Assembly: GCF_004010195.1 (NCBI RefSeq)
Contig: NC_057718.1
Span: 99,782,996-99,846,995, forward strand
Direction of reading: 5' to 3'
DNA from: Chiloscyllium plagiosum
Lineage: Eukaryota
DNA: 64,000 nucleotides
Notes under the pieces: generated by a model
Seen by the model: the letters and a program-made list of their open reading frames with translations, nothing else
Databases searched by the model: none
What the model was told of the DNA's origin: nothing
Position numbers and translations under genes: made by a program
In this document: one piece after another, positions 1 to 64,000 of the stretch
How the letters are laid out: every line of letters starts with the position of its first letter
How positions within the stretch are numbered: the stretch's first letter is position 1

Positions 1-110
1 GTGGGTAAAGGGGTAAGGTGCCATGTGAGTAGGGGGTAAGGTGTCATGTGGGTAAAGGGGTTAGGTGTCATGTGGGTAGAGGACATAGGGAGATAGTGAG
101 TAGTGGGTAA
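1..110. repeat. Degenerate G-rich tandem repeat (about 22-23 bp unit, gtgggtaaaggggtaaggtgtcat-like), truncated by the window start
   Basis: Three to four imperfect copies are visible in 1-80, decaying afterwards. Confidence 0.6.
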
Positions 111-1298
111 CGTGCTGGATTGCAAGGAGGCAAGGGGCTCAGTCAGTGATGCTCTGTTTAAAGTAGGTCATATTAGGTGGGAGATGGTCAGGTTTGAGGG
201 TGCATCTAGTGGTTAGGTCTGGGTGGAGGGAGTTCCATGGTGGGCATAGTGGTATTGAGTCCTGAACATGGTGGGGAGACGTGGTCAGGTCAGGGTGTGG
301 GAAGCGGGGGGGCTGTAGGAAGTCTGGGGTGATGTAGTTGGGATACATGTAGTAACTTGTGGGAGGTGTTTGTTAAATAGTTTGTTTAATAGTTGTTCAG
401 GAGTTGGACCGAGGTTTTTTTCCTAACTTTTCCCAAGTGAGTGCCTAGTTTAGTTCAGCCATACCTTCAGTACTTTCGTGGTTTGCAGGTTTCTCCAGCA
501 GAGTCTTTGATTTCCCAGGGAATTCTCTCAGAGTCTGCACCACTGGGGATTCCATGGGGTCCCAATGCACAATTCCAATTTGTGCTTCAGGAGCTATTGG
601 CCATCAGACAATCTAATAAATGCTGTCTTTACGAAGTGACAAGGATCCTTTTTTTAAACAGCCTTCTGTACTTGTCCTACCAACCACAAAGATTTGTAAA
701 CAGCCACTACTTTCCTACTGTTCCGGTCCCCTGCCCTATTGTACAGTTTGGTTTCTGTCACCTTTTTGCAGTTGGCCTTGCTTCACGCTTGCCCTCGCAA
801 TGATCCTGTGTCTCTTTTTCCCATCAGCCTCTGTCCTCCTGAGGAATGTTATGATTCTTTTCCCATTAGGCTCAGTGAGAGAGATGTTTAGTTTCCTGGG
901 AGATATTGGGAATGGGTGGAAAGTGAATTTAAAACCCAGATTATATTGCAGGATCGACAGACTGAACGGTTTCCTTGTGTTTCTTAAATTCTTACTCTTT
1001 CTGCCTTCCTTATTGGAGGTTATTATTCCCACTTGGCTCTTGGAAGTGGGCATGTTGAGTTTGAATTTCTGGGCTGTGTTTTTTCAAAGATACCGCGGTA
1101 TAATGGGGGAATTTGAGTTTCCCCAACTGTACTGTGTGCAGCTTTCATCTCCTTACATATTAAAGGGTACATTAGTCTGGTCTAACGGCTTTGACTTTTT
1201 GTTTTTTCATTGTGGACTGAAATGGGAAAAGGACTATTTTACAAACTATTTTGAAAGCACAAGATTACTGTACTTTTTAAACACAAGTTGCCCAGTAT

Positions 1299-1358
1299 GT
1301 TTTTTTTATTTATTTTTTTTTCCACACTACCACCTAAGTGCGGTAGTGCTTATTTTAT
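1299..1358 (-). mobile_element. 60-bp 5'-truncated non-LTR retrotransposon tail with poly(A) and 13-bp TSD
   Basis: Direct repeat agttgcccagtat at 1286-1298 and 1359-1371. A T-rich tract at 1300-1321 is the minus-strand poly(A). A cactacc...ggtagtg stem-loop lies next to the tail. Confidence 0.75.
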
Positions 1359-1679
1359 AGTTGCCCAGTATTAACTGTGAATTGCTGTTTGTTCGATCAG
1401 TGGAAGAGAGGATGAGTTAGTGTGTACAAAGGGAGATCTGCCAGTAACACGGAGTTGATTGGTCCTGGAGTTGTTAATGACAATGACCTTTTGCTGGCCA
1501 ACAATGTGATTGGCTCCCAGGTAGCTGAACAGCTTGTGGATGTGAATGATTATTCAGAAGCCATTGGACCTGCACAGAGGAAGGAGCTGTCCTCCTCTCT
1601 GTAATAAAAGCCTGAACAAGCTAGTTTGTTTCCAAACGTCAGCTGCTGTAAGCTGTAACTCTTAACCAATATATCAGAG

Positions 1680-1930
1680 AGGATGGAAGGTATTGTCGCC
1701 AGGCTACAAATCGAGACACCCAGGTAATGTCCTGGGTTCAAATCCCACCACGGCAGAGAGTAGAGATCAAACTTTTTAAAGATGTGGAATTAAGAGTCTA
1801 ATGATGACTACAAAACTATCGTCGATTGTCATAAAAACACTTCGCTCACTAACGTCTGCCCTATTAATTACTGCGCTACAATGTGATTAACTCTGAACTA
1901 CCCTCAAAAATGGCCAGGTTCAATGACTTA
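1680..1930 (+). mobile_element. Old shark SINE (non-HE1 family), degenerate
   Basis: B-box-like gggttcaaatccc followed by a body shared with copies at about 13400-13750(-), 29590-29860(+), 49040-49340(-) and 63845-64000(-). Confidence 0.6.
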
Positions 1931-2029
1931 CTGAAATGCCTCAAAATCAGAATGAAAGCAGATGAGCCACCTGGCAGTGACTAAAGCACAGGAACCAATG
2001 CTGGCGAACTCAGCCGTGCCTACCATTGC

Positions 2030-3800
2030 GTGTTCCCCCCCCCGGCTAAGATTGGGAGGCCCTTCTCATGGACCAGTCAAACAACAGCCTGAACCATACC
2101 TTATGAATACAACATGTCCCAGACAGCACTATCATCGTCCCCAGGTATGTCCTGCCTTGCAGTGGAAGGACAGTGCCAGTGGAGTTGGTGGCACAGTGAT
2201 ATGTAGAAGTGAGTTGCCCTGGGGAGTTCTCAACATTAACTCCAGATATGTACTGTCCTTCCTGTCCGACATGGAGAAGCACTGATACATCAGCTCAGGA
2301 AGGACAGTGCCAGTGGAGTTGGTGGCACAGTGATATGTAGAAGTGAGTTGCCCTGGGGAGTTCTCAACATTAACTCCAGATATGTACTGTCCTTCCTCAG
2401 CTGATGTATCAGTGCTTCTCCATGTCGGACACCACTTGGAGGAGGCACTGAGGGTGACGAGGATGCAGAATGGCCCCTGGGTGGAGGACTTCAAGAGCGG
2501 CTCAGCAGCAGTACTATTGATCAATTTGGTCGGGCACTAAAGGACATCGCTGCTAGACTGAGTCTATGGCAGGTGATGAATGAACCAACAAGAGGGAAAA
2601 GCATACTTGACCTCACCTTTACTAATCTGCCGGCTGCAGATGTATCTGTCCATAACCGTATCAGTAAGAGTGACCACCGCAAGGTCCTTGTGGAAATCAA
2701 GTCCCATCTTTACAGTGAGAATACCCTCCATCGTGTTGTTATAGAGTTATAGCATTATAGAGATGTACAGCATGGAAACAGACCCTTCGGTCCAACCCGT
2801 CCATGCCAACCAGATATCCCAACCTAATCTAGTCCCACCTGCCAGCATCCGGCCCATATCCCTCCAAACCCTTCCTATTCATATACCCATCCAGATGCCT
2901 TTTAAACGTTGTAATTGTACCAGCCTCCACCACATCCTCTGGCAGTTCATTCCATACACGTACCACCCTCTGCGTGAAAAAGTTGCCCCTTAGGTCTCTT
3001 TTATATCTTTCCCCTCTCACCCTAAACCTATGCCGCCTCGTTCTGGACTTTCCCACCCCAGGGAAAAGACCTTGTCTATTCACCCTCTCCATGCCCCTTG
3101 TAATTTTATAAATCTCTACAAGGTCACCCCTCAGAATCCGACGCTCCAGGGAAAACAGCCCCAGCCGATTCAACGTGTGGCCCTCCATCATGTTGTGTGG
3201 CAGTGCCAAAGTGCTAAATGCAAATAGACCTAGCAACGCAGGACTGGGCATCCATGAGGTGCTGTGGACATCAAAACCAGCAGAAACATACTGCAGCACA
3301 CATCCCCCACATTACCATTACCATCAAGTAGGGGATCAGCCCTGGTTCAATGGAGAGTGCAGGAGGACATTCCAGGAGCAGCATCAGGCATACCGATAAA
3401 TGAGGTTTCAACTAGCATTTTCAATAAGTAATACAACTCCGCGATTCGAACACTATTGGATCAGATCTGAGTGAGGTCTGACCCTTCCTCAGAACAGGGC
3501 GACTCAGCTCCTGACCTTTTGAAACCTTGCTTCAGACAAGGATAAAGGAGCTGAATACCAGAGGTGAGGTATACATAACTGCACTTGACAGCAAGGTCAC
3601 CTTTGACTGGTTGTAGCTTGAATAAGTGCGAGCGAAATGAGTGTCAGTGGGAATTGGGGGGAAATCTCAGTGCTGATAGGAGTCATACCTGGCACAAAGG
3701 AAGATGGCTGTGGTTGTTGGAGCTCAATCATCTCAGCTCCAGGACATCTCTGCAGGAGTTCCTCAGGGCAGTGTCCTATCTTCAGCTGCATCATCAGTGA
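2030..3800 (+). mobile_element. Decayed CR1/L2-group LINE (AP-endonuclease to RT fragments), interrupted by a HER1 copy at 2739-3172
   Basis: 2580-2700 reads like an endonuclease C-terminus (EPTRGKSILDL...SKSDH). DQPWFNGECRR occurs at about 3335. The sequence resumes after the HER1 insert. Confidence 0.6.
2739..3172 (-). mobile_element. HER1/CR1-type LINE 3' fragment
   Basis: ORF 2829-3299(-) contains LNRLGLFSLERR..LRGDLVEIYK..RGNFFTQRVVRVWNELPEDVVEAGTITTFKRHLDGYM, typical of the CR1 ORF2 C-terminus. The (CTATGA)-like tail is at about 2740-2765. Confidence 0.9.
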
Positions 3801-3984
3801 CCTGGTGCATTAGTCAGGGCTAAATGTAGAGTAATAGGATAGGGAATGGGTCTGGGTGGGTTACTCCTCGGAGGGTCAGTCTGGACTTGTTGGGCCGAAG
3901 GGCTGAATTCCACACTGTAGGGATTCTATGATTTCTACGAAGATGCTTCTTAGACAGTTTTTTTAAACTTATGACCAGTTTAAA

Positions 3985-4262
3985 CTTCAAGGATAAGGGC
4001 CACAAACACATGGGAGCACCAGCACCACCTGTAAGTTCCCTGCCAAATTCCCAACCGTCTTGGAAATACATCATTGTTCACTGTCACTGGGTCAAAATCC
4101 TGCAACTCTCTCCCTGGAGGCGCTGTGGGTCTACTTACAGCACATGAACTGCAGCAGCTCATGAAGGCAGGCTCACTCCTACCTTCTCAAGGAGCAACTA
4201 GGGACAGGAAATAAATGCTGCCCCAGCCAGCGATGCCCATGTTGTACGAGTGAACAAGAAAA
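3985..4262 (+). mobile_element. 3' end of the CR1/L2-group LINE family
   Basis: The tail (caagg..actagggacagg..ataaatgctg..gccagcgatgccca) is shared with 44280-44530(-), 48027-48410(+), 51610-51880(+) and 37590-37715(+). Confidence 0.65.
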
Positions 4263-4274
4263 AAGTAACTTGCA

Positions 4275-4505
4275 TTAAGGAACAACTTTTTCACGCAGAG
4301 TGATACGTATATGGAATGAGTTGCCAGAGGATGTGGTGAAGGCTGGTACAATTGCAACATTTAAGAGGCATTTGGATGGGTATATGAATAGGAAGGGTTT
4401 GGAGGGATATGGGCCGGGTGCAGGCAAATGGGTTGGGATATCTGATCGGCATGGACGGGTTGAACCGAAGGGTCTGTTTCCATGCTGTACGCCTCTATGA
4501 CTCTA
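4275..4505 (+). mobile_element. HER1/CR1 3' fragment
   Basis: IWNELPEDVVKAGTIATFKRHLDGYMNRKGLEGYG followed by a ctctatgactctat tail. Confidence 0.9.
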
Positions 4506-5477
4506 TTTACAAAAAGACAGAAGAGTCTCTTAATGAGCAAGTGTGAAGCTGTGTGGAAGATGTCAGAGAATCTGTAAAGCTAATTTTAATTTTAGTTTGC
4601 TCAATGTGAAGGAGGGATGTATCAGTGAATATTCTGTTAAAGAGAAAGCATCTATGGCCTCCATTCCCAAAGAGCGTATAAATGGAAGATCTTTCTGTCT
4701 CATGTGGGAACAGCCTATCCACATCATGCCTCGCATCTGATCAAACATCAAACTCTTTTATAAAGATTACAAGCTTAAAACAAATCAGAATAACAGAACG
4801 TGCCTCTGATCAATTGTTCCCTCTTGATCTTCCCTTCCTAGTGTTACCAATAACCTCATGCCTGAGGTGCTGTGCGTAGGAAATCATGTAAATAAGGGAC
4901 TTTGTTAAAATATACAATGAGCTACTCGGGTAAAGTAAACATTTTGATAGGAAGTTAATTTACACCAGCAAATGTGTTTTTTTTCCGTTTGAATGGACCT
5001 TGAAACACCGCAGATGGTAATTGAGGTTTGATGGGGCTGTGACTGGTCAATTTTGGTGCTTCACATAAATATTTATTCTGCTGTCGCGTCTCACTAGTAG
5101 TTCTGCAATTATTTGGGGGCTATCAATTTTAATAGTGTAACGATTTGACTTGAATACATTTCCCCTTCTGTATTATCTCACGTTAAACAGACACAGGCTT
5201 TTTTTTAATTAAATCGTTCGCTGCTAAATGTATTTGTACAGCTCCCTTTTCCGTACCAGGTCATTTATCATGGTTAATGGAGCAAGATCAAAGTGATTTA
5301 AATTATCATTTTTCAGACGTGCTTAAAGTTAAAGATTGGCAGGGAGTTTGCTGGCTAGAGAATCGTGAGGAGTTCTTTCCTCAGTGAGCTCCGAATGCAG
5401 CTCACAGCTAAGGGGGCATGTGTCCTTTCTATTCTGAACTGAATAAAACCATTTCTCCTCTTCTTGGTCTGTCCCCC

Positions 5478-5570
5478 ATCCTGAGGAAGGGTCACCAGAC
5501 CCGAAAAGTTAGATTTCTCTTCACAGATGCTGCCAGACCTGCTGAGCTTGTCCAGCAATTTCTGCTTTGG
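5478..5570 (+). mobile_element. Penelope-like pseudo-LTR (pLTR) fragment, family B, with hammerhead-like core
   Basis: CTGAGGA-A-GGGTC-ACCA-GACCC-GAAA at 5481-5506, then the gatgctgccagacctgctgag tail shared with 20410 and 59311. Confidence 0.7.
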
Positions 5571-6016
5571 CTTCCTCAGGACTGAGGGTGACTTCCTTCC
5601 ACACTGGAGCTGCGGGTCTTAAGATGGCGCAGTAGGCGGATGCTGGAGGCATTTCCTCTGCCCTTGTGGCAACCAGTTGCCATGATGAAGATAAACATAC
5701 AACTGAGAAACAAGAGTAGGCCGCTAGGCCCATTGAGCATGCTCCGCCAAGACACAAGATCGTGGTTGATCTGATTTTAGCCTCCACTCTATACTCCTGT
5801 GTATCTCTGATACTTTTCATCCCTTTGGTCTCCAAGGATCTATCCCATTCTGCCTTAAAAATATTTAAAGATCCTGCATCTTTTGAGGAAGGGAATTCCA
5901 AAGATTCTCAACTTTCTCCTTCTATGTCATCCATTTCAGACAGTGTCACAAAATATTGACAGCTGTTGGCCCAAGGATTCTTTCAGTGCTGCTCTCCTCC
6001 CATCCCCCTTCATGAA

Positions 6017-6178
6017 ACCCCATCACCGTATCCATCTGTCCCCATCTCCGTATTCATCTGGCCCCATCTCCGTATCCATCTGTCCCCATCTCCATATCCA
6101 TCTGTCCCCATCTCCGTATCCATCTAACCCCATCGTCGTATCCATCTAACCCTATCGTCGTATCTATCTATCCCATCA
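6017..6178. repeat. Divergent 22-bp minisatellite (ccccatctccgtatccatctgt/aa), about 7 copies
   Basis: Directly visible; it is the reverse complement of the array at 6826-8430. Confidence 0.9.
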
Positions 6179-6536
6179 CTCCTGTCTTTGTGTTCTTCTC
6201 TCTTTTCCCCCTTCAGTGCATCTGTTTACTTGCGTCACTCCTTGTGGTAGCGAGGACCACATTCTCATCACCATCTGGGTAACAATGTTTCTCGTAAAGT
6301 TCCATCAGATTTACTAGTAACGGCCTTATATTTATGGCGCCATGTTTCAGTTTTACGTTTCAAGAAGGAGTTAGCTATAGTTCGTGAGGCTAAAGCAGTC
6401 AAAGCGAATAGAGAGAAAGCGGGAGCAGGGGACTGAGATGAGATCAGCCGTGATTAAACGGAATGGTGGAGCAGGCTGAAAGGGCTGAATGGCCTTCTTC
6501 TGTTCCAATTTTCTATGTTTTTACGTCTTGCCAGCA

Positions 6537-6766
6537 TAGAGTCACTGAGGTCTACAGCATTGTCCTTCGGCCAGACTTGCCGTCCAGTTTTCACATATAA
6601 ACTAGTCCCATTTGCTTGTGTTTGGTCCATATCCCTCCATGTACCTGTCCAAACGTTTCTTTAATGACAAAATTGTACTCAACTCCACCACTACCTGTTC
6701 CAGACACTTGTCACCCTCTGTGTGAAAAAAAAAACCATCTGGACCCTTTTGTATCTCTGCCCTTTC
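6537..6766 (-). mobile_element. HER1/CR1 3' fragment, left part (target of the L1 insertion; continues at 12796-13007)
   Basis: The HER1 tail and FFTQRV region join seamlessly to 12813-13007 once the L1 and one TSD copy are removed. Confidence 0.8.
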
Positions 6767-6825
6767 TTTTTTTTTATATCGATATTTTTATTAGAAATTT
6801 AACATTTTTACAAGTTTACAAAAAT

Positions 6826-8430
6826 ACGGTGATGGGGACAGATGGATACGGGGATGGGGTTAGATGGATACGGGGATGGGGTTAGATGGATACGGAGATG
6901 GATACAAGGATGGGGTTAGATGGATACAGGGATGGGGTTAGATGGATACAGGGATGGGGTTAGATGGATACGGGGATGGGGTTAGATGGATACGGAGATG
7001 GGGTTAGATGGATACGGAGATGGGGTTAGATGGATACGGAGATGGGGTTAGATGGATACGGAGATGGGGTTAGATGGATACGGAGATGGGGTTAGATGGA
7101 TACGGAGATGGGGTTAGATGGATACGGAGATGGGGTTAGATGGATACGGAGATGGGGTTAGATGGATACGGAGATGGGGTTAGATGGATACGGAGATGGG
7201 GTTAGATGGATACGGAGATGGGGTTAGATGGATACGGAGATGGGGTTAGATGGATACGGAGATGGGGTTAGATGGATACGGAGATGGGGTTAGATGGATA
7301 CGGAGATGGGGTTAGATGGATACGGAGATGGGGTTAGATGGATACGGAGATGGGGTTAGATGGATACGGAGATGGGGTTAGATGGATACGGAGATGGGGT
7401 TAGATGGATACGGAGATGGGGTTAGATGGATACGGAGATGGGGTTAGATGGATACGGAGATGGGGTTAGATGGATACGGAGATGGGGTTAGATGGATACG
7501 GAGATGGGGTTAGATGGATACGGAGATGGGGTTAGATGGATACGGAGATGGGGTTAGATGGATACGGAGATGGGGTTAGATGGATACGGAGATGGGGTTA
7601 GATGGATACGGAGATGGGGTTAGATGGATACGGAGATGGGGTTAGATGGATACGGAGATGGGGTTAGATGGATACGGAGATGGGGTTAGATGGATACGGA
7701 GATGGGGTTAGATGGATACGGAGATGGGGTTAGATGGATACGGAGATGGGGTTAGATGGATACGGAGATGGGGTTAGATGGATACGGAGATGGGGTTAGA
7801 TGGATACGGAGATGGGGTTAGATGGATACGGAGATGGGGTTAGATGGATACGGAGATGGGGTTAGATGGATACGGAGATGGGGTTAGATGGATACGGAGA
7901 TGGGGTTAGATGGATACGGAGATGGGGTTAGATGGATACGGAGATGGGGTTAGATGGATACGGAGATGGGGTTAGATGGATACGGAGATGGGGTTAGATG
8001 GATACGGAGATGGGGTTAGATGGATACGGAGATGGGGTTAGATGGATACGGAGATGGGGTTAGATGGATACGGAGATGGGGTTAGATGGATACGGAGATG
8101 GGGTTAGATGGATACGGAGATGGGGTTAGATGGATACGGAGATGGGGTTAGATGGATACGGAGATGGGGTTAGATGGATACGGAGATGGGGTTAGATGGA
8201 TACGGAGATGGGGTTAGATGGATACGGAGATGGGGTTAGATGGATACGGAGATGGGGTTAGATGGATACGGAGATGGGGTTAGATGGATACGGAGATGGG
8301 GTTAGATGGATACGGAGATGGGGTTAGATGGATACGGAGATGGGGTTAGATGGATACGGAGATGGGGTTAGATGGATACGGAGATGGGGTTAGATGGATA
8401 CGGAGATGGGGTTAGATGGATACGGAGATG
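6826..8430. repeat. Near-perfect 22-bp tandem array (gatggatacggagatggggtta)n, about 72 copies; possibly an assembly gap-fill
   Basis: Period 22 read directly. Copies after about 6990 appear invariant. Confidence 0.95.
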
Positions 8431-11265
8431 CCCCAGCTGAAATCCCCATGCTTCCACTATTGGAGCATAGGGGGATATTTTATGTGAGTTGCCCTCATTT
8501 TGCCGCATTATATTCCAAGCTTTAATTGTGTTTAGTATTATAGGGTTTTTACAGTGATCCGTACTGATTTTCCTCTTGTCTGGAAATAAAAGGTTAATAA
8601 GTGGGCATTTTACTTGAGAAGCTTCGATGTCCAGCCAGATTGATTGTGGGTCAGATAAGATATGTAACTTAATAGGGAACTTAACTGATATTTCCTAAAG
8701 TCTGGGAAGTCCAATCCTCCCCTTGCCTGTGGAAGCTGTAGCTTCTTCAACTTAATGAGGGGCCGTCTATGATTCCAGATAAAGGAACCCAACCAGACAT
8801 ATAATTTACGTAGTGCCAGCCTTGGCAGCATCACCAGAAGCATTCTCACAGGGTATAGGAGACAGGGCAGGACATTCATTTTAATTAGTGCTATTCTACC
8901 CAGCCAGGAAATTGGAAGGTCTCCCCATCGCTGGAGGTCCTGCCTTATCCTTTCCAGTAAATGCACAAAGTTAGCCTTGTATAACTGACCAAATACTGGG
9001 GTAATAAAAATGCCTAAATATAAGAAACCCTCCAGGGACCAATGAAAGGGAAAGTGGGATCCGTCCACTAAGTAGGGTATCATAGCAAGGCCGCCCATTG
9101 TCATAGACCCCGATTTTGAGAAATTAATTTTATAGCCTGAGAATGCGCTAAATGTATTAATAACTTGGATTAGGCGAGGTACGTACATCAAAGGATTACT
9201 GAGGAATAGAAGAATATCATCTGCATAAAGGGTAATTTTATGTTTACCTGTACCAATCCTCGGGGCCATTATATTAGGATCAGCCCGTATAGCTTCTGCT
9301 AGTGGTTCAATTATTAGCATAAATAATAATGGTGAGAGCGGACATCCCTGATGGCAGCCCCTACCCACACTGAAGCTATCCGAACCTAATCCGTTGGTAA
9401 CCACAACTGCTTTGGGATCACTATACAATGTTGAGACCATTTGGTAAACACCTTTCCAACGCCAAACCTTTCCAATGTGTAAAACAAATATGACCATTCA
9501 ACCCTATCGAATGCTTTTTCTGCGTCTAATGAAACCACTACTCCTGGTATCTTTCCCTGATGGCAGGCTTGAATCATATTCAAAGCCCTTCTAATATTAT
9601 TGGATGATCTACGGCCCTTAATAAACCCCGTCTGATCCTCCTTTATAATATGTGGCAGTACCCTTTCTAGTCTCGATGCTAATGTTTTAGAAAGGATTTT
9701 AAAATCTACATTTAGCAAGGATATTGGTCTGTATGACGTACAATCTTCTTTTTCAAGGATAAGAGAGATATTTGCCTCTTTCAGTGAAGGCGGGAGACAG
9801 CCCTGACTATATGCATAGTTATACATGTCCATAAGTGGACCAGCCAATATGTCTGTAAATTCTTTATAGAATTCAGCTTGAAAACCATCTGGGCCAGGTG
9901 TCTTACCGCTCTGAAGTTGCCTGATTGCGTCTATTATTTCTTGGACTGTTAGGGGAACATTTAAGACTGATACCTGTTCCGGAGTTAGGCCCGGAAAAGT
10001 CAAATTTTTAAAAAATGATTGCATCCTCCTAGTCCTGTCTTCACAATTCTGCGATTTATATAAATCAGAATAAAATTTTCTAAAGATTGCATTAATCTTT
10101 TTATGACCATGAGTCAAAATACCCGTACTTTCCTTGATCAAAGTGATAGTTTCAGGGGCCTTTTTTTTCTTTGCAAGAAATGCTAAGTATCTACCCGGTT
10201 TGTTGCCAAATTCATAGAACCTTTGTTTTGCAAATAATATTTCCCTCTTAGCCGTTTGGGTAAGCGTAGTGTTTAGAGCTGTCCTAAGGGCCGTAATCCT
10301 TTGCAATTTAATTATAGAAGGTCTATCAGCGTATGCTGTTTCAGCTGCTTTTAAGCGAGCTTCGAGCAGACGCTGTTGTTCTCCCTTTACTTTTGTCTGG
10401 GTCACTGATCAAACCTCGCGTGTAAGCTTTGATGGTCTCCCACATCATTGATAGGTTGCTAGCTGTACCTAAATTAATTTCTAAAAAAGTTTTAAATTCT
10501 TGAGAGAAGTACTTTACAAATTTACTGTCTTTCATTAGGAAGGGGTCCGTACGCTAATGCCGAGGGGATGTCCCGTTGTTCCTCGCCTTGGTTTCCATAT
10601 ATACGGCAGCATGATTAGAAATTGCTATACTATCTATTTTACAGGATGATATGGAATTTTAAAAAATTGAGGGGACAAAAAACATATCAATTCTGGTATG
10701 ACATTTATGTGGATTAGAGTAAAAAGAAAAATCTCTGCCCTGTGGATGAAGACATCTCCATACATCTACTAATCCTAATTCTTTGTTCAGATCCACCAAT
10801 TGTCTAGATCTAGGAGATACTCCTGCAGTACTCTTGGGAATCCTATCTATTTCCGGATCCATAATACAATTAAAGTCTCCCCTATAATTGTATGACGGGC
10901 ACCAAGAGCCATCAATATTGAGAAGGCTTCCGTTATAAATATAAAGGGGTGTGCCGGGGGGGGGGCAGTACAAATTTAAAATCCCATATTCCTCTCCATT
11001 TATAAGGGCTTTAATCAGAATATATCATCCAGATTCGTCTTTTATCTGATTTAGGATTTTGAAAGGGAAATTCTTCCGAACAAGAATAACAAATCTACCC
11101 TGTTGTAATTTCAAGTGTTCTTTATTCAACAGGTGTGTCTCCTGTAGGGAGAGCTATATCAACTCTTTCTTTCTTAAGATTTGATAATATTTCCTTCCTT
11201 TTGACTGGCGAATTACTCCCCTTGACATTCCAGGTGCACCACTTAACCGACTTATCAACCATAAT
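8431..11265 (-). pseudogene. L1 ORF2 (AP endonuclease + reverse transcriptase), frameshifted, C-terminus missing
   Basis: Endonuclease motifs TWNVKG, GDFN and TRIDMFF. RT motifs PGPDG, YRPISLLNVDFKILSK, SLDAEKAFDRVEW, QGCPLSPLLF and LYADD. These are spread over track ORFs 11122-11343, 10659-10973, 10341-10535, 9386-10405 and 8610-9497. Confidence 0.95.
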
Positions 11266-11779
11266 CATCTGGGCAAATCCGAGACCCCTCGGGAGGGGAA
11301 ACCCTATCCAGAACATCCCGAGCATAGAGCATATAAAATTCACAAAAATAAAGCCTCTCTAATACACTCACAACAGTGTAATAAAAAACTATTTCTAAAT
11401 AATAAAAAAAATGTATTTAAATGGAGATTTTCCCCCTTCTTCCCAGGGGGTGTCACTTCCTTTCCAAAGGTCCATCGTATCCACTCCCAACAAATGCCCC
11501 ACCCTTGACCCAGGCGCTCCTCAATAGGATGAGGAGAATTCAGATATAATACAAAGCTAGAGTTAACAGTGAGCACCCCACCCCCACCCACACCAACACA
11601 TAATAAAATAAAACAACCCCAAGGGGGGGAGAAAATCATTAAATAGAGAACAAATAAATAAATCCCTCTCCCCACCCCCCAAGATAATATTAAACAGTAA
11701 GGTAAGAAAAAATAAAAAATGGGGGGATATAAACCGGAGTGGGGGAAAGGCAAATCAACATCCATTATCTCTTACAATT

Positions 11780-12625
11780 TATCTAAGAGAGTCCAAAAAT
11801 TCCTTAGCCTTTTCTGGCGATCCGAAGTTATACACATCCTTCATGGTTAAAGCGTAGCGTCGCTGGGTAGCCTGAGGAGTACTGAATATTTAAGTCCCTT
11901 AAACACTTCTTCGCCTCATCGAATGCCTTCCTCTTTCGGACCAGAGCTGGGGAAAAGCCCTGGAATAACATGATCTTGGATCCTTTATAGATCATGGCTT
12001 GGGAATCTTTTCCAAGATTTCTAGAGGCTTCTAGGAGTACCTGCCTCTCTCTTTAGCTCTGCAGCCGGAACAGGACCGGGCGGGGACGCTGGTTCGAGCC
12101 GGGCCCGCGTATTGCGACCCGGTAGGCCCGTTCCACCCCTACCTGGCCTGATCCAGCCTCCAGATTTAAAAGCTGTGGCAGCCACTGCTGGAGGAACGCT
12201 GTAAGCTGGCCTTCCTCTTCCCGTTCGGGAAGGCCCAGCAAACGAATATTTTTTCGGCGACCTCGATTATCGAGGTCATCAGTGTAATTCTCTAAGGTCC
12301 GGACTCGCTGTTTGAGAGTCCGGACCTGATCCATGGCCGATTGCGCTGTAGTTTCGGAGGTTGCGGCCTTTAGCTCTGCCCCTCCGACTCGGCGCTCGAT
12401 TTCTTTAATGTCTCGGTCGTGCTTTTGCAGCGCGGCCGAGAGTGAGTCCCATCGACTTCGGGATTCTTCAATAAAAGCGTTGATCTTCGCATCCAGTTTG
12501 GAGATGATTTCCATGAGGCTCGCCACCATAGGGTAAGTCCCCCGGGGCGGCTGCGGACACCTCTGCTGCAGCTGGGGAGGGGTTCCTGCTTGCTGAGAGC
12601 TGCGGGCTCCCTTCCCTTTAGACAT
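11780..12625 (-). pseudogene. L1 ORF1 (coiled coil + RRM, Transposase_22-like), disrupted
   Basis: ORF 12053-12625 has a coiled coil, then LENYTDDLDNRGRRKNIRLLGLPEREE...ERAYRV...PRPVLFRL, typical of L1 ORF1p. A C-terminal part continues beyond the stop toward about 11780. Confidence 0.9.
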
Positions 12626-13024
12626 TTTTACTGAAGATTAGATTGTTTAAATTTAATACTAAGCAACTAATTAAATTAAACAACTATTTAAAATGATTTG
12701 GTGAGTGTGGTGGGGGTGGGTGGCCCACTTTGCCCAAGTCTTGGGAGGAGCACTGAAGACTCAGACTTGCTGGGTCGCTGCCATCTTGGATCTCCTGTAT
12801 CTCTGCCCTTTCACCTTAAACCTATGCTGTCTAGTTCTTGACTCCTTCACCCTGGGGAAATGCTGTCTGCTATCTATCTTGTCTTTCATAATTTTACAGA
12901 CGTCTATAAAGGTCACCCCTCAGACTTCTACACTTCAGGAAAAGAATTCCCAGCCTATCCAACCTCCTTATAACTCAAACCTTCCAGTCCAGATAGCATC
13001 CTCGTAAATATTTCCAGCAAATGC

Positions 13025-13370
13025 AAAATGCACCAAAGGTGGTGCGGTTATAGTCTGACATATTAACTTCTCATTGCAGAGGCTGAGTGCCAGCTCTCAG
13101 ATACCTCCTCCTATCTCCCCTTGGACTATGACACCCACCAGGCCATTGTATCCACAATGATCAGTAATCTACTTTCATCTGGTGATCTCTACTCCACTGC
13201 CTCCAACATCGTAGTCTCACAACTCTGCACAGCCAGCTTCTATCTCCTTTCCAAATCCATAAACAGGGCTTCTTGGGCAGACCCATTGTTTCTGCCTGAT
13301 CCTACCCCCCAAAATTAATCTCTTATTTCAATTCTTTTTCCGATATATCAATGACAATCTCAATATGCCT
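13025..13370 (+). mobile_element. Penelope-like element RT N-terminal fragment, decayed
   Basis: KGGAV.V, AE..QLSDTSSY, QAIVSTMISNLLSSGDL, FYLL.KIHK and GRPIVS pieces resemble the PLE RT N-terminus. Confidence 0.7.
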
Positions 13371-13976
13371 TTTATAAGTTGCTCTTTCATGGGAATTGGG
13401 CACCCTAGGCAAGTTCAGCATTTGTTGTCCATCCCCATTTGCCCTAGAATTGAGTGGCTTGAAAGGGACATTGCAGAAGGTAGTTGAAGAGCCCATCACA
13501 TTTCTGTGGGTCAGGAGTCACCTGTAGACCAGTCCGAGTAAAGATAGCAAATTTCCTTCCTGATAAGGACACTGGTGAACCAGATGGGTTTTTTAACTAC
13601 AGTTGATAAGAGTTGACGTGTCACGGAGACTAGTTTTCAATTCCAGATTTCTGTTAATTACATTTAATTTCCACCAGCTACCAAGATGGGGTTTGAGTCT
13701 ATGTCTCCCGAGCTTTAGGCCCGAGGCCTATGAATTATTTGTTCAATGACAGTGAGGAGCAGGTGGTTTCGGAGCGTCAGAGTCCTGAAGAACCAGCAGG
13801 TTGTGCTGTAGTCTTGTCTTTCCTGGAGAAAGAGCCCCAAATGGGACTTCCCTAATTAGTTTTGACCTTTTAGTTTTGGTATCATTTCATAGGTACATCA
13901 TCTCATATTGAGCTGTCCAAAAGCCAGAGCTTTCGCCACACTGGACATTTCTCCAGTGTACCATTATAATTGAGTT

Positions 13977-14607
13977 CAAAGTTTGGGTGAAGATTTGTAG
14001 CTCGGGTGCTCGTTGTTGTGGTTCTGTTCGCCGAGCTGGAAACTTTTGTTGCAAACCTTTCGTCCCCTATCTCAGTGACATCCTCAGTGCTTGGGAACCT
14101 CCTGTGAAGCGCTTTTGTGGTGTTTCCTCCGGCATTTATAGTGGCCTGTCCCTGCCGCTTCCGGTTGTCAGTTTCAGCTGTCCGCTGTAGTGGCCGGTAT
14201 ATTGGGTCCAGGTCGATGTGTTTGTTGATGGAGTTTGTGGATGAGTGCCATGCTTCTAGGAATTCCCTGGCTGTTCTTTGTTTGGCTTGCCCTATAATGA
14301 TAGTATTATCCCAGTCGAATTCATGTTGCTTGTCGTCTGCGTGTGTGCACGCAGGGAATTCCTAGAAACATGGCACTCATCCACAAACTCCATCAACAAA
14401 CACATCGACCTGGACCCAATATACCGGCCACTACAGCGGACAGCTGAAAATGACAACCGGAAGCAGCAGGGACAGGCCACTATAAATGCCGGAGGAAACA
14501 CCACAGGAGCGCTTCACAGGAGGCTCCCAAGCTCTGAGGATGTCACCTAGACAGGGGACGAAACGCTTGCAACAAAAATTTCCAGCTCGGCGAACAGAAC
14601 CACAACA
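13977..14607. mobile_element. Penelope-like element (Poseidon-type) 3' end as an inverted repeat, with TSD
   Basis: Arms 14014-14269 and 14352-14607 (256 bp each) are reverse complements. They encode the GIY-YIG C-terminus REFLETWHSSTNSINKHIDLDPIYRPLQ. TSD cattataattgagtt at 13962-13976 and 14606-14620. Confidence 0.9.
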
Positions 14608-15024
14608 TTATAATTGAGTTTCTAACCAGGATAATTTGCCTACAATCCACTCATTACAGTGTGGTCCCAGACTGGTAAGCTCCATGGCTGCCTGTGCTCT
14701 GGTCAGTTCTCTGATTGGCCCTTGACCGTGTCCAACCCTGGCTGGACTCAAGCCACCTGAGCTGAAATACAGCAAGATCCAAACTGCAGCCTAGCCTTGC
14801 TCCGAGGTATCAGTTTGGAGACAGTGTATCGTTAGTAAGTCATAATTTACACCTTCTCCAGACCTTGATGTGTTAGCCTTTTTGACAATACTGTCGAGAT
14901 GGAACTGCTCAGAGTATTCCAGGTGTAACTTAATCAAAGTTCCATACAAGTCCAACATAACCTCTCCGTTTATGCATTTTCCAGTGACAAACTGTGAATT
15001 ATTTTGCGTTAAAAATGCAGTTAG

Positions 15025-15570
15025 AGTCACAGAGTCCTACAGCACGGAGACAGGCTCTTTGACCCAAACTGGTCCATGCCGACCAAAATGTCTATCCACA
15101 CTAACCCCATTTCCCTGCACTTGGCCCATATCCTTCTGAACCTTTCCTTTCCATGCATTTGAGGAGAAAGTGAGGACTGCAGATGCTGGAGATCAGAGCT
15201 GAAAATGTGTTGCTGGACGTTTATAAACTTCGACGTTTTGGGCATAAGAAGATTCCTGAAGAAGGGCTTTTGCCCGAAACGTCGATTCTCCTGTTCCTTG
15301 GATGCTGCCTGACCTGCTGCGCTTTTCCAGCAACACATTTTCAGCGCTATCCATGCATTTGTCCAAATGCCTCTTAAATGTTGTTAATGTACCCGCCTCA
15401 ATCACTTCTGCTGGCAGCTCATTCCATATGCGTACCACCCTCTGTGTAAAAACGTTTCCCCTCCGGTTCCCTTTTATTCTTTCCCCTCTAACCTTAACCT
15501 GATGCCCCTCTAGTCCTTGATTCCCAACCCTGGTAAAATGACAGAGTGCATTCACCCTATCCATGCCTCG
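15025..15570 (-). mobile_element. HER1/CR1 3' fragment containing a PLE mini-palindrome
   Basis: FTQRVVRIWNELPAEVIEAGTLTTFKRHLDK in ORF 15193-15651(-). Confidence 0.85.
15161..15347. mobile_element. PLE pLTR mini-palindrome, family A, with hammerhead motif
   Basis: Inverted arms. CTGAAGA-A-GGGC-TTTT-GCCC-GAAACGTC at about 15256-15283. TSD tccatgcatttg at 15150-15161 and 15350-15361. Confidence 0.85.
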
Positions 15571-16049
15571 ATCGTTCCCATGATCATTGATTCTACAACA
15601 TCTTGTCATCTGCTGGGAAGGTTTCTTGCTCCATACATTTATTTGTGTCATAAATATCTCCTAAAACAGCATATTTATTGTTTTTACACAATAATTCAGA
15701 GAAAACACATTGAAACCTCAGCAAAGTTACAGAGAAGCAAGGCTGGATTCCTAGAAGTTAAACTAACCAAACTTGGATAAACTCATTTACTTTTATAGGT
15801 AATTTTAAGGTGAGCCCTCCATCTCGCCTACTTAACGCTGCATTGGAGCCTGTCTTAACGATGCCTCATTCAAAACAAAAATAATAGTGGCCCCTTTAAA
15901 TAAGATTCAGCGAATCAGGGAAAAGCTACAACCCAGATGCAGGACATTCAGCCCATCACGGCTGTCCACATGAGCAATTCACCTCGTGTCGTTCTTTATA
16001 TCCCGTAACCCTGCCCTGACTTTCTTTTCAGATGACAGATTCATTCTCT

Positions 16050-17272
16050 GAGGAGTTTTGTGCGCAGTTTTGGTCTCCACATCTGAGGAAGGATGTTCTG
16101 GCAATGGAGGGAGTACAGCAAAGGTTTACCAGACTAATTCCTGGGTTGGCAAGAGTGACACATGAAGAGAGACTGGATCAGTTGGGACTATATTCACTGG
16201 GGTTTAGAAGAATATGGCGAAATCTCATAGAAAACTATAAAATGCTAACCTGACCAGACAGAACAAACACCGGAAGAATCATCCTGATGACCAAGGCATC
16301 CAGAAATAAGGGTCATAGTCTCAGGATAAAATGTAGACCATGGTAGGGCCTTGAGTAGTGTTGAAGAACAGAGAGAACTTGGGGTGCAGGTACATAATTC
16401 TTTGATGTTTGTGTCAGGATGGTTAAAAAGGTGTTGGGCACACTTTCCTTCATTGCTCAGTCCTTTGAGTATAGAAGTTGGAAAGCCATGTTAAGGTTGT
16501 ACAGGAAATTGGTGAGGCTTCTTCTGGAATACTGTGTCCAGTTCTGGTCACCCAGTTATAGGAAGGATATTATGAAGCTGGAGGGGGTTCAGAAGAGATT
16601 TACCAGGATGTTGCCGGGTATGGAAGGTTTGCATTATAAAGAAAGGTCGGATAGGTTGGGACTTTTTTCCCTGGAGCATACAAAGGTTGAGAGGCAACCT
16701 GATAGAAGTTTATAAAATCAAGAGGGGTATAGATAGGGTTAGTATGAATCACCTTATCCCTAGCATGAGTGATTTCAAGACAAGGGGACACATTTCTAAG
16801 GTGAGAGGAGAGAGATTTTTAAAAAAGACATGAGGGGCAGGTTTTTTACACAGGATGGTTTGCGTGTGGAATGAACTTTCTGAGGAAGTGGTGGATGTGG
16901 GTACAATTGCAGACATTTGGATAAGTACATGAATGGTTGAAAAGCGTGGTGCTGGAAAAGCACAACAGGTGAGGCAGCATCCGAGGAGCAGGAAAAACAG
17001 CATTTCGGGCATAAGCCCCAACATTCCTGATGAAGGACTTGTGCCCGAAACATCGATTCTCCTGCTCTTGGATGCTGCCTGACCTGCTGTGCTTTCCAAT
17101 GCCACACTTTTCGACTCTGACTCTCCAATATCTGCAGTCCTCACTTTCTCCGATGTAAATGACTAGGAAAGATTTAGAGGGATATGGGCCAGGAGCAGGC
17201 AGGTGGGACTAGTTTAGTTTGGAATTATGTTCGGCATGGACTGAAGGGTCTGTTTCTGTGCTATATGACTCT
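16050..17272 (+). mobile_element. Two adjacent CR1/HER1 3' fragments; the second contains a PLE mini-palindrome at 16936-17151
   Basis: CAQFWSPHLRKD..EGVQQRFTRLIPGL and LLEYCVQFWSPSYRKDIMKLEGVQKRFTRMLPG. The tail ends near 17272. Confidence 0.85.
16936..17151. mobile_element. PLE pLTR mini-palindrome, family A
   Basis: Inverted arms. CTGATGA core at 17027-17033 followed by a stem and GAAA. Ends in ctcactttctcc. Confidence 0.8.
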
Positions 17273-17496
17273 GTGAGGAGACATTTTGTCATCCAGTGAG
17301 TATTGATCCTGGTAAGCACTCTGCCACAGGAAGTGGTTGAGACCAAAAGATTGAATCCTTTAAAGAAGATGTGAAATATAGTTCTGAGGGCTAAAGGGAT
17401 CAAGAGAGAATACAGAACCAGAAGACTGTTTTGGATGATCATATTGAATGGGGGGCAGGCTCAAAGGGTTGAATGGCCTCCTCCAGCTCCTACTTC

Positions 17497-17789
17497 TAGA
17501 TTAGATTACTTACAGTGTGGAAACAGGCCCTTCAGCCCAACAAGTCCACACCGACCCACCGAAGTGCAACACACCCATTCCCCTACATTTACCCCTTTTC
17601 CTAACACTACGGGCAATTTAGCATGGCCAATTCACCTGGCCTGTACATCTTTGGACTGTGGGAGGAAACTGGAGGAAACCCACGCAGACACGGGGAGAAT
17701 GCGCAAATTTCACACAGTCGCCTGATTCAGGAATTGAACCGGGGTCTCTGGTGCTGTGAGGCAGCAGTGCTAACCACTGTGCCACCGTG
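17497..17789 (-). mobile_element. HE1-type tRNA-derived V-SINE
   Basis: Reverse complement shows A-box tggcacagtgg, B-box ggttcaattcc, the V-domain tttgcgcattctccccgtgtctgcgtgggtttcctcc, and an (AATCT)n tail. Confidence 0.9.
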
Positions 17790-19867
17790 ACTTTCAATGT
17801 TTCTACGTCTTAGGTGTAAATCTACATTCAACCTGTTAATGAGCAGCTCTGGTCACTCACTTCCACATGTCAACATTGGCATCCACAACGACTTGTGAGT
17901 TATCCCCCTCAGAAGATCCAATAGCCTTCTGAAAGTGTTGAAATATAATGGGCTAGATTTTGTAACAGAAATATTGGTGAGTCTAAATTGGACAGCAATT
18001 TCCAGCAGCTGTGCCCTATTAAACATAGAAATCGAAAGGTTTCTGTCTAATATACACTGTTTAACAGCTTTAAATTGAGGGGTGTTAGATATAGGACAAT
18101 GTCAGAGGGAGTTTCTTTACTCAGAGTAGTAGGGGCGTGGAATGCTCTGCCTGCAACAGTACTGGACTCGCCAACTTAAAGGGCATTTAAATGGTCATTG
18201 GATAAACATATGGATCCAAATGGAATAGTGTAGGTTAGATGGACTTCAGATTGATTTTACAGGTCGGCACAACATTGAGGGCCGAAGGGCCTGTACTGCG
18301 CTGTAATCTTCTATGTTCTATATCCATCAGCTTCGCAGTAAAGATCTATCACTGACAGATTCAGCATTCCGATGATGGGTCTGACATTCCTGTAATTAAT
18401 CCATGAGATGCCCATTCAATAGGCCAGAAATTATTAAGGGTTATTCATTCACTTGTAAGCTTTTTAACAAGAGTGGCTTTTAATAATCACTTCCAAACAG
18501 CCTGACACTCTAAATTAACTCTAACAAATGTTGCTTCTTATTCTTTCAGATGTTAGTTATTGTCAGAGATTTAACAAATTGGCAATAATTGAACAACACT
18601 TCCTGTTTGACTCCTCCTCTTCCTTTCTGTCACACAATCTAATCTTTCGTTGTCACGCACTTTATTTTGCTTTCTGTGCCCAAATTGATTTTCATTTCAA
18701 TGTTCCAGCCATCTCATGTCAGTTCAGACTCTGCACTGCTCTTGAATGGTTTTTCAATCTGGTTGTGTATGGAGCTGCGATGTTTGTCCAGCCAGCTCCC
18801 AGTTGTACTGCTGCTGTGGGACTTCCTGTTCCAAAAACTCACCTCAGCCCCAACAACACATACGCAAAAGTGCACAGGTGATTGGAGGTGTTTAGTTCAT
18901 TGACCACCCACAGCCCTGTCATGGTAAACGGTAAAATAGTGCAGCAAATGAGAATGGTATCCTAGCCTCTGGTGCATACTTCAGAAAGCCCTGCATCCTT
19001 ACCCATTTGGTATCGGTAACATGAACTAATACCAAGAAGGATTGGTGGCAGTGATTCTCCCCTAGGTGTTCCCTGTAGTTCCAGTAAATGATCACAACAA
19101 TGTAAAGCGCTCTGAGCAACTGTACCCTCAAACCAATTATCATCCTAGCTCTCCCGGACTCAGGCGTCATTTTCTGTGTTTGAAATGTCCGCAGAGCAAC
19201 AAGCACATTAACCAGAAATGTAGTTACACATTCTGAATTCCTAGAAGCAAGAACATTGTTCAGAGAAAAAAAAATCTCATTTATGACTCCATGCTCTGGC
19301 TATAACCTGTCATTTTAATCTAATTTATTTTTACGGCTCAAACTTTTCATTATGAAGTGTCAGCCTATTCTGGACTGAAAACAAATTAATGTTGCAAATT
19401 CAAAAGACTTTAATCATGCAGCCGCAAGCAGAACGTGCTCCAATTCTCAGACCCAATTTCACATTACAATCCATGGCTTTTATTCAAAACCTTTGTTATT
19501 TTTATTCTAATAGGGAGATAATGTATTAAAGCTCCCTGTCGATGACCACATTTGATTCCTGCATGTGCTGTGATATTCAGAAGTTCTTTGCAACACTGAG
19601 TGTATGCGCACAGCCGTAAACCTTTTGAGATTTTCAGCTGCCCCTACACCCTAAACTCTGGGTCCTGGATGCACCCCCAGGCATTAATGACCGAGGAAGG
19701 TGCACTTGTAATGTTGGCAAACAGGTCACGCATTAACCTGCAAATCCTTCCCATGCACACTTTCCCATTCCCGCTTAAGAGCAGGAGAAATTCCAGGTTA
19801 GCCATATGAAGGAATGAATACTGGAGCCTTTACTGTCACTGACCATGGCCCTAAACATGTCTGTAAA

Positions 19868-20367
19868 NNNNNNNNNNNNNNNNNNNNNNNNNNNNNNNNN
19901 NNNNNNNNNNNNNNNNNNNNNNNNNNNNNNNNNNNNNNNNNNNNNNNNNNNNNNNNNNNNNNNNNNNNNNNNNNNNNNNNNNNNNNNNNNNNNNNNNNNN
20001 NNNNNNNNNNNNNNNNNNNNNNNNNNNNNNNNNNNNNNNNNNNNNNNNNNNNNNNNNNNNNNNNNNNNNNNNNNNNNNNNNNNNNNNNNNNNNNNNNNNN
20101 NNNNNNNNNNNNNNNNNNNNNNNNNNNNNNNNNNNNNNNNNNNNNNNNNNNNNNNNNNNNNNNNNNNNNNNNNNNNNNNNNNNNNNNNNNNNNNNNNNNN
20201 NNNNNNNNNNNNNNNNNNNNNNNNNNNNNNNNNNNNNNNNNNNNNNNNNNNNNNNNNNNNNNNNNNNNNNNNNNNNNNNNNNNNNNNNNNNNNNNNNNNN
20301 NNNNNNNNNNNNNNNNNNNNNNNNNNNNNNNNNNNNNNNNNNNNNNNNNNNNNNNNNNNNNNNNNNN
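19868..20367. other. Assembly gap, 500 N
   Basis: A run of exactly 500 N, which suggests a fixed-size scaffolding join. Confidence 0.99.
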
Positions 20368-20409
20368 CTGACAGGAGCAAACATCTTTTTACACAACGAG
20401 TTGTCTTCC

Positions 20410-20770
20410 AGTTCTGAGGAAGGGTCACCAGACCCGAAATGTTAACTCTGATCTCTCTCCACAGCTGCTGCCAGACCTACTGAGCATTTCCAGCAACATC
20501 TATAGACAATAGACAATAGGTGCAGGAGTAGGCCATCCTGCCCTTCGAGCCTGCACCACCATTCATTATGATCATGGCTGATCATCCTCAATCAGTGTCC
20601 TGTTCCTGCCTTATCTCCATAACCCTTTGATTCCACTATTCTTGAGAGCTCTATCCAACTCTTTCTTAAACTAATGCAGAGACTGGGCCTCTACTGCCCT
20701 CTGGGGCAGAGCATTCCACACACATGAAGGTTTTTGTTTCTGATTTACAGTGTCCGCAGTTCTTTCAGTA
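20410..20770 (+). mobile_element. PLE pLTR family B fragment with hammerhead motif, split by a CR1 fragment (about 20503-20722, minus)
   Basis: AGTT-CTGAGGA-A-GGGTC-ACCA-GACCC-GAAA-TG-TT-AACT at 20410-20447. The pLTR tail resumes at about 20730 (tttctgatttacagtgtccgcagttctt). Confidence 0.75.
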
Positions 20771-20825
20771 TTGTATTGAGTTGTATCAGCAGTATACAGC
20801 CTGGATGGGCAGGTGGGATACAATG

Positions 20826-21049
20826 GCTGAAAATATGTTGCTGGAAAAGCGCAGCAGGTCAGGCAGCATCCAGGGAACAGGGGAATCGACGTTTCGGGCA
20901 TAAGCCCTTCTTCAGGAATGGCTGAAGAAGGGCTTATGCCCGAAACGTCGATTCTCCTGTTTCCTGGATGCTGCCTGACCTGCTGCGCTTTTCCAGCAAC
21001 ACATTTTCAGCTCTGATCTCCAGCATCTGCAGACCTCACTTTCTCCTCA
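20826..21049. mobile_element. PLE pLTR mini-palindrome, family A, with two opposed hammerhead cores
   Basis: Arms about 20826-20915 and 20922-21012. Core CTGAAGA-A-GGGC-TTAT-GCCC-GAAACGTC at 20922-20949, mirrored on the minus strand. TSD gggatacaatrgctg at 20815-20829 and 21050-21064. Confidence 0.9.
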
Positions 21050-22189
21050 GGGATACAATAGCTGTCAAGATCAATTTGGAAAGGTTCTTGAAGGATATTA
21101 ACAGATGGGGGTACAGGGGAAGGAACAGAGTGAGTGGGATTAATCGATTAGCTCGACCAAAGAGGGGCTGAATGGACTCCTACTGCATTGCTTGATTCTC
21201 CAATTAAAAGACAAGATTAAAAACTCCAAATTTAACCATGAGCAAGGTATGGGATTTAGCTTGGTGCAGTTGGCAGATACCAGCAGGAGAGTGTTTGGTA
21301 GCTCAGTCACCTCCTACAGAGCGGACAGCAACTTGTGCCTGACAGTTTTTGATAACCCTGACAGTAATTGACAGAAATAAGACCCTGCTTGCAACAGTGA
21401 ACTGACCTATCTCGCAAAATATTGGCACCATCCCATCAGAGGGGTAAACGGAAGTTTCATTCCAGCGACGTCGCTGAAGTAGCACAACTTCTTCTGCGTA
21501 ATGGGCCCATCACAGGGAACACGCATTAATCGCTGAGTAAATAGGAATTCAGGGACCACACCTGATTCAATATAATGTTATCGCTGAGTGGTGTGAGGCA
21601 AAGTCAAGTGTAAATCTGGCTATACAGCCAAAGCTTACCAGTAGCACACACTCCATCGACACTCAAGCCACTTTTAAGGACAACAAGTGCAGCTTGCATT
21701 TATAAAGCACCTTTAACATGGCAAAACACACCCGGGGCTTCACAGGATCATTTTTAGACACAGTTTGGTACTGAATGAAGGTCAGAAGGCAGACAGGTCA
21801 AAAATCTAATTGAAGAGGTCAATCTTGCAAAAGCTTTTTAAAGGGGGTGACAGTTTTCGGGGTTGAATTTTGGAGCTGAGAGACATTGAACTGAGGGCAA
21901 AGCTGCCAGTGCTGAGGTGACTAAAATCACTACAGGGGGACAACACTTAAGGACCATGGATACACGGGAGAACTGGATAATGTCAGAAGGGATAAGGTCT
22001 TGCAGGTACATGGAGCGATTAGGAAACAAAGATGGGGTTTCTAAAATGATGGCACTGCTGGACCGGGAGTTAATATAGATCAGTGAAAACAGAGGTGATT
22101 GGCAGAGAACGTCTTTGGGGACTTGATAAATTAGATGCAGAAAAATCTTTCTCCTTGTGTGAGAGTCTGGGACCAGAGGCATCATGTAT

Positions 22190-23190
22190 TGATTGATTGA
22201 TTGTTTGATTGTCACATGTACTGAAGTACAGTGAAAAGCTTTGTTCATGAGCAATCCAGGCAGATCCTAGTAAGCAAGAACGAACAGATCAGAGAGACTT
22301 AGACAGAGGTATACAGGTTACATTGCACAGGCAACACCTAGGGGAGATCAGTGTTAGCAAGATCATTGTTTGAGGCTCGAGGGTCCATTCATCAGTCTAA
22401 TAACAGCTGGGAAGAAGCTGTTCCTGAACCTGTAGGTGCGTGTGTTCAGGCTTCTATACCTTCTGCCTGATGGAAGAGGTTGTAGGAGATGATTACCAGG
22501 GTGTGAGGGTCTTTGATGATGTTGGCAGCTTTTCTGTGGCAGTGAGCCGTGTAAATGGAGTCCATGGATGGGAGGTTGGCTCCTGTGATGGTCTGGGCTG
22601 TGAACATCACCCTCTCTAGTTTCTCACAGTCCAGGCCAGAATAGTTGCCGTATCAGGCCATAATACACCCGGACAGTATGCTCTCAGTGGTGCAGCTGTA
22701 GAAGTTGGTGAGGGCCCTTGTGGACATGCTGAATTTCCTGAGCTGCCTGAGGAAGAAGTGGCAATGTTGTGCCTTCCCGACCGTCACATCTACGTGGGAA
22801 GGCCAGGACAGGTTGTCGGTTATCGTCACTCCGAGGAACTTGACGCTCTCCACTCTCTCCACCTCCACTCCTTTAATGTAGCTGGGGACATGTCCTCCTC
22901 CTTTCTTTCTGAAGTCAATGATCAGCTCTTTAGTTTTGCCGATGTTGAGAGAGAGGTTGTTCTCATTGCATCACGTTACCAAGCCTTCTATATCCCTTCT
23001 GTATCTAACAACTCATCGTTGTTAGATATCTGGGATTAGTGGTGCTGGAAGAGCACAGCAGTTCAGGCAGCATCCAAGGAGCAGCGAAATTGACGTTTCG
23101 GCGTTGTTAGATATCCGTCCTATTACAGTGGGGTCAGCAGCGAACTTGTAGATGGCGTACATTCGGAATTTGGCAACACAGTCGTGGGTG
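22190..23190 (-). mobile_element. Rex1/Babar-type LINE 3' fragment
   Basis: ERVESVKFLGVTITDNLSW..KAQ..FFLRQLRKFSMS..LTNFY.CT.ESILSGCI in ORF 22653-22868(-). YKFAAD is an RT remnant near 23140. (TTGA)n tail at about 22188-22210. Confidence 0.8.
23031..23101 (-). mobile_element. 71-bp PLE pLTR family A fragment with a perfect 14-bp TSD
   Basis: cgttgttagatatc at 23017-23030 and 23102-23115 flanks the pLTR sequence. Confidence 0.85.
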
Positions 23191-23603
23191 TCCATTTGAA
23201 TAGGAGGTTGCCCTTGTAAGACAGAGATGAGGAGGAATTTCTTCTGAGAGAGGGTGGTGAATCTGTCGAATCTGTGCAGAGCCTGGACCATTAAGTGTAT
23301 TCAAGGCTGATGTTAATCAGGAAGAGATTACATTAGATCCCCTACAGCGTGGAAATAGGCCCTTCGGCCCAACAAGTCCACACCAAGAGAATCAAGGATT
23401 GTGGGAAGAGGGCAGGAAAGTGGAGCTGAGAGTTTTCAGATCAGCCGCGATTTCAGTGAATAGTGGAGCAGACTCGATGGGCTGAATGGCCTACTGTTTG
23501 GACTAGGCCAGACCACTCAAAACATTCTTAAGCAGGCAACCTCAGACCATAACTTTGCAATTCGTTTTGGTAAGTGTACAGTGAAAATTACCCGGTGTAA
23601 GAT

Positions 23604-24340
23604 CAAAAGAGAAAATGCTGGAAAATCTCAGCAGGTCTGGCAGCAGCTGTAAGGAGAGAAAAGAGCTGACATTTCGAGTCTAACTGACTCTTTGTCAAAG
23701 CTAAAAAAAAGGGAGAAATAGGGAGGTATTTATACGAGGCTGAGAGCAGGTGAGTCCTGGCTCCAGAAGCAAAGGTAATAATAAAGAGGTGATAATGACA
23801 GTGCACAGAGAGATTATAGGGAGATTAGGAGCTGTGAATGACCAAGGCTGAAGCCAGGGCTATGTGACAAAATATGTGGGGGATGGGAGGGAATGGGTGA
23901 AGCAGAGGCAAAATAGAAAACAGGGGAGAAGGGTAGCAAAGGGGAAAGAGGAGAGAAAAAGGGTAATGAGAGAGCGGGGAATGAGAGAAAGAGAGACAAT
24001 CAAGAAATAAGAGGTACAGAACAGTGAAAAAGCATATTAAAAAAAGGATAAATAAAATAAATGAAATAAAATTACAGAGCAGAATGAAAACAGAGGGGTC
24101 GAGATGGGATAATCATCTGAAGTTGTTGAATTCAATGTTGAGACTGGCAGGCTGTAACGGGCCTAGTCGGAAGATGAGATGCTGTTCCTCCAGTTTGCGT
24201 TGAGCTTCACTGGAACATTGCAGCAGGCCAAGGACAGACATGTGGGTATGGGAGCAGCATTGGGTGTTGAAGTGGCAAGCCACGGGAAGGACTGGGACCT
24301 GATTGCGTACAGACCGAAGGTGCTCAGCAAAGCGATCACC
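23604..24340 (-). mobile_element. Penelope-like element (Neptune-type) 3' end: GIY-YIG C-terminus, pyrimidine-rich UTR and pLTR
   Basis: ORF 24113-24388(-): DRFAEHLRSVR...PVACHFN...HMSVLGLLQC...RKLEEQHLIFRLG.LQP..LNIEFNNFR. Hammerhead-like motif at 23664-23702. Confidence 0.9.
23664..23702 (-). ncRNA. Minimal hammerhead-ribozyme motif with U3-A8 core variant (PLE family D)
   Basis: Minus strand reads AGCU-UUGACAA-A-GAGUC-AGUUA-GACUC-GAAA-UG-UC-AGCU, with perfect stems I and II. Confidence 0.65.
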
Positions 24341-24660
24341 AGAGACGGGCAATAAATACTGGCCCAGCCAGCAATGCTCACATCCCATGAATAAATTTGT
24401 AATAAGTCAGTGCCGAGTATAGTACAAAGTGTATTTAAACAATGAGCAAGAAATTTCACTTGCTAGAGCCTTAAGAAACATTTAGGCTGTGGGTAAGATT
24501 GTTGAAGCAACAGAGGGAAACCTTGATATCTCAGTTAAAAAATAAATCTCAGTACCACGCAACTAAAACCAAGAGAATGCCTCTTTTCTAACAATCTCAT
24601 CCTTGTTTCATATCAGAAAAACTGGCTCTATGTCACGTTTTCTCAGATAATTTAGAGCCA

Positions 24661-24982
24661 GGCAGCACGGTGGCTCAGTGGTTAGCACTGCTGCCTCACA
24701 GCGCCAGGGAGTGAGGTGACTGTCTGGGTGGAGTTTGCACATTCTCCCCGTGTCTGCGTGGGTTTCCTCCGGGTGTTCCAGTTTCCTTCCACAATCCTAG
24801 GATGTGCAGGTTAGGGTGAGTTGACCATGCTAAATTGCCCCATAGTGTTAGGTTAGGTGTATTAGTCAGGGGAACTGTCGAGCAACAGGGTAGGGGAATG
24901 GGTCTGTGTGGGTTACTCTTCAGAAGGTCAGTGTGGACTTGTTGGGCCAAATGGCCTGTTTCCAAACTGTAGGGATTCTATA
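24661..24982 (+). mobile_element. HE1-type V-SINE (B-box region deleted)
   Basis: ggcagcacggtggctcagtggttagcactgctgcc head, V-domain, and HER1-like tail. Confidence 0.9.
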
Positions 24983-26140
24983 ATGAACGGAGTGACCTAA
25001 AAATAAAGGTTGTATTATGTGATAAAATCGGTAGCCATTTTGTATACGGCAAGATCACACAGCCACCACTCAATGAATGTTCTTCATTACATCAGGTCTT
25101 TCCCAAACACATTGGAGTTAAGAAAATGCCTGTTCTGTGGTAGTGCCTCAGCGATTAGAATCCACTTGTCAACCAATCAGCCCCTTTATTCACGCAGTGT
25201 AAGTTGGTTCCCCTTTAGAATTTGCTATTCCTATATGTGTCCTGATGAGTGCAGCTTTGACAGCTTGCCTCTGTTCCTCACCAATACCTCGCCCTCATGG
25301 TTACTACTGGGAGACAGAACACGCCGTCAAACAACAAGGTGATAACGGTCAGATCAGCTGTTTGGGATGATGGTTGAGGGACAAATGTTGACTTTGAGTC
25401 TCTACTTAAATGGTGTCAGAGCCTCACTGATCTTAGGGGGGGTTACAGCAGTCCATGTCTTCCCTGCCAGGAAGGCAGTAGATGACACCCAGGGTCCACG
25501 TCACCGTTGCACCCAACTCTATGGTCTCTCAATCTCCAAGCATACTCCACGGAGACCTTTTCAAATCCAGGCAATCTAGTTGCTGACACACCCTTGGGAC
25601 AACAGCAGGCACCAGCTACAGAGTCGATTCATGTATTTTCACAGCAACTGGATGGGGAAAATGTGTAGGTGTCAGAGAATCATTGTTGTGACAGGCAGAA
25701 GGACATAAAACATGTCTATAGCATACGCTCAGGACCTTTTAAACTCCCTGCATTCTGCAATCGTGCCACTGGAAGATCTGTCCCATTATAAATTACGATT
25801 CACTGTCTGAGACAACTCCTTCGTGTAAGCCACAGGAAGCAATGAGCTTTTGATCAGACATCAAACGGTGCTTTCAGGTTATTTCTGGTAAAAAGCATCA
25901 TTACAAACCAGGGCAGCATCACTTCTCTATTCCCTGTCAACATTTCATGGAGACAATTCTTTACTTGTGTATAACAGAGGAATTTTCTGACTGTTGGTGC
26001 CAGTTTTAATCTTCTTTTCCAGTTTAATTTATCGCTGACATTAAAGTGTATTCCTTTACTAGGCATTTTTCAGGAGGTGGAGCTGTCCTTTATAATTTCT
26101 GTCATTAACGTGGGCACCATCATATGGCAACTTATGAAAC

Positions 26141-26176
26141 CCTGATCTCCAGCATCTGCAGTCCTCGCTTTCACCT
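26141..26176 (+). mobile_element. 36-bp PLE family A terminal fragment with 12-bp TSD
   Basis: aacttatgaaac (26129-26140) and aacttataaaac (26177-26188) flank ctgatctccagcatctgcagtcctcgctttcacc. Confidence 0.75.
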
Positions 26177-26299
26177 AACTTATAAAACTGCTGACTGTAT
26201 TATTTTTGGTGAAATAAACGTGACAATAAATTGCTATCCTATTCTATTCTGCCAATATTCATTCTGGAAATGCCCTACTCGGTTCCTTAGATGAGCCTT

Positions 26300-27023
26300 A
26301 GATACTGGAGTGCAGGTTCATAGCTCCTTGAAAGTGAAGTCGCAGGTAGATAGGATAGTGAAGAAGGCGTTTAGTATGCTTTCCTTTATTGGTTAGAGTA
26401 TTGAGTACAGGAGTTGGTAGATCATGTTGCGGCTGTACAGGACATTGGTTAGGCCACTGTTGGAATATTGTGTGCAATTCTGGTCTCCTTCCTATCGGAA
26501 AGATGTTGTGAAACCTGAAAGGGTTCAGAAAAGATTTACAAGGATGTTGCCAGGAGGATGTTGGAGGATTTGAGCTACAGGGAGAGGCTGAACAGGCTGG
26601 GGCTGCTTTCCCTGGAGCGTTGGAGGCTGAGGGGTGACCTTACAGAGGTTTATAAAATCATAAAGGTCATGGGTAGGGTAAATAGACAAAGTCTTTTCCC
26701 TGGTGTGGGGGAATCCAGAACAAGAGGACATAGGTTTATGGTGAGAGAGGAAAGATATAAAAGGGACCCAAGGGGCAACGTTTTCACAGAGAGGGTGGTA
26801 CGTGTATGGAATGAGCTGCCAGAGGAGGTGGTGGAGGCTGGTACAATTGCAACATTTAAAAGGCATCTGGATGGGTATATGAATAGGAAAGGTTTGGAGG
26901 GATATGGGCCAGATGCTGGCAAATGGGACTAGATTAGGTTGAGATATTTGGTCGGCATGGACGAGTTGGACCGAAGGGTCTGTTTCTGTGCTGTACATCT
27001 CTACCACTCGATGACTCTATATG
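26300..27023 (+). mobile_element. HER1/CR1 3' fragment, young
   Basis: ORF 26558-26932 LEDLSYRERLNRLGLLSLER.RLRGDLTEVYK...WNELPEEVVEAG, with tail. Confidence 0.92.
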
Positions 27024-28089
27024 ACGGCTAGGGAATGTTGGTGCCCCCTTTTGAGGGCAGTGATCTGGAACTCCTGTTGGATGAGGGGATAATCTCTCCC
27101 CCCTCCCCAGGACCAGCAGTGGAGGCCATGATACCAGACCCACACCTAGCCTGCTCCCCGGTCAGTGTAATCTCTGCCATCTGGACGAACCCCCTGCACT
27201 GAGGGTTAATGACATCCTTCACTCTGCCAGCATCCTTACTCCGGTCCCTCACCCTCACTCTGTCTCTACTACTGCCCCCACCTCCCACCAAAAGGTTCGT
27301 GTCTACCACTCTCACTAATGTCTGCAACACCTTCCCGCCCTCACTCACCCTCAGCCACACTAACCCAGGACACCATGAACCCCGTATGCCCTCTAACTGC
27401 CTACTGACTCACTTGGCACAGCTCGCCAACTACACCAATGGGTCTGCCACCAACTTTCATCTCCCTTAACATCTCCCCCTCCCTCTCTTTCGTTCCAGAA
27501 GGAAATCTGCTCCCCTCCCCCCAGCCCCCATGGTGTAGAAAGACTCCTTGTGGGTGGTGGGCTGATGGATATTCTGCTCCTCATCCCCTTGTGAGGATTG
27601 ATTCTGACTCTGACCATCCCATGGAGATGACTGACTGTGTCTAAGCCCCTAGACTAGTGTCGGAGGCGAGCCCTGATTTACCGTGCCAGGAGTCCCTGAC
27701 CGAAAGTTATCCCTCTTGACATGACTGAGTGACAAAGCACGACAAACTCCTTGGCTTTGTAGCTGCACTGAACAGCACAGCAAGGCATCAATGATGTCAG
27801 CCTAGTATCTCTGACGCTATTGGTGGACCTTCTCGACTGATTTAAACACAAATCTTGCTATAGCAGAGCAGACTTGGTGGGCCAAATGACCTAATTCTGC
27901 TCCTATATCTTATGAACTTATGAAATGGTCGCCCATGTTGCTCAGACACATGTAAGATTCAGTCTCCGCCCTCTCGACAAACCCTAATTTTAATCACTCC
28001 ACCACTGCCTTCAACCACCTGAACCCCACGCTCCGGAATTCTCTCCCTCAAACTTACTGCCTCACTTGCCCTTTCCCCTTATTTAGGGC

Positions 28090-28343
28090 TGTAATAGTGC
28101 CTACAAGGCCCACAGGGAATCATGAATTAATCTCCCCATGGAGCTGGTTGAGTATGAGTTCCCTTGCTAATAGACAATGGTCTGTCGAACTGGAACTTGT
28201 CACCTGAGCCCTTTATAAAGCAGACTGAGGGAGGAGTCTACAGTGTTGTTCATTTCTGGCTGGGACTACACGAGTAATGGCTCTATACTGGTGTTCAACA
28301 ATAAAGAATGTTCCCTCCCAGTCTGGCTTTCTGAGTAATTGCA
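28090..28343 (+). mobile_element. Probable solo LTR (254 bp)
   Basis: TGTAAT...ATTGCA termini, TATAAA at 28214-28219 and AATAAA at 28300-28305. No clear TSD. Confidence 0.5.
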
Positions 28344-29299
28344 AATAATTCCTTAAAATCTACCCCTTTGACCAAGATTTTGGTCACTTCCACTAAGACC
28401 TGATTACGTAGCTTAGTGTGTGATTTGCTTTTATAACACTCCTGTCAAACTCTCCATGACATTTCATTGTGTGAGAGATGTTACATGTATCTATACCAAT
28501 TATTGTTGACAATACAAGAGTGAAGTCAATTGCAATTACTACTTTATTTTAATATTTCACTCGTGCACAACTTTTCTGAGGTGAACTACTTTCGATTCTA
28601 GTGAGAGAGAAAGAGAGAGAGAGACGGAGAGTCATGCTGTAAAATTGAGGTCATGTTCATTATTATCCCAGAGCTGATGAGCTAACCCAGTGGGACTGGG
28701 AAGAAAGCCTTGGGCCACGGTTGTATGCTTGTCTTTACAAATTTACTCCAACAGAAATCTCTCTGATTGCAATTAAGCCGAGAGATTATGGCTGGTGTAT
28801 TTTTGTATGTGAATTGCCTGCGATTCACTCTGTTAATGACAGGTTCCTATAAGCAGTGCTAATTTCTCAATATGATGCTGTTTTAATCACACACTTCTGT
28901 TCATTTACAAAAGCTTTGAGACAGGGAGCACTTGCTTCACATTTAAGTTCCTGAGCAAGGTGTGATTGCAATTCCTTAATCCCATAAACTTCTCTGCTGA
29001 ATCCAAATTTGATCAGAAAAGACAGAGTCATTTCTCAGATCAGCCACACCTTTTCCCTCTCTTCCTTTCTTTATATAAAAGAAGGATGATTTTTAGTGTA
29101 GTCATAATGACTCTGAAATACACATTCCATTCCAATATCGCGTGTATGTGAGCATATGCAAAAAAACTAGGGTAATAATAGTGAGATGGAGAGAACCAAA
29201 GCTGAATTTTGTCTCAATTATTTTTGTTTATAAGTTCTGTAATTAAAATCGCACCAAATTCTGGCAACGTATACACATCTCACTGTCTTTTCATAAATA

Positions 29300-29556
29300 C
29301 GTTCGATTCCAGCCTCGGGCGGCTGTCTGTGTGGAGTTTGCACATTCTCCCTGTGTCAGTGCGGGTTTCCTCCGGGTGCTCCAGTTTCCTCCCACAGTCC
29401 AAAGATGTGCAGGTCAGGTGAATTGGCCATGCTAAACTGCCCATAGTGTTTGGTGCATTAGTCAGAGGGAAATGGGTCTGGGTGGGTTACTGTTCGGAGG
29501 GTCGCTGTGGACTTGTTGGGCCGAAGGGAATCCACACGATCGGGAATCTAATCGAA
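29300..29556 (+). mobile_element. HE1-type V-SINE, 5'-truncated
   Basis: Starts at B-box gttcgattcc, then V-domain and aatctaatc tail. Confidence 0.88.
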
Positions 29557-30205
29557 TCAAAAATACAATTGACAACAAATTACTATTCTGTTTGAGTAAT
29601 CCAGAGGTCCAGCCCAATGCTTTGAGGTCCTGGGTTTGAATCTAGGCAGATGGTGAAATTAAAATCCAATGGAAACTACAGCAAAAGTTTACTTAACAGT
29701 GACCATTGCAACCACTATCAATTGTTGTTAGAACCCATCTCGTTCAATAATGGCCTTTAAGGAAAGAAATCTGGCACCCTACCTGAACTACACATGGCTC
29801 AGTCCCACACCCATGTGGTTAACTCTTAACTTTTCTCCAGACAATAGATGCTGGCTGATGAGCAAATAAAAATAAACACACAAGGAGCAGGAGGAGACCA
29901 TTCAGCCCCTTGAGCCTGCTAGCCGTGTAACAAGATCATGACTGATCTGATGGTACCTCGAATCCACCCCCCTGATAATTGTCCATTCTCTTGCTTCATA
30001 AGAACATACTCCTCTCCGCTTTGAAAATATCCAAGGATTCTGCATTTTCAGAAAGAGTTCCAAAGACCCATGATTTTCTGAGAAAGAATTTTGTCTGATC
30101 TCTGTTTCAAATGATTTGTAAATAGTTCCCCTATCTCTGGAATTTGCTGTAAGAGGAACCATCCCCTCCACATTCTTATCAAAATCTCTCAGGATCTTAT
30201 ACATT

Positions 30206-31187
30206 CAAGGTTTGTGTTTGTAGCTTGGGTGCTGGTTGCCGTGGTAGTGGGTATGGTTGCCGAGCTGGAAACTGCTTTGCAGACATGTTGTCCCCCTGTC
30301 TGGGTGACATCTTCAGGGCTTTGGAGCCTCCTGTGATGCACTGCTGTACAGTGTCTTCTGGGATTTATTTAGTTCCGTTCCTGCTGCTTCCAGCTCCAGC
30401 TGTTTGTTGCGGTGGCTGGTAGATTGGGTTCGAAAGGTGTGGTGCTGGAAAAGCACAGCTGGTCAGGCAACATCCGAGCTGCAGGAGAGACGGCGTTTCA
30501 AGCATAAGCTCTTCCTGATGCCTGAAACGTCGATTCTCCTGCTCCTCGGATGCTGCCTGACCTGCTGTGCTTTTCCAGCACCACACTCTCGACTCTGATC
30601 TCCAGCATCTGCAGTCCTCACTTTCTCCCGGTATATTGGGTCTGGGTCTATGTGTTTGTTGATGGAATCCGTGCAAGAGTGCCATGCTTCTAGAAATTCT
30701 CTGGCTGTCCTCTGTTTCCTATAATCAAGGTGTTGTCCCAGTCAAATATGTGGTTGTTGCCATCCGTGTGTATGGCCTGGGAATTTGTGGAAGCTTGGCT
30801 CTCATCCACAGACTCCATCAACAGATACATAGACCAGGAGTCAAGATTAGAGTGGTGCTGGAAAAGCACAGCAGGTCGGGCAGCATCCGAGGAGCAGGAG
30901 AGTCGATGTTTTGGGCAAAAGCCCTTCATCAGGAATCGTGACTCTGATCTCCAGCATCCGCAGTCCTCATTTCGCCACATAGACCTGGACCCAATCTATC
31001 GGCCACTACAATGAACAATGAGAACCAGCAACTGGAAGCAGCAGAAACTGAACCAAATAAATCCCAGAAGAGACAGTACAGCAGCGTGTCCCAGGAGGCT
31101 CCAAAGCACTGAAGATGTCACCCAGACAGGGGGACGAAACGTCTGCAAAGCAATTCCCAGCTCGGTGAACATACCCACAACCACCAC
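30206..31187. mobile_element. Poseidon-type PLE inverted repeat with 12-bp TSD, inserted in an old CR1 fragment and carrying two nested family A inserts (30430-30628, 30840-30976)
   Basis: TSD atcttatacatt at 30194-30205 and 31188-31199. EFVEAWLSSTDSINRYID|LDPIYRPLQ is split by the second insert. Arms are homologous to 13977-14607. Confidence 0.88.
31106..31146 (+). ncRNA. Minimal type I hammerhead-ribozyme motif, core intact (Poseidon-type PLE)
   Basis: GCA-CUGAAGA-U-GUCACCC-AGACA-GGGGGAC-GAAA-CG-UC-UGC: 3-bp stem I, 7-bp stem II with one mismatch, ACGU palindromic helix III and a GUC cleavage triplet. Confidence 0.7.
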
Positions 31188-31871
31188 ATCTTATACATTT
31201 CAAACAAGTTGCCTCCTACCCTTGGAGACTCCAGCAGATCCAGGTCTAACCTCCACAACCTCTCCTTACTTTGACAACCAGTCCGTTGCTGGCACTAGTC
31301 GGGTAAGCCTCCTCTTCTCTAACTCCAACACATTTATGTGCTTTTCTGAACAAGGTGAGCAATACTGCACACAATATTTCAGAGACAGTCTCATTGTCCC
31401 CTTTGGAATTGACACAAAACCTCCCTATGTTTGTATTCACTTCCTGAGTGAGAAACAGTAATATTCTATTAGCCTGCCAAACTACCTACTGTACCTGCAT
31501 ACTAACCTTTTGTGATTTTATGTGGGGAGGGTTGAGTTAAAGCAGGTATTTACCAGCAAAACCAGGACAGAAATTCACATCTTTTTCTGCTATTACAACA
31601 ACTACTTGCATTTATATTGCAATAACAAGTTCCAAAAAGCTTTGCAGGACAAAAACTCATTTGGGACTAAGGCACTGAGGGAGATATTGATTTTGACGGG
31701 AGGGAATGATTTAACTGAGGAGAGAGATGAGTAGAGAGTCAGAGAGAGGTGTAGGGTAAGAGCTCTTGGACTTAGGGGCTAGGCAACTGAAGGTGCAGCC
31801 ACCAGTCAGACACTAATCTGGGGAGCCTCAAGAGGCAAGCATTGGAGGGACAGAGAGATCTCAGAGAATTC

Positions 31872-32548
31872 CCTGCAAGTGGAGTCACAGGTACATAGGA
31901 TAGTGAAGAAGGCATTTAGTATGCTTTCCTTTATTAGTCAGTGCATTGAGTTTAGGAATTGGGAGGTCATGTTGAGGCTGTACAGTGGTTCAGCCACTTT
32001 TGGAATACTGCATGCAACTCTAATCTCCCTGCTGTAGGAAGGATGTTGTGAAACTTGAAAGGGTTCAGGAAGGATTTACAAGGATGTTGCCAGGATTGGA
32101 GGATTTGAGCTACAGGGAGAGGCTGAACAGGCTGGGGCTGTTTTCCCTGGAGCGTCGGAGAGTGGGGGTGACCTTACAGAGGTTTATAAAATTATGAGGG
32201 GCATGGATAGGATAAATAGACAAAGTCTCTTCCCTGGGGTGGGGGAGTCCAGAACTAGAGCGCAAAGGTTAAGGGTGAGAGGGGAAAGATATAAAAAGGA
32301 TCTAAGAGACAACATTTTCACGCAGAGGGTGGTGCGTGTATGAAATAAGCTGCCAGAGGAAGTGGTGGAGGCTGATACAATTGCAACATTTAATAGGCAT
32401 ATGGATAGGTACATGAATAGGAAGGGTTTAGAGGAATATGGGCCAAGTGCTGGCAAATGGGACGAGATTAATTTAGGATATCTGGTAGGCATGGATTAGT
32501 TGGACTGAAGGGACTGTTTCTGTGCTGTACATCTCTGTGACGCTACGA
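31872..32548 (+). mobile_element. HER1/CR1 3' fragment
   Basis: Highly similar to 26300-27023 and 56680-57360. Confidence 0.9.
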
Positions 32549-33154
32549 CTCCAAGTTTAGGAGACTGGATTTTATGTTTCAGAGAGAAAGAGAGAGATTG
32601 TGGTATCTTGAGCTGTTTCCTGAGAGCAGGAAGCAAAACAGGTGGGGGGAGCTTAATTGGGCGAGAGGCAAATAATTTCTTTAAATTGGGGTTGGGATCT
32701 CTGACAATGCACGTCAGGAACCTTTTTTGCGTACGTTTGCTTGTCACGCATGTTCATTGTAAGTCCGCCAACCCAGAATTGAGACCTCCCCCTCTTCCCA
32801 TGAGTGGGAAATACATGCCTTTGGAATCGCAACTGCAGAGAAGTGCCATGCAAGAGGCAAGATAGTTAGTTTCCTGCAGTCTGAGGTGAGTAGCTGGTGC
32901 TTTGACCTCTTTGGAAGTGTTGGTCCATTCCATATCATGATTGGGTTCAGGCACCTCTGGGCTAGGTTGAATGGGGACCACAGAGGTTACAGAGCATTTG
33001 GGCATGGATCATGGCGGTTGACTGAGGGTGGAGGGACATCAGGGGATAGGCTGACCGGGAAGGGCCCGGAATGTTTAGCTGCTGGCTTCCATCCCCAGAG
33101 CTCGAGTGATGCTCCTAGTTTAAAGGAATTGAATGCTTGCCCGGACGCTCTTTA

Positions 33155-33470
33155 AGAACATAAGAACTAGGAGCAGGAGTGGGCCGTCTGGCCCTTTGAG
33201 CCTGCTGCGCCATTCAATAAGATCATGGCTGATCTTTCTGTGGACTCAGCTCCACCTACCCACCCTCTCATCGTATGCCTTAATTCCTTCACTGTTCAAA
33301 GAAAAATCTATCTTAGCTTTAAAAATGTTTACTGAAGTAGCATCAATTACTTCACTGGGCAAGGAATTCCATAGATTTACAACTCTCTGGGTGAAGAAGT
33401 TCCTTCTCAATTAAGTCCTCAATCTCCTCCGTCGAATCTTGAGGCTCTGCCCTGTTGGCCTGGTTTCACC
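33155..33470 (-). mobile_element. CR1 3' fragment (aagaacataagaa-tailed subfamily)
   Basis: Minus strand NFFTQRVVNLWNSLP-type region plus tail. Confidence 0.8.
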
Positions 33471-34269
33471 TACCTACTCCTGTTCCAAGTTCTACCAATC
33501 TACTTGGTAGAATTATGGTGATATCAACCCAATGTGGTGATAGCAACTTCTGCCCCTGGAAGGAGCATTGACTTCCTGCCTGAAACCTGCATGAGATGCA
33601 GCACACTCCTCGTGCACGGATGTGTGTGAGAAAATCTGACCCGTCTCCAAACAAGAGGTGACACTCTCTTCTGGCGTTGTACTCCAGAGCGGTGGATTGC
33701 ACCCATGGAGGGCCAAAGCCGTAGAGGAGGGATTTGAAGGCAAGTTTGAGGATGGACAGGCAGAGCATTCAGGTCTGTGACAGGCTCCCTCACCTCGCTG
33801 CTCAAAGCCACCCTCACAGTGAGGGTGTTGTACAAAGAGCCATCTACAAACAGCCTGCAATTTCCCCTCCATTGAAACTGATGGAAGAGCAGTCACAAGC
33901 TCAGACTCTCCCACCAGCATCACACCTTCCTAAAAAAAAACAACTCGCCATCACTGAGAGAAGGGAACGAGATGCATATTTTGAACCAAATTGACAGAGC
34001 AGTCTTTATTAACTTGCATGACCCTTCAATAATTCTATAATTTGAAGAACACTTCTGATGGTATTGACAATCAAACAAAAGCAATTAAAGACAAATTGCT
34101 GACTTCCATCTTTGCAACGGCTTAATTCCTGCATGCTGTTAATTCTATTTTATTGTTGCTGCTTGGTGACAATATTGGTATCTAGATCTGCTTTAAGACT
34201 TGGAACCAGTCAGCTGCCTCAGGCCTTACCAGTGAATAAGCACATCCACTACACGATTACTGTTGGAGT

Positions 34270-35115
34270 TTGAGTTATTGATGTCACATGTTCCCAGATA
34301 CAGTGAAAAGTGTTGTTTTGCGTGTTGCAAGGCAGATGATATCATACAAAGTGCATCAGGGTAGCAGAACAAGTGCAGAACACAGTGTTAGAGCCACAGA
34401 GAAGGTGCAGGGAGAGAGAGATCAGAATTAACATTAAAGAGGTCCATTCAAAGCTCTGATAACAGTGAGGAAGATGCTGTTTAAGAATCTGTTTGTACGT
34501 GTATTCAAACTTTTATATCTTCTGCCCGACAGAAGAGGGTGGAAGAGAGTATGTCCAGGGTGGAAGGAATCTGTGATGATGTTGGCTGCGTCAGTGTAGA
34601 CGGCGTCAGTGGATGGGAGGATAGTTTGCGTGGTGGATTGGGCTGTGTTCACAACTCTGTGTCAACCACGAATTCTATCAAAAATGCTATTGATTTATTC
34701 AAAGAGAGAGCGCAATTATTTTGAGTGTTGTTGCAGGGTCAATCCTACAACAACTGTTGTGGTCTTGGGAAGGACAGTTCCCATTCCAAGCTGTGATGCA
34801 TCCAGATAGGATGCTTTCTGTGATGCATCTATAAAAATTGATAAGAATCCTTGTGGACTTGCTGCATTTCCTTAGCTTCCTGGGGAAGTAGAGGTGTTGT
34901 TGTGCTTTTTTGACCTTCACATCGACATGGGTGAACCAGGACAGATTGTTGGTGATCGTCACTCCTGGGAACTTGATGCTCTTGACCATCTCCACCTCAG
35001 TCCCATTGATACAGACGGGTGTGTCCTCCACTCCCCTTCCTGAAGTCAATAACCAGCTCCTTTGCTGATGTTGATGGAGAGATGGTTGTCTTTACACCAT
35101 GCTGATAAACATTTA
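34270..35115 (-). mobile_element. Rex1/Babar-type LINE 3' fragment
   Basis: ORF 34699-35049(-): GVTITNNLSW..KKAQQHLYF..KLRK..NFYRCITESILSGCITAW. ORF 34434-34652(-): HPGHTLFHPLLSGRRYKSL. Confidence 0.8.
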
Positions 35116-35321
35116 ATCTCTTTCCTGTATTCTGTCTCAGGTTGGCAAAATGGATGTACTTCCTTGTCACATTTACCATCCTGTTTTGTGGAATGACATC
35201 AAATATACAAACCAGGAACAGAAGTAGGCCATTCAGCCCTCAAGCCCTGCTCCCTCATTCAGTTCAATCCTGGACAATCTGGTTACTGCATAATCCCCTA
35301 ACAATCTTTCACCTCTGCTTA

Positions 35322-35880
35322 GAGTCATAGAGCTGTAGTGCACAGAAACAGAGCCGTCGACCCAACTCGCCCACGCCCAGCTGGATATTCTAAATTAATC
35401 TAGTCCCATTTACCAGCCCTTGGCCCATATCCCTCTTAACCCTTCTTATTCATATACCCATCCAGATGCCTTTTAAATGTTGTAATTGTACCAGTCTCAC
35501 CACTTCCTCTGGCAGGTCATTCCATACATGCACCACCCTCTGCGTGAAAAAGTTGCCCCTTAGGTCCCTTTTAAATCTTTCCCCTCTCACTTTAAACCTA
35601 TGCCCTCTAGTTCTGGACTTCCCCACCCAAGGCGAAAAGACCTTGTCTATTTACGCTATCGATGCTCCTCATGATTTTATAAACCTCCGTAAGGTCACCC
35701 CTCAGCCTCCGACACTCCAGGGAAAACAGCCCCAGCCTATTTAGCCTCTTCCTATAGCTCAAATCCTCCAACCCTGGCAACATTCTTGTAAATCTTTTCT
35801 GAACCCTTTCAAATTTCACAACATCCTTCCTATCGCGGGGAGACTAGAGTTGAATGCAGTATTCCAAAAGTGGCCTAACC
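35322..35880 (-). mobile_element. HER1/CR1 3' fragment
   Basis: ORF 35607-35819(-): ERVQKRFTRMLPGLEDLSYR..LNRLGLFSLE.RRLRGDL. Confidence 0.9.
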
Positions 35881-36168
35881 TGCTTATCAGATTTTTTTTT
35901 CTTTATTTTAGAATGGATATGTTTGTAAAGTAAGCTGCGCTGTAAAGGATCACTGGATTGGTCAGCAGGACGAGGGGGCTGAGTAATTTGGCCCGATACT
36001 GTCTGGTGTTTGGAAGACTGAATGGAAATCCCATTGAAATGTACAACACTGTGAAGGGGCTTGACAGGGTGGATGCTGTGTTTTCTCTCCTGGTTTGAGA
36101 ATTTAGAACATGGGGTGTGCACTCTCAGGATAAGGGGGTGATCACTTAGGACCAAGCTAGGGAGCCAT

Positions 36169-36510
36169 GGGCTGGCACGGTGGCTCGGTGGTTAGCACTG
36201 CTGCTTCACAGCGCCAGGGAACTGGGTTTGATTCCATCCTGGGGTGACTGTCTGTCTCCCTTTGTCTAAGTGAGTTTCCTCCAGGTGATCCAGTTGCCTC
36301 CCACAGTCCAAAGGTTTGCAGGTTAGGGGTGGTTGGCCATGCTAAATTACCCAGTAATGTCCAGGGATGTGCAGGCTAGGTGGGTTAATCATGGGAAATG
36401 CAGGGTCACAGGGATAAGGTAGGGAGTGGATATGAGTGGGATGCTCTTTGGAGGATCAGTGTGGACTCATTGGGCCAAATTACTGCTTCAACACCGTAGG
36501 GAGTCTATGG
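36169..36510 (+). mobile_element. HE1-type V-SINE (long-tail subfamily) inserted in an old CR1 fragment
   Basis: tRNA-like head with A and B boxes; CR1 3' sequence lies on both sides (about 36000-36168 and 36511-36700). Confidence 0.85.
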
Positions 36511-37407
36511 AATTTCTTCCCTCATAGGATTTTGAATCTTCAGATTTCTCTGACCCGAGCGTTGGGGATGTACCAAGGCAGGTTTTTGGTCTCTCAGGAG
36601 GGCAGGCAGGAAAGTGGGGTTGGTGTAGAGGATCAGCCATGATTGTATTGAATGGAGGACCACGCTTGAGGGGCTGAATGGTCTACGTCTGCTCCAGCGC
36701 CCTTATGGGAATAGGTGTGTGGGTTTGGAAATAGCCAATTGTGTCCCTGGTAGGAACTTCCATTTTCTCCCAGCAGACATCTCAGCAGGAAAAAGGGAGA
36801 ACTGTATTTAAGTTTGAGGTCAGGAAGTCAAAAGGGACACATAGCCTTTCTGGGTGGCTTTCCTTATGAGCGAGAGAGAAGACAATTGCCTTTTGTTTAA
36901 AGAAATATCGAATACACTCTCCCTTCTCCACTGAGCCAGAACTAAGCCCTGTTTTATTTCAGTGAATAATCTCTAACTCTATATCCTTTGGACTTCAATG
37001 GTGACAATCCTGGATAGTTTAGCACAGTTGAATAAACAAATAGGTCAGAAGATATTCTTCTCTATGTGTGCTATCTCTCTGGCCTTCTGCTACATGGGTA
37101 GTCAAAGTCCCTTGAGATCCTTTGACCAGCCAAGCAGTTGGTGCCCAGGCAGGATACATGCTCTTGATATGTGCCACTCTATAAGAAAGTGATGACACAT
37201 GAGCCCATCATAGAGAGTTAACGGGGCCTTGCCCCTGTTCCTTACCTTCAGTCAGTTAGCTACTGTCTGTTGCTATCACTTGCTGACAAGCCAGTTGTGA
37301 TTCATATGCATTGACCTTGCTATCATCCTGTGCTGAATGCAGATGACAAACCTTCCTGGGGCTGTTCCAGGATTGATTTCCAATTCAAAATAGGTTCACA
37401 AAATAAC

Positions 37408-37440
<33 letters not shown>

Positions 37441-37512
37441 TCTGTCTTTCTGTCTCTCTCTGTGTGTCTATCTGTCTCTCTCTCTCTCTGTCTCTCTCTC
37501 TCTCTCTCTCGC
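37408..37512. repeat. (CT)n / (CTGT)n microsatellite
   Basis: Directly visible. Confidence 0.95.
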
Positions 37513-38596
37513 TCTGACTTAATCGGTCTCATAATTGAGAGAGTTCCTGCTTGGTGGCTTCAAGGTTGATCCAAAACAGTGTGCTCCCCTCTTGAACTGC
37601 ATTGTGGGTCTACCTACAGCACAGAGACTGCAGTGGTTCAAGAAGGCAGCTCACCCCCACCTTCTCAAGGGGGATAACTGCTGGCCCAGACAGTGACTGG
37701 CACATCCCATGAATGAATGATCACAGAATCAATAAAGTGCAGAAGGAGGCCATTCAGCCCATCGTGCACGCACCAGCTCTATTATCAAGTCTGGTTTTAT
37801 TACCTACTGCCAATCACTTGCCTTTTTTCCTGAATGCCATTTCTATCCAAATAACCATCCAATACCCCTCTCCCAATGCACCTGCCTGCACCACATTTCG
37901 AAACAGTGCACTGCAGACTCTAACTATCGCTGTGTGAGAAATGTTGTTTCTCACAATTACTTTGTTTACACATCATTTTAAACCTGTGGTCTCTTGTACT
38001 TGTTCCTTTCACTATGTTATTATAAAACAAAATGCACTTCCTAAAACCTAAATGGGACTACTCAGGGTTGTACGGTATTGATGGGTCATACCCTTAGAGT
38101 TTGCATCCTGTGTTGTAAATGTCAGAGAGATGTGGAGTCAAGACCAGTTTCTGAGTGTGCAATTTGTAAGTTAGGAAATTTGTGAATAGGAAAGGTTTAG
38201 AGGGATATGGGCCAAATGCAGGAAAATGGGACAAGTTTAGTTTGGGAAACTTGGTCAGCATAGATGAGTTGGACTGAAGGGTCTGTTTCCATGCTGCGTG
38301 ACTCTTTGTCTCTACGTGTTTGAGAGATTGATCATTAGACCTTTTTGACGACCATGACATGGTAGATAGCAATAGAAAACAAATTCCTGGTGAGGTCTAT
38401 CATGTCAGTAATCATGTTAGGCTACAGGTGAGACACAAGGTCATTAAACTGAGCTAAAGAGACATCGCTCAATGTCTTTATTCATGGCAGAAAGTGTTGA
38501 AAACACGACCTGCTGGTAAATGGATATATCGAGAGACTTGTTTAACTCAAGTGGGAAAGGTAAGTGATCAGGGGATTGAGGGCAAGGTCAAAGGCA

Positions 38597-38900
38597 TAGA
38601 CTCCCAACAGTGTGGAAGCAGGACATTCAGCCCATTGAGTCCACACTGAGCCTCCCACCCAGATCCACTCCATCCCTGTAACTGCATTTCCCATGGCGAA
38701 TCCAAACAGCCTGCACATCCCTGGACACTGTGGACAATTTAGCATGGTCAATCCACCCTAACTTGCGCATCTTTGGACTGTGGGAGGAAACCGGAGCACC
38801 CGGAGGAAACCCACGCACACACGGGGGGAATGTGCAAACTCCACACAGACAGTTGCCCGAGGCTGGGTTTGAACTCGGGCGCTGTGAGGCAGCAGTGCCG
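38597..38900 (-). mobile_element. HE1-type V-SINE
   Basis: Reverse-complement V-domain (ggaggaaaccggagcacccggaggaaacccacgca) and head. Confidence 0.88.
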
Positions 38901-39706
38901 CATATCCTTACAGTCTCCACAACGTTCTGTAATTTAAATTAGTGAGCACATAAGAGAATATTTAAACAATGTTCAGAATCTCAAAATTCAGCTCTGTCTG
39001 ACACTGAAAGATAGAATTGGCTAAGCAATTGGAATTGATGGTCCCCACAGAATTAACTCATCAGCATTAACAGCTGAAGAACTAAACATTCTGCAGAAGA
39101 ACACAATAGAAGATCAATTCAGAGTCAGGTTAAATATCTATATTCATCGACTAAAATCCATGTCATTTAGACAGAGCTCTCAGAGTCTGGAGATGACTCT
39201 GTGAGCAGATATAGGGAAAATCTTATTCTGCCAGTTTTCAGATGCAGAGGCAGTAAATAGAAATGTTGGTGATCACTTCCATTCCATGCAAATTTCCAGA
39301 AAGATTAGTGAGCCAAACGAAGCCTTATCTTGTCAAATAGTTACGAAAGGATGGATATGCAAAGTAATCCTGACATATTTACGTAGCATATGGGTTCCAA
39401 GTACAAATAGAACATCCAAACACAGTGGGACATGTGGAAGGGATGGCTTCCTTCAGGTATAGACTGATGTAGCCAAAAATCACTGTTTAAATGTTTAAAA
39501 GACATTCAATTTGGGATTATGTTCAGCGTGGACTGGTTAGTCTGAAGGGTCTGTTTCCATGCTGTATGACTCTGTGATACTATGATACCAACACCAACAA
39601 ACAGCACATAAACAGTACATTTGAGATGCAATAAAAACCATTACATATCCTGCCCAAGCTGCGTCGTGATTGAAGTGATTGACAGACTGGAACCTGTTGG
39701 TATACA

Positions 39707-40140
39707 TAGAGTCAGAGTCATACAGCACGGAAACAAACCCTTCAATCCAACAAGTCCATGCTGAACATAATCCCAAACTAAACGAGTCTTACCTGCCTGC
39801 TCCTGGCCCATATCCCTCCAAAGCTTTCCTATTCCTGTATCTATCCAAATGTCTTTTAAACATTATAATTGTACCCACATCCACCACTTCCTCAGGAAGT
39901 TCATTTTACATGCAAACCACCCTCTGTGTAAAAACTTTGTCTTTTTAAAATCTCTCCCCTCTCACCTTAAAACTATGCCCCCTATCCTTGAAATCCCCCA
40001 CCCTAGTGAAATGGCAACTACCATTAACTCTATCTATCCCCCCTCATTATTTTATAATCCTCTATCAGGTCACCTCTCAACTTCCTACGCTCCAGTGAAA
40101 AAAGTCACAGCCTATCCAGCCTTTCTTTACAACTCAATCC
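39707..40140 (-). mobile_element. HER1/CR1 3' fragment
   Basis: Tail tagagtcagagtcatacagc plus FTQRVVC.. region. Confidence 0.85.
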
Positions 40141-40559
40141 TGAGTGACACATTTCACACCTTCCAGCTCATCAGAGTCGTCACAAACCAACATGTTTGCA
40201 AAATTTCAAATGGTCTGTCCTCGGGAAACAAGCAACCACTCGATTGCACCTAAGATCGACACGGGGTAACTGTTAATAAATGACCCCTGTTTAAGTCTAA
40301 TGAAACACGTACCACAGACACGGGAAGCCACGTCAACACTTACACATGTAAAACTTTCTTGGTAACACAGCTTAAAACACAGCTAAAAGCAGAACAGATA
40401 AGCTTTCTCCTGTCTTCTTTTGGCAACGTAAAACTTGTTGCTTGGATTAGAGTGGACAAGACAACGCAATGGCATCGTAGTTATGTTGTTGGGTTTGGCA
40501 ATCCAGGATGATCATGGACTAATATCCATGAGACATTCGTTCAAATTCATTCAGAAATA

Positions 40560-40848
40560 AGTCCAAGGATATGGAGTAGGCCATTTTGGACTGAGATGAG
40601 GAGAAATGTCTTCACCCAGAGAGTGGGGAGCCTGTGGAATCCTCTGCCACAGAAAGCAATTGTGGCCAAAACAGTGAATGTTTCCAAGAAGGAGTTGGAT
40701 AGAGTTCTTAGGGCTAAATGGATCACAGGGTACTGGGTGAAAGCAGGAACAGGAGACTGAGATGGAAGATCAGCCAGGATCATATTGAATGGGAGAGTAG
40801 ACTGAAAGGGCCGAATGGCCTCCTCCTGCTCCTGTTTTCTATGTTTCC
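40560..40848 (+). mobile_element. CR1 3' fragment
   Basis: MRRNVFTQRVGSLWNPLPQKAIV..TVNVSKKELD and a tttctatgtttc tail. Confidence 0.8.
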
Positions 40849-41225
40849 GAGTCCCACCCTGACAGCTGGGGAATTGAAGAGTTAAAGACATTCGGGATGA
40901 AAGTCTAGAATCAGCCATGGTGACTGCAAAGCTGCCAGATCTTCAGAAAAGCACTGGTGAAGGCCAACGAAAGAAGGACATCTGTTGCCTTGGTCGACCC
41001 CTGGCTCCGATAACGATGTAGGAGAAAGTGAGGACTGCAGATGCCGGAGAGTCAGAGTCAAAAGGTGTGGCGCTGGAAAAGCCCAGCAGGTCAGGCAGCA
41101 TCCAAGGGCAATAAACACTGACCTTACCCCTGGCGCCCATACCCTGGGAAATAAAAAAAGCAGGATATTCCTCAATTAAAGAAGTTCGCACACTCGTTTG
41201 CATTAAAGGGCATTAATGAGAGTGA

Positions 41226-41527
41226 CATGGTGGCTCAGTGGTTAGCACTGCTGCCTCACAGCGCCCGGGACCCAGGTTCAATTCCACCCTCAGGTTGTCT
41301 GTATGGAGTTTGCATATTCTTTGCTTGTGTTTCCTCCGGGTGCTCCGGTTTCCTCCTACAATCCAAAGATGTGCTGGTCAGGGTGGATTGGCTGTACTAA
41401 ATTGTCCATAGTGCCCCAGTTAGCTATACTAGCCATGTGAAATGCAGGGTTAGGGTGGCCCTGGGTGGAAAGCTCTGTGGAGAGTTATGGGCCGAATGGA
41501 CTGTTTCCACATTATAGGGAATCTATA
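41226..41527 (+). mobile_element. HE1-type V-SINE
   Basis: A-box tggctcagtgg, B-box ggttcaattcc, V-domain. Confidence 0.85.
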
Positions 41528-41905
41528 ATTAATCAGAAAATTCTTACACATCCATTATGGAAGGAAATGATTTAGGGCCTTCTATAAGTAATGTTCCCTC
41601 TAATATTTGGTCTCCCCCCAATGTCCATGTTTGGCAGCATCTTCCAGAAGCTGATTGGCCCATGTGTGGAAAGGGAATGTTGTCCTTAAGGCATCCTTGG
41701 GCAGGTCAAAGTTGACACCAACTCCTGGGTGATTGTGGGATTGGGATTGACCAGGAGCAGAGAGGGTTTACGACAGACATGAGCGAGCACATGGAGAGAT
41801 GACATTGGGAATGTATAGGAGCATGGGGAGCAGGCAGCCCAACCCTCCATAACTCCACTCACCCCATATCTACCGATTGCATCCTAGCCATCTCTAATGC
41901 CCCCA

Positions 41906-42222
41906 GGGCGGCATGGTGGCACAGTGGTTAGCACTGCTGCCTCACAGCACCAGAGACCTTGGTTCAACTCCCGCCTCAGGCGACTGACTGTGTGGAGTTT
42001 GCACGTTCTCCCCGTGTCTGCGTGGGTTTCCTCAGGGTGCTCTGGTTTCCTCCCACAGTCCAAAGATGTGCAGGTTAGGTGAAGTGGCCATGCTAAATTG
42101 CCCGTAGTGTTAGGTAAGGGGTAAATGTAGGGGTATGGGTGGGTTGCGCTTCAGCGCGGCGGTGTGGACTTGTTGGGCCGAAGGGCCTGTTTCCACACTG
42201 TAAGTAATCTAATCTAATCTAA
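41906..42222 (+). mobile_element. HE1-type V-SINE, full length, (AATCT)n tail
   Basis: gggcggcatggtggcacagtggttagcactgc head, V-domain, and tail aatctaatctaatct. Confidence 0.92.
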
Positions 42223-43497
42223 TAACCCATCCAACCAGAATGGGAACAAGTCAACCTCAACCTCGAGGGAGAGAAACAGAAAAGGGCTGAGGTTTCAACC
42301 CAGTTCAGGAAAGTTTGGCTAGTCCTTAGGACAAAATCTTTCGTCCATCCTCTCAGCCGGTCAGCAGAATGTACAGGGGAGAAATTCTGCAAAGACTATT
42401 CTCTGTCCTGCATGTTGCATCAGTCAGGCATCATTTGGTAACCATTTAGATACGAAATGCTGAGGATGCTGGAATTCTGAAACAAAACCAGAATGTGCTG
42501 GAGAAACTCAGCAGGTCTGGCAGCAACTGTTGAGAGAGAAATAGAGCTAACATTTAGAGTCCAGTGTAATTCTTCAAGATCTGCTAATTGGTAAAGTTGG
42601 CCTTCACTTCCTCGTTGACTGTGTTTATTGCTTTGATATTTACTTGGCTTTTCCCCCAGTTTCTTTCTGCTCCCATAACTTACAATCATACGACACAAAA
42701 TGTATCCAAAAAAAATCCTCCCGATGACTTTTCAGCCAAGCAACCAGCAGCTCTCACTCCAACGTGCCCTGTCACAGTTTGCAACGCTCTGCAGTGTATC
42801 GTTATTAAAACAAAAATCAGCGAGTCAGTTTTCACCATTGTTGACTTTGGGGACCACTGTCTGTCACCCTTGACAGATTTATTCAAAGATACACACATCA
42901 GCATAAACCCAGGCACTTCTTCATTCTGGCCTGTGTGTACCTTAAGCCCAAATAGCTCCCCAAATATTCACAATAAGAACAAGAGCGCCAATTCAGCAAG
43001 CTGCATTCAGATATCTTGCCTTCTCCCGGTGGGGATTTATTCTGCAGCTCAGCTCCTCCTCGGAGCAACATGGGCACTAGATGAAATAATATCAGTCATG
43101 TTTTTGTTGTATAATTACATGCACTTACTGCAAAGCCCTCTTTTCAGTATAATTGGTGTGCACTGCTGTTGTTGAGATATTCTCAAGTGTTACTGGTTGT
43201 TGATCAAATTGTAGGTTTAATCGGCATTAGCCGAGTAATAGAATGGTGTAATTGTCTCTTTGATGCCTTTATTAAGGCTAAAATTAAATGGTGTAGGCAC
43301 TGACTTCCAAGGTAATGTTACACTTGGTCTAATGTAATATTGATCAGTTCTATAGGGGTATAATATTAAACCTGATGGAGCTTTGAAAGCCAGTGATTAT
43401 TCATCATTGTGATCGTAGGAAACAAACCTCAGAGCTTTCCTTTGCTTTTTAACTCCTGCAAGACAGGGGCTGAGTTGGTTGGGATTGGCCGTTTAGC

Positions 43498-43734
43498 GTC
43501 GAGAGTGTGGCGCTGGAAAAGCACAGCCTATCAGGCAACATCCGAAGCGCAGGAGAGTCGATGTTTCGAGCATAGCCCTTTATTAGGTATCCCGATGAAA
43601 CCCTTCATCCTGATAAAAGGCTTTTGCCCGAAATGTCAATTCTCCTGCTCCTCGGATGCTGCCTGACCTGCTGTGCGTTTCCAGCACCACACTGTCAACT
43701 CTGATATCCAGCATCTGCAGTCCTCACTTTCTCC
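43498..43734. mobile_element. PLE pLTR mini-palindrome, family A, older
   Basis: Inverted arms, a degenerate core (ctgataaaaggcttttgcccgaaatgtc), and a ctcactttctcc end. Confidence 0.8.
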
Positions 43735-43949
43735 ATTCCCAGTTTAGTTCTTAAGCAATAAATGGAATAACTCCTTATAAGAATATTTGTGCTGGCGTTT
43801 AAGTTTGCATTATATACGATACAATGTGATAAATTACAATCCATTAGTTTCTTATTTTTACCAGCAGACGTGGTTGTTCCTGGTCAGGTTGCATATCCTG
43901 ACCTGCCGGTAACATTTTCAGAGTACCATCCTGTATTTGACCCTTTTGT

Positions 43950-44281
43950 AATTGTCTCTCTGCCTTAATTAATCTGATCATAGGTCATCCCTTCACTTGC
44001 TATTCAGCTGTTGACACTTAACTCACACCATCTGACACTTTTGATCACCTGCAAAGATTTGTTATTCAGCCTGTCGACACTCCACTCACACCACTTGTAT
44101 TTATCTTTTGATGCCCTTAATTACCTGGAACTTTCTCGCCATTATCTGTCTGTCTATAAATTCTGTGCCAGTGTGCTTCCCTCTGCTTCACCTGTCAAAG
44201 GAGCAGCGCTCCGAAAGCTTGTGATTTCAAATAAACCTGTTGGACTGTTGCAACCTGGTGTCCTGTGACTTCTGACTTTGA
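43950..44281 (+). mobile_element. PLE 3' UTR/pLTR, family C, with mutated hammerhead core
   Basis: cac-CTGTCAA-A-GGAGC-AGC-GCTCC-GAAAGCTT-gtg at 44189-44223, then aataaacctgttgga as in 58015-58253. Confidence 0.75.
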
Positions 44282-45149
44282 CGTGTAGGAGGTGGTGAAG
44301 AGCTACGTTCTTGAACCTGCACTGCAGTCTTTGTGGTGCACGTGGACCCACAGTGGTGTTAGGAAGGGAATTCCAGGATTTTGACCCAGAGGTGGTGAAG
44401 GAATGGTGATGTATTACCAAGTCTGGACAGGGAGTGACTTGGAGGAGAGCCTGCAGGGGGCGGTGTTCCCCTGTATCTGCCGCCCTCGTAATTCCAAGGG
44501 GAAGTGGTGGTGGGTTCGGAAGGTGCTATCTAAGACATCTTGGTGTTGTTGCCAAGGATCTTCCAGGTGGGAGAGGCCATAAATTTGGAAGGTCATGTGA
44601 AGGGAGTCTTAATAAAGTGATGAGTGAAGGGGAAATCACATCCTGCACTTCACATCTCACTGCCACATGGGGCAGTGTGCCAAAGATCCGTGAGTCAAGA
44701 ACCATCCTGTTCACCACAGCAGATATTGGTAACCCTGACTCTCAAATTGATGGTGGTCAGGAGGCAAGTTACTGCAATGTAATTGGAAATAGCGTTCACA
44801 GCATGCACCTTAGAATCATACAGTGTTGGATCAGACCATTCAGCCCATCGAGTCCACACCAACCCTCCAAAGAGCATCCCACCAAAACCTCCCAGACCAG
44901 TGGTGGAGGGAGTGAATGCTTAATGTGCTAGATCCACTATCTTGATCGAAGTTCCCATATAACCTCAAACAACCTGTCTCACTGAAAGACCGACAGATCT
45001 ACTGACCCACAAAATCCTGTCGGTCAGTATTTTGTTGTCTTTTATGAAACAGGGGTGCCTGATAAAATAAAAGATTAATTTTTCCATCCAGAAGGTAGTA
45101 AGGATTGTTATTTCTCCTCCGCTAATCTTTGAGAGGTTCCTTTTCATTG

Positions 45150-45620
45150 GAAACAGAGTGGCACTTAACCTGTTGTCTGTCACTGGGTTGTGAGGTCGTG
45201 GGTCAAGATTAGAGTGGTGCTGGAAATGCACAGCAGATCAGGCAGCATCCAAGGAGCAGGAAAATTTCGGGCAGGAGCCCTTCATCAGGAATGTGAGGTC
45301 TTGGGTTCAAGTCTCACTCCTGAAGAGCAGAAGTTCAGGCAGATACTATAATGCAATAACAAGGAGTGCTGCACTGGATACAGAGGCTGAACTGTCCTGG
45401 TAGGTGGGTGCAAAACATCTCATGGCACCATGTTGAAGAAGAGCTGGGATATTTTTCCTTTAATTGACCTCAAGATAGCAGATTGTCACATTGCTGCGTG
45501 GGATCTTACTGTGCAGCGATTGATTGCCATATTTCCTACTCGGACAACAGTGACTACACTTCAGAAACATCCTGAGATTCCCAAAACAATGTACTCGATA
45601 AATCACATATTTCTTTTCAT
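45150..45620 (+). mobile_element. Deu-domain SINE-like element (SacSINE1-like), degenerate, with an 88-bp PLE insert at 45204-45291
   Basis: Deu-like cattgctgcgtgggatcttactgtgc..attgattgcc..tttcctac..acagtgactacacttca at about 45490-45563. Insert TSD tgtgaggtcktgggt at 45189-45203 and 45292-45306. Confidence 0.6.
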
Positions 45621-45632
45621 CTTTCGTGAAGA

Positions 45633-45962
45633 GGCAGCACTCTGGCTCTGTGGTTAGCACTGCTGCCTCACAGTACCAAGGACCTGGGTCCAATCCCATC
45701 CTCAGGCGTTGTCTGTGTGGAGCTTGTGTCTGCGTGAGTTTCCTCTGGGTGCTCCGATTTCCTCCCACAATCCAAAGATGTGGAAGTTAGGGTGGATTGG
45801 CCATGCTTATTTTTTCCAGGGTTTGTGCAGGCTAGGTGGGTTAGCCATGGGAAATGCAGGGTTAGGGTAGGGGGTGAGTCTGGGTGGGATGCTGTACGGA
45901 GAGTCAGTGCGGACTTGTTGGGCTGAATGGTCTGTTTCTACACTGTAGGGAGTTCTATGACT
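45633..45962 (+). mobile_element. HE1-type V-SINE
   Basis: Head, partial V-domain, and ttctatgact tail. Confidence 0.82.
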
Positions 45963-45969
45963 CTCCCTA

Positions 45970-46660
45970 CCTCAGTCCCCAGGACCTGATGATATCTGTC
46001 CCTGAATAGTGAGGGATGAGGTTTCTGGGGGCTTTTATGAAATCCTTGTACCCTCTATTGTGAGAGGGCATAGAGAACAGCCAATATATTTCCTTTGTTT
46101 AGGAAAGGCAACAGGAATAATCTGGGAAATTACAGGCCAGTGAGCCTTACAGCAGTGGTAGGGAAATTATGGAGAAGATTCATATGGGCAGGATTTACTC
46201 ACATTTGGAAAAGTGTGGACTTGTCAGTGATAGGCAGCATGGTTTTGTACAGGAGCTGTTGCGTCTCAAAACACGATTGAGTTTTTTTGAGGAAGTGACA
46301 AAGATGATTGATTGGGCGGCAGATGTTGGCTATGTGGACTTTAGCAAGGCCTTTGACAAAGTCCCTCATGGCAGGCTGGTACAGAAGGTGAAGTCAGATG
46401 GGATGCATGGTGAGCTGGTAAGATTCAAACAGTTCTCTCAGTGCAAACAAGATAAAGTGGTGCTTTTTCCCCACAGCGAGTAGTTCGAGTCTGGAATGCG
46501 CTGCCCAGATGTGTGTGGGGGCAGGTTGAATTGAGGCAGTCAAGAAGGAATTGGATGATTATTTGGATGAAATGGTGCGCAAGGAGATGGGAAAAAGGCC
46601 AGAGTTTGATATGAGGGAGTGCAACGATAGGCCAAATGGCCTCTTCTGCAATTCCATGAT
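45970..46660 (+). mobile_element. CR1 RT fragment joined to a CR1 3' end
   Basis: GNYRPVSLTAVVGKL, QHGFV and YVDFSKAFDKVPHGRLVQKV in ORFs 46095-46280 and 46169-46483. Confidence 0.85.
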
Positions 46661-47343
46661 GATGAGTGATATTCTCTGTCTGGAGATGAACACGGAGACG
46701 GTTATTCGAAACCAGTGCCTCAGAGATACCATCCCAGTTAAAGAACCGGGGGTTATACAGTAGTAGAAATGGCCATATGGCCCACCCTTCTGGTGATGGT
46801 GCTAGCTCATTGGTCCCACTCTTTTGCTGTTTCCCTGCAGCCTTGCAACAAGGTCCTAGTCTTTTATTCCCATGGAGTCCCACATTATCAGGTCAATGAT
46901 GCGGAAGGCAACATCCAACTGTTCACACCTAATGTTCTCCAGAACAGCCTGCAAACTGTCCCAGCAGTCAATCAGGATATCCATGGGGAAAGCATTGAGG
47001 GAAGCAAGGACACAGAATGTATTCTTTGTGGGGGAATTCGTGGCCCATCGCCAAGTGTGGGTGAGTGGACCAGTCAAAACCTGCCAGCAACACACGCATG
47101 GCAGGAGCAAATGAAAATATAACCAGCCACACAAATATTGTGGGTAAAAGACCAGGGATAGGAATACTGTGGTGGGGAACTCACCTCCTGACTCCCCAAA
47201 AACCTGTCCCACCATCTCCAAGCCCCAAGTCAGGAGTGTGTTGGAATATTTCCCCCTGTGCCTGGATGGGAGCAGCTCCAACAACACTGAAGAAGCTCAA
47301 CCCCATCCAGGACAAAGCAGCCCCCACTTCATTGGCACCACAT

Positions 47344-48022
47344 GTGGGTAATCCAAGATGGAGGACAGGAAAGAGTTGTGGCTGTCAGAGCTTGCTCCTT
47401 TTTTTGAGGTATTTTAGGTGTTGGAGGTGATTTCCTCGAATCCCAGGAGCAGCAATTACTGTTTTATACGCAGTTGCTTTCTTTTGGAACTTTTGAGGGA
47501 GGAAGGATCAAAAAAAAGGCACTTTAAAAGGAGGAGCAGAACAATTGTAGAGACCACACTTTCCGTGAGAGAGAGAGAAAACTACACTGCTGTCTGACGC
47601 AGCAGTGAATCTACACAGCTAGTGCCTTTGCTGTTTGAGTTCATATAGTTCTGGACATCGGAGTGTGTCTAAGAAAAATGAACAAACAACAAAATTCACA
47701 GCTGATCCTGGAGGAAGCTGTGTGGGAGAGCTCACAGCACACAAACAGATAAGTGTATTGTTTTTAAGTGTAACCTTGCTGTAAGTCTACAGCAGTAAAT
47801 AGAGTGGGTTCTTTCTCGATTGTATGTTTTATTGAGATTTGTCTCTTGATTACAATTACAATATTTAAAAGGCATCTGGATGGGTACATGAATAGGAAGA
47901 GTTTGGAGGGAAATGGGCCAAATGCTGGTAAATGAGACTAGATTAATTTAGGATATCTGGTCAGCATGGATGAGTTGGACTGAAGGGTCTGTTTCCCTGC
48001 TGTACATCTCTATGACTCTATG
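47344..48022 (+). mobile_element. Composite insert: unidentified 5' segment plus HER1 3' end, inside a CR1/L2-group LINE (about 46980-47343 and 48023-48410)
   Basis: The host reads through attggcaccacat|acaaaaacatc. A 4-bp acat is duplicated at 47340-47343 and 48023-48026. The HER1 tail runs about 47855-48022. Confidence 0.6.
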
Positions 48023-49827
48023 ACATACAAAAACATCAACTCCCTCCATCACTGACACTCAGTAGCAGCAGTGTGTACCATCTACCAGACGCACTGCAGA
48101 AGTTCACTAAAGATTCTTAGACAGCACCTTCCAAACCCAAGACCACTTCCATCTAGAAGGACAAGGGCAGCAGATACATAGGAGCACCACCACCTGCAAG
48201 TTCCCCTCCAAGTCACCCACCATCCTAACTTGGAAATATATTGCCCATTCCTTCAGTGTCAGTGGGTGAAAATCCTGGAATTCTCTCCCTAAGGGCATTG
48301 TGAGTCAACCCACAGCACATGGACTGCAGCTCACCCTTACCTTCACCAGGGGGCAACTAGGGACAGGCAATAAATGTCAATGATGCCCAAGTCCCATGAA
48401 TGACTAAATAATAAAGGAAATTATCTTCAGTCTTTCGTCCTTATTATTGCCGAGTGAGTAATCTCAGGAAGTGAAAATGACTGTCAATACTCTCAGCAGC
48501 CGCTCGCTGCACATTTTCAACTGGGGTGTGTAAAACGCAGCGGGTAAATTCATTTGCAACTAACTGTTCCAAAAGGACACAGTTGGAGGGAAAGGGCAGC
48601 CAGTAATTTTCAATGCTTTAATCCCCACAGCTTTTCTGTTCAGGCCCCAGTTTACAGCTATAAATGAGGATCAATTTTTCAGAAACAGTTGAATGTATTG
48701 ATTTTAATGCTGTTTCCATGGTGATATTGGTGCAGGAGAGGTCGGCGATAAGGAGAAGTATTCATAGGGGATTAGTTTTGAATATTTTGACAACCCAGAG
48801 TTTTTTCCCTGCTTCCTGCAGCTATTGAATGCAATGACTCTGAGTCTGTATTCAGATGCAAATACAGTTGCCCGCATGTTAACTGTGGGGAGGTCACTCA
48901 GCATCACCTGGTGTTACATGCATGGTGTGCGATCAGAGATCCAAGCATCTACCTCCTCTGTCACCTCCCCTCAACGATGGCCAGAGAGATTTCTGCTCTT
49001 CCTGAGTCAAACTGGACTTTTAAAAACAAAATCATTTACGGAACAAGGGTGTCACTGGCTGGGCCAGCGATTATTGCCCTGGGCAGTTAAGTGTCAGCCA
49101 TATTGGGGATGGTCTGGAGTCACGTGTAGACTAGACTAGGTAAGGATGGCAGATTTCCTTCCCTAAAGGACATGAATGAACAAGATGGGATTTATTTTTA
49201 CAACAATCGGTTTTATGCTCACCGTTAGTCCAAGTCTTTAATAGAGTTTTATTGATTTGAAATTTCACTACCTGCAAACTAGAGATTCCAATCCCTCGGA
49301 CTGCATTGTTAGTCCAGTGACTTTACCCTCCGGCCTCCACCTCCCCTGTGCCCACAGGCTGGACTAAGGCCACCGATTTGGCATCGGCGAACCAACATCT
49401 TGCAGCTACCTCAGTTCCTTCGACAGCCTGCGTGTGGTAGTGATGGTGGTGGTGGGTCACCTCCCATCCAACATGTGTTGCTCCCCTTCAAGGGGTATCC
49501 AGAGTCTTTTCCTGGCCAACCCCCCCCCCCCCCCCCCCCCTCCACCACGCTCCCCATCTCGCTGCGCACTCTTCCCCCACTCCTCACTAAATGGGGCAAG
49601 AGGCTTGGTTAACAGTGGAGGGGGTGGTGGAGTGTACTGTCTGAGGAGCATGGATTAAACGCACTCTCTGGAACCCAATGCTCAATCACATTGGGTTCTT
49701 GCCTGAGACCAAATTCTGAAGCTGAGACATGGAAATGTGACTGAAAGTTTCAGGCAGATAGCACTTTGGAAAAGGGAAAGTGGGCAGGTATAGCAAGGAA
49801 CATTGTACATGCTCCTAACACCATTTC

Positions 49828-50180
49828 GAGTCATAGAGATGTACAGCACGGAAACAGACCCTTCGGTCCAACTCGTCCATGCCGACCAGATACCCAAAAT
49901 TAATCTAGTCCCATTTTCCAGCACTTGGCCCATATTCTTCCAAACCCTTCCTCTTCATGTCCCCATCTAGATGCCTTTTAAATGCTGCAATTGTACCAGC
50001 ATCCACCACTTCGTCTGGAAGCTCATTCCATACACACACCATCCTCTGCATGAAAAAGTTGCCCCTTAGGTCCATGTTAAATCTTTCCCCTCTCACTGTA
50101 AACCTACGTCTCTCTAGTTTTGGACTCCCCCACCCCAGGGAAAAGACCTTTATCTATTTACCCTATCCATGCCCCTCATT
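49828..50180 (-). mobile_element. HER1/CR1 3' fragment
   Basis: ORF 49905-50096(-): RGERFNMDLRGNFFMQRMVCVWNELPDEVV. Confidence 0.9.
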
Positions 50181-50444
50181 CAATACAGGTGTTTAAAATT
50201 ATGATGGGTTTCAGGAGGGCTGGACATCAGAGAACACAAATTTAAGATACAGTGAAGGGACCAGGTTTTGTATAAAAAAGGGCATATCTCCTGCCACTGC
50301 ACTCTGGGATGTACAGTTGTCACCAGCTGGGCAATTGTCACTGCCCAGCTTCAACCAGGGGTGTCCGTTCAGCTTGGCATTAGCGTCACTGGGTCTAGTG
50401 TTGCCCTGGTCATTGTGCCAAACTGGGTGGTAACCAGTTGTAAC

Positions 50445-50756
50445 TGTAATTGTACCAGCCTCCACCACTTCCTCTGGCAGCTCATTCCATATACGCACCA
50501 CTCTCTACATCAAAAAGTTGCCCATTAATTCCCTTTTAAATCTTTCCCCTCTCACTCTAAACCTATGCCCTCTAGTTTTAGACTCCCCTAACCCGAAGAA
50601 AAGACCTCGTCTATTTATTCTATCCATGCCCCTCATGAGTTTATAAACCTCTATAAGGTCACCCCTCAGTCTCCGACACTCCAGGGAATACAGCCTCAGC
50701 TTATTCAACCTATCCCTGTAACTCAAATCCTCCAACCCTGGCAACATCCTTGTAAA
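50445..50756 (-). mobile_element. HER1/CR1 fragment lacking its 3' tail
   Basis: ORF 50505-50747(-): MLPGLEDLSYRDRLNKL.LYSLECRRLRGDLIEVYK. Confidence 0.88.
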
Positions 50757-51296
50757 TTAGAGTGACGACTGCTTAGACATCAATTGGAGGTTGTTGAGTC
50801 AGTGAGAGGGAAGCTACAGAAGTTCACTTTAGTTTCCCAACAACGCAATAACTCTTACAGCACAGTTTGGCGACATAGTCTCACAGCAAATGAAATACGA
50901 CATTTATACACGTTCTGTATAAGGAATTGAGGGAGGTGGTTCAGAGCTCTGCAGTGCTGCCAATACATTGCTATAGCAAACCCTGAACTCTTTATGAACC
51001 AGGCATCACCTTCAATTCCCACAACTTTCAGCTTCATTTGTGGCCATCAAGTGAAACTTTATAAAGTGCACTTTGGAAGTTTCCGGGCTCAATCTTGAAT
51101 GGTTTGTACATGCTCCTAACACCATTTCGAGTCATAGAGATGTACAGCACGGAAACAGACCCTTGGATTATCACACTCTCATTGAGCTTTGTTGGACTCA
51201 ATGTAAAGCAGTTATTTACACAGATGTTATACAGAGTTTAGGTTCACTGTGGGTAAACTGCTTCATTACATCACATGGAAGTGAAGATTAATGCAT

Positions 51297-51606
51297 CTCA
51301 GTGGTTAGCACTGCTGCCTCACAGAACCAGGGTCCCAGGTTCGATTCCAGCCTTGGGCAACTGTCTGTACGGAGTTTGCACATTCTCCTCGTGTCTGCAT
51401 GGGTTTCCTCCGGGTGCTCCAGTTTCCTCCCACAGCCCAAAAATGTGCAGGTCAGGTGAGTTGGCCATGCTAAATTGCCCACAGTGTTAGGTACATTAGT
51501 CAGAGGGAAATAGGTCTGGGTGGGTTTCTCTTTGGAGGTCGGTGTGGACCTGTTGAGCTGAAGGGCCTGTTTCCACACTGTAGGGAATCTAATCTAATCT
51601 AATCTA
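51297..51606 (+). mobile_element. HE1-type V-SINE
   Basis: B-box ggttcgattcc, V-domain, (AATCT)4 tail. Confidence 0.9.
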
Positions 51607-51881
51607 TTCGCACCTTCCCCCAAATCTGTCACCTCTCCCATTGAGAAGGACAAGGGCAGCAGACACATGGAACATCACCCCCTGCAAGTTCCCCTTGAAG
51701 GCACTCACCATCCTGACTTGGAAATATATTGGTGTTCCTTCAGTATCGCTGGGTCAAAATCATGAAATTCCCTCCCTAAGGGCATTGGTGGACTGACAAT
51801 ACTGGGACTGCAATGGTTCATGAAGGCAATTCACCACCATCTTCTCAAGGGGCAATTAGGGATGGGCAAGAAATGCTGGGC

Positions 51882-52138
51882 CGTGTATTTGTGTGTGTGT
51901 ATTTGTATGTGTGTGTTTGTCTGGGGCTATGTGTGTGAGAGAGTGTGTATATGTATTTGTGTGTATGTATGTGTATGTATTTGTGTGTTGTGTATGTATG
52001 TATGTTTGTGTGTAGGTGTGTGTGTCTGTATGTGTTTGTGTGTGTTTATGTGTATATGTGTGTGATTGTGTGTATGTGTGTGCGTGATTGTGTGTATGTG
52101 TGTGTGTATGTGTCTTTTTGTGTGTGTGTGTTTGTGTG
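51882..52138. repeat. Imperfect (TG)n microsatellite
   Basis: Directly visible. Confidence 0.95.
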
Positions 52139-52962
52139 AATGATTACCACACTTTCTGTCATCACCTCCAGACCCAGAAGTTAAAAATAAACTACACTTT
52201 CCCTTTAAGTTCAAAAGGCTTTGCTGCTGTGTTAGTTAAAATGTATGCACATCCACATCCTAATACAACGATAACACACTGTGAAAACACCATAAATCTC
52301 TCAGCGAGACAGGCCATTCAGCCCAACCCGTCCTGACCAAGCCCCTCCCACCTTTCCTCCTGGAAGCTGACCATACTGTGAGCCTTTGTCCCAGTCCCCC
52401 TCAGCAGCTTGTCTCCCTGTGGAACACCAGGCTCCTTTACGCACCATGCTTATCTCCCATCAAACATACCTGCCTCAGGTAAGATCATCTATTCCTAAAT
52501 TGTCAGAAGTCTTTGAATGGCTTACTTGTTTGATCCAAAGTTACTTTCATTCTCTGCTCTCAACCTTGTTGAAGAGCGTGTTTTCTGTTAATGGTTATCC
52601 ACAGTTAAACCCTCTATTTATGTTTACTGAAGCACTGACACCACACCTTAATCACTCATAGCACATAATATAACTGTCACTTCTTAAACAAACACTTTGT
52701 TGCCCGCACTGGCTGAGGTAGCCATGAAGGACTCACCTTCTCAATCTCTCCCCTCGCCCGAGGCATAGTGACCCTGGGCTTAACCTCCAATGAGAGAGCA
52801 GCCCTATGGTCCATTGGGACTATGGCAACCTTATCTTCTATGTTTCAGAAGACAGGCTCTGAATTACTCTCACGGCACCTTCAAAACCGTTTATTTATCG
52901 GCGAACGTGTTATTTAAAGAAAAAAGGAATCCTTGATGACCTATAACCTTTGTTTCCTTCAG

Positions 52963-53029
52963 ATGTCCCATTGACAATTCTTCCCAACAAAGACTGGGAG
53001 AGACGCTTGCTCAACTGTGAGGGCAAGCT
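52963..53029 (+). CDS. Weak candidate internal exon (67 nt) of an unidentified host gene
   Basis: Acceptor cctttgtttccttcag and donor ct|gtaagt. Exactly one frame is open (xVPLTILPNKDWERRLLNCEGKx). The protein is not recognised. Confidence 0.25.
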
Positions 53030-53379
53030 GTAAGTTTATCTCAGTACAGGCCTGAGGACTAGCTGGACGTAAGGAGTACCAGCGAGAGCTCCCAGAGTCA
53101 CTGGGAGCCCACCGGCTGTCAGAGAGTAATGGATATGGGATTGTCAAGACCAACAACCATACCACCAGGCACAGGGCTGAAAGCAGGAGATGACATTTGT
53201 TAAGCCTTTGAGAATCCATGGGGTCCACAGGATGGGCCAGTCTTCCTGAATCCACAGGACAGCAGTGATGCAAGGTTATACTGGGATTGTTTGGCACAGA
53301 GTGATGCAGCTTAGTGAGCTGATTTCAACTGGCAGTAATTAATCGTGGGCTGCGGGAGAACCTCCAGCCAGCACGGTCT

Positions 53380-53695
53380 CATGTAGCACATGTATGCACA
53401 CACGTGCAGCACCTACACGTGTGAAGCACCCACGCACATGTGCAGCACCCACACACTCGTGCAGCACCCACACACATGCAGCACATATGCATGCATGCAG
53501 CATATATGCACACACGTGCAGCACCCACACATATGCAGCACCCACACACATGCAGCACATATGCACACACGTGCAGCACCCACACACGTGTAGCACCCAC
53601 ACACATGCAGCACATATGCACACACGTGCAGCACCCACACACATGCAGCACCCACATACATGCAGCACATATACACACATGTACACACACGTAGA
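53380..53695. repeat. CA-rich minisatellite with alternating 17/21-bp subunits (about 38-bp higher-order unit)
   Basis: gcagcacccacacacat and gcagcacatatgcacacacgt repeat in alternation. Confidence 0.9.
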
Positions 53696-54023
53696 TACCA
53701 TACATTATGTGGTGGGTCAGCATTCCAGAGACAAATGATCTATTTGAAGACCCAAATGCATGCAGCTAGGAACCACCAATCCCCAGCAACCAAGAATGAA
53801 AACCAGGTTAATTTTAATTCCCCATCTTTACTCCAGTTAATAACAGTTCTGAAGAAGAGTCATATCAAACTCAAAACATTAGCTGTTTCTCTCTCCACAT
53901 ACACCATCCAGCACTTCTGATTTCATTTCAGATCTCCAGCATCCACTGTATTTCATTTTCATTTGACTTTGGTCATGGTCAGATGAATTCAAGAAGTCCA
54001 CTCATCACGGCTGTAAATTTATC

Positions 54024-54160
54024 ACGATGGCTCAGTGGTTAGCACTTCTGCCTCACAGCACTGGGGACCCAGGTTCGATTCCACCCTCGGGTAACTGCCT
54101 GTGTGGAGTTTGCACATTCTCCCCATGTCTGTGTGAGTTTCCTCCCACAGTCCAAAGATG
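54024..54160 (+). mobile_element. HE1-type V-SINE 5' half (3' half at 57361-57558)
   Basis: The head and V-domain end at ccaaagatgt and resume as tgtgcaggttagggtgg after the CR1. Confidence 0.9.
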
Positions 54161-57100
54161 TCCTCACGGGGGAGAGGGCCCAGCAAGAGGTCCTTGTCCA
54201 CATTGGAACCAACGACATAGGAAGGGAAAAGGTTGAGATTCTGAAGGGAAATTACAGAGAGCTAGGCAGGAATTTAAAAAGGAGGTCCTCGAGAGTAGTA
54301 ATATCTGGATTACTCCCAGTGCTACGAGCTAGTGAGGGCAGGAATAGGAGGACAGAGCAGATGAATGCATGGCTGAGGAGCTGGTGTATGGGAGAAGGAT
54401 TCACATTTTTGGATCATTGGAATCTCTTTTGGGGTAGAAGTGACCTGTACAAGAAGGACGGATTGCACCTAAATTGGAAGGGACTAATATACTGGCAGGG
54501 AGATTTGCTAGAACTGCTTGGGAGGATTTAAGCTAGTAAGGTCGGTGGGTGGGACCCAGGGAGATAGTGAGGCAAGAGATCGATCTGAGACGGGTACAGC
54601 TGAGAACAGAAGTGAGTCAAACAGTCAGGGCAGGCAGGGACAAGGTAGGACTAATAAATTAAACTGCATTTATTTCAATGCAAGGGACCTAACAGGGAAG
54701 GCAGCTGAACTCAGGGACATCATAGCAATTACAGAAACATGGCTCAGGGATGGGCAAGACCGGCAGCTTAATGTTCCAGGATACAAATGCTACAGAAAGG
54801 ATGGCAAGAGAGGAGGGGGAGTGGCATTTTTGATAAGGGATAGCATTACAGCTGTGCTGAGGGAGGATATTCCCGGAAATACACTCAGGGAAGTTATTTG
54901 GGTGGAACTGAGAAATAAGAAAGGGATGATCACCTTATTGGGATTGTATTATAGACCCCCTAATAGTCAGAGGGAAATTGAGAAACAAACTTGAAAGGTG
55001 ATCCCAGCTATCTGTAAGAATATTAGGGTGGTTATGGTAGGGGATTTTAACTTTCCAAACATAGACTGGGACTGCCAGAATGTTAAGGGTTTAGATGGAG
55101 AAGAATTTGTTAAGTGTGTACAAGAAAATTTAGAAAAGGATAGACCAGATCTAAAAGTTGAAGTTCTAAATTGGAGAAAGGCCAATTTTGACGGTATTAG
55201 GCAAGAACTTTCAAAAGCTGATTGGGGGCAGATGTTGGCAGGTAAAGGGACGGCTGGAAAATGGGAAGCCTTCAGAAATGAGATAATAAGAATCCAGAGA
55301 AAATATATTCCTATCAGGGTGAAAGGAAAGGCTGATAGGTATAGGGAATGCTGGATGACTAAAGAAATTAAGGGTTTGGTTAAGAAAAAGAAGAAGCATA
55401 TGTAAGGTGTAGACAGGATAAATCAAGTAAATACTTAGAAGAGTATAAAGGAAGTAGGAGTATACTAAAGAGGGAAATCAGGAGGACAAAAAGGGGACAT
55501 GAGATAGCTTTGGCAAATAGAATTAAGGAGAATCCAAAGAGTTTTTACAAATATATTAAGGACAAAAGGGTAACTAGGGAGAGAATAGGGCCCCTCAAAG
55601 ATCAGCAAGGCGGCCTTTTTGTGGAGCTGCAGAAAATGGGGGAGATACTAAATGAATATTTTACATCAGTATTTACTGTGGAAAAGGATATGGAAGATAT
55701 AGACTGTAGGGAAATAAGTGGTGACATCTTGCAAAATGTCCAGATTACAGAGGAGGAAGTGCTGGATGTCTTGAAACGGGCAAAGGTGGATAAATTCCCA
55801 GGACCTGATCAGGTGTACCTGAGAACTCTGTGGGAAGCTAGAGAAGTGATTGCTGGGCCTCTTGCTGAGATATTTGTATCATTGATAGTCACATGTGAGG
55901 TGCCGGAAGACTGGAGGTTGGCTAGTGTGGTGTCACTGTTTAAGAGGGGCGGTAAGACCAAGCCAGCGAACTATAGACCAGAGAGCCTGTCCTCGGTGGT
56001 GGGCAAGTTGTTGGAGGGAATCCTGAGGGACAGGATGTACATGTATTTGGAAAGGCAAAATCTGATTAGGGATAGTCAACATTGCTTTGTGCGTGGGAAA
56101 TCATGTCTCACAAACTTGATTGAGTTTTTTGAAGAAGTAACAAAGATGATTGATGAGGGCAGAGCAGTAGATGTGATCTAGTTGGACTTCAGTATGGCGT
56201 TCGACAAGGTTCCCCATGGGAGACTGATAAGCAAGGTTAGATCTCACGGAATACAGGGAGAACTTGCCATTTGGATACAGAACTAGCTCAAAGGTAGAAG
56301 ACAGAGGGTGGTGGTGGAAGATTGTTTTTCAGATTGGAGGCCTGTAACCAGTGGAGTGCCACAAGGATCGGTGCTGGGTCCACTACTTTTTGTCATTTAC
56401 ATAAAGATTTGGATGTGAGCATAAGAGGTACAGTTAGTAAGTTTGCAGATGACACCAAAATTGGAGGTGTAGTGAAGAGCAAAGAGGGTTACCTCAGATT
56501 ACAACAGGATCTGGACCAGATGGGCCAATGGGCTGAGAAGTAGCAGGTGGAGTTTAATTCAGATAAATGCGAGATGCTGCATTTTGGGAAAGCAAATCTT
56601 AACAGGACTTATACACTTAATGGTAAGGTCCGAGGGAGTGTTGCTGAACAAAGAGACCTTGGAGTGCAGGCTCATAGCTCCTTGAAAGTGGAGTCGCAGG
56701 TAGATAGGTTAGTGAAGGCGGCGTTTGGTATGCTTTCCTTTATTGGTCAGAGTATTGAGTACAGGAGTTGGGAGGTCATGTTGCGGCTGTACAGACTGTT
56801 GGTTAGGCCACTGTTGGAATATTGCGTGCAATTCTGGTCTCCTTCCTATCGGAAAGATGTTGTGAAACTTGAAAGAGTTCAGAAAAGATTTACAATGATG
56901 TTGCCAGGGTTGGAGGGTTTGAGCTACAGGGAGAGGCGGAACAGGCTGGGGTTGTTTTCCCTGGAGTGTCGGAGGCTGAGGGGTGAGCTTATAGAGGTTT
57001 ACAAAATTATGAGGGGCATGGATAGGGTAAATAGGCAAAGTCTTTTTCCTGGGGTCGGGGAGTCCAGAACTAGAGGGCATAGGTTTAGGGTGAGAGGGGT

Positions 57101-57360
57101 AAGATAGACAAGAGACCTAAGGGGCAACTTTTTCATGCAGAGGATGGTACGTGTATGGAATGATCTACCAGAGGACGTGGTGGAGGCTGGTACAATTGCA
57201 ACATTTAAGATGCATTTGGATGGGTATATGAATAGGAAGGGTTTGGAGGGATATGGGCCGGGTGCTGGCCGGTGGGACTAGATTGGGTTGGGATATCTGG
57301 TCGGCATGGACGGGTTGGACCGAAGCGTCTGTTTCTGTGCTGTACATCTCTATGACTCTA
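54161..57360 (+). mobile_element. HER1/CR1 LINE, 3.2 kb, 5'-truncated within ORF1, with stops, frameshifts and internal deletions
   Basis: ORF1 SGNH-esterase motifs VHIGTND and DGLHLN. Endonuclease motifs YFNAR, ITETWL, GGGVA, YRPPNS and GDFNFP. RT motifs PGPD, NYRP, QHCF..KSCLTNL and SKFADDTK. Tail ctctatgactcta. Confidence 0.95.
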
Positions 57361-57840
57361 TGTGCAGGTTAGGGTGGACTGGCCATGCTAAATTGCCCCA
57401 TATTGTCCAGGGGATGTGCAGGCTAGGTGAGTTGGCCATGGGAAATGCAGAGTTGCAGGGATGGGGTAGCAGGGTGGGAATGGGTGGGATGCTGTTTGGA
57501 GGGCCGGTGTGGACTTGATGGGTTGAATGGCCTGCTTCCACACTGTAGGGATTCTATGAAAAGCTTCTTAAATATGATAAGGGATTCTCTATCACCTCTA
57601 CCACCCTCTCAGGAAATGAGTTCCAGATTCCCACCACCCTCAGAATGAAAACATTCCCTTACAATCCAACGAGACCTCCTGCCCCTTACCTTAAACCTCT
57701 GTCCCCCCCCCCTCCAGTCACTGAACCCTCCATCATAGGGAAATATTTCTTCCAATCTGTACCCCTCAATCATACCCTGAGTTAGTCTCTACTGCTCTAA
57801 GGAATGAAACTCCAGTCTGTCCAATCTCTCCTCATAACTA

Positions 57841-58321
57841 CAGGGTCCCCACCCCCCGCTATCCGAAAGTGGAGTGTTCCTGTGAAACCTCTCGTAAGGA
57901 GAAATGGCGTTAAGCGAAGAAGCATGTATGTATATGGGAAAGATTTCGCCTTTTCTCATAAAAGCGAAAATCCTCTTCGGATTCTTTTGGTTAGCGAAGA
58001 CAGCTACTAACGCAATGATATGGAGGTGCTGGTGTTGGGCTGGGGTGTACAAAGTTAAAAAAAATCCACACAACACCAGGTTACAGTCCAATAGGTTTAT
58101 TTGGAAGCACTAGCTTTCTGAGCGCTGCTCCTTCATCAGGTGATTGTGGTGTATAAGATTGTAAGACACCACAGTCTTACAATCTTATTCTCCACAACCA
58201 CCTGATGAAGGAGCAGTGCTCAGAAAGCTAGTGCTTCCAAATAAACCTGTTGGTACTAACGTAGGTCTTTCACAAAAGGAAAGTAGCGTAAAGCAAACTT
58301 TCGAAAAGCGGGGGAAACCTG
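57841..58321 (+). mobile_element. Tc1/mariner (Tigger/pogo-like) MITE inserted in a CR1 fragment
   Basis: TA flanks at 57839-57840 and 58322-58323. Imperfect TIRs cagg..ccccgctatccgaaag and ctttcgaaaagcggggg..cctg. The host reads ctcataacta|aaactctccagc. Confidence 0.8.
58015..58253. mobile_element. PLE pLTR palindrome, family C, with two opposed hammerhead motifs
   Basis: Arms 58088-58167 and 58174-58253. cac-CTGATGA-A-GGAGC-AGT-GCTCA-GAAAGCTA-gtg at 58199-58233, mirrored at 58108-58142. TSD tactaacgya at 58005-58014 and 58254-58263. Confidence 0.88.
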
Positions 58322-59310
58322 TAAAACTCTCCAGCCCAGGCAACATCCAGGTAAACTAAATACCTGAAAAAAAACTGTTTCTGAAACTATTTCTGCATTG
58401 GCAATAGTTGAAGGTACTGACTCAAATCTTTCCCATCTTCCCCTACTGAAAGGCTGTCTTATTATCCCAGTAGGATTATCATCACCCTGGCTGGTTCCCT
58501 GCATTTGGAGGTAATGACGGCTCCAAGCTCAGGAAACTCTATCTGTTTCACTCTTTGTTTTTCCAGGCGACAAACATCTGTCACTGAGCAGCCAGCCTTA
58601 CAGACTGAGGTCGATAATGCACCGAGATCCCAGCTCTCATTCCTGTATAATAGCTGACTAAAAGGTGCCGTAAATCACAGGGGCAAGGCCTGCGCTATAA
58701 TAGAGACACATCACAGGCCATCAGAAACATGTATTGTAATAACATATGCAGTCAAGTAATTTGCAGCTGCTCATTACTTCAGACCAATACAACACAATCA
58801 ACATACACAACTTGTTAATTATGTTGTCAACATTTACTGCTGAGTCTCAACCAGATCTACAAGGAGGAAAAAACAACCCTCCACCCCAACTAGCTTTGTC
58901 ACTCCAAGACAATCAGCTACAGAAGTGAATTCTACATCATTTAATTCTTCAGCACTTCACCCTCCTAGAACAACCTACAGATAATTTATTCCAGATTAAC
59001 ATGAAAATACGGCCAAAGACATTTTGGAAGCCAACTGGGGATATTTTCACATGATTCTGCTTGACTGTGTGGAGCCAAGAATATGATTAATCATTCCTTA
59101 ATAGGGTTTGCAGGAAAATAGACTCTTCAGTAGCTGAGGGTCTGATCTCTTGGATTGTGCCAGAGGTACTGTTTGTGCTGGGTCTGCCCAACAGACTTAT
59201 CCATCAGCATTCACACATCTCTGACCATTCTCGGCTGGGAATAATTTATGTTTTACGCACTCCTGATGTTACCATCTCTTAGCTTATCAAAGCAGGTGAA
59301 CAGGGAGATT

Positions 59311-59518
59311 TCAAAACCAGACATTGCTGGAAAAGCTCAGCAGGTCTGGCAGCAACTGTGGAGAGAAATCAGAGTTAACGTTCTGAGGAAGGGTCACTCT
59401 GGCCTGAAACCTTAACTCTGATTTCTCTCCACAGGTGCTGTCAGACCTGCAGAGCTTTTCCAGCAATTTCCAGTTTTTTCCTGATTTAGAGCGTCCGCAG
59501 TTCTTTCGGTTTTTATTT
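59311..59518. mobile_element. PLE pLTR mini-palindrome, family B, perfect 14-bp TSD
   Basis: tgaacagggagatt at 59297-59310 and 59519-59532. The inverted arms surround CTGAGGA..GAAA. Confidence 0.88.
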
Positions 59519-59719
59519 TGAACAGGGAGATTAGTTTATTCTCTGTTCCTGACTAATCTTCCCTTGGGTCAGCAGTCTTTTGACAACAAGGGGAGACTGG
59601 TTGGTCTCAGGATGTTTACGTTGGTACAGGGGAGGCTGAGGAGAGGGATATAGGTATCCCTTGCTTTTCAAAAGTTCACCTTAGGACACTTTGCTGTTCT
59701 GAAAGACTTACATTATTAC

Positions 59720-60108
59720 CTGTTTTCACTCACCAAAAGAAATCCGAAGGGGATTTTTGCTTTTACAAGAAAAGACAAAATTCTTTTCATGGAGTTTGCA
59801 CATTCTCCCCGTGTCTGCTTGGGTTTCCTCCAGGTGCTCTGGTTTCCTCCCACAATCCAAAGATGTGCAGGTCAGGTGGATTGGCCATGTTACATTTCCT
59901 ACAGTGTTAGGTGCATTAGTCAGAGGGGAAGTGGGTCTGGGTGGGTTACTCTTTGGAGAGTCAATATGGACTGGTTGGGCCGAAGGGCCTGTTTCCACAC
60001 TGTAGGAAATCTAATCTAATCTAAATTAATGCTTCTTCGCTTTCCCCCATTTCAGCTTACAGAAGGTTTCGTAGGAACACTCTGCTTTCGGATAGCGGGG
60101 GTTACCTG
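59720..60108 (-). mobile_element. Second, partial copy of the Tigger-like MITE, interrupted by an HE1 SINE (about 59790-60023, plus)
   Basis: ctttcggatagcgggggttacctg-TA end. The internal sequence is the reverse complement of 57841-58000. Confidence 0.78.
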
Positions 60109-61021
60109 TACAATAATGAGAAGTATGGACGGTGTGGATAAGAACGCTCCATTACCCTTTGTTCAAGGGTCTATTACCAATGGATTTTGAATTAGGGTAA
60201 ATGGCAGGAGGTTGGGAGGGGGACTCAAAAATTAATTGTTTTTACCCCAGAGGGTGGTGGCTACCACAAGCCAAAGGGGTGAGGGAGACAAAACCCTCCA
60301 TCATGTTTTTAAATTGCTTGAGGATTTTAGATACGTAACATTTGGGGGCATGAGCCAAGAGCTGGATGGTGGGATTAGACTATGTAACTACTTGTTGGCT
60401 AATGTGGGCATGATGGAACAATGGGCTCCTTCTGTGCCATACATTTCAATGATGATTTGAGTTCGACAATGACAGTGAAGACACTTTCCCATAATAATGG
60501 TGAGGTTCTAGGGAGATGCAATGGGAGCTCATTAGCCCTAATCACTCCTGTTTTTCTCAACATGCAGATCTCCATAGCCTGCGCATGGCAATGGCCACCC
60601 AATCCAGAAGTCAACATGTATCGCCGTTCCGACCAGTGCAGGCAGGAACACGGAATGTCTGTGTACCTTAGACAGACGTTGCCTATTGAAGGGTTACTGA
60701 GTCATATGGCACGGAAAAAAAAACCTTCAGTCTAACCAGTCCATAATCCCAAACCAAGCTAGTCCCATCTGCCTATGCTTGGCCCATATCTCTCCAAAGT
60801 TAAAAATCACACAACACCAGGTTATAATAATATCCTTCCTATAACAGGGAGACGAGACTGGGACATAGTTGATCAGCAGATCTAAGACATCAGTCAACAA
60901 AGCTCAAATGGACGTTGACTCACGTCTCACTGAATTCTAGGTTAAGTAAACAATTAGCAGTGTGTTTGATTTTTAAAGTTCATGAGTTGTAACTTTCTTC
61001 CTATTCATAACTAATTCATTC

Positions 61022-61270
61022 ATAGAATCACAACAGTGTGGAAGCAGGCCATTCAGTCCATACTAACCCTCCGAGGGGCACCCCTATAACCCCACATTTC
61101 CCATGGTCCATCTACCCTAACCTGCACATCTTTGAACCATGTGAGGAAACCCACACAGACACGGGGAGAATGTGCAAACTCCACACAGACAGTCGCCTGA
61201 GGCTAGAATCGAACCTGGGTCTCTGGTGCTGTGAGGCAGCCATGCTAACCACAGAGCCACCATGCCACCC
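61022..61270 (-). mobile_element. HE1-type V-SINE
   Basis: Reverse-complement head and V-domain. Confidence 0.85.
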
Positions 61271-61756
61271 AGGGTGAAGTGGTGAAAGAGTTAATTTATG
61301 AGTAAAGCTGAAACTCTACCCACTCAGAAATATTACACAGCCACTGGGAAAGGGATCAGGCAAACAGCAGACTGCCATAGTCTCCCAATGGAGACTCATG
61401 GGTCTTTCCTACCACATCTTAGTACTAGTTAATCTGCCCAAGAACTAATGGAGCCTGTGTATTGTCGTTAGGATATAATACACGGAACCCTGTGTTCTAA
61501 GACAGGTCCATCCTCCGCCATACGTGGTCCTCAAGGCTGGCTCAACATTGGTGGCTCTACTTAAACCACAAGTGGTCACCCAGGCATCTCGTCTTATTAT
61601 AGTAAGGTGACCCTGATGATCACCTCATCGCTGCTAGGACATCTTTAACATTTTTACAGCAACCGACTTCATTATCTTCAGCTGTGTTTGAGATACTGAG
61701 GCAGGCGCATGCAATTCAATAACTGAGGGAGAGACATAGAGTTGTTGCTATTATAG

Positions 61757-62095
61757 GTGGTGCAGTGGCTCAGTGGTTAGCGCTGCTACCTCACAGCACC
61801 AGGCACCTGGGGTTCGATTCCAACCTCAGGTGGTTTGTCTGTGCGGAGTTTGCCCCATGTCTGTGCAGGTTCCCTCCGGGTGCTCTGGTTTCCTCCCATA
61901 GTCCAAAAAATGTGCAGGTTAAGGTGGATTGGCCATCGTAAATTGCCTGTAGTGTCCAGGGATGTGCAGGCTAGGTGGGTTAGCCATGGGAAATGGTAAC
62001 TCTGGGGCTACGGGGATTGGGTGTGATGCTCATCAGAGGGTCTGTGCAGGTTTGATGGGCTGAATGGCCTCTTTCTGCACTTAAGGATGCTGTGG
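61757..62095 (+). mobile_element. HE1-type V-SINE
   Basis: tggctcagtgg A-box, ggttcgattcc B-box, V-domain. Confidence 0.85.
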
Positions 62096-63357
62096 TTCAC
62101 TTGTTTTCAAGAGAACAGTTTAAAGTGGCACTGGTGCAGGAAGGCCAGTCCGTTGGCCCTCATTGGCTATCAGTCCATCTTCGTTCCAGCATAGACAAAC
62201 TCCCTAGGATTCCTCAAACATCATCGCTGAGGGTCTAACACCAGAAAGAGCAAAGATCTTCGAGTAGGGCTTTAGAAAGTGACAAGGTTCGAGGTATACC
62301 CTGGGACTGTGTCTGTACCACCCTCTTATTTAAGGGGATTAGACTACGCAAAATATTGAAGGAGATCAGTTCTGATGGCTATTCCACATCTCTGTTCATT
62401 TGAAAACAACATTATTCATATATGGTATGCCTCTCACTTCATCAGATGCTGCAGGATAAACAGAGATTCAATTTAGCGTAGGTTTTCTCTTGCTTTGGGT
62501 TGGAAGTCCCTGACAACCATCAGTTACAATGACGAACATCTCCTGTTGGTGCACAGCAGTTATCTCTCTAATGTAATATGTTGGCACAGAACAGAAACTC
62601 TCTATCACCTCACACTGTAGGCTCACAGCTGAATATAATTTTAACCTTCAATACACTCAATCCCAGGCTGCTGAATCTAGTTTTCGACCAAAGCACTATC
62701 AAGACACCGAGTTAATACTCCTGAAGATTTATGTTTTGTTAAATAAACCCTACCTTTGATTTCATTTCAAGGGATTTCGCTAGGAGTTTATCTCTATGAT
62801 TGATATTCAAAATAAAACAGGATTGGGAGAATAGCTTCCAGCCTAGAGTTGTTAGGGCAATGGTTTGGCTTATGGAGACCAAGCTGAAATACTGACTGGG
62901 AACTGCAGGTCTGTGGCTGCATTTTTCATTTAATATCCAGTTTCTCAGTCTGGATGGCAGGCAGAGATTCTCAGAATACATTAGCCGTGTCAAAGTGTGT
63001 TTGAAGCAGTGATATTTCTCTGAGGCACCAATCTTCCAGCAATCAAACCACACCACAGTAGCTTCTGCCCAAGAGAAATGACTGAAACTATACCCTGTTC
63101 AGAGCACAGCTCAGTATAAACAAGACAACGATTTTCAACATATTTCGTTCAAGTTAAAACATCCTTTGCAACATCTCGGGATTTCCAGCTGCTTGCTTTC
63201 ATCCCCCGTGCAATCTTGTAAGTGCTGTTTTTTTTAACACATCATCAGAGCAATACATCCAGCAAAATGCCCTATTCCTGCTCCGATGTTTCTAACAAAG
63301 GAACTTAGGAGGGAGGAGGCCATTCAGCCTGTTGACCCTGCTGCAAGATTCAATGAA

Positions 63358-63580
63358 ATAGAATCGTAGAGATGTACTGCATGGAAACAGACCCTTCGGC
63401 CCAACATGTTCATGCTGACCAGATAGCCTAACCTAATCTACTCCCATTTGCCAGCATTCAGCCCATATCTCTAAACCCTTCCTATTCATGTACCCATCCA
63501 GATGCCTTTTAAATTATGTAATTATAACCATCTCCACCACTTCCTTTGGCAGCTTGTTCCATACACGCACCACCCTCTGT
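63358..63580 (-). mobile_element. HER1 3' fragment nested in an older CR1 3' fragment (about 63295-63800)
   Basis: HER1 tail and QRVVRVWNKLP region; the older CR1 continues on both sides. Confidence 0.8.
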
Positions 63581-64000
63581 CTTAGCTACTTGCACTTCCT
63601 CCCTACCAATTTGATGGCTGATCTTTTACCCCACGCTGCTCTCTCGCTGTTGCCCACCACCTCTTGATGTTTTAGAAATCTGCCAATCGCTGCTTTGGAC
63701 ATACTTAATGACTGACTGTCCACAGCCCTCTGGGAAGGGAATTCCAAAGATTCACCATCCCCCTCAGTGAGGTGATTCTTCCTCTTCTCTGCCTTCTTCC
63801 ATTTTGATGATAGCACACACCCAAAATGAATTAATTGTTATTCATCCATGGGCTGAGGACAGTTCTGGCCAGACCAGCAGTTATTGTCCATCCCTAATTG
63901 CCCAGAGGGGGGGTTAGAGACAACCACATTGCTGTGGGACTGGAGTCACATGTAGGCTAGACCAGGTAAGGATGGCAGTTTCCTTGCCGAAAGGACATCA

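What the first reader, a model, noticed from the sequence alone, without database searches (positions are those of the whole stretch)
5478..59518. About five Penelope families, each carrying its own minimal hammerhead ribozyme, are scattered through the window
Seen in sequence: the layout stemI-CUGAnGA-(one extra nt)-stemII-GAAA-(palindromic 4-mer)-UH-stemI recurs with different stem sequences. Family A has GGGC/GCCC and ACGU (15256, 17027, 20922). Family B has GGGUC/GACCC (5481, 20410, about 59380). Family C has GGAGC/GCUCC and AGCU (44189, 58199). Family D is at 23664(-). The Poseidon type has GUC..GAC (about 14530, 31106). Conserved cores with covarying stems are the signature of selected RNA structure. 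Established: PLE pseudo-LTRs encode minimal hammerheads with a loopless palindromic helix III, thought to act as dimers (Cervera and de la Pena 2014). Inference: this genome holds a very large, diverse ribozyme population that the ORF track cannot show.
Basis: partly seen in the sequence, partly recalled or inferred. Interest (0 to 1): 0.8.

Follow-up and report, generated by a model that had tools for sequence, protein, structure and literature searches.

The report
Penelope retroelement hammerhead relics
The window holds 19 recognisable copies of a small hammerhead-shaped RNA motif on stubs of at least five families of Penelope-like jumping genes, a known pairing; most copies are mutated and likely inert, and the stubs tend to begin at the motif's front edge, likely where the element's RNA starts.

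Summary
The motifs are real: 11 descriptor hits against 1.0 in shuffles. They sit at the ends of Penelope-like elements (PLEs), and all five families have GIY-YIG coding sequence upstream in longer copies. Between families, helix I covaries (20 of 21 cells paired), so the source elements were under selection for the fold.

The inserted copies look dead. Only 2 of the 11 named are intact, as are 62 of 245 in a 1.15-Mb sample. G12 is lost in about a fifth of copies, and intact same-strand partners are rare. One family still has 69,589 exact cores genome-wide.

Short Neptune-type copies start within about 10 nt of the motif, 29-32 nt behind a TATA-like box, not at the cut site, with excess G before them. 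They are likely run-off cDNAs from uncut RNA.

This is a known kind (Cervera 2014). The scan found it before on other DNA of this genome. No cleavage was tested.

The parts
5478..5570 (+). Family B stub; hammerhead C3 at 5481, broken (helix III AAGU, helix I deletion)
14012..14607 (.). Family P inverted pair with GIY-YIG C-terminal coding sequence; hammerheads at 14087(-) and 14534(+), both broken; 17-nt target-site duplication (13960-13976 / 14604-14620)
15160..15348 (+). Family A stub with a short inverted arm; intact hammerhead 15252-15287, predicted cut after 15283; 15-nt duplication
16936..17151 (+). Older family A fold-back stub; hammerhead C3 at 17027, broken
20410..20500 (+). Family B stub; hammerhead 20410-20447 with 4-bp helix I and wobble helix III (AUGU)
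20826..21049 (.). Young family A palindrome: intact hammerhead at 20915(-), helix-I-less copy at 20922(+); folds as one long hairpin (-99.8 kcal/mol for 20826-20965); 15-nt duplication on either side
23600..24382 (-). Family D 3' fragment: GIY-YIG C-terminus (24125-24382), TATA box, hammerhead 23664-23702 with U3-A8 core and wobble helix III, tail
30241..31184 (.). Family P inverted pair; intact hammerhead 31106-31146(+), broken one at 30316(-); two nested family A stubs (about 30427-30628 and 30849-30979); 12-nt duplication
43494..43735 (.). Old family A fold-back stub; broken cores at 43586(-) and 43610(+)
44140..44267 (+). Family C 3' fragment with TATA box (upstream end not mapped); hammerhead C3 at 44192, core broken (CUGUCAA)
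45210..45296 (-). Family A stub; C3 at 45288, deletion through helix III
58060..58253 (.). Family C inverted pair; cores at 58139(-) and 58202(+), both with C11.1 to A
59311..59518 (.). Family B fold-back stub; C3 at 59383(+), helix III broken; 14-nt duplication
23039..23101 (-). Family A tail fragment cut off inside the core; others like it at 41020-41110(-) and 42479-42575(-, B/D type)

Best explanation
These are minimal type I hammerhead motifs on inserted end fragments of at least five Penelope-like retrotransposon families; the fold was likely kept by selection in the source elements, where it is predicted to cut only as a dimer or with protein help, while the scattered copies are mostly mutated and likely inert. 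In the four Neptune-type families (A-D) the order is TATA-like box, hammerhead, a 60-95-nt tail and, in the one family A copy that continues, the ORF start. The likely route to the stubs is this: the PLE protein nicks the target and starts reverse transcription inside the tail (as shown for an Anolis PLE), copies through the uncut hammerhead, and runs off the RNA's 5' end about 4 nt in front of the core. A second, inverted arm is often added. Longer copies would come from the tail at the 3' end of a read-through transcript. SHOWN: motifs, PLE linkage, covariation, decay, end clustering, duplications. INFERRED: transcription start, cap, run-off, dimer or protein-assisted cleavage.
For: PLE link: an A-linked ORF finds 23 longer relatives, 13 with RVT_1, 7 with GIY-YIG, 2 with both. 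tblastn places this ORF just upstream of 51 A, 12 B, 14 D, 1 C and 1 E anchors; the window's P peptide lies upstream of 12 P and 12 P2 anchors. Covariation: helix I positions 1-3 pair in 20 of 21 cells over 7 family majorities, best of 5040 partner permutations (mean 7.9; slid controls 2-4); helix III is ACGU or AGCU; the 3-8 pair is C-G or U-A. U3-A8 in 43 of 48 D copies, none C-G. Decay: G12 changed in 11/56 A, 7/40 B, 15/49 C, 11/48 D copies against 3.5-6.5% at non-CpG core sites. Ends: short copies are 114/173 A, 37/42 B, 39/54 C, 7/13 D; 109 of the 114 A ends lie within 9 nt of C3. Only 3 of 189 A alignments start within 3 nt of the cut site. 7 of 24 listed contig pieces start exactly at A2.4 of D. 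TATAAA lies at -33 (B), -36 (D), -37 (C) from C3. ATG at +162, aligning with a homologue's residue 1. G precedes A2.4 in 4,913 against A in 1,369 matches (78%, background 56%). Internal priming on uncleaved RNA: PMC11167929.
Against: No cleavage and no transcription start was measured. In A and B the non-CpG core is better conserved than the flanks (0.047 vs 0.088, p=0.001; 0.035 vs 0.092, p<0.001). I read this as subfamily divergence in the flanks, but weak selection on copies is not excluded; C and D show no difference. The 5' ends are spread over about 10 nt, not one base. P and P2 have a TATA-like box at -53/-48 but no end cluster (3/15 and 4/22 short; all 28 listed extend past -45 by eye). 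The G excess is confounded: 14 of 42 inspected junctions end in CCTG, which may be a duplicated piece of the element, and of 7 duplications found by script only 1 leaves the G untemplated. Family A has TTTATC, not a canonical TATA. The most abundant A subfamily has a U-U mismatch at helix I pair 3. The ORF start was seen in one copy only.
Confidence: 0.88

Rival explanations
1. The scattered copies form a working ribozyme population that cuts host pre-mRNAs, pairing in trans or between neighbouring insertions.
For: An estimated 1.4-1.9 x 10^5 intact-looking motifs. Family A sequence is present on both strands in a poly(A) RNA run (2,296 reads laid). Non-CpG core sites are better conserved than flanks in A and B.
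Against: G12 and the helix III CpG decay freely. 2 of 62 intact copies have a same-strand partner within 1 kb, and 32 of 62 face an antisense arm. Published minimal PLE hammerheads cut poorly even as dimers or only with PLE protein, and 8 of 9 Xenopus dimers did not cut.
Confidence: 0.06
2. The short stubs are separate non-autonomous SINE- or MITE-like families copied from their own short or hairpin master genes, not by-products of full-length PLE transcripts.
For: At least 19 loci share one identical 251-nt inversion junction, and several share the junction of the 20915/20922 palindrome. Stubs carry target-site duplications.
Against: Most junctions differ from locus to locus. Stubs match long ORF-bearing copies letter for letter. 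Many shared-junction loci abut assembly gaps, so gap filling may inflate them.
Confidence: 0.2
3. The 5' ends cluster because the folded hammerhead or helix I complementarity makes the reverse transcriptase stop or fold back, not because the RNA begins there.
For: The cluster coincides with the foot of helix I, many copies carry an inverted arm joined there (53 of 98 A ends within 9 nt), and the ends are spread over 10 nt.
Against: A structure should stall the enzyme on its 3' side, not after it has been copied (inference). P and P2 have the same fold but no cluster. TATA spacing and the G excess are unexplained. C ends reach further upstream than B or D ends, as its TATA spacing predicts (small numbers).
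Confidence: 0.25
4. The motifs are chance matches in repeat-rich DNA.
For: Single monomers fold no better than shuffles (z -0.3 to -1.7); Rfam has no hit.
Against: 11 against 0.98 hits, covariation, a fixed place behind the GIY-YIG ORF, and 69,589 exact matches against 0 for the reversed pattern.
Confidence: 0.01

Closest known systems
Minimal hammerheads (min-HHR) of metazoan PLE pseudo-LTRs, Cervera and De la Pena 2014, PMC4209133 (parts 1-2 of 4 read; term search of 2 supplement files, a third not searchable)
   Same: Type I order, extra nucleotide between 9 and 10.1, G10.1-C11.1, loopless palindromic helix III, several families per genome, mostly solo copies, some pairs on opposite strands; a U3-A8 core variant was reported in Schistosoma.
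   Different: Helix I is 2-4 bp here against 4-5 in Schistosoma. One exact family pattern gives 69,589 matches against about 4,000 (coelacanth) and 9,000 (Xenopus), with different descriptors. U3-A8 is here fixed in a vertebrate Neptune-type family. No shark term was found in the supplement files searched.
Anolis Poseidon element PAc, Frangieh et al. 2024, PMC11167929 (parts 1-2 of 4 read)
   Same: Hammerhead followed by a tail with two preferred ends (A ends cluster at about +80-94 and +120-124); uncleaved RNA as the template; no RNA ends seen at the cut site.
   Different: In PAc the ORF starts in stem II; in family A it starts 162 nt behind C3. The parts read do not describe run-off stubs. 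Targets there are AT-rich; target preference was not tested here.
PLE insertion architecture, Craig et al. 2021, PMC8557442 (passages), and Penelope promoter, Schostak et al. 2008, PMC2377424 (passages)
   Same: 5' truncation, inverted 5' arm, tail on one end only, CX2-5CxxC linker in Neptune, promoter inside the pseudo-LTR.
   Different: Drosophila Penelope has a TATA-less internal promoter with an intron ending at helix I; here a TATA-like box lies about 30 nt in front of helix I.
Animal non-LTR retrozymes, Li et al. 2026, bioRxiv 10.64898/2026.07.22.740005 (parts 1 and 3 of 5, and passages; supplements not seen)
   Same: Non-coding PLE-end sequences with type I hammerheads; one chondrichthyan was sampled and was positive.
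   Different: Retrozymes are head-to-tail arrays with an active motif in each unit; the window's copies are solo or inverted.

Membership tests
Minimal type I hammerhead of PLEs | Core C3-U4-G5-A6-N7-G8-A9 ... G12-A13-A14-A15.1 ... U16.1-H17 (or covariant 3-8 pair) | tested here: met
   All 7 family majorities; D has U3-A8. Many single copies fail.
Minimal type I hammerhead of PLEs | Extra nucleotide after A9, stem II closed by G10.1-C11.1 | tested here: met
   Extra A or U in 7 of 7; G-C in 4 and G-U (CpG decay, inferred) in 3 majorities.
Minimal type I hammerhead of PLEs | Loopless palindromic helix III | tested here: met
   ACGU in 5, AGCU in 1, AUGU in 1 (P2) of 7 majorities.
Minimal type I hammerhead of PLEs | Short helix I with covarying pairs | tested here: met
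   20 of 21 cells, three pair types per position; family A has U-U at pair 3.
Minimal type I hammerhead of PLEs | Self-cleavage after H17 as a dimer or with protein | not testable with these tools
   Needs an assay.
Rfam hammerhead families | Covariance-model match | tested here: not met
   No hammerhead among 19 matches at E<=10; that the models expect a longer helix III is recalled.
Endonuclease-bearing PLE | Single ORF with RT and C-terminal GIY-YIG upstream of the motif | tested here: met
   A: (GIY-YIG E 4e-4, 21 bits, under the 22.6 cut-off). B, D: RT or linker plus GIY-YIG pieces. C, P: GIY-YIG part only. No intact full-length copy was recovered.
Endonuclease-bearing PLE | 5' truncation, inverted arm, optional tail | tested here: met
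Endonuclease-bearing PLE | Partial-tandem pLTR-ORF-pLTR arrangement | tested here: inconclusive
   One copy runs from hammerhead and tail into the ORF start (L228); no complete unit was fetched.
Neptune clade (A, B, C, D) | CX2-5CxxC linker before the endonuclease | tested here: met
   Seen in A and D, decayed in B, and in one C copy; definition.
Neptune or Poseidon clade | Placement in an RT phylogeny | not tested
   No tree was built. The label Poseidon for P and P2 rests on recalled C-terminal motifs.
Non-LTR retrozyme | Two or more consecutive tandem units with complete hammerheads | tested here: not met
   No tandem array in the window has such a unit; 2 of 62 intact sampled copies have a same-strand partner within 1 kb.

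The most novel reading that the evidence does not exclude
In Neptune-type PLEs the hammerhead is the first 35 nt of the capped mRNA, its helix I doubling as the initiator 30 nt behind a TATA box. Internal priming at the 5' tail yields a strong-stop-like cDNA of 90-125 nt that is inserted by itself, often with a cap-derived G. This by-product has seeded hundreds of thousands of hammerhead-headed stubs in a shark genome, and the ribozyme's job would be to decap or limit its own element's RNA rather than to make the template.
Probability: 0.45. Interest if true: 0.55.

Novelty: new member of a known kind. Interest (0 to 1): 0.3.

Why it matters
The pairing of minimal hammerheads with PLEs has been known since 2014, so the finding as written adds families, not a principle. 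Three details have some use. First, the role of PLE hammerheads is still open, and thousands of insertion ends show that the copied RNA was not cut at the ribozyme, which supports in vivo the in vitro result for the Anolis element. Second, family D is a natural U3-A8 core swap next to C3-G8 relatives, and family A carries a U-U in helix I, giving ready-made test pairs. Third, the count is large (69,589 exact cores of one family), and motif counts should not be read as ribozyme counts.

Tried and rejected
Rfam found no hammerhead. Pfam on 137 window frames of 85 aa or more found LINE domains but no PLE domain, because the PLE pieces are short. PDB sequence search gave nothing. The protein atlas was unavailable.

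RNA: no holder was on record as RNA. One raw poly(A) single-cell run showed no place where many molecules begin or end on A or D; this library cannot be expected to show a cut or a cap, so it is no evidence either way. A second run laid no reads.

An apparent match of P and P2 5' ends to TATA+30 was an indel artefact and was dropped. The single-reference end histogram and the depth step are inflated by A subfamilies with other upstream sequence; the subfamily-aware count is the one used. A conserved tail hairpin (GAUGCUG...CAGCAUC) appears in some folds but not consistently and was not tested for covariation. An ORF starting at the tail's ATG was rejected: it is not conserved in B, and the homologous start lies at +162. 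The match at 12282(-) lies in an L1-type ORF1 and is chance. One search used a wrong range and gave nothing new. Lunse et al. 2017 was not held and is known only from a review passage, so its variants could not be compared. Searches found no paper on shark PLE hammerhead counts, run-off stubs or cap-derived G in PLEs; the library lacks most subscription journals, and unseen supplements may cover these.
Full report
SETTING. The window is part of contig C9 of a 3.56-Gb animal genome. The closest named relatives of a family A protein are from Chiloscyllium punctatum at 73-75% identity, so the host is probably a shark. Besides the motifs the window holds LINE fragments and satellites.

OBSERVATION. 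A descriptor for core plus stem II finds 11 sites against 0.98 in 200 shuffles; the full minimal layout finds 3 against 0. Rfam has no hit. All 11 named places carry a recognisable motif, but only 15256 and 31109 are intact. 20414 and 23698 keep helix III through wobble pairs, and seven are broken. Eight more core-bearing copies were missed, one of them intact (20915-). Family D does not read CUGAnGA but UUGACAA.

WHAT CARRIES THEM. The P copies at 14012-14607 and 30241-31184 and the D copy at 23600-24382 have GIY-YIG C-terminal coding sequence directly upstream in the window. Longer copies elsewhere link A, B, C and D to the same kind of ORF. An A-linked protein retrieves 23 longer relatives, 13 with RVT_1 and 7 with GIY-YIG. 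A, B, D and a further family E share a tail; C is a separate lineage; P and P2 form a third. A-D show the CX2-5CxxC linker that Craig et al. give for Neptune. The label Poseidon for P is recalled, and no tree was built. Insertions have 8-17-nt target-site duplications (7 of 8 window insertions tested; the two 8-nt ones could be chance) and often an inverted arm, as described for PLEs.

SELECTION ON THE SOURCE ELEMENTS. Positions were set by offsets from the core, not fitted to a structure. Over seven family majorities, helix I positions 1-3 form Watson-Crick pairs in 20 of 21 cells with three pair types each. No other of 5040 partner permutations does as well (mean 7.9), and slid registers give 2-4. 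The families are related, so this is not a probability. Helix III switches between two palindromes, ACGU and AGCU. The 3-8 pair is U-A in 43 of 48 D copies (30 of 32 picked by a D query, 13 of 16 met by chance) and never C-G. Cervera reported this swap in Schistosoma. The exception is family A, whose main subfamily has U-U at helix I pair 3, while another has a 4-bp helix.

DECAY OF THE COPIES. I took 120 stretches of 10 kb at round positions on large contigs (1,152,544 called bases). They hold 245 core-anchored copies: 62 intact, 16 with wobble helix III, 167 broken. G12, the general base, sits in a CpG and is changed in 18-31% of copies in A-D, against 3.5-6.5% at non-CpG core sites. Against this reading, non-CpG core sites are better kept than flanks in A and B, though not in C or D; subfamily differences in the flanks probably explain that (inference). 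Dimer partners are scarce: 2 of 62 intact copies have an intact same-family, same-strand neighbour within 1 kb and 6 within 5 kb (counted inside 10-kb stretches). 32 have an antisense arm upstream, and the 20826-20965 palindrome folds into one hairpin that buries the motif. In the window the intact copies have no intact same-family, same-strand partner.

NUMBERS. One exact family A pattern (core, stem II, helix III, 2 bp of helix I) occurs 69,589 times, the reversed control never. The sample extrapolates to about 93,000 for the same pattern, so it over-counts by a third. Scaled and unscaled, this gives about 0.57-0.76 million core-bearing and 0.14-0.19 million intact-looking motifs. Cervera counted about 4,000 and 9,000 in coelacanth and Xenopus with another descriptor.

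WHERE THE COPIES BEGIN AND END. Family A 3' ends cluster at about +80-94 (33 of 127) and +120-124 (55 of 127) from C3. This fits the two internal priming sites that define the tail in the Anolis element. Among copies not picked by a query, 114/173 A, 37/42 B, 39/54 C and 7/13 D lack the upstream region; 109 of the 114 A ends lie within 9 nt of C3, all B ends within 6 and all D ends within 4. Public contigs agree for D: 7 of 24 listed pieces begin at A2.4. Only 3 of 189 A alignments begin within 3 nt of the cut site at +28. So the copied RNA was mostly not cut at H17, in line with the in vitro result that unprocessed RNA is the template. P and P2 show no such cluster.

WHY THERE. Long copies have TATAAA at -33 (B), -36 (D) and -37 (C), and TTTATC at -35 (A). 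That is 29-32 nt before A2.4, or 30 nt before an A at -7 in C. The helix I 5' strands of A, B and E read TCATTC, TCAGTT and TCAGTC, which fit the initiator consensus (recalled, as is the 30-nt spacing). In L228 the tail runs on to an ATG at +162 that aligns with residue 1 of a full-length homologue. The base before A2.4 is enriched for G: 4,913 to 1,369 after T (78% against 56% background); 65 of the first 100 listed in a second A context and 59 of 100 in B, against 40% (counted by eye; tested). An extra G is the expected trace of a copied cap (recalled). The signal is confounded. In 42 inspected junctions all but one lacked the family's upstream region, but 14 end in CCTG, a possible self-duplication. 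Of seven duplications found by script, the G was extra in one, inside the duplication in five, and part of a filler in one. Target bias was not excluded.

MECHANISM. The most likely picture is a promoter in the pseudo-LTR that starts the RNA at the foot of the hammerhead. The protein primes inside the tail. Priming at the 3' tail gives long, variably truncated copies; priming at the 5' tail gives run-off stubs. Cleavage, if it occurs, needs two motifs in one transcript or the protein; it would remove the cap from the 5' motif and the tail from the 3' motif, or make unit-length RNA for circles as Cervera proposed. Which of these is the ribozyme's purpose is not decided here.

COMPARISON AND VERDICT. 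Every sequence feature of the published minimal PLE hammerhead is met at family level; activity is untested. The copies are not tandem retrozymes. The paper searches found no shark counts, run-off stubs or cap G for PLEs, within a partial library. The scan's own notes report the same families and the 5' clustering in other windows of this genome; I read them only after the analysis, and they are not independent support. New member of a known kind; interest 0.3.

Noticed in passing
window 6896-8430 (related units 6018-6174 on the other strand, 6824-6901): A 22-bp satellite of about 70 copies, 99% matches.
   Followed up: no
window 8371-12637 (-): Near full-length LINE with RVT_1 in two frames and a coiled-coil ORF1, L1-like by recalled motif.
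   Followed up: partly
window 54043-57360 (+): LINE with a GDSL-esterase ORF1 piece followed by endonuclease and RT pieces, CR1-like by recall; many 3' fragments of this kind are scattered through the window.
   Followed up: no
window 13067-13329 (+): Decayed PLE RT fragment, 56% identical to P0021, with no hammerhead end attached.
   Followed up: partly
L031-L050 (G000, many contigs): At least 19 loci share an identical 251-nt stretch across one inversion junction of family A; either a palindromic master copy or gap filling next to assembly gaps.
   Followed up: partly
upstream of the core in A (about -25), B (about -12), D (-3); end of tail in A: Pyrimidine tract plus AG, like a splice acceptor; in D the AG is part of helix I, recalling the Drosophila Penelope intron that ends at helix I. 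No spliced form was looked for beyond.
   Followed up: no
L077:9496 and 9719, L083, L058, L107: Two further hammerhead families (E, P2) absent from the window; L077 holds two same-strand E copies 223 nt apart.
   Followed up: partly
window 30241-31184; L014, L043, L050: Family A stubs are often inserted into other PLE or LINE copies, two of them into the P pair here.
   Followed up: no
window 19868-20367: 500-N assembly gap just before the B copy at 20410.
   Followed up: no
runs X1, X3, X6, X15, X20: Family A (two coded organisms) and family D (three) sequence is held in runs of more than one organism; in the D lay no common variant was listed at positions 3 or 8.
   Followed up: partly

What the first reader, a model, noticed from the sequence alone, without database searches (positions are those of the whole stretch)
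23664..23702. Hammerhead with a compensatory U3-A8 catalytic core
The minus strand reads AGCU UUGACAA A GAGUC AGUUA GACUC GAAA UG UC AGCU. The usual CUGAnGA is UUGACAA, so both partners of the C3-G8 tertiary Watson-Crick pair have changed together (U3-A8). Stems I and II remain perfect and the GUC triplet is retained. U3-A8 is a known tolerated natural variant, and strict CUGAnGA searches would miss it. It lies downstream of a GIY-YIG C-terminus, where a pLTR is expected. The helix III position reads AUGU rather than ACGU, probably through CpG decay.
Basis: partly seen in the sequence, partly recalled or inferred. Interest (0 to 1): 0.7.

Follow-up and report, generated by a model that had tools for sequence, protein, structure and literature searches.

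The report
Swapped-core hammerhead in Penelope repeat
The swapped U-A core pair is the normal form in a family of over 3,000 copies of a Penelope-type jumping gene in this likely shark genome, a variant already published for blood-fluke Penelope elements; this decayed copy is probably inert, and the family's copy ends suggest the motif is the very start of an RNA that is usually copied uncut.

Summary
U3-A8 is the family state. Among 3,359 exact-pattern matches in G000, 3,087 are U3-A8, while a sister family is C3-G8 (76 of the first 100). AUGU is CpG decay of ACGU (38 CG, 18 CA, 15 TG of 73). Helix II is perfect only in this copy; the family has a G-U wobble. U3-A8 is published for natural hammerheads (PMC3088659) and for Schistosoma Penelope elements (PMC4209133), so this is a new member of a known kind. 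Extra result: 32 of 94 anchor-picked copies begin exactly at the first base of helix I, about 32 nt after a TATA box, and 1 of 94 at the cleavage site. The motif is therefore likely the RNA's 5' end, usually copied uncut. A C3-G8 control family also lacks a cleavage-site peak. Cleavage is untested. The scan noted this family before, in this genome and others.

The parts
23664..23702 (-). Minimal type I hammerhead motif with U3-A8 core
   Evidence: Sequence; family tallies
23699..23702 (-). Helix I 5' strand (AGCU); its A at 23702 is the inferred transcription start
   Evidence: 32 of 94 family copies start exactly here; most frequent loose-end site in contigs of coded organisms F and E
23692..23698 (-). 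Core U3 U4 G5 A6 C7 A8 A9 (U3 = 23698, A8 = 23693)
   Evidence: Sequence; U3 47 of 48, A8 48 of 48 in the family
23676..23691 (-). Bulged A (23691) and helix II with 5-nt loop; GAGUC here, GGGUC in most of the family
   Evidence: G at position 10.2 in 45 of 48 copies, A in 2
23668..23675 (-). GAAA, helix III tetramer (AUGU here, palindromic ACGU in the family) and GUC triplet; predicted cut between 23668 and 23667
   Evidence: CG 38, CA 18, TG 15, other 2 of 73 readable copies
23664..23667 (-). Helix I 3' strand (AGCU)
   Evidence: Sequence
23727..23734 (-). TATA box (TATAAATA), first T 32 nt before the motif
   Evidence: present at -28 to -34 in 53 of 68 upstream-extended copies. Promoter function inferred
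23604..23663 (-). pLTR part after the motif, ending at the first of the family's two 3' end points (inferred reverse-transcription start; this copy lacks the roughly 35-nt tail)
   Evidence: 3' ends bimodal: 56 of 94 short, 38 of 94 with tail
23703..24112 (-). 3' UTR / upstream part of the pLTR, pyrimidine-rich
   Evidence: Shared at 86-92% with the longer copies among the other 29 loci; motif follows the endonuclease at similar spacing in most of 30 endonuclease-picked loci
24113..24342 (-). C-terminal half of the GIY-YIG endonuclease with stop codon; the copy is 5'-truncated here, just after the catalytic YIG motif
   Evidence: the 75-aa piece alone has no Pfam hit

Best explanation
This is a 5'-truncated, likely inert copy (about 740 nt) of a Penelope-like retroelement family with over 3,000 copies, whose terminal repeat carries a minimal hammerhead motif in which U3-A8 replaces C3-G8 family-wide, likely as a compensatory change that kept the predicted self-cleaving fold in the source element. 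Shown: sequence, family state, link to the endonuclease, CpG decay, distribution of copy ends. Inferred mechanism: the pLTR promoter (TATA at about -32) starts the RNA at the first base of helix I. The element's RT primes on nicked DNA and starts inside the RNA at one of two sites about 100 and 135 nt downstream. It mostly runs to the uncut RNA 5' end, giving short inserts with target-site duplications or folded-back inverted pairs; less often it gives longer copies like this one. Cleavage would need two motifs pairing through palindromic ACGU, probably with protein help, and would remove the first 35 nt. It is likely slow or late, because cut RNA is rarely the template.
For: U3-A8 3,087, non-U3 226, U3 with non-A8 46. 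Sister family 76 C3-G8, 8 U3-G8, 6 C3-A8, 0 U3-A8 and 10 other in the first 100 of 925 rows (hand count). All other core positions equal the canonical ones, so the two changes fall on the two partners of one pair. Endonuclease homologues carry GIY-YIG and RT domains. 5' ends of 94 copies: 32 at position 0, 58 within -4..+3, 1 at +34..+36. Target-site duplications of 8 nt or more in 16 of 32 non-inverted short copies against a shuffle mean of 1.1, maximum 4. Two 3' end points about 35 nt apart match the tail and two RT starts shown for the anole element, where unprocessed RNA was the main template and the ribozyme needed protein (PMC11167929). U3-A8 is reported as natural and as active in vitro (PMC3088659, passage).
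Against: No cleavage data for this family. The change is seen as one event in one lineage here, which is weak covariation evidence. The hammerhead fold is not the predicted minimum even for the majority sequence (1.5 kcal/mol above a misfold as monomer). The transcription start is not shown by RNA: the raw-read run gave no start or end pile-up and is a single-cell polyA library unsuited to the question. An untemplated G, the signature of a cap, was not clearly enriched at -1. D. virilis Penelope has a TATA-less internal promoter (PMC2377424, passages), so a TATA-driven start is not the only known layout.
Confidence: 0.82

Rival explanations
1. The motif is a catalytically dead relic in this family: U3 and A8 were fixed by drift in a source element that did not need cleavage, and the complementarity is luck (both are transitions, and a C7-G8 ancestor would have had a mutable CpG).
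For: No pile-up of copy ends at the cleavage site (1 of 94). Ribozyme mutants do not impair insertion in vitro (PMC11167929). Naiad elements thrive without canonical hammerheads (PMC8557442, passages). Stray U3-A8 double mutants do arise by decay in other families (7 of 98 rows, hand count).
Against: The C3-G8 control family shows the same lack of a cleavage-site peak (1 of 30), so the lack says nothing special about U3-A8. The nine other core positions, helix I, helix II and the ACGU palindrome are all intact in the family majority. No family with C3-A8 or U3-G8 as its majority state turned up among 183 relaxed motifs in the fetched DNA (sample biased to my own queries).
Confidence: 0.12
2. 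The 5' pile-up marks a 3' splice site (U-tract then AG) or an RT stall at the U-tract rather than a transcription start.
For: A pyrimidine tract followed by AG precedes the core. In D. virilis the intron end maps to the 5' end of helix I (PMC4209133). 9 of 94 copies start at +2, right after the AG.
Against: The peak is at 0 (32 copies), so it includes the AG, and no shared upstream exon is attached. T at -1 occurs in only 6 of the 38 copies starting between -4 and 0, so stops do not spread into the U-tract. The control family has no U-tract or AG there, yet 10 of 30 copies start within -2..+3 at an initiator-like TCATTCC.
Confidence: 0.15
3. This copy simply carries two independent post-insertion mutations of a CUGACGA family.
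For: Such chance doubles exist in other families.
Against: 92% of 3,359 family matches are U3-A8, and C3-G8 is 1 of the first 100 non-U3 rows.
Confidence: 0.01

Closest known systems
Minimal type I hammerheads (min-HHR) in pLTRs of metazoan Penelope-like elements, including the U3-A8 variant of Schistosoma mansoni (Cervera and de la Pena 2014, PMC4209133)
   Same: Position in the pLTR, short helix I, bulged base between 9 and 10.1, G10.1-C11.1, palindromic helix III, U3-A8 core (about 1,300 hits in S. mansoni), mostly single motifs of truncated elements.
   Different: Host is a vertebrate, likely a cartilaginous fish. The main text names no shark, and the one searchable supplement has no hit for shark, Callorhinchus or Leucoraja (one supplementary file could not be searched). 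One homogeneous family here, against heterogeneous hits there.
Poseidon element of Anolis carolinensis (PAc; Frangieh et al. 2024, PMC11167929)
   Same: Two RT start sites defining an optional tail, uncut RNA as main template, no RNA ends at the cleavage site, hammerhead in the pLTR.
   Different: PAc has C3-G8 and its ORF starts inside the ribozyme. It belongs to the Penelope/Poseidon clade, whereas homologues here carry the cysteine linker of Neptune/Nematis. The paper's main text does not place the transcription start at helix I.
Natural U3-A8 hammerheads (Perreault et al. 2011, PMC3088659)
   Same: Covariation of C3-G8 to U3-A8, described there as natural and previously shown active in vitro.
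   Different: The passages I read do not tie those examples to Penelope elements or to minimal dimer-type motifs.
Neptune-clade EN+ Penelope-like elements (as defined in Craig et al. 2021, PMC8557442)
   Same: C-terminal GIY-YIG, cysteine linker between RT and endonuclease, 5' truncation, inverted 5' copies, optional 30-40 bp tail.
   Different: Clade not tested by a tree; no full-length copy of this family was recovered.

Membership tests
Hammerhead ribozyme (type I, minimal) | Core N3-U4-G5-A6-N7-N8-A9 / G12-A13-A14 / A15.1-U16.1 / H17 with a 3-8 Watson-Crick pair | tested here: met
   all positions canonical except U3 and A8, which pair
Hammerhead ribozyme (type I, minimal) | Helices I and II can form | tested here: met
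   4 bp and 5 bp; a competing misfold is predicted 3.2 kcal/mol lower in this copy and 1.5 in the majority form
Hammerhead ribozyme (type I, minimal) | Palindromic helix III allowing a dimer | tested here: met
   Met for the family (ACGU majority). Weakened in this copy (AUGU; duplex -3.1 to +1.1 kcal/mol)
Hammerhead ribozyme (type I, minimal) | Self-cleavage after the NUH triplet | not testable with these tools
   Indirect only: 1 of 94 inserts starts at the site, as does 1 of 30 in a C3-G8 control; RNA reads uninformative
Rfam hammerhead families | Score at or above gathering threshold | tested here: not met
   No Rfam hit anywhere in the window, including for the canonical C3-G8 minimal motifs it holds
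EN+ Penelope-like element | C-terminal GIY-YIG endonuclease | tested here: met
   P0001 aligns at 57-73% to the C-terminal part of homologues; P0003 passes the Pfam GIY-YIG cutoff. The window piece alone has no Pfam hit
EN+ Penelope-like element | RT upstream of the endonuclease in the same family | tested here: inconclusive
   Absent from this truncated copy. Longer copies share up to about 1.4 kb upstream whose printed translation reads like RT and resembles homologue P0003 by eye; no profile scan of those copies is available
EN+ Penelope-like element | pLTR with hammerhead, optional 30-40 bp tail, 5' truncation, inverted 5' copies | tested here: met
   tail in 38 of 94; inverted junction in 32 of 64 short copies
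Neptune clade | Cysteine (Zn-finger-like) linker between RT and endonuclease, and RT phylogeny | tested here: inconclusive
   Linker seen in homologues P0003 and P0004 and in one family copy's translation; shared with Nematis; no tree built
Non-LTR retrozyme (non-coding, tandem) | Non-coding unit in close tandem arrays | tested here: not met
   The motif is linked to a coding endonuclease end and copies are dispersed

The most novel reading that the evidence does not exclude
In these elements the hammerhead is the first 39 nt of a TATA-driven, capped mRNA. It would act as a dimer-gated self-decapping switch that decides whether an RNA serves as transposition template (uncut) or is sent to another fate (cut, capless). 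U3-A8 would have been kept because, with this family's C7 and ACGUCAG, the canonical core would lock into a 6-bp dead-end helix: the predicted gap to the hammerhead fold is 5.1 kcal/mol for C3-G8 against 1.5 for U3-A8. The swap would then be negative design against misfolding, not merely a tolerated change.
Probability: 0.25. Interest if true: 0.55.

Novelty: new member of a known kind. Interest (0 to 1): 0.25.

Why it matters
The variant itself adds a vertebrate example to a published list, and strict CUGAnGA screens would miss over 3,000 motifs in this genome. The more useful point concerns the open question of what Penelope hammerheads do. Thousands of insert ends form a fossil record showing that the template RNA usually begins at helix I and is uncut at its 5' motif. 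That fits the anole in vitro result and sits poorly with a model in which cleaved monomers are the usual template, though cut-and-circularised templates are not excluded. It also gives a precise 5' RACE prediction.

Tried and rejected
Rfam scan at gathering thresholds: no hit. Pfam on the 75-aa window piece: no hit. Run search: no RNA holder listed. Laid raw reads: X21 391 reads with no start or end pile-up, X22 none; both single-cell polyA. X13 laid nothing and the X14 letter table was uninformative. Cap signature: single-base inserts at -1 were G 5, C 6, T 3, A 2 among 71 copies starting at or near AGCT, so inconclusive. Looked for a second U3-A8 family with the same helix II start and another loop: 91 of 98 rows are loop variants of this family and 7 are stray doubles of other families (hand count); other helix II types were not searched genome-wide. 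No target-site duplication visible around the window copy (by eye). A profile scan of the RT region of longer family copies is missing, so their RT is read by eye only. Lunse et al. on PLE hammerhead variants (PMC5785218) is not held; I saw only its title in a reference list, and it may already cover fish or shark variants. Term search in bioRxiv 2026.07.22.740005 gave no hit for shark, catalytic core, TATA, transcription start, cartilaginous or promoter. The idea that A8 arose by CpG decay of a C7-G8 ancestor is plausible (C7 in 48 of 48; 7 of the first 100 sister rows have C7-G8) but untested.

Full report
Observation. In hammerhead numbering it has U3 (23698) and A8 (23693), canonical U4 G5 A6 A9, G12 A13 A14, A15.1-U16.1 and C17, a bulged A before a 5-bp helix II, and a 4-bp helix I made of two AGCU strands. 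Rfam reports nothing in the window at gathering thresholds, though a relaxed scan finds eight minimal motifs there, seven of them C3-G8. The 47-nt stretch folds at z -2.4, into a misfold in which the core pairs with the helix III/cleavage strand.

Context. Upstream lies a 75-residue frame ending in a stop 407 nt before the motif. It has no Pfam hit alone, but 12 longer homologues were found among 83 candidates, the named ones from cartilaginous fishes. One passes the GIY-YIG cutoff and also matches RT, and the window piece aligns just after the YIG motif. The copy is therefore 5'-truncated inside the endonuclease at about 24342 and ends at 23604. Two homologues show a cysteine linker before the endonuclease, which Craig et al. 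(PMC8557442, passages read) give for Neptune and Nematis; I built no tree. Longer family copies share up to about 1.4 kb further upstream, with RT-like translation judged by eye.

Is U3-A8 the family state? Yes. With the helix II and loop string fixed, exact matches in G000 number 3,087 for U3-A8, 226 for non-U3 and 46 for U3 with non-A8 (29 G, 10 C, 7 U). In the first 100 of the 226 rows I count 71 C3-A8, 27 G3 or A3, 1 C3-C8 and 1 C3-G8. Several C3-A8 examples are junctions of copies truncated at that spot. I also picked copies by a 44-nt anchor downstream of the motif: the first 94 of 2,063 matches, all on contig C1. Of these, 48 span the motif without indels; U3 is in 47 and A8 in 48. A sister family with the same helix I is C3-G8: 76 C3-G8, 8 U3-G8, 6 C3-A8, 0 U3-A8 and 10 other in the first 100 of 925 rows (hand count). 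Chance doubles exist (7 of 98 rows belong to other families), so one copy could not have settled the question, but the family counts do. Contigs of coded organisms F and C list no other letter at the two positions at 3% or more; F may be the source organism. This is one double change in one lineage, so compensation is likely but rests on thin covariation.

This copy. Helix III is CG in 38, CA in 18, TG in 15 and other in 2 of 73 readable copies, the two-strand pattern of CpG decay, so AUGU is decay. Helix II is perfect only here (G at 10.2 in 45 of 48 copies). The decay weakens the predicted dimer helix (-3.1 to +1.1 kcal/mol) and deepens the misfold (gap 3.2 against 1.5 kcal/mol). No second family motif lies in the window. 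The copy is probably inert.

How the family likely works. The 5' ends of the 94 copies fall as follows: 13 extend 18 nt or more upstream (one of these, L192, is a misalignment), 6 at -4..-1, 32 exactly at the A of the first AGCU, 20 at +1..+3, 17 at +4..+33, 1 at +34..+36 (the cleavage site), 5 beyond. Of 64 copies starting at -4..+10, 32 have an inverted junction, and 16 of the other 32 have a target-site duplication of 8 nt or more (shuffle mean 1.1, maximum 4). The 3' ends are bimodal, 56 short and 38 with a roughly 35-nt tail. A TATA box starts 28-34 nt upstream in 53 of 68 upstream-extended copies, at -32 in the window; optimal TATA spacing near -31 is recalled knowledge. Several sister copies show a CATAAA box at like spacing. 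Contigs from coded organisms F and E have their most frequent loose ends at the same base (47 and 8). The simplest reading is a transcription start at helix I, with RT starting internally and running to the uncut RNA end. Against this: no RNA evidence, no clear cap-derived G, and a possible splice acceptor two bases on. A C3-G8 control family (36,688 anchor matches) has 10 of 30 copies starting within -2..+3 and 1 of 30 at its cleavage site, so the missing cleavage peak is not peculiar to U3-A8. Folding of in-script variants shows that in this family's context C3-G8 would form a 6-bp dead-end helix 5.1 kcal/mol below the hammerhead fold, against 1.5 for U3-A8 and 1.1 for one intact sister copy. 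This is a hint for negative design, from nearest-neighbour energies that ignore tertiary contacts.

What is known. Cervera and de la Pena 2014 (PMC4209133; parts 1-3 of 4 read, one of two supplements searched) describe minimal hammerheads in pLTRs, their low dimer-dependent activity, and a U3-A8 variant with about 1,300 hits in S. mansoni. Perreault et al. 2011 (PMC3088659, passages) report natural U3-A8 and cite earlier in vitro activity; I did not see that earlier paper. Frangieh et al. 2024 (PMC11167929; parts 1-2 of 4 read) show two internal RT starts, the tail, uncut RNA as main template and a protein-assisted ribozyme. Schostak et al. 2008 (PMC2377424, passages) find a TATA-less internal promoter in D. 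virilis Penelope. I also saw passages of PMC6765202 and PMC6155905. Library searches for U3-A8, U3A8, C3U with G8A, and shark with Penelope and hammerhead listed no paper whose title or abstract start points to a shark U3-A8 family or to a start site at helix I, but the library lacks most subscription papers, including Lunse et al.. The scan's earlier unreviewed notes describe the same family in this genome and relatives elsewhere, one already proposing that the motif starts the RNA; I had reached both readings before that call.

Verdict. Real feature, correctly read, ordinary in kind: a new member of the known U3-A8 minimal hammerheads of Penelope-like elements, in a decayed copy. Interest 0.25, carried mostly by the insert-end record and the testable start-site and misfold predictions.

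Noticed in passing
window 5475, 15250, 20408, 20916, 59377 (+); 45294, 20921 (-): Seven more minimal hammerhead motifs with canonical C3-G8 cores from at least three other Penelope families; none reaches an Rfam threshold.
   Followed up: partly
window 20839-20998: Head-to-head inverted pair of short C3-G8 Penelope inserts joined at helix I, the same folded-back structure seen in half of the short U3-A8 family copies.
   Followed up: partly
G000:C1 pairs such as 12001333/12001347, 31380368/31380382, 54483184/54483198: Perfect palindromic insertions centred on the self-complementary AGCT at the inferred RNA start, suggesting that cDNA ends anneal through this tetramer.
   Followed up: partly
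genome-wide, anchor: A C3-G8 Penelope family with at least 36,688 exact 45-nt matches, over ten times the U3-A8 family's count.
   Followed up: partly
window 8610-10408 (-), 55384-56181 (+), 22653-22970 (-): RT fragments of other retroelements (RVT_1 hits, the second one weak) and an ALKBH8_N match; the latter is, from recall, typical of fish LINE ends.
   Followed up: partly
window 19775-20476: Six overlapping stop-free frames adjoining a run of N just before 20370, likely an assembly-gap artefact.
   Followed up: no
L038 and L039: Two separate loci share the same 4-nt insert at an inverted junction before AGCT, possibly a re-mobilised or duplicated inverted unit.
   Followed up: no
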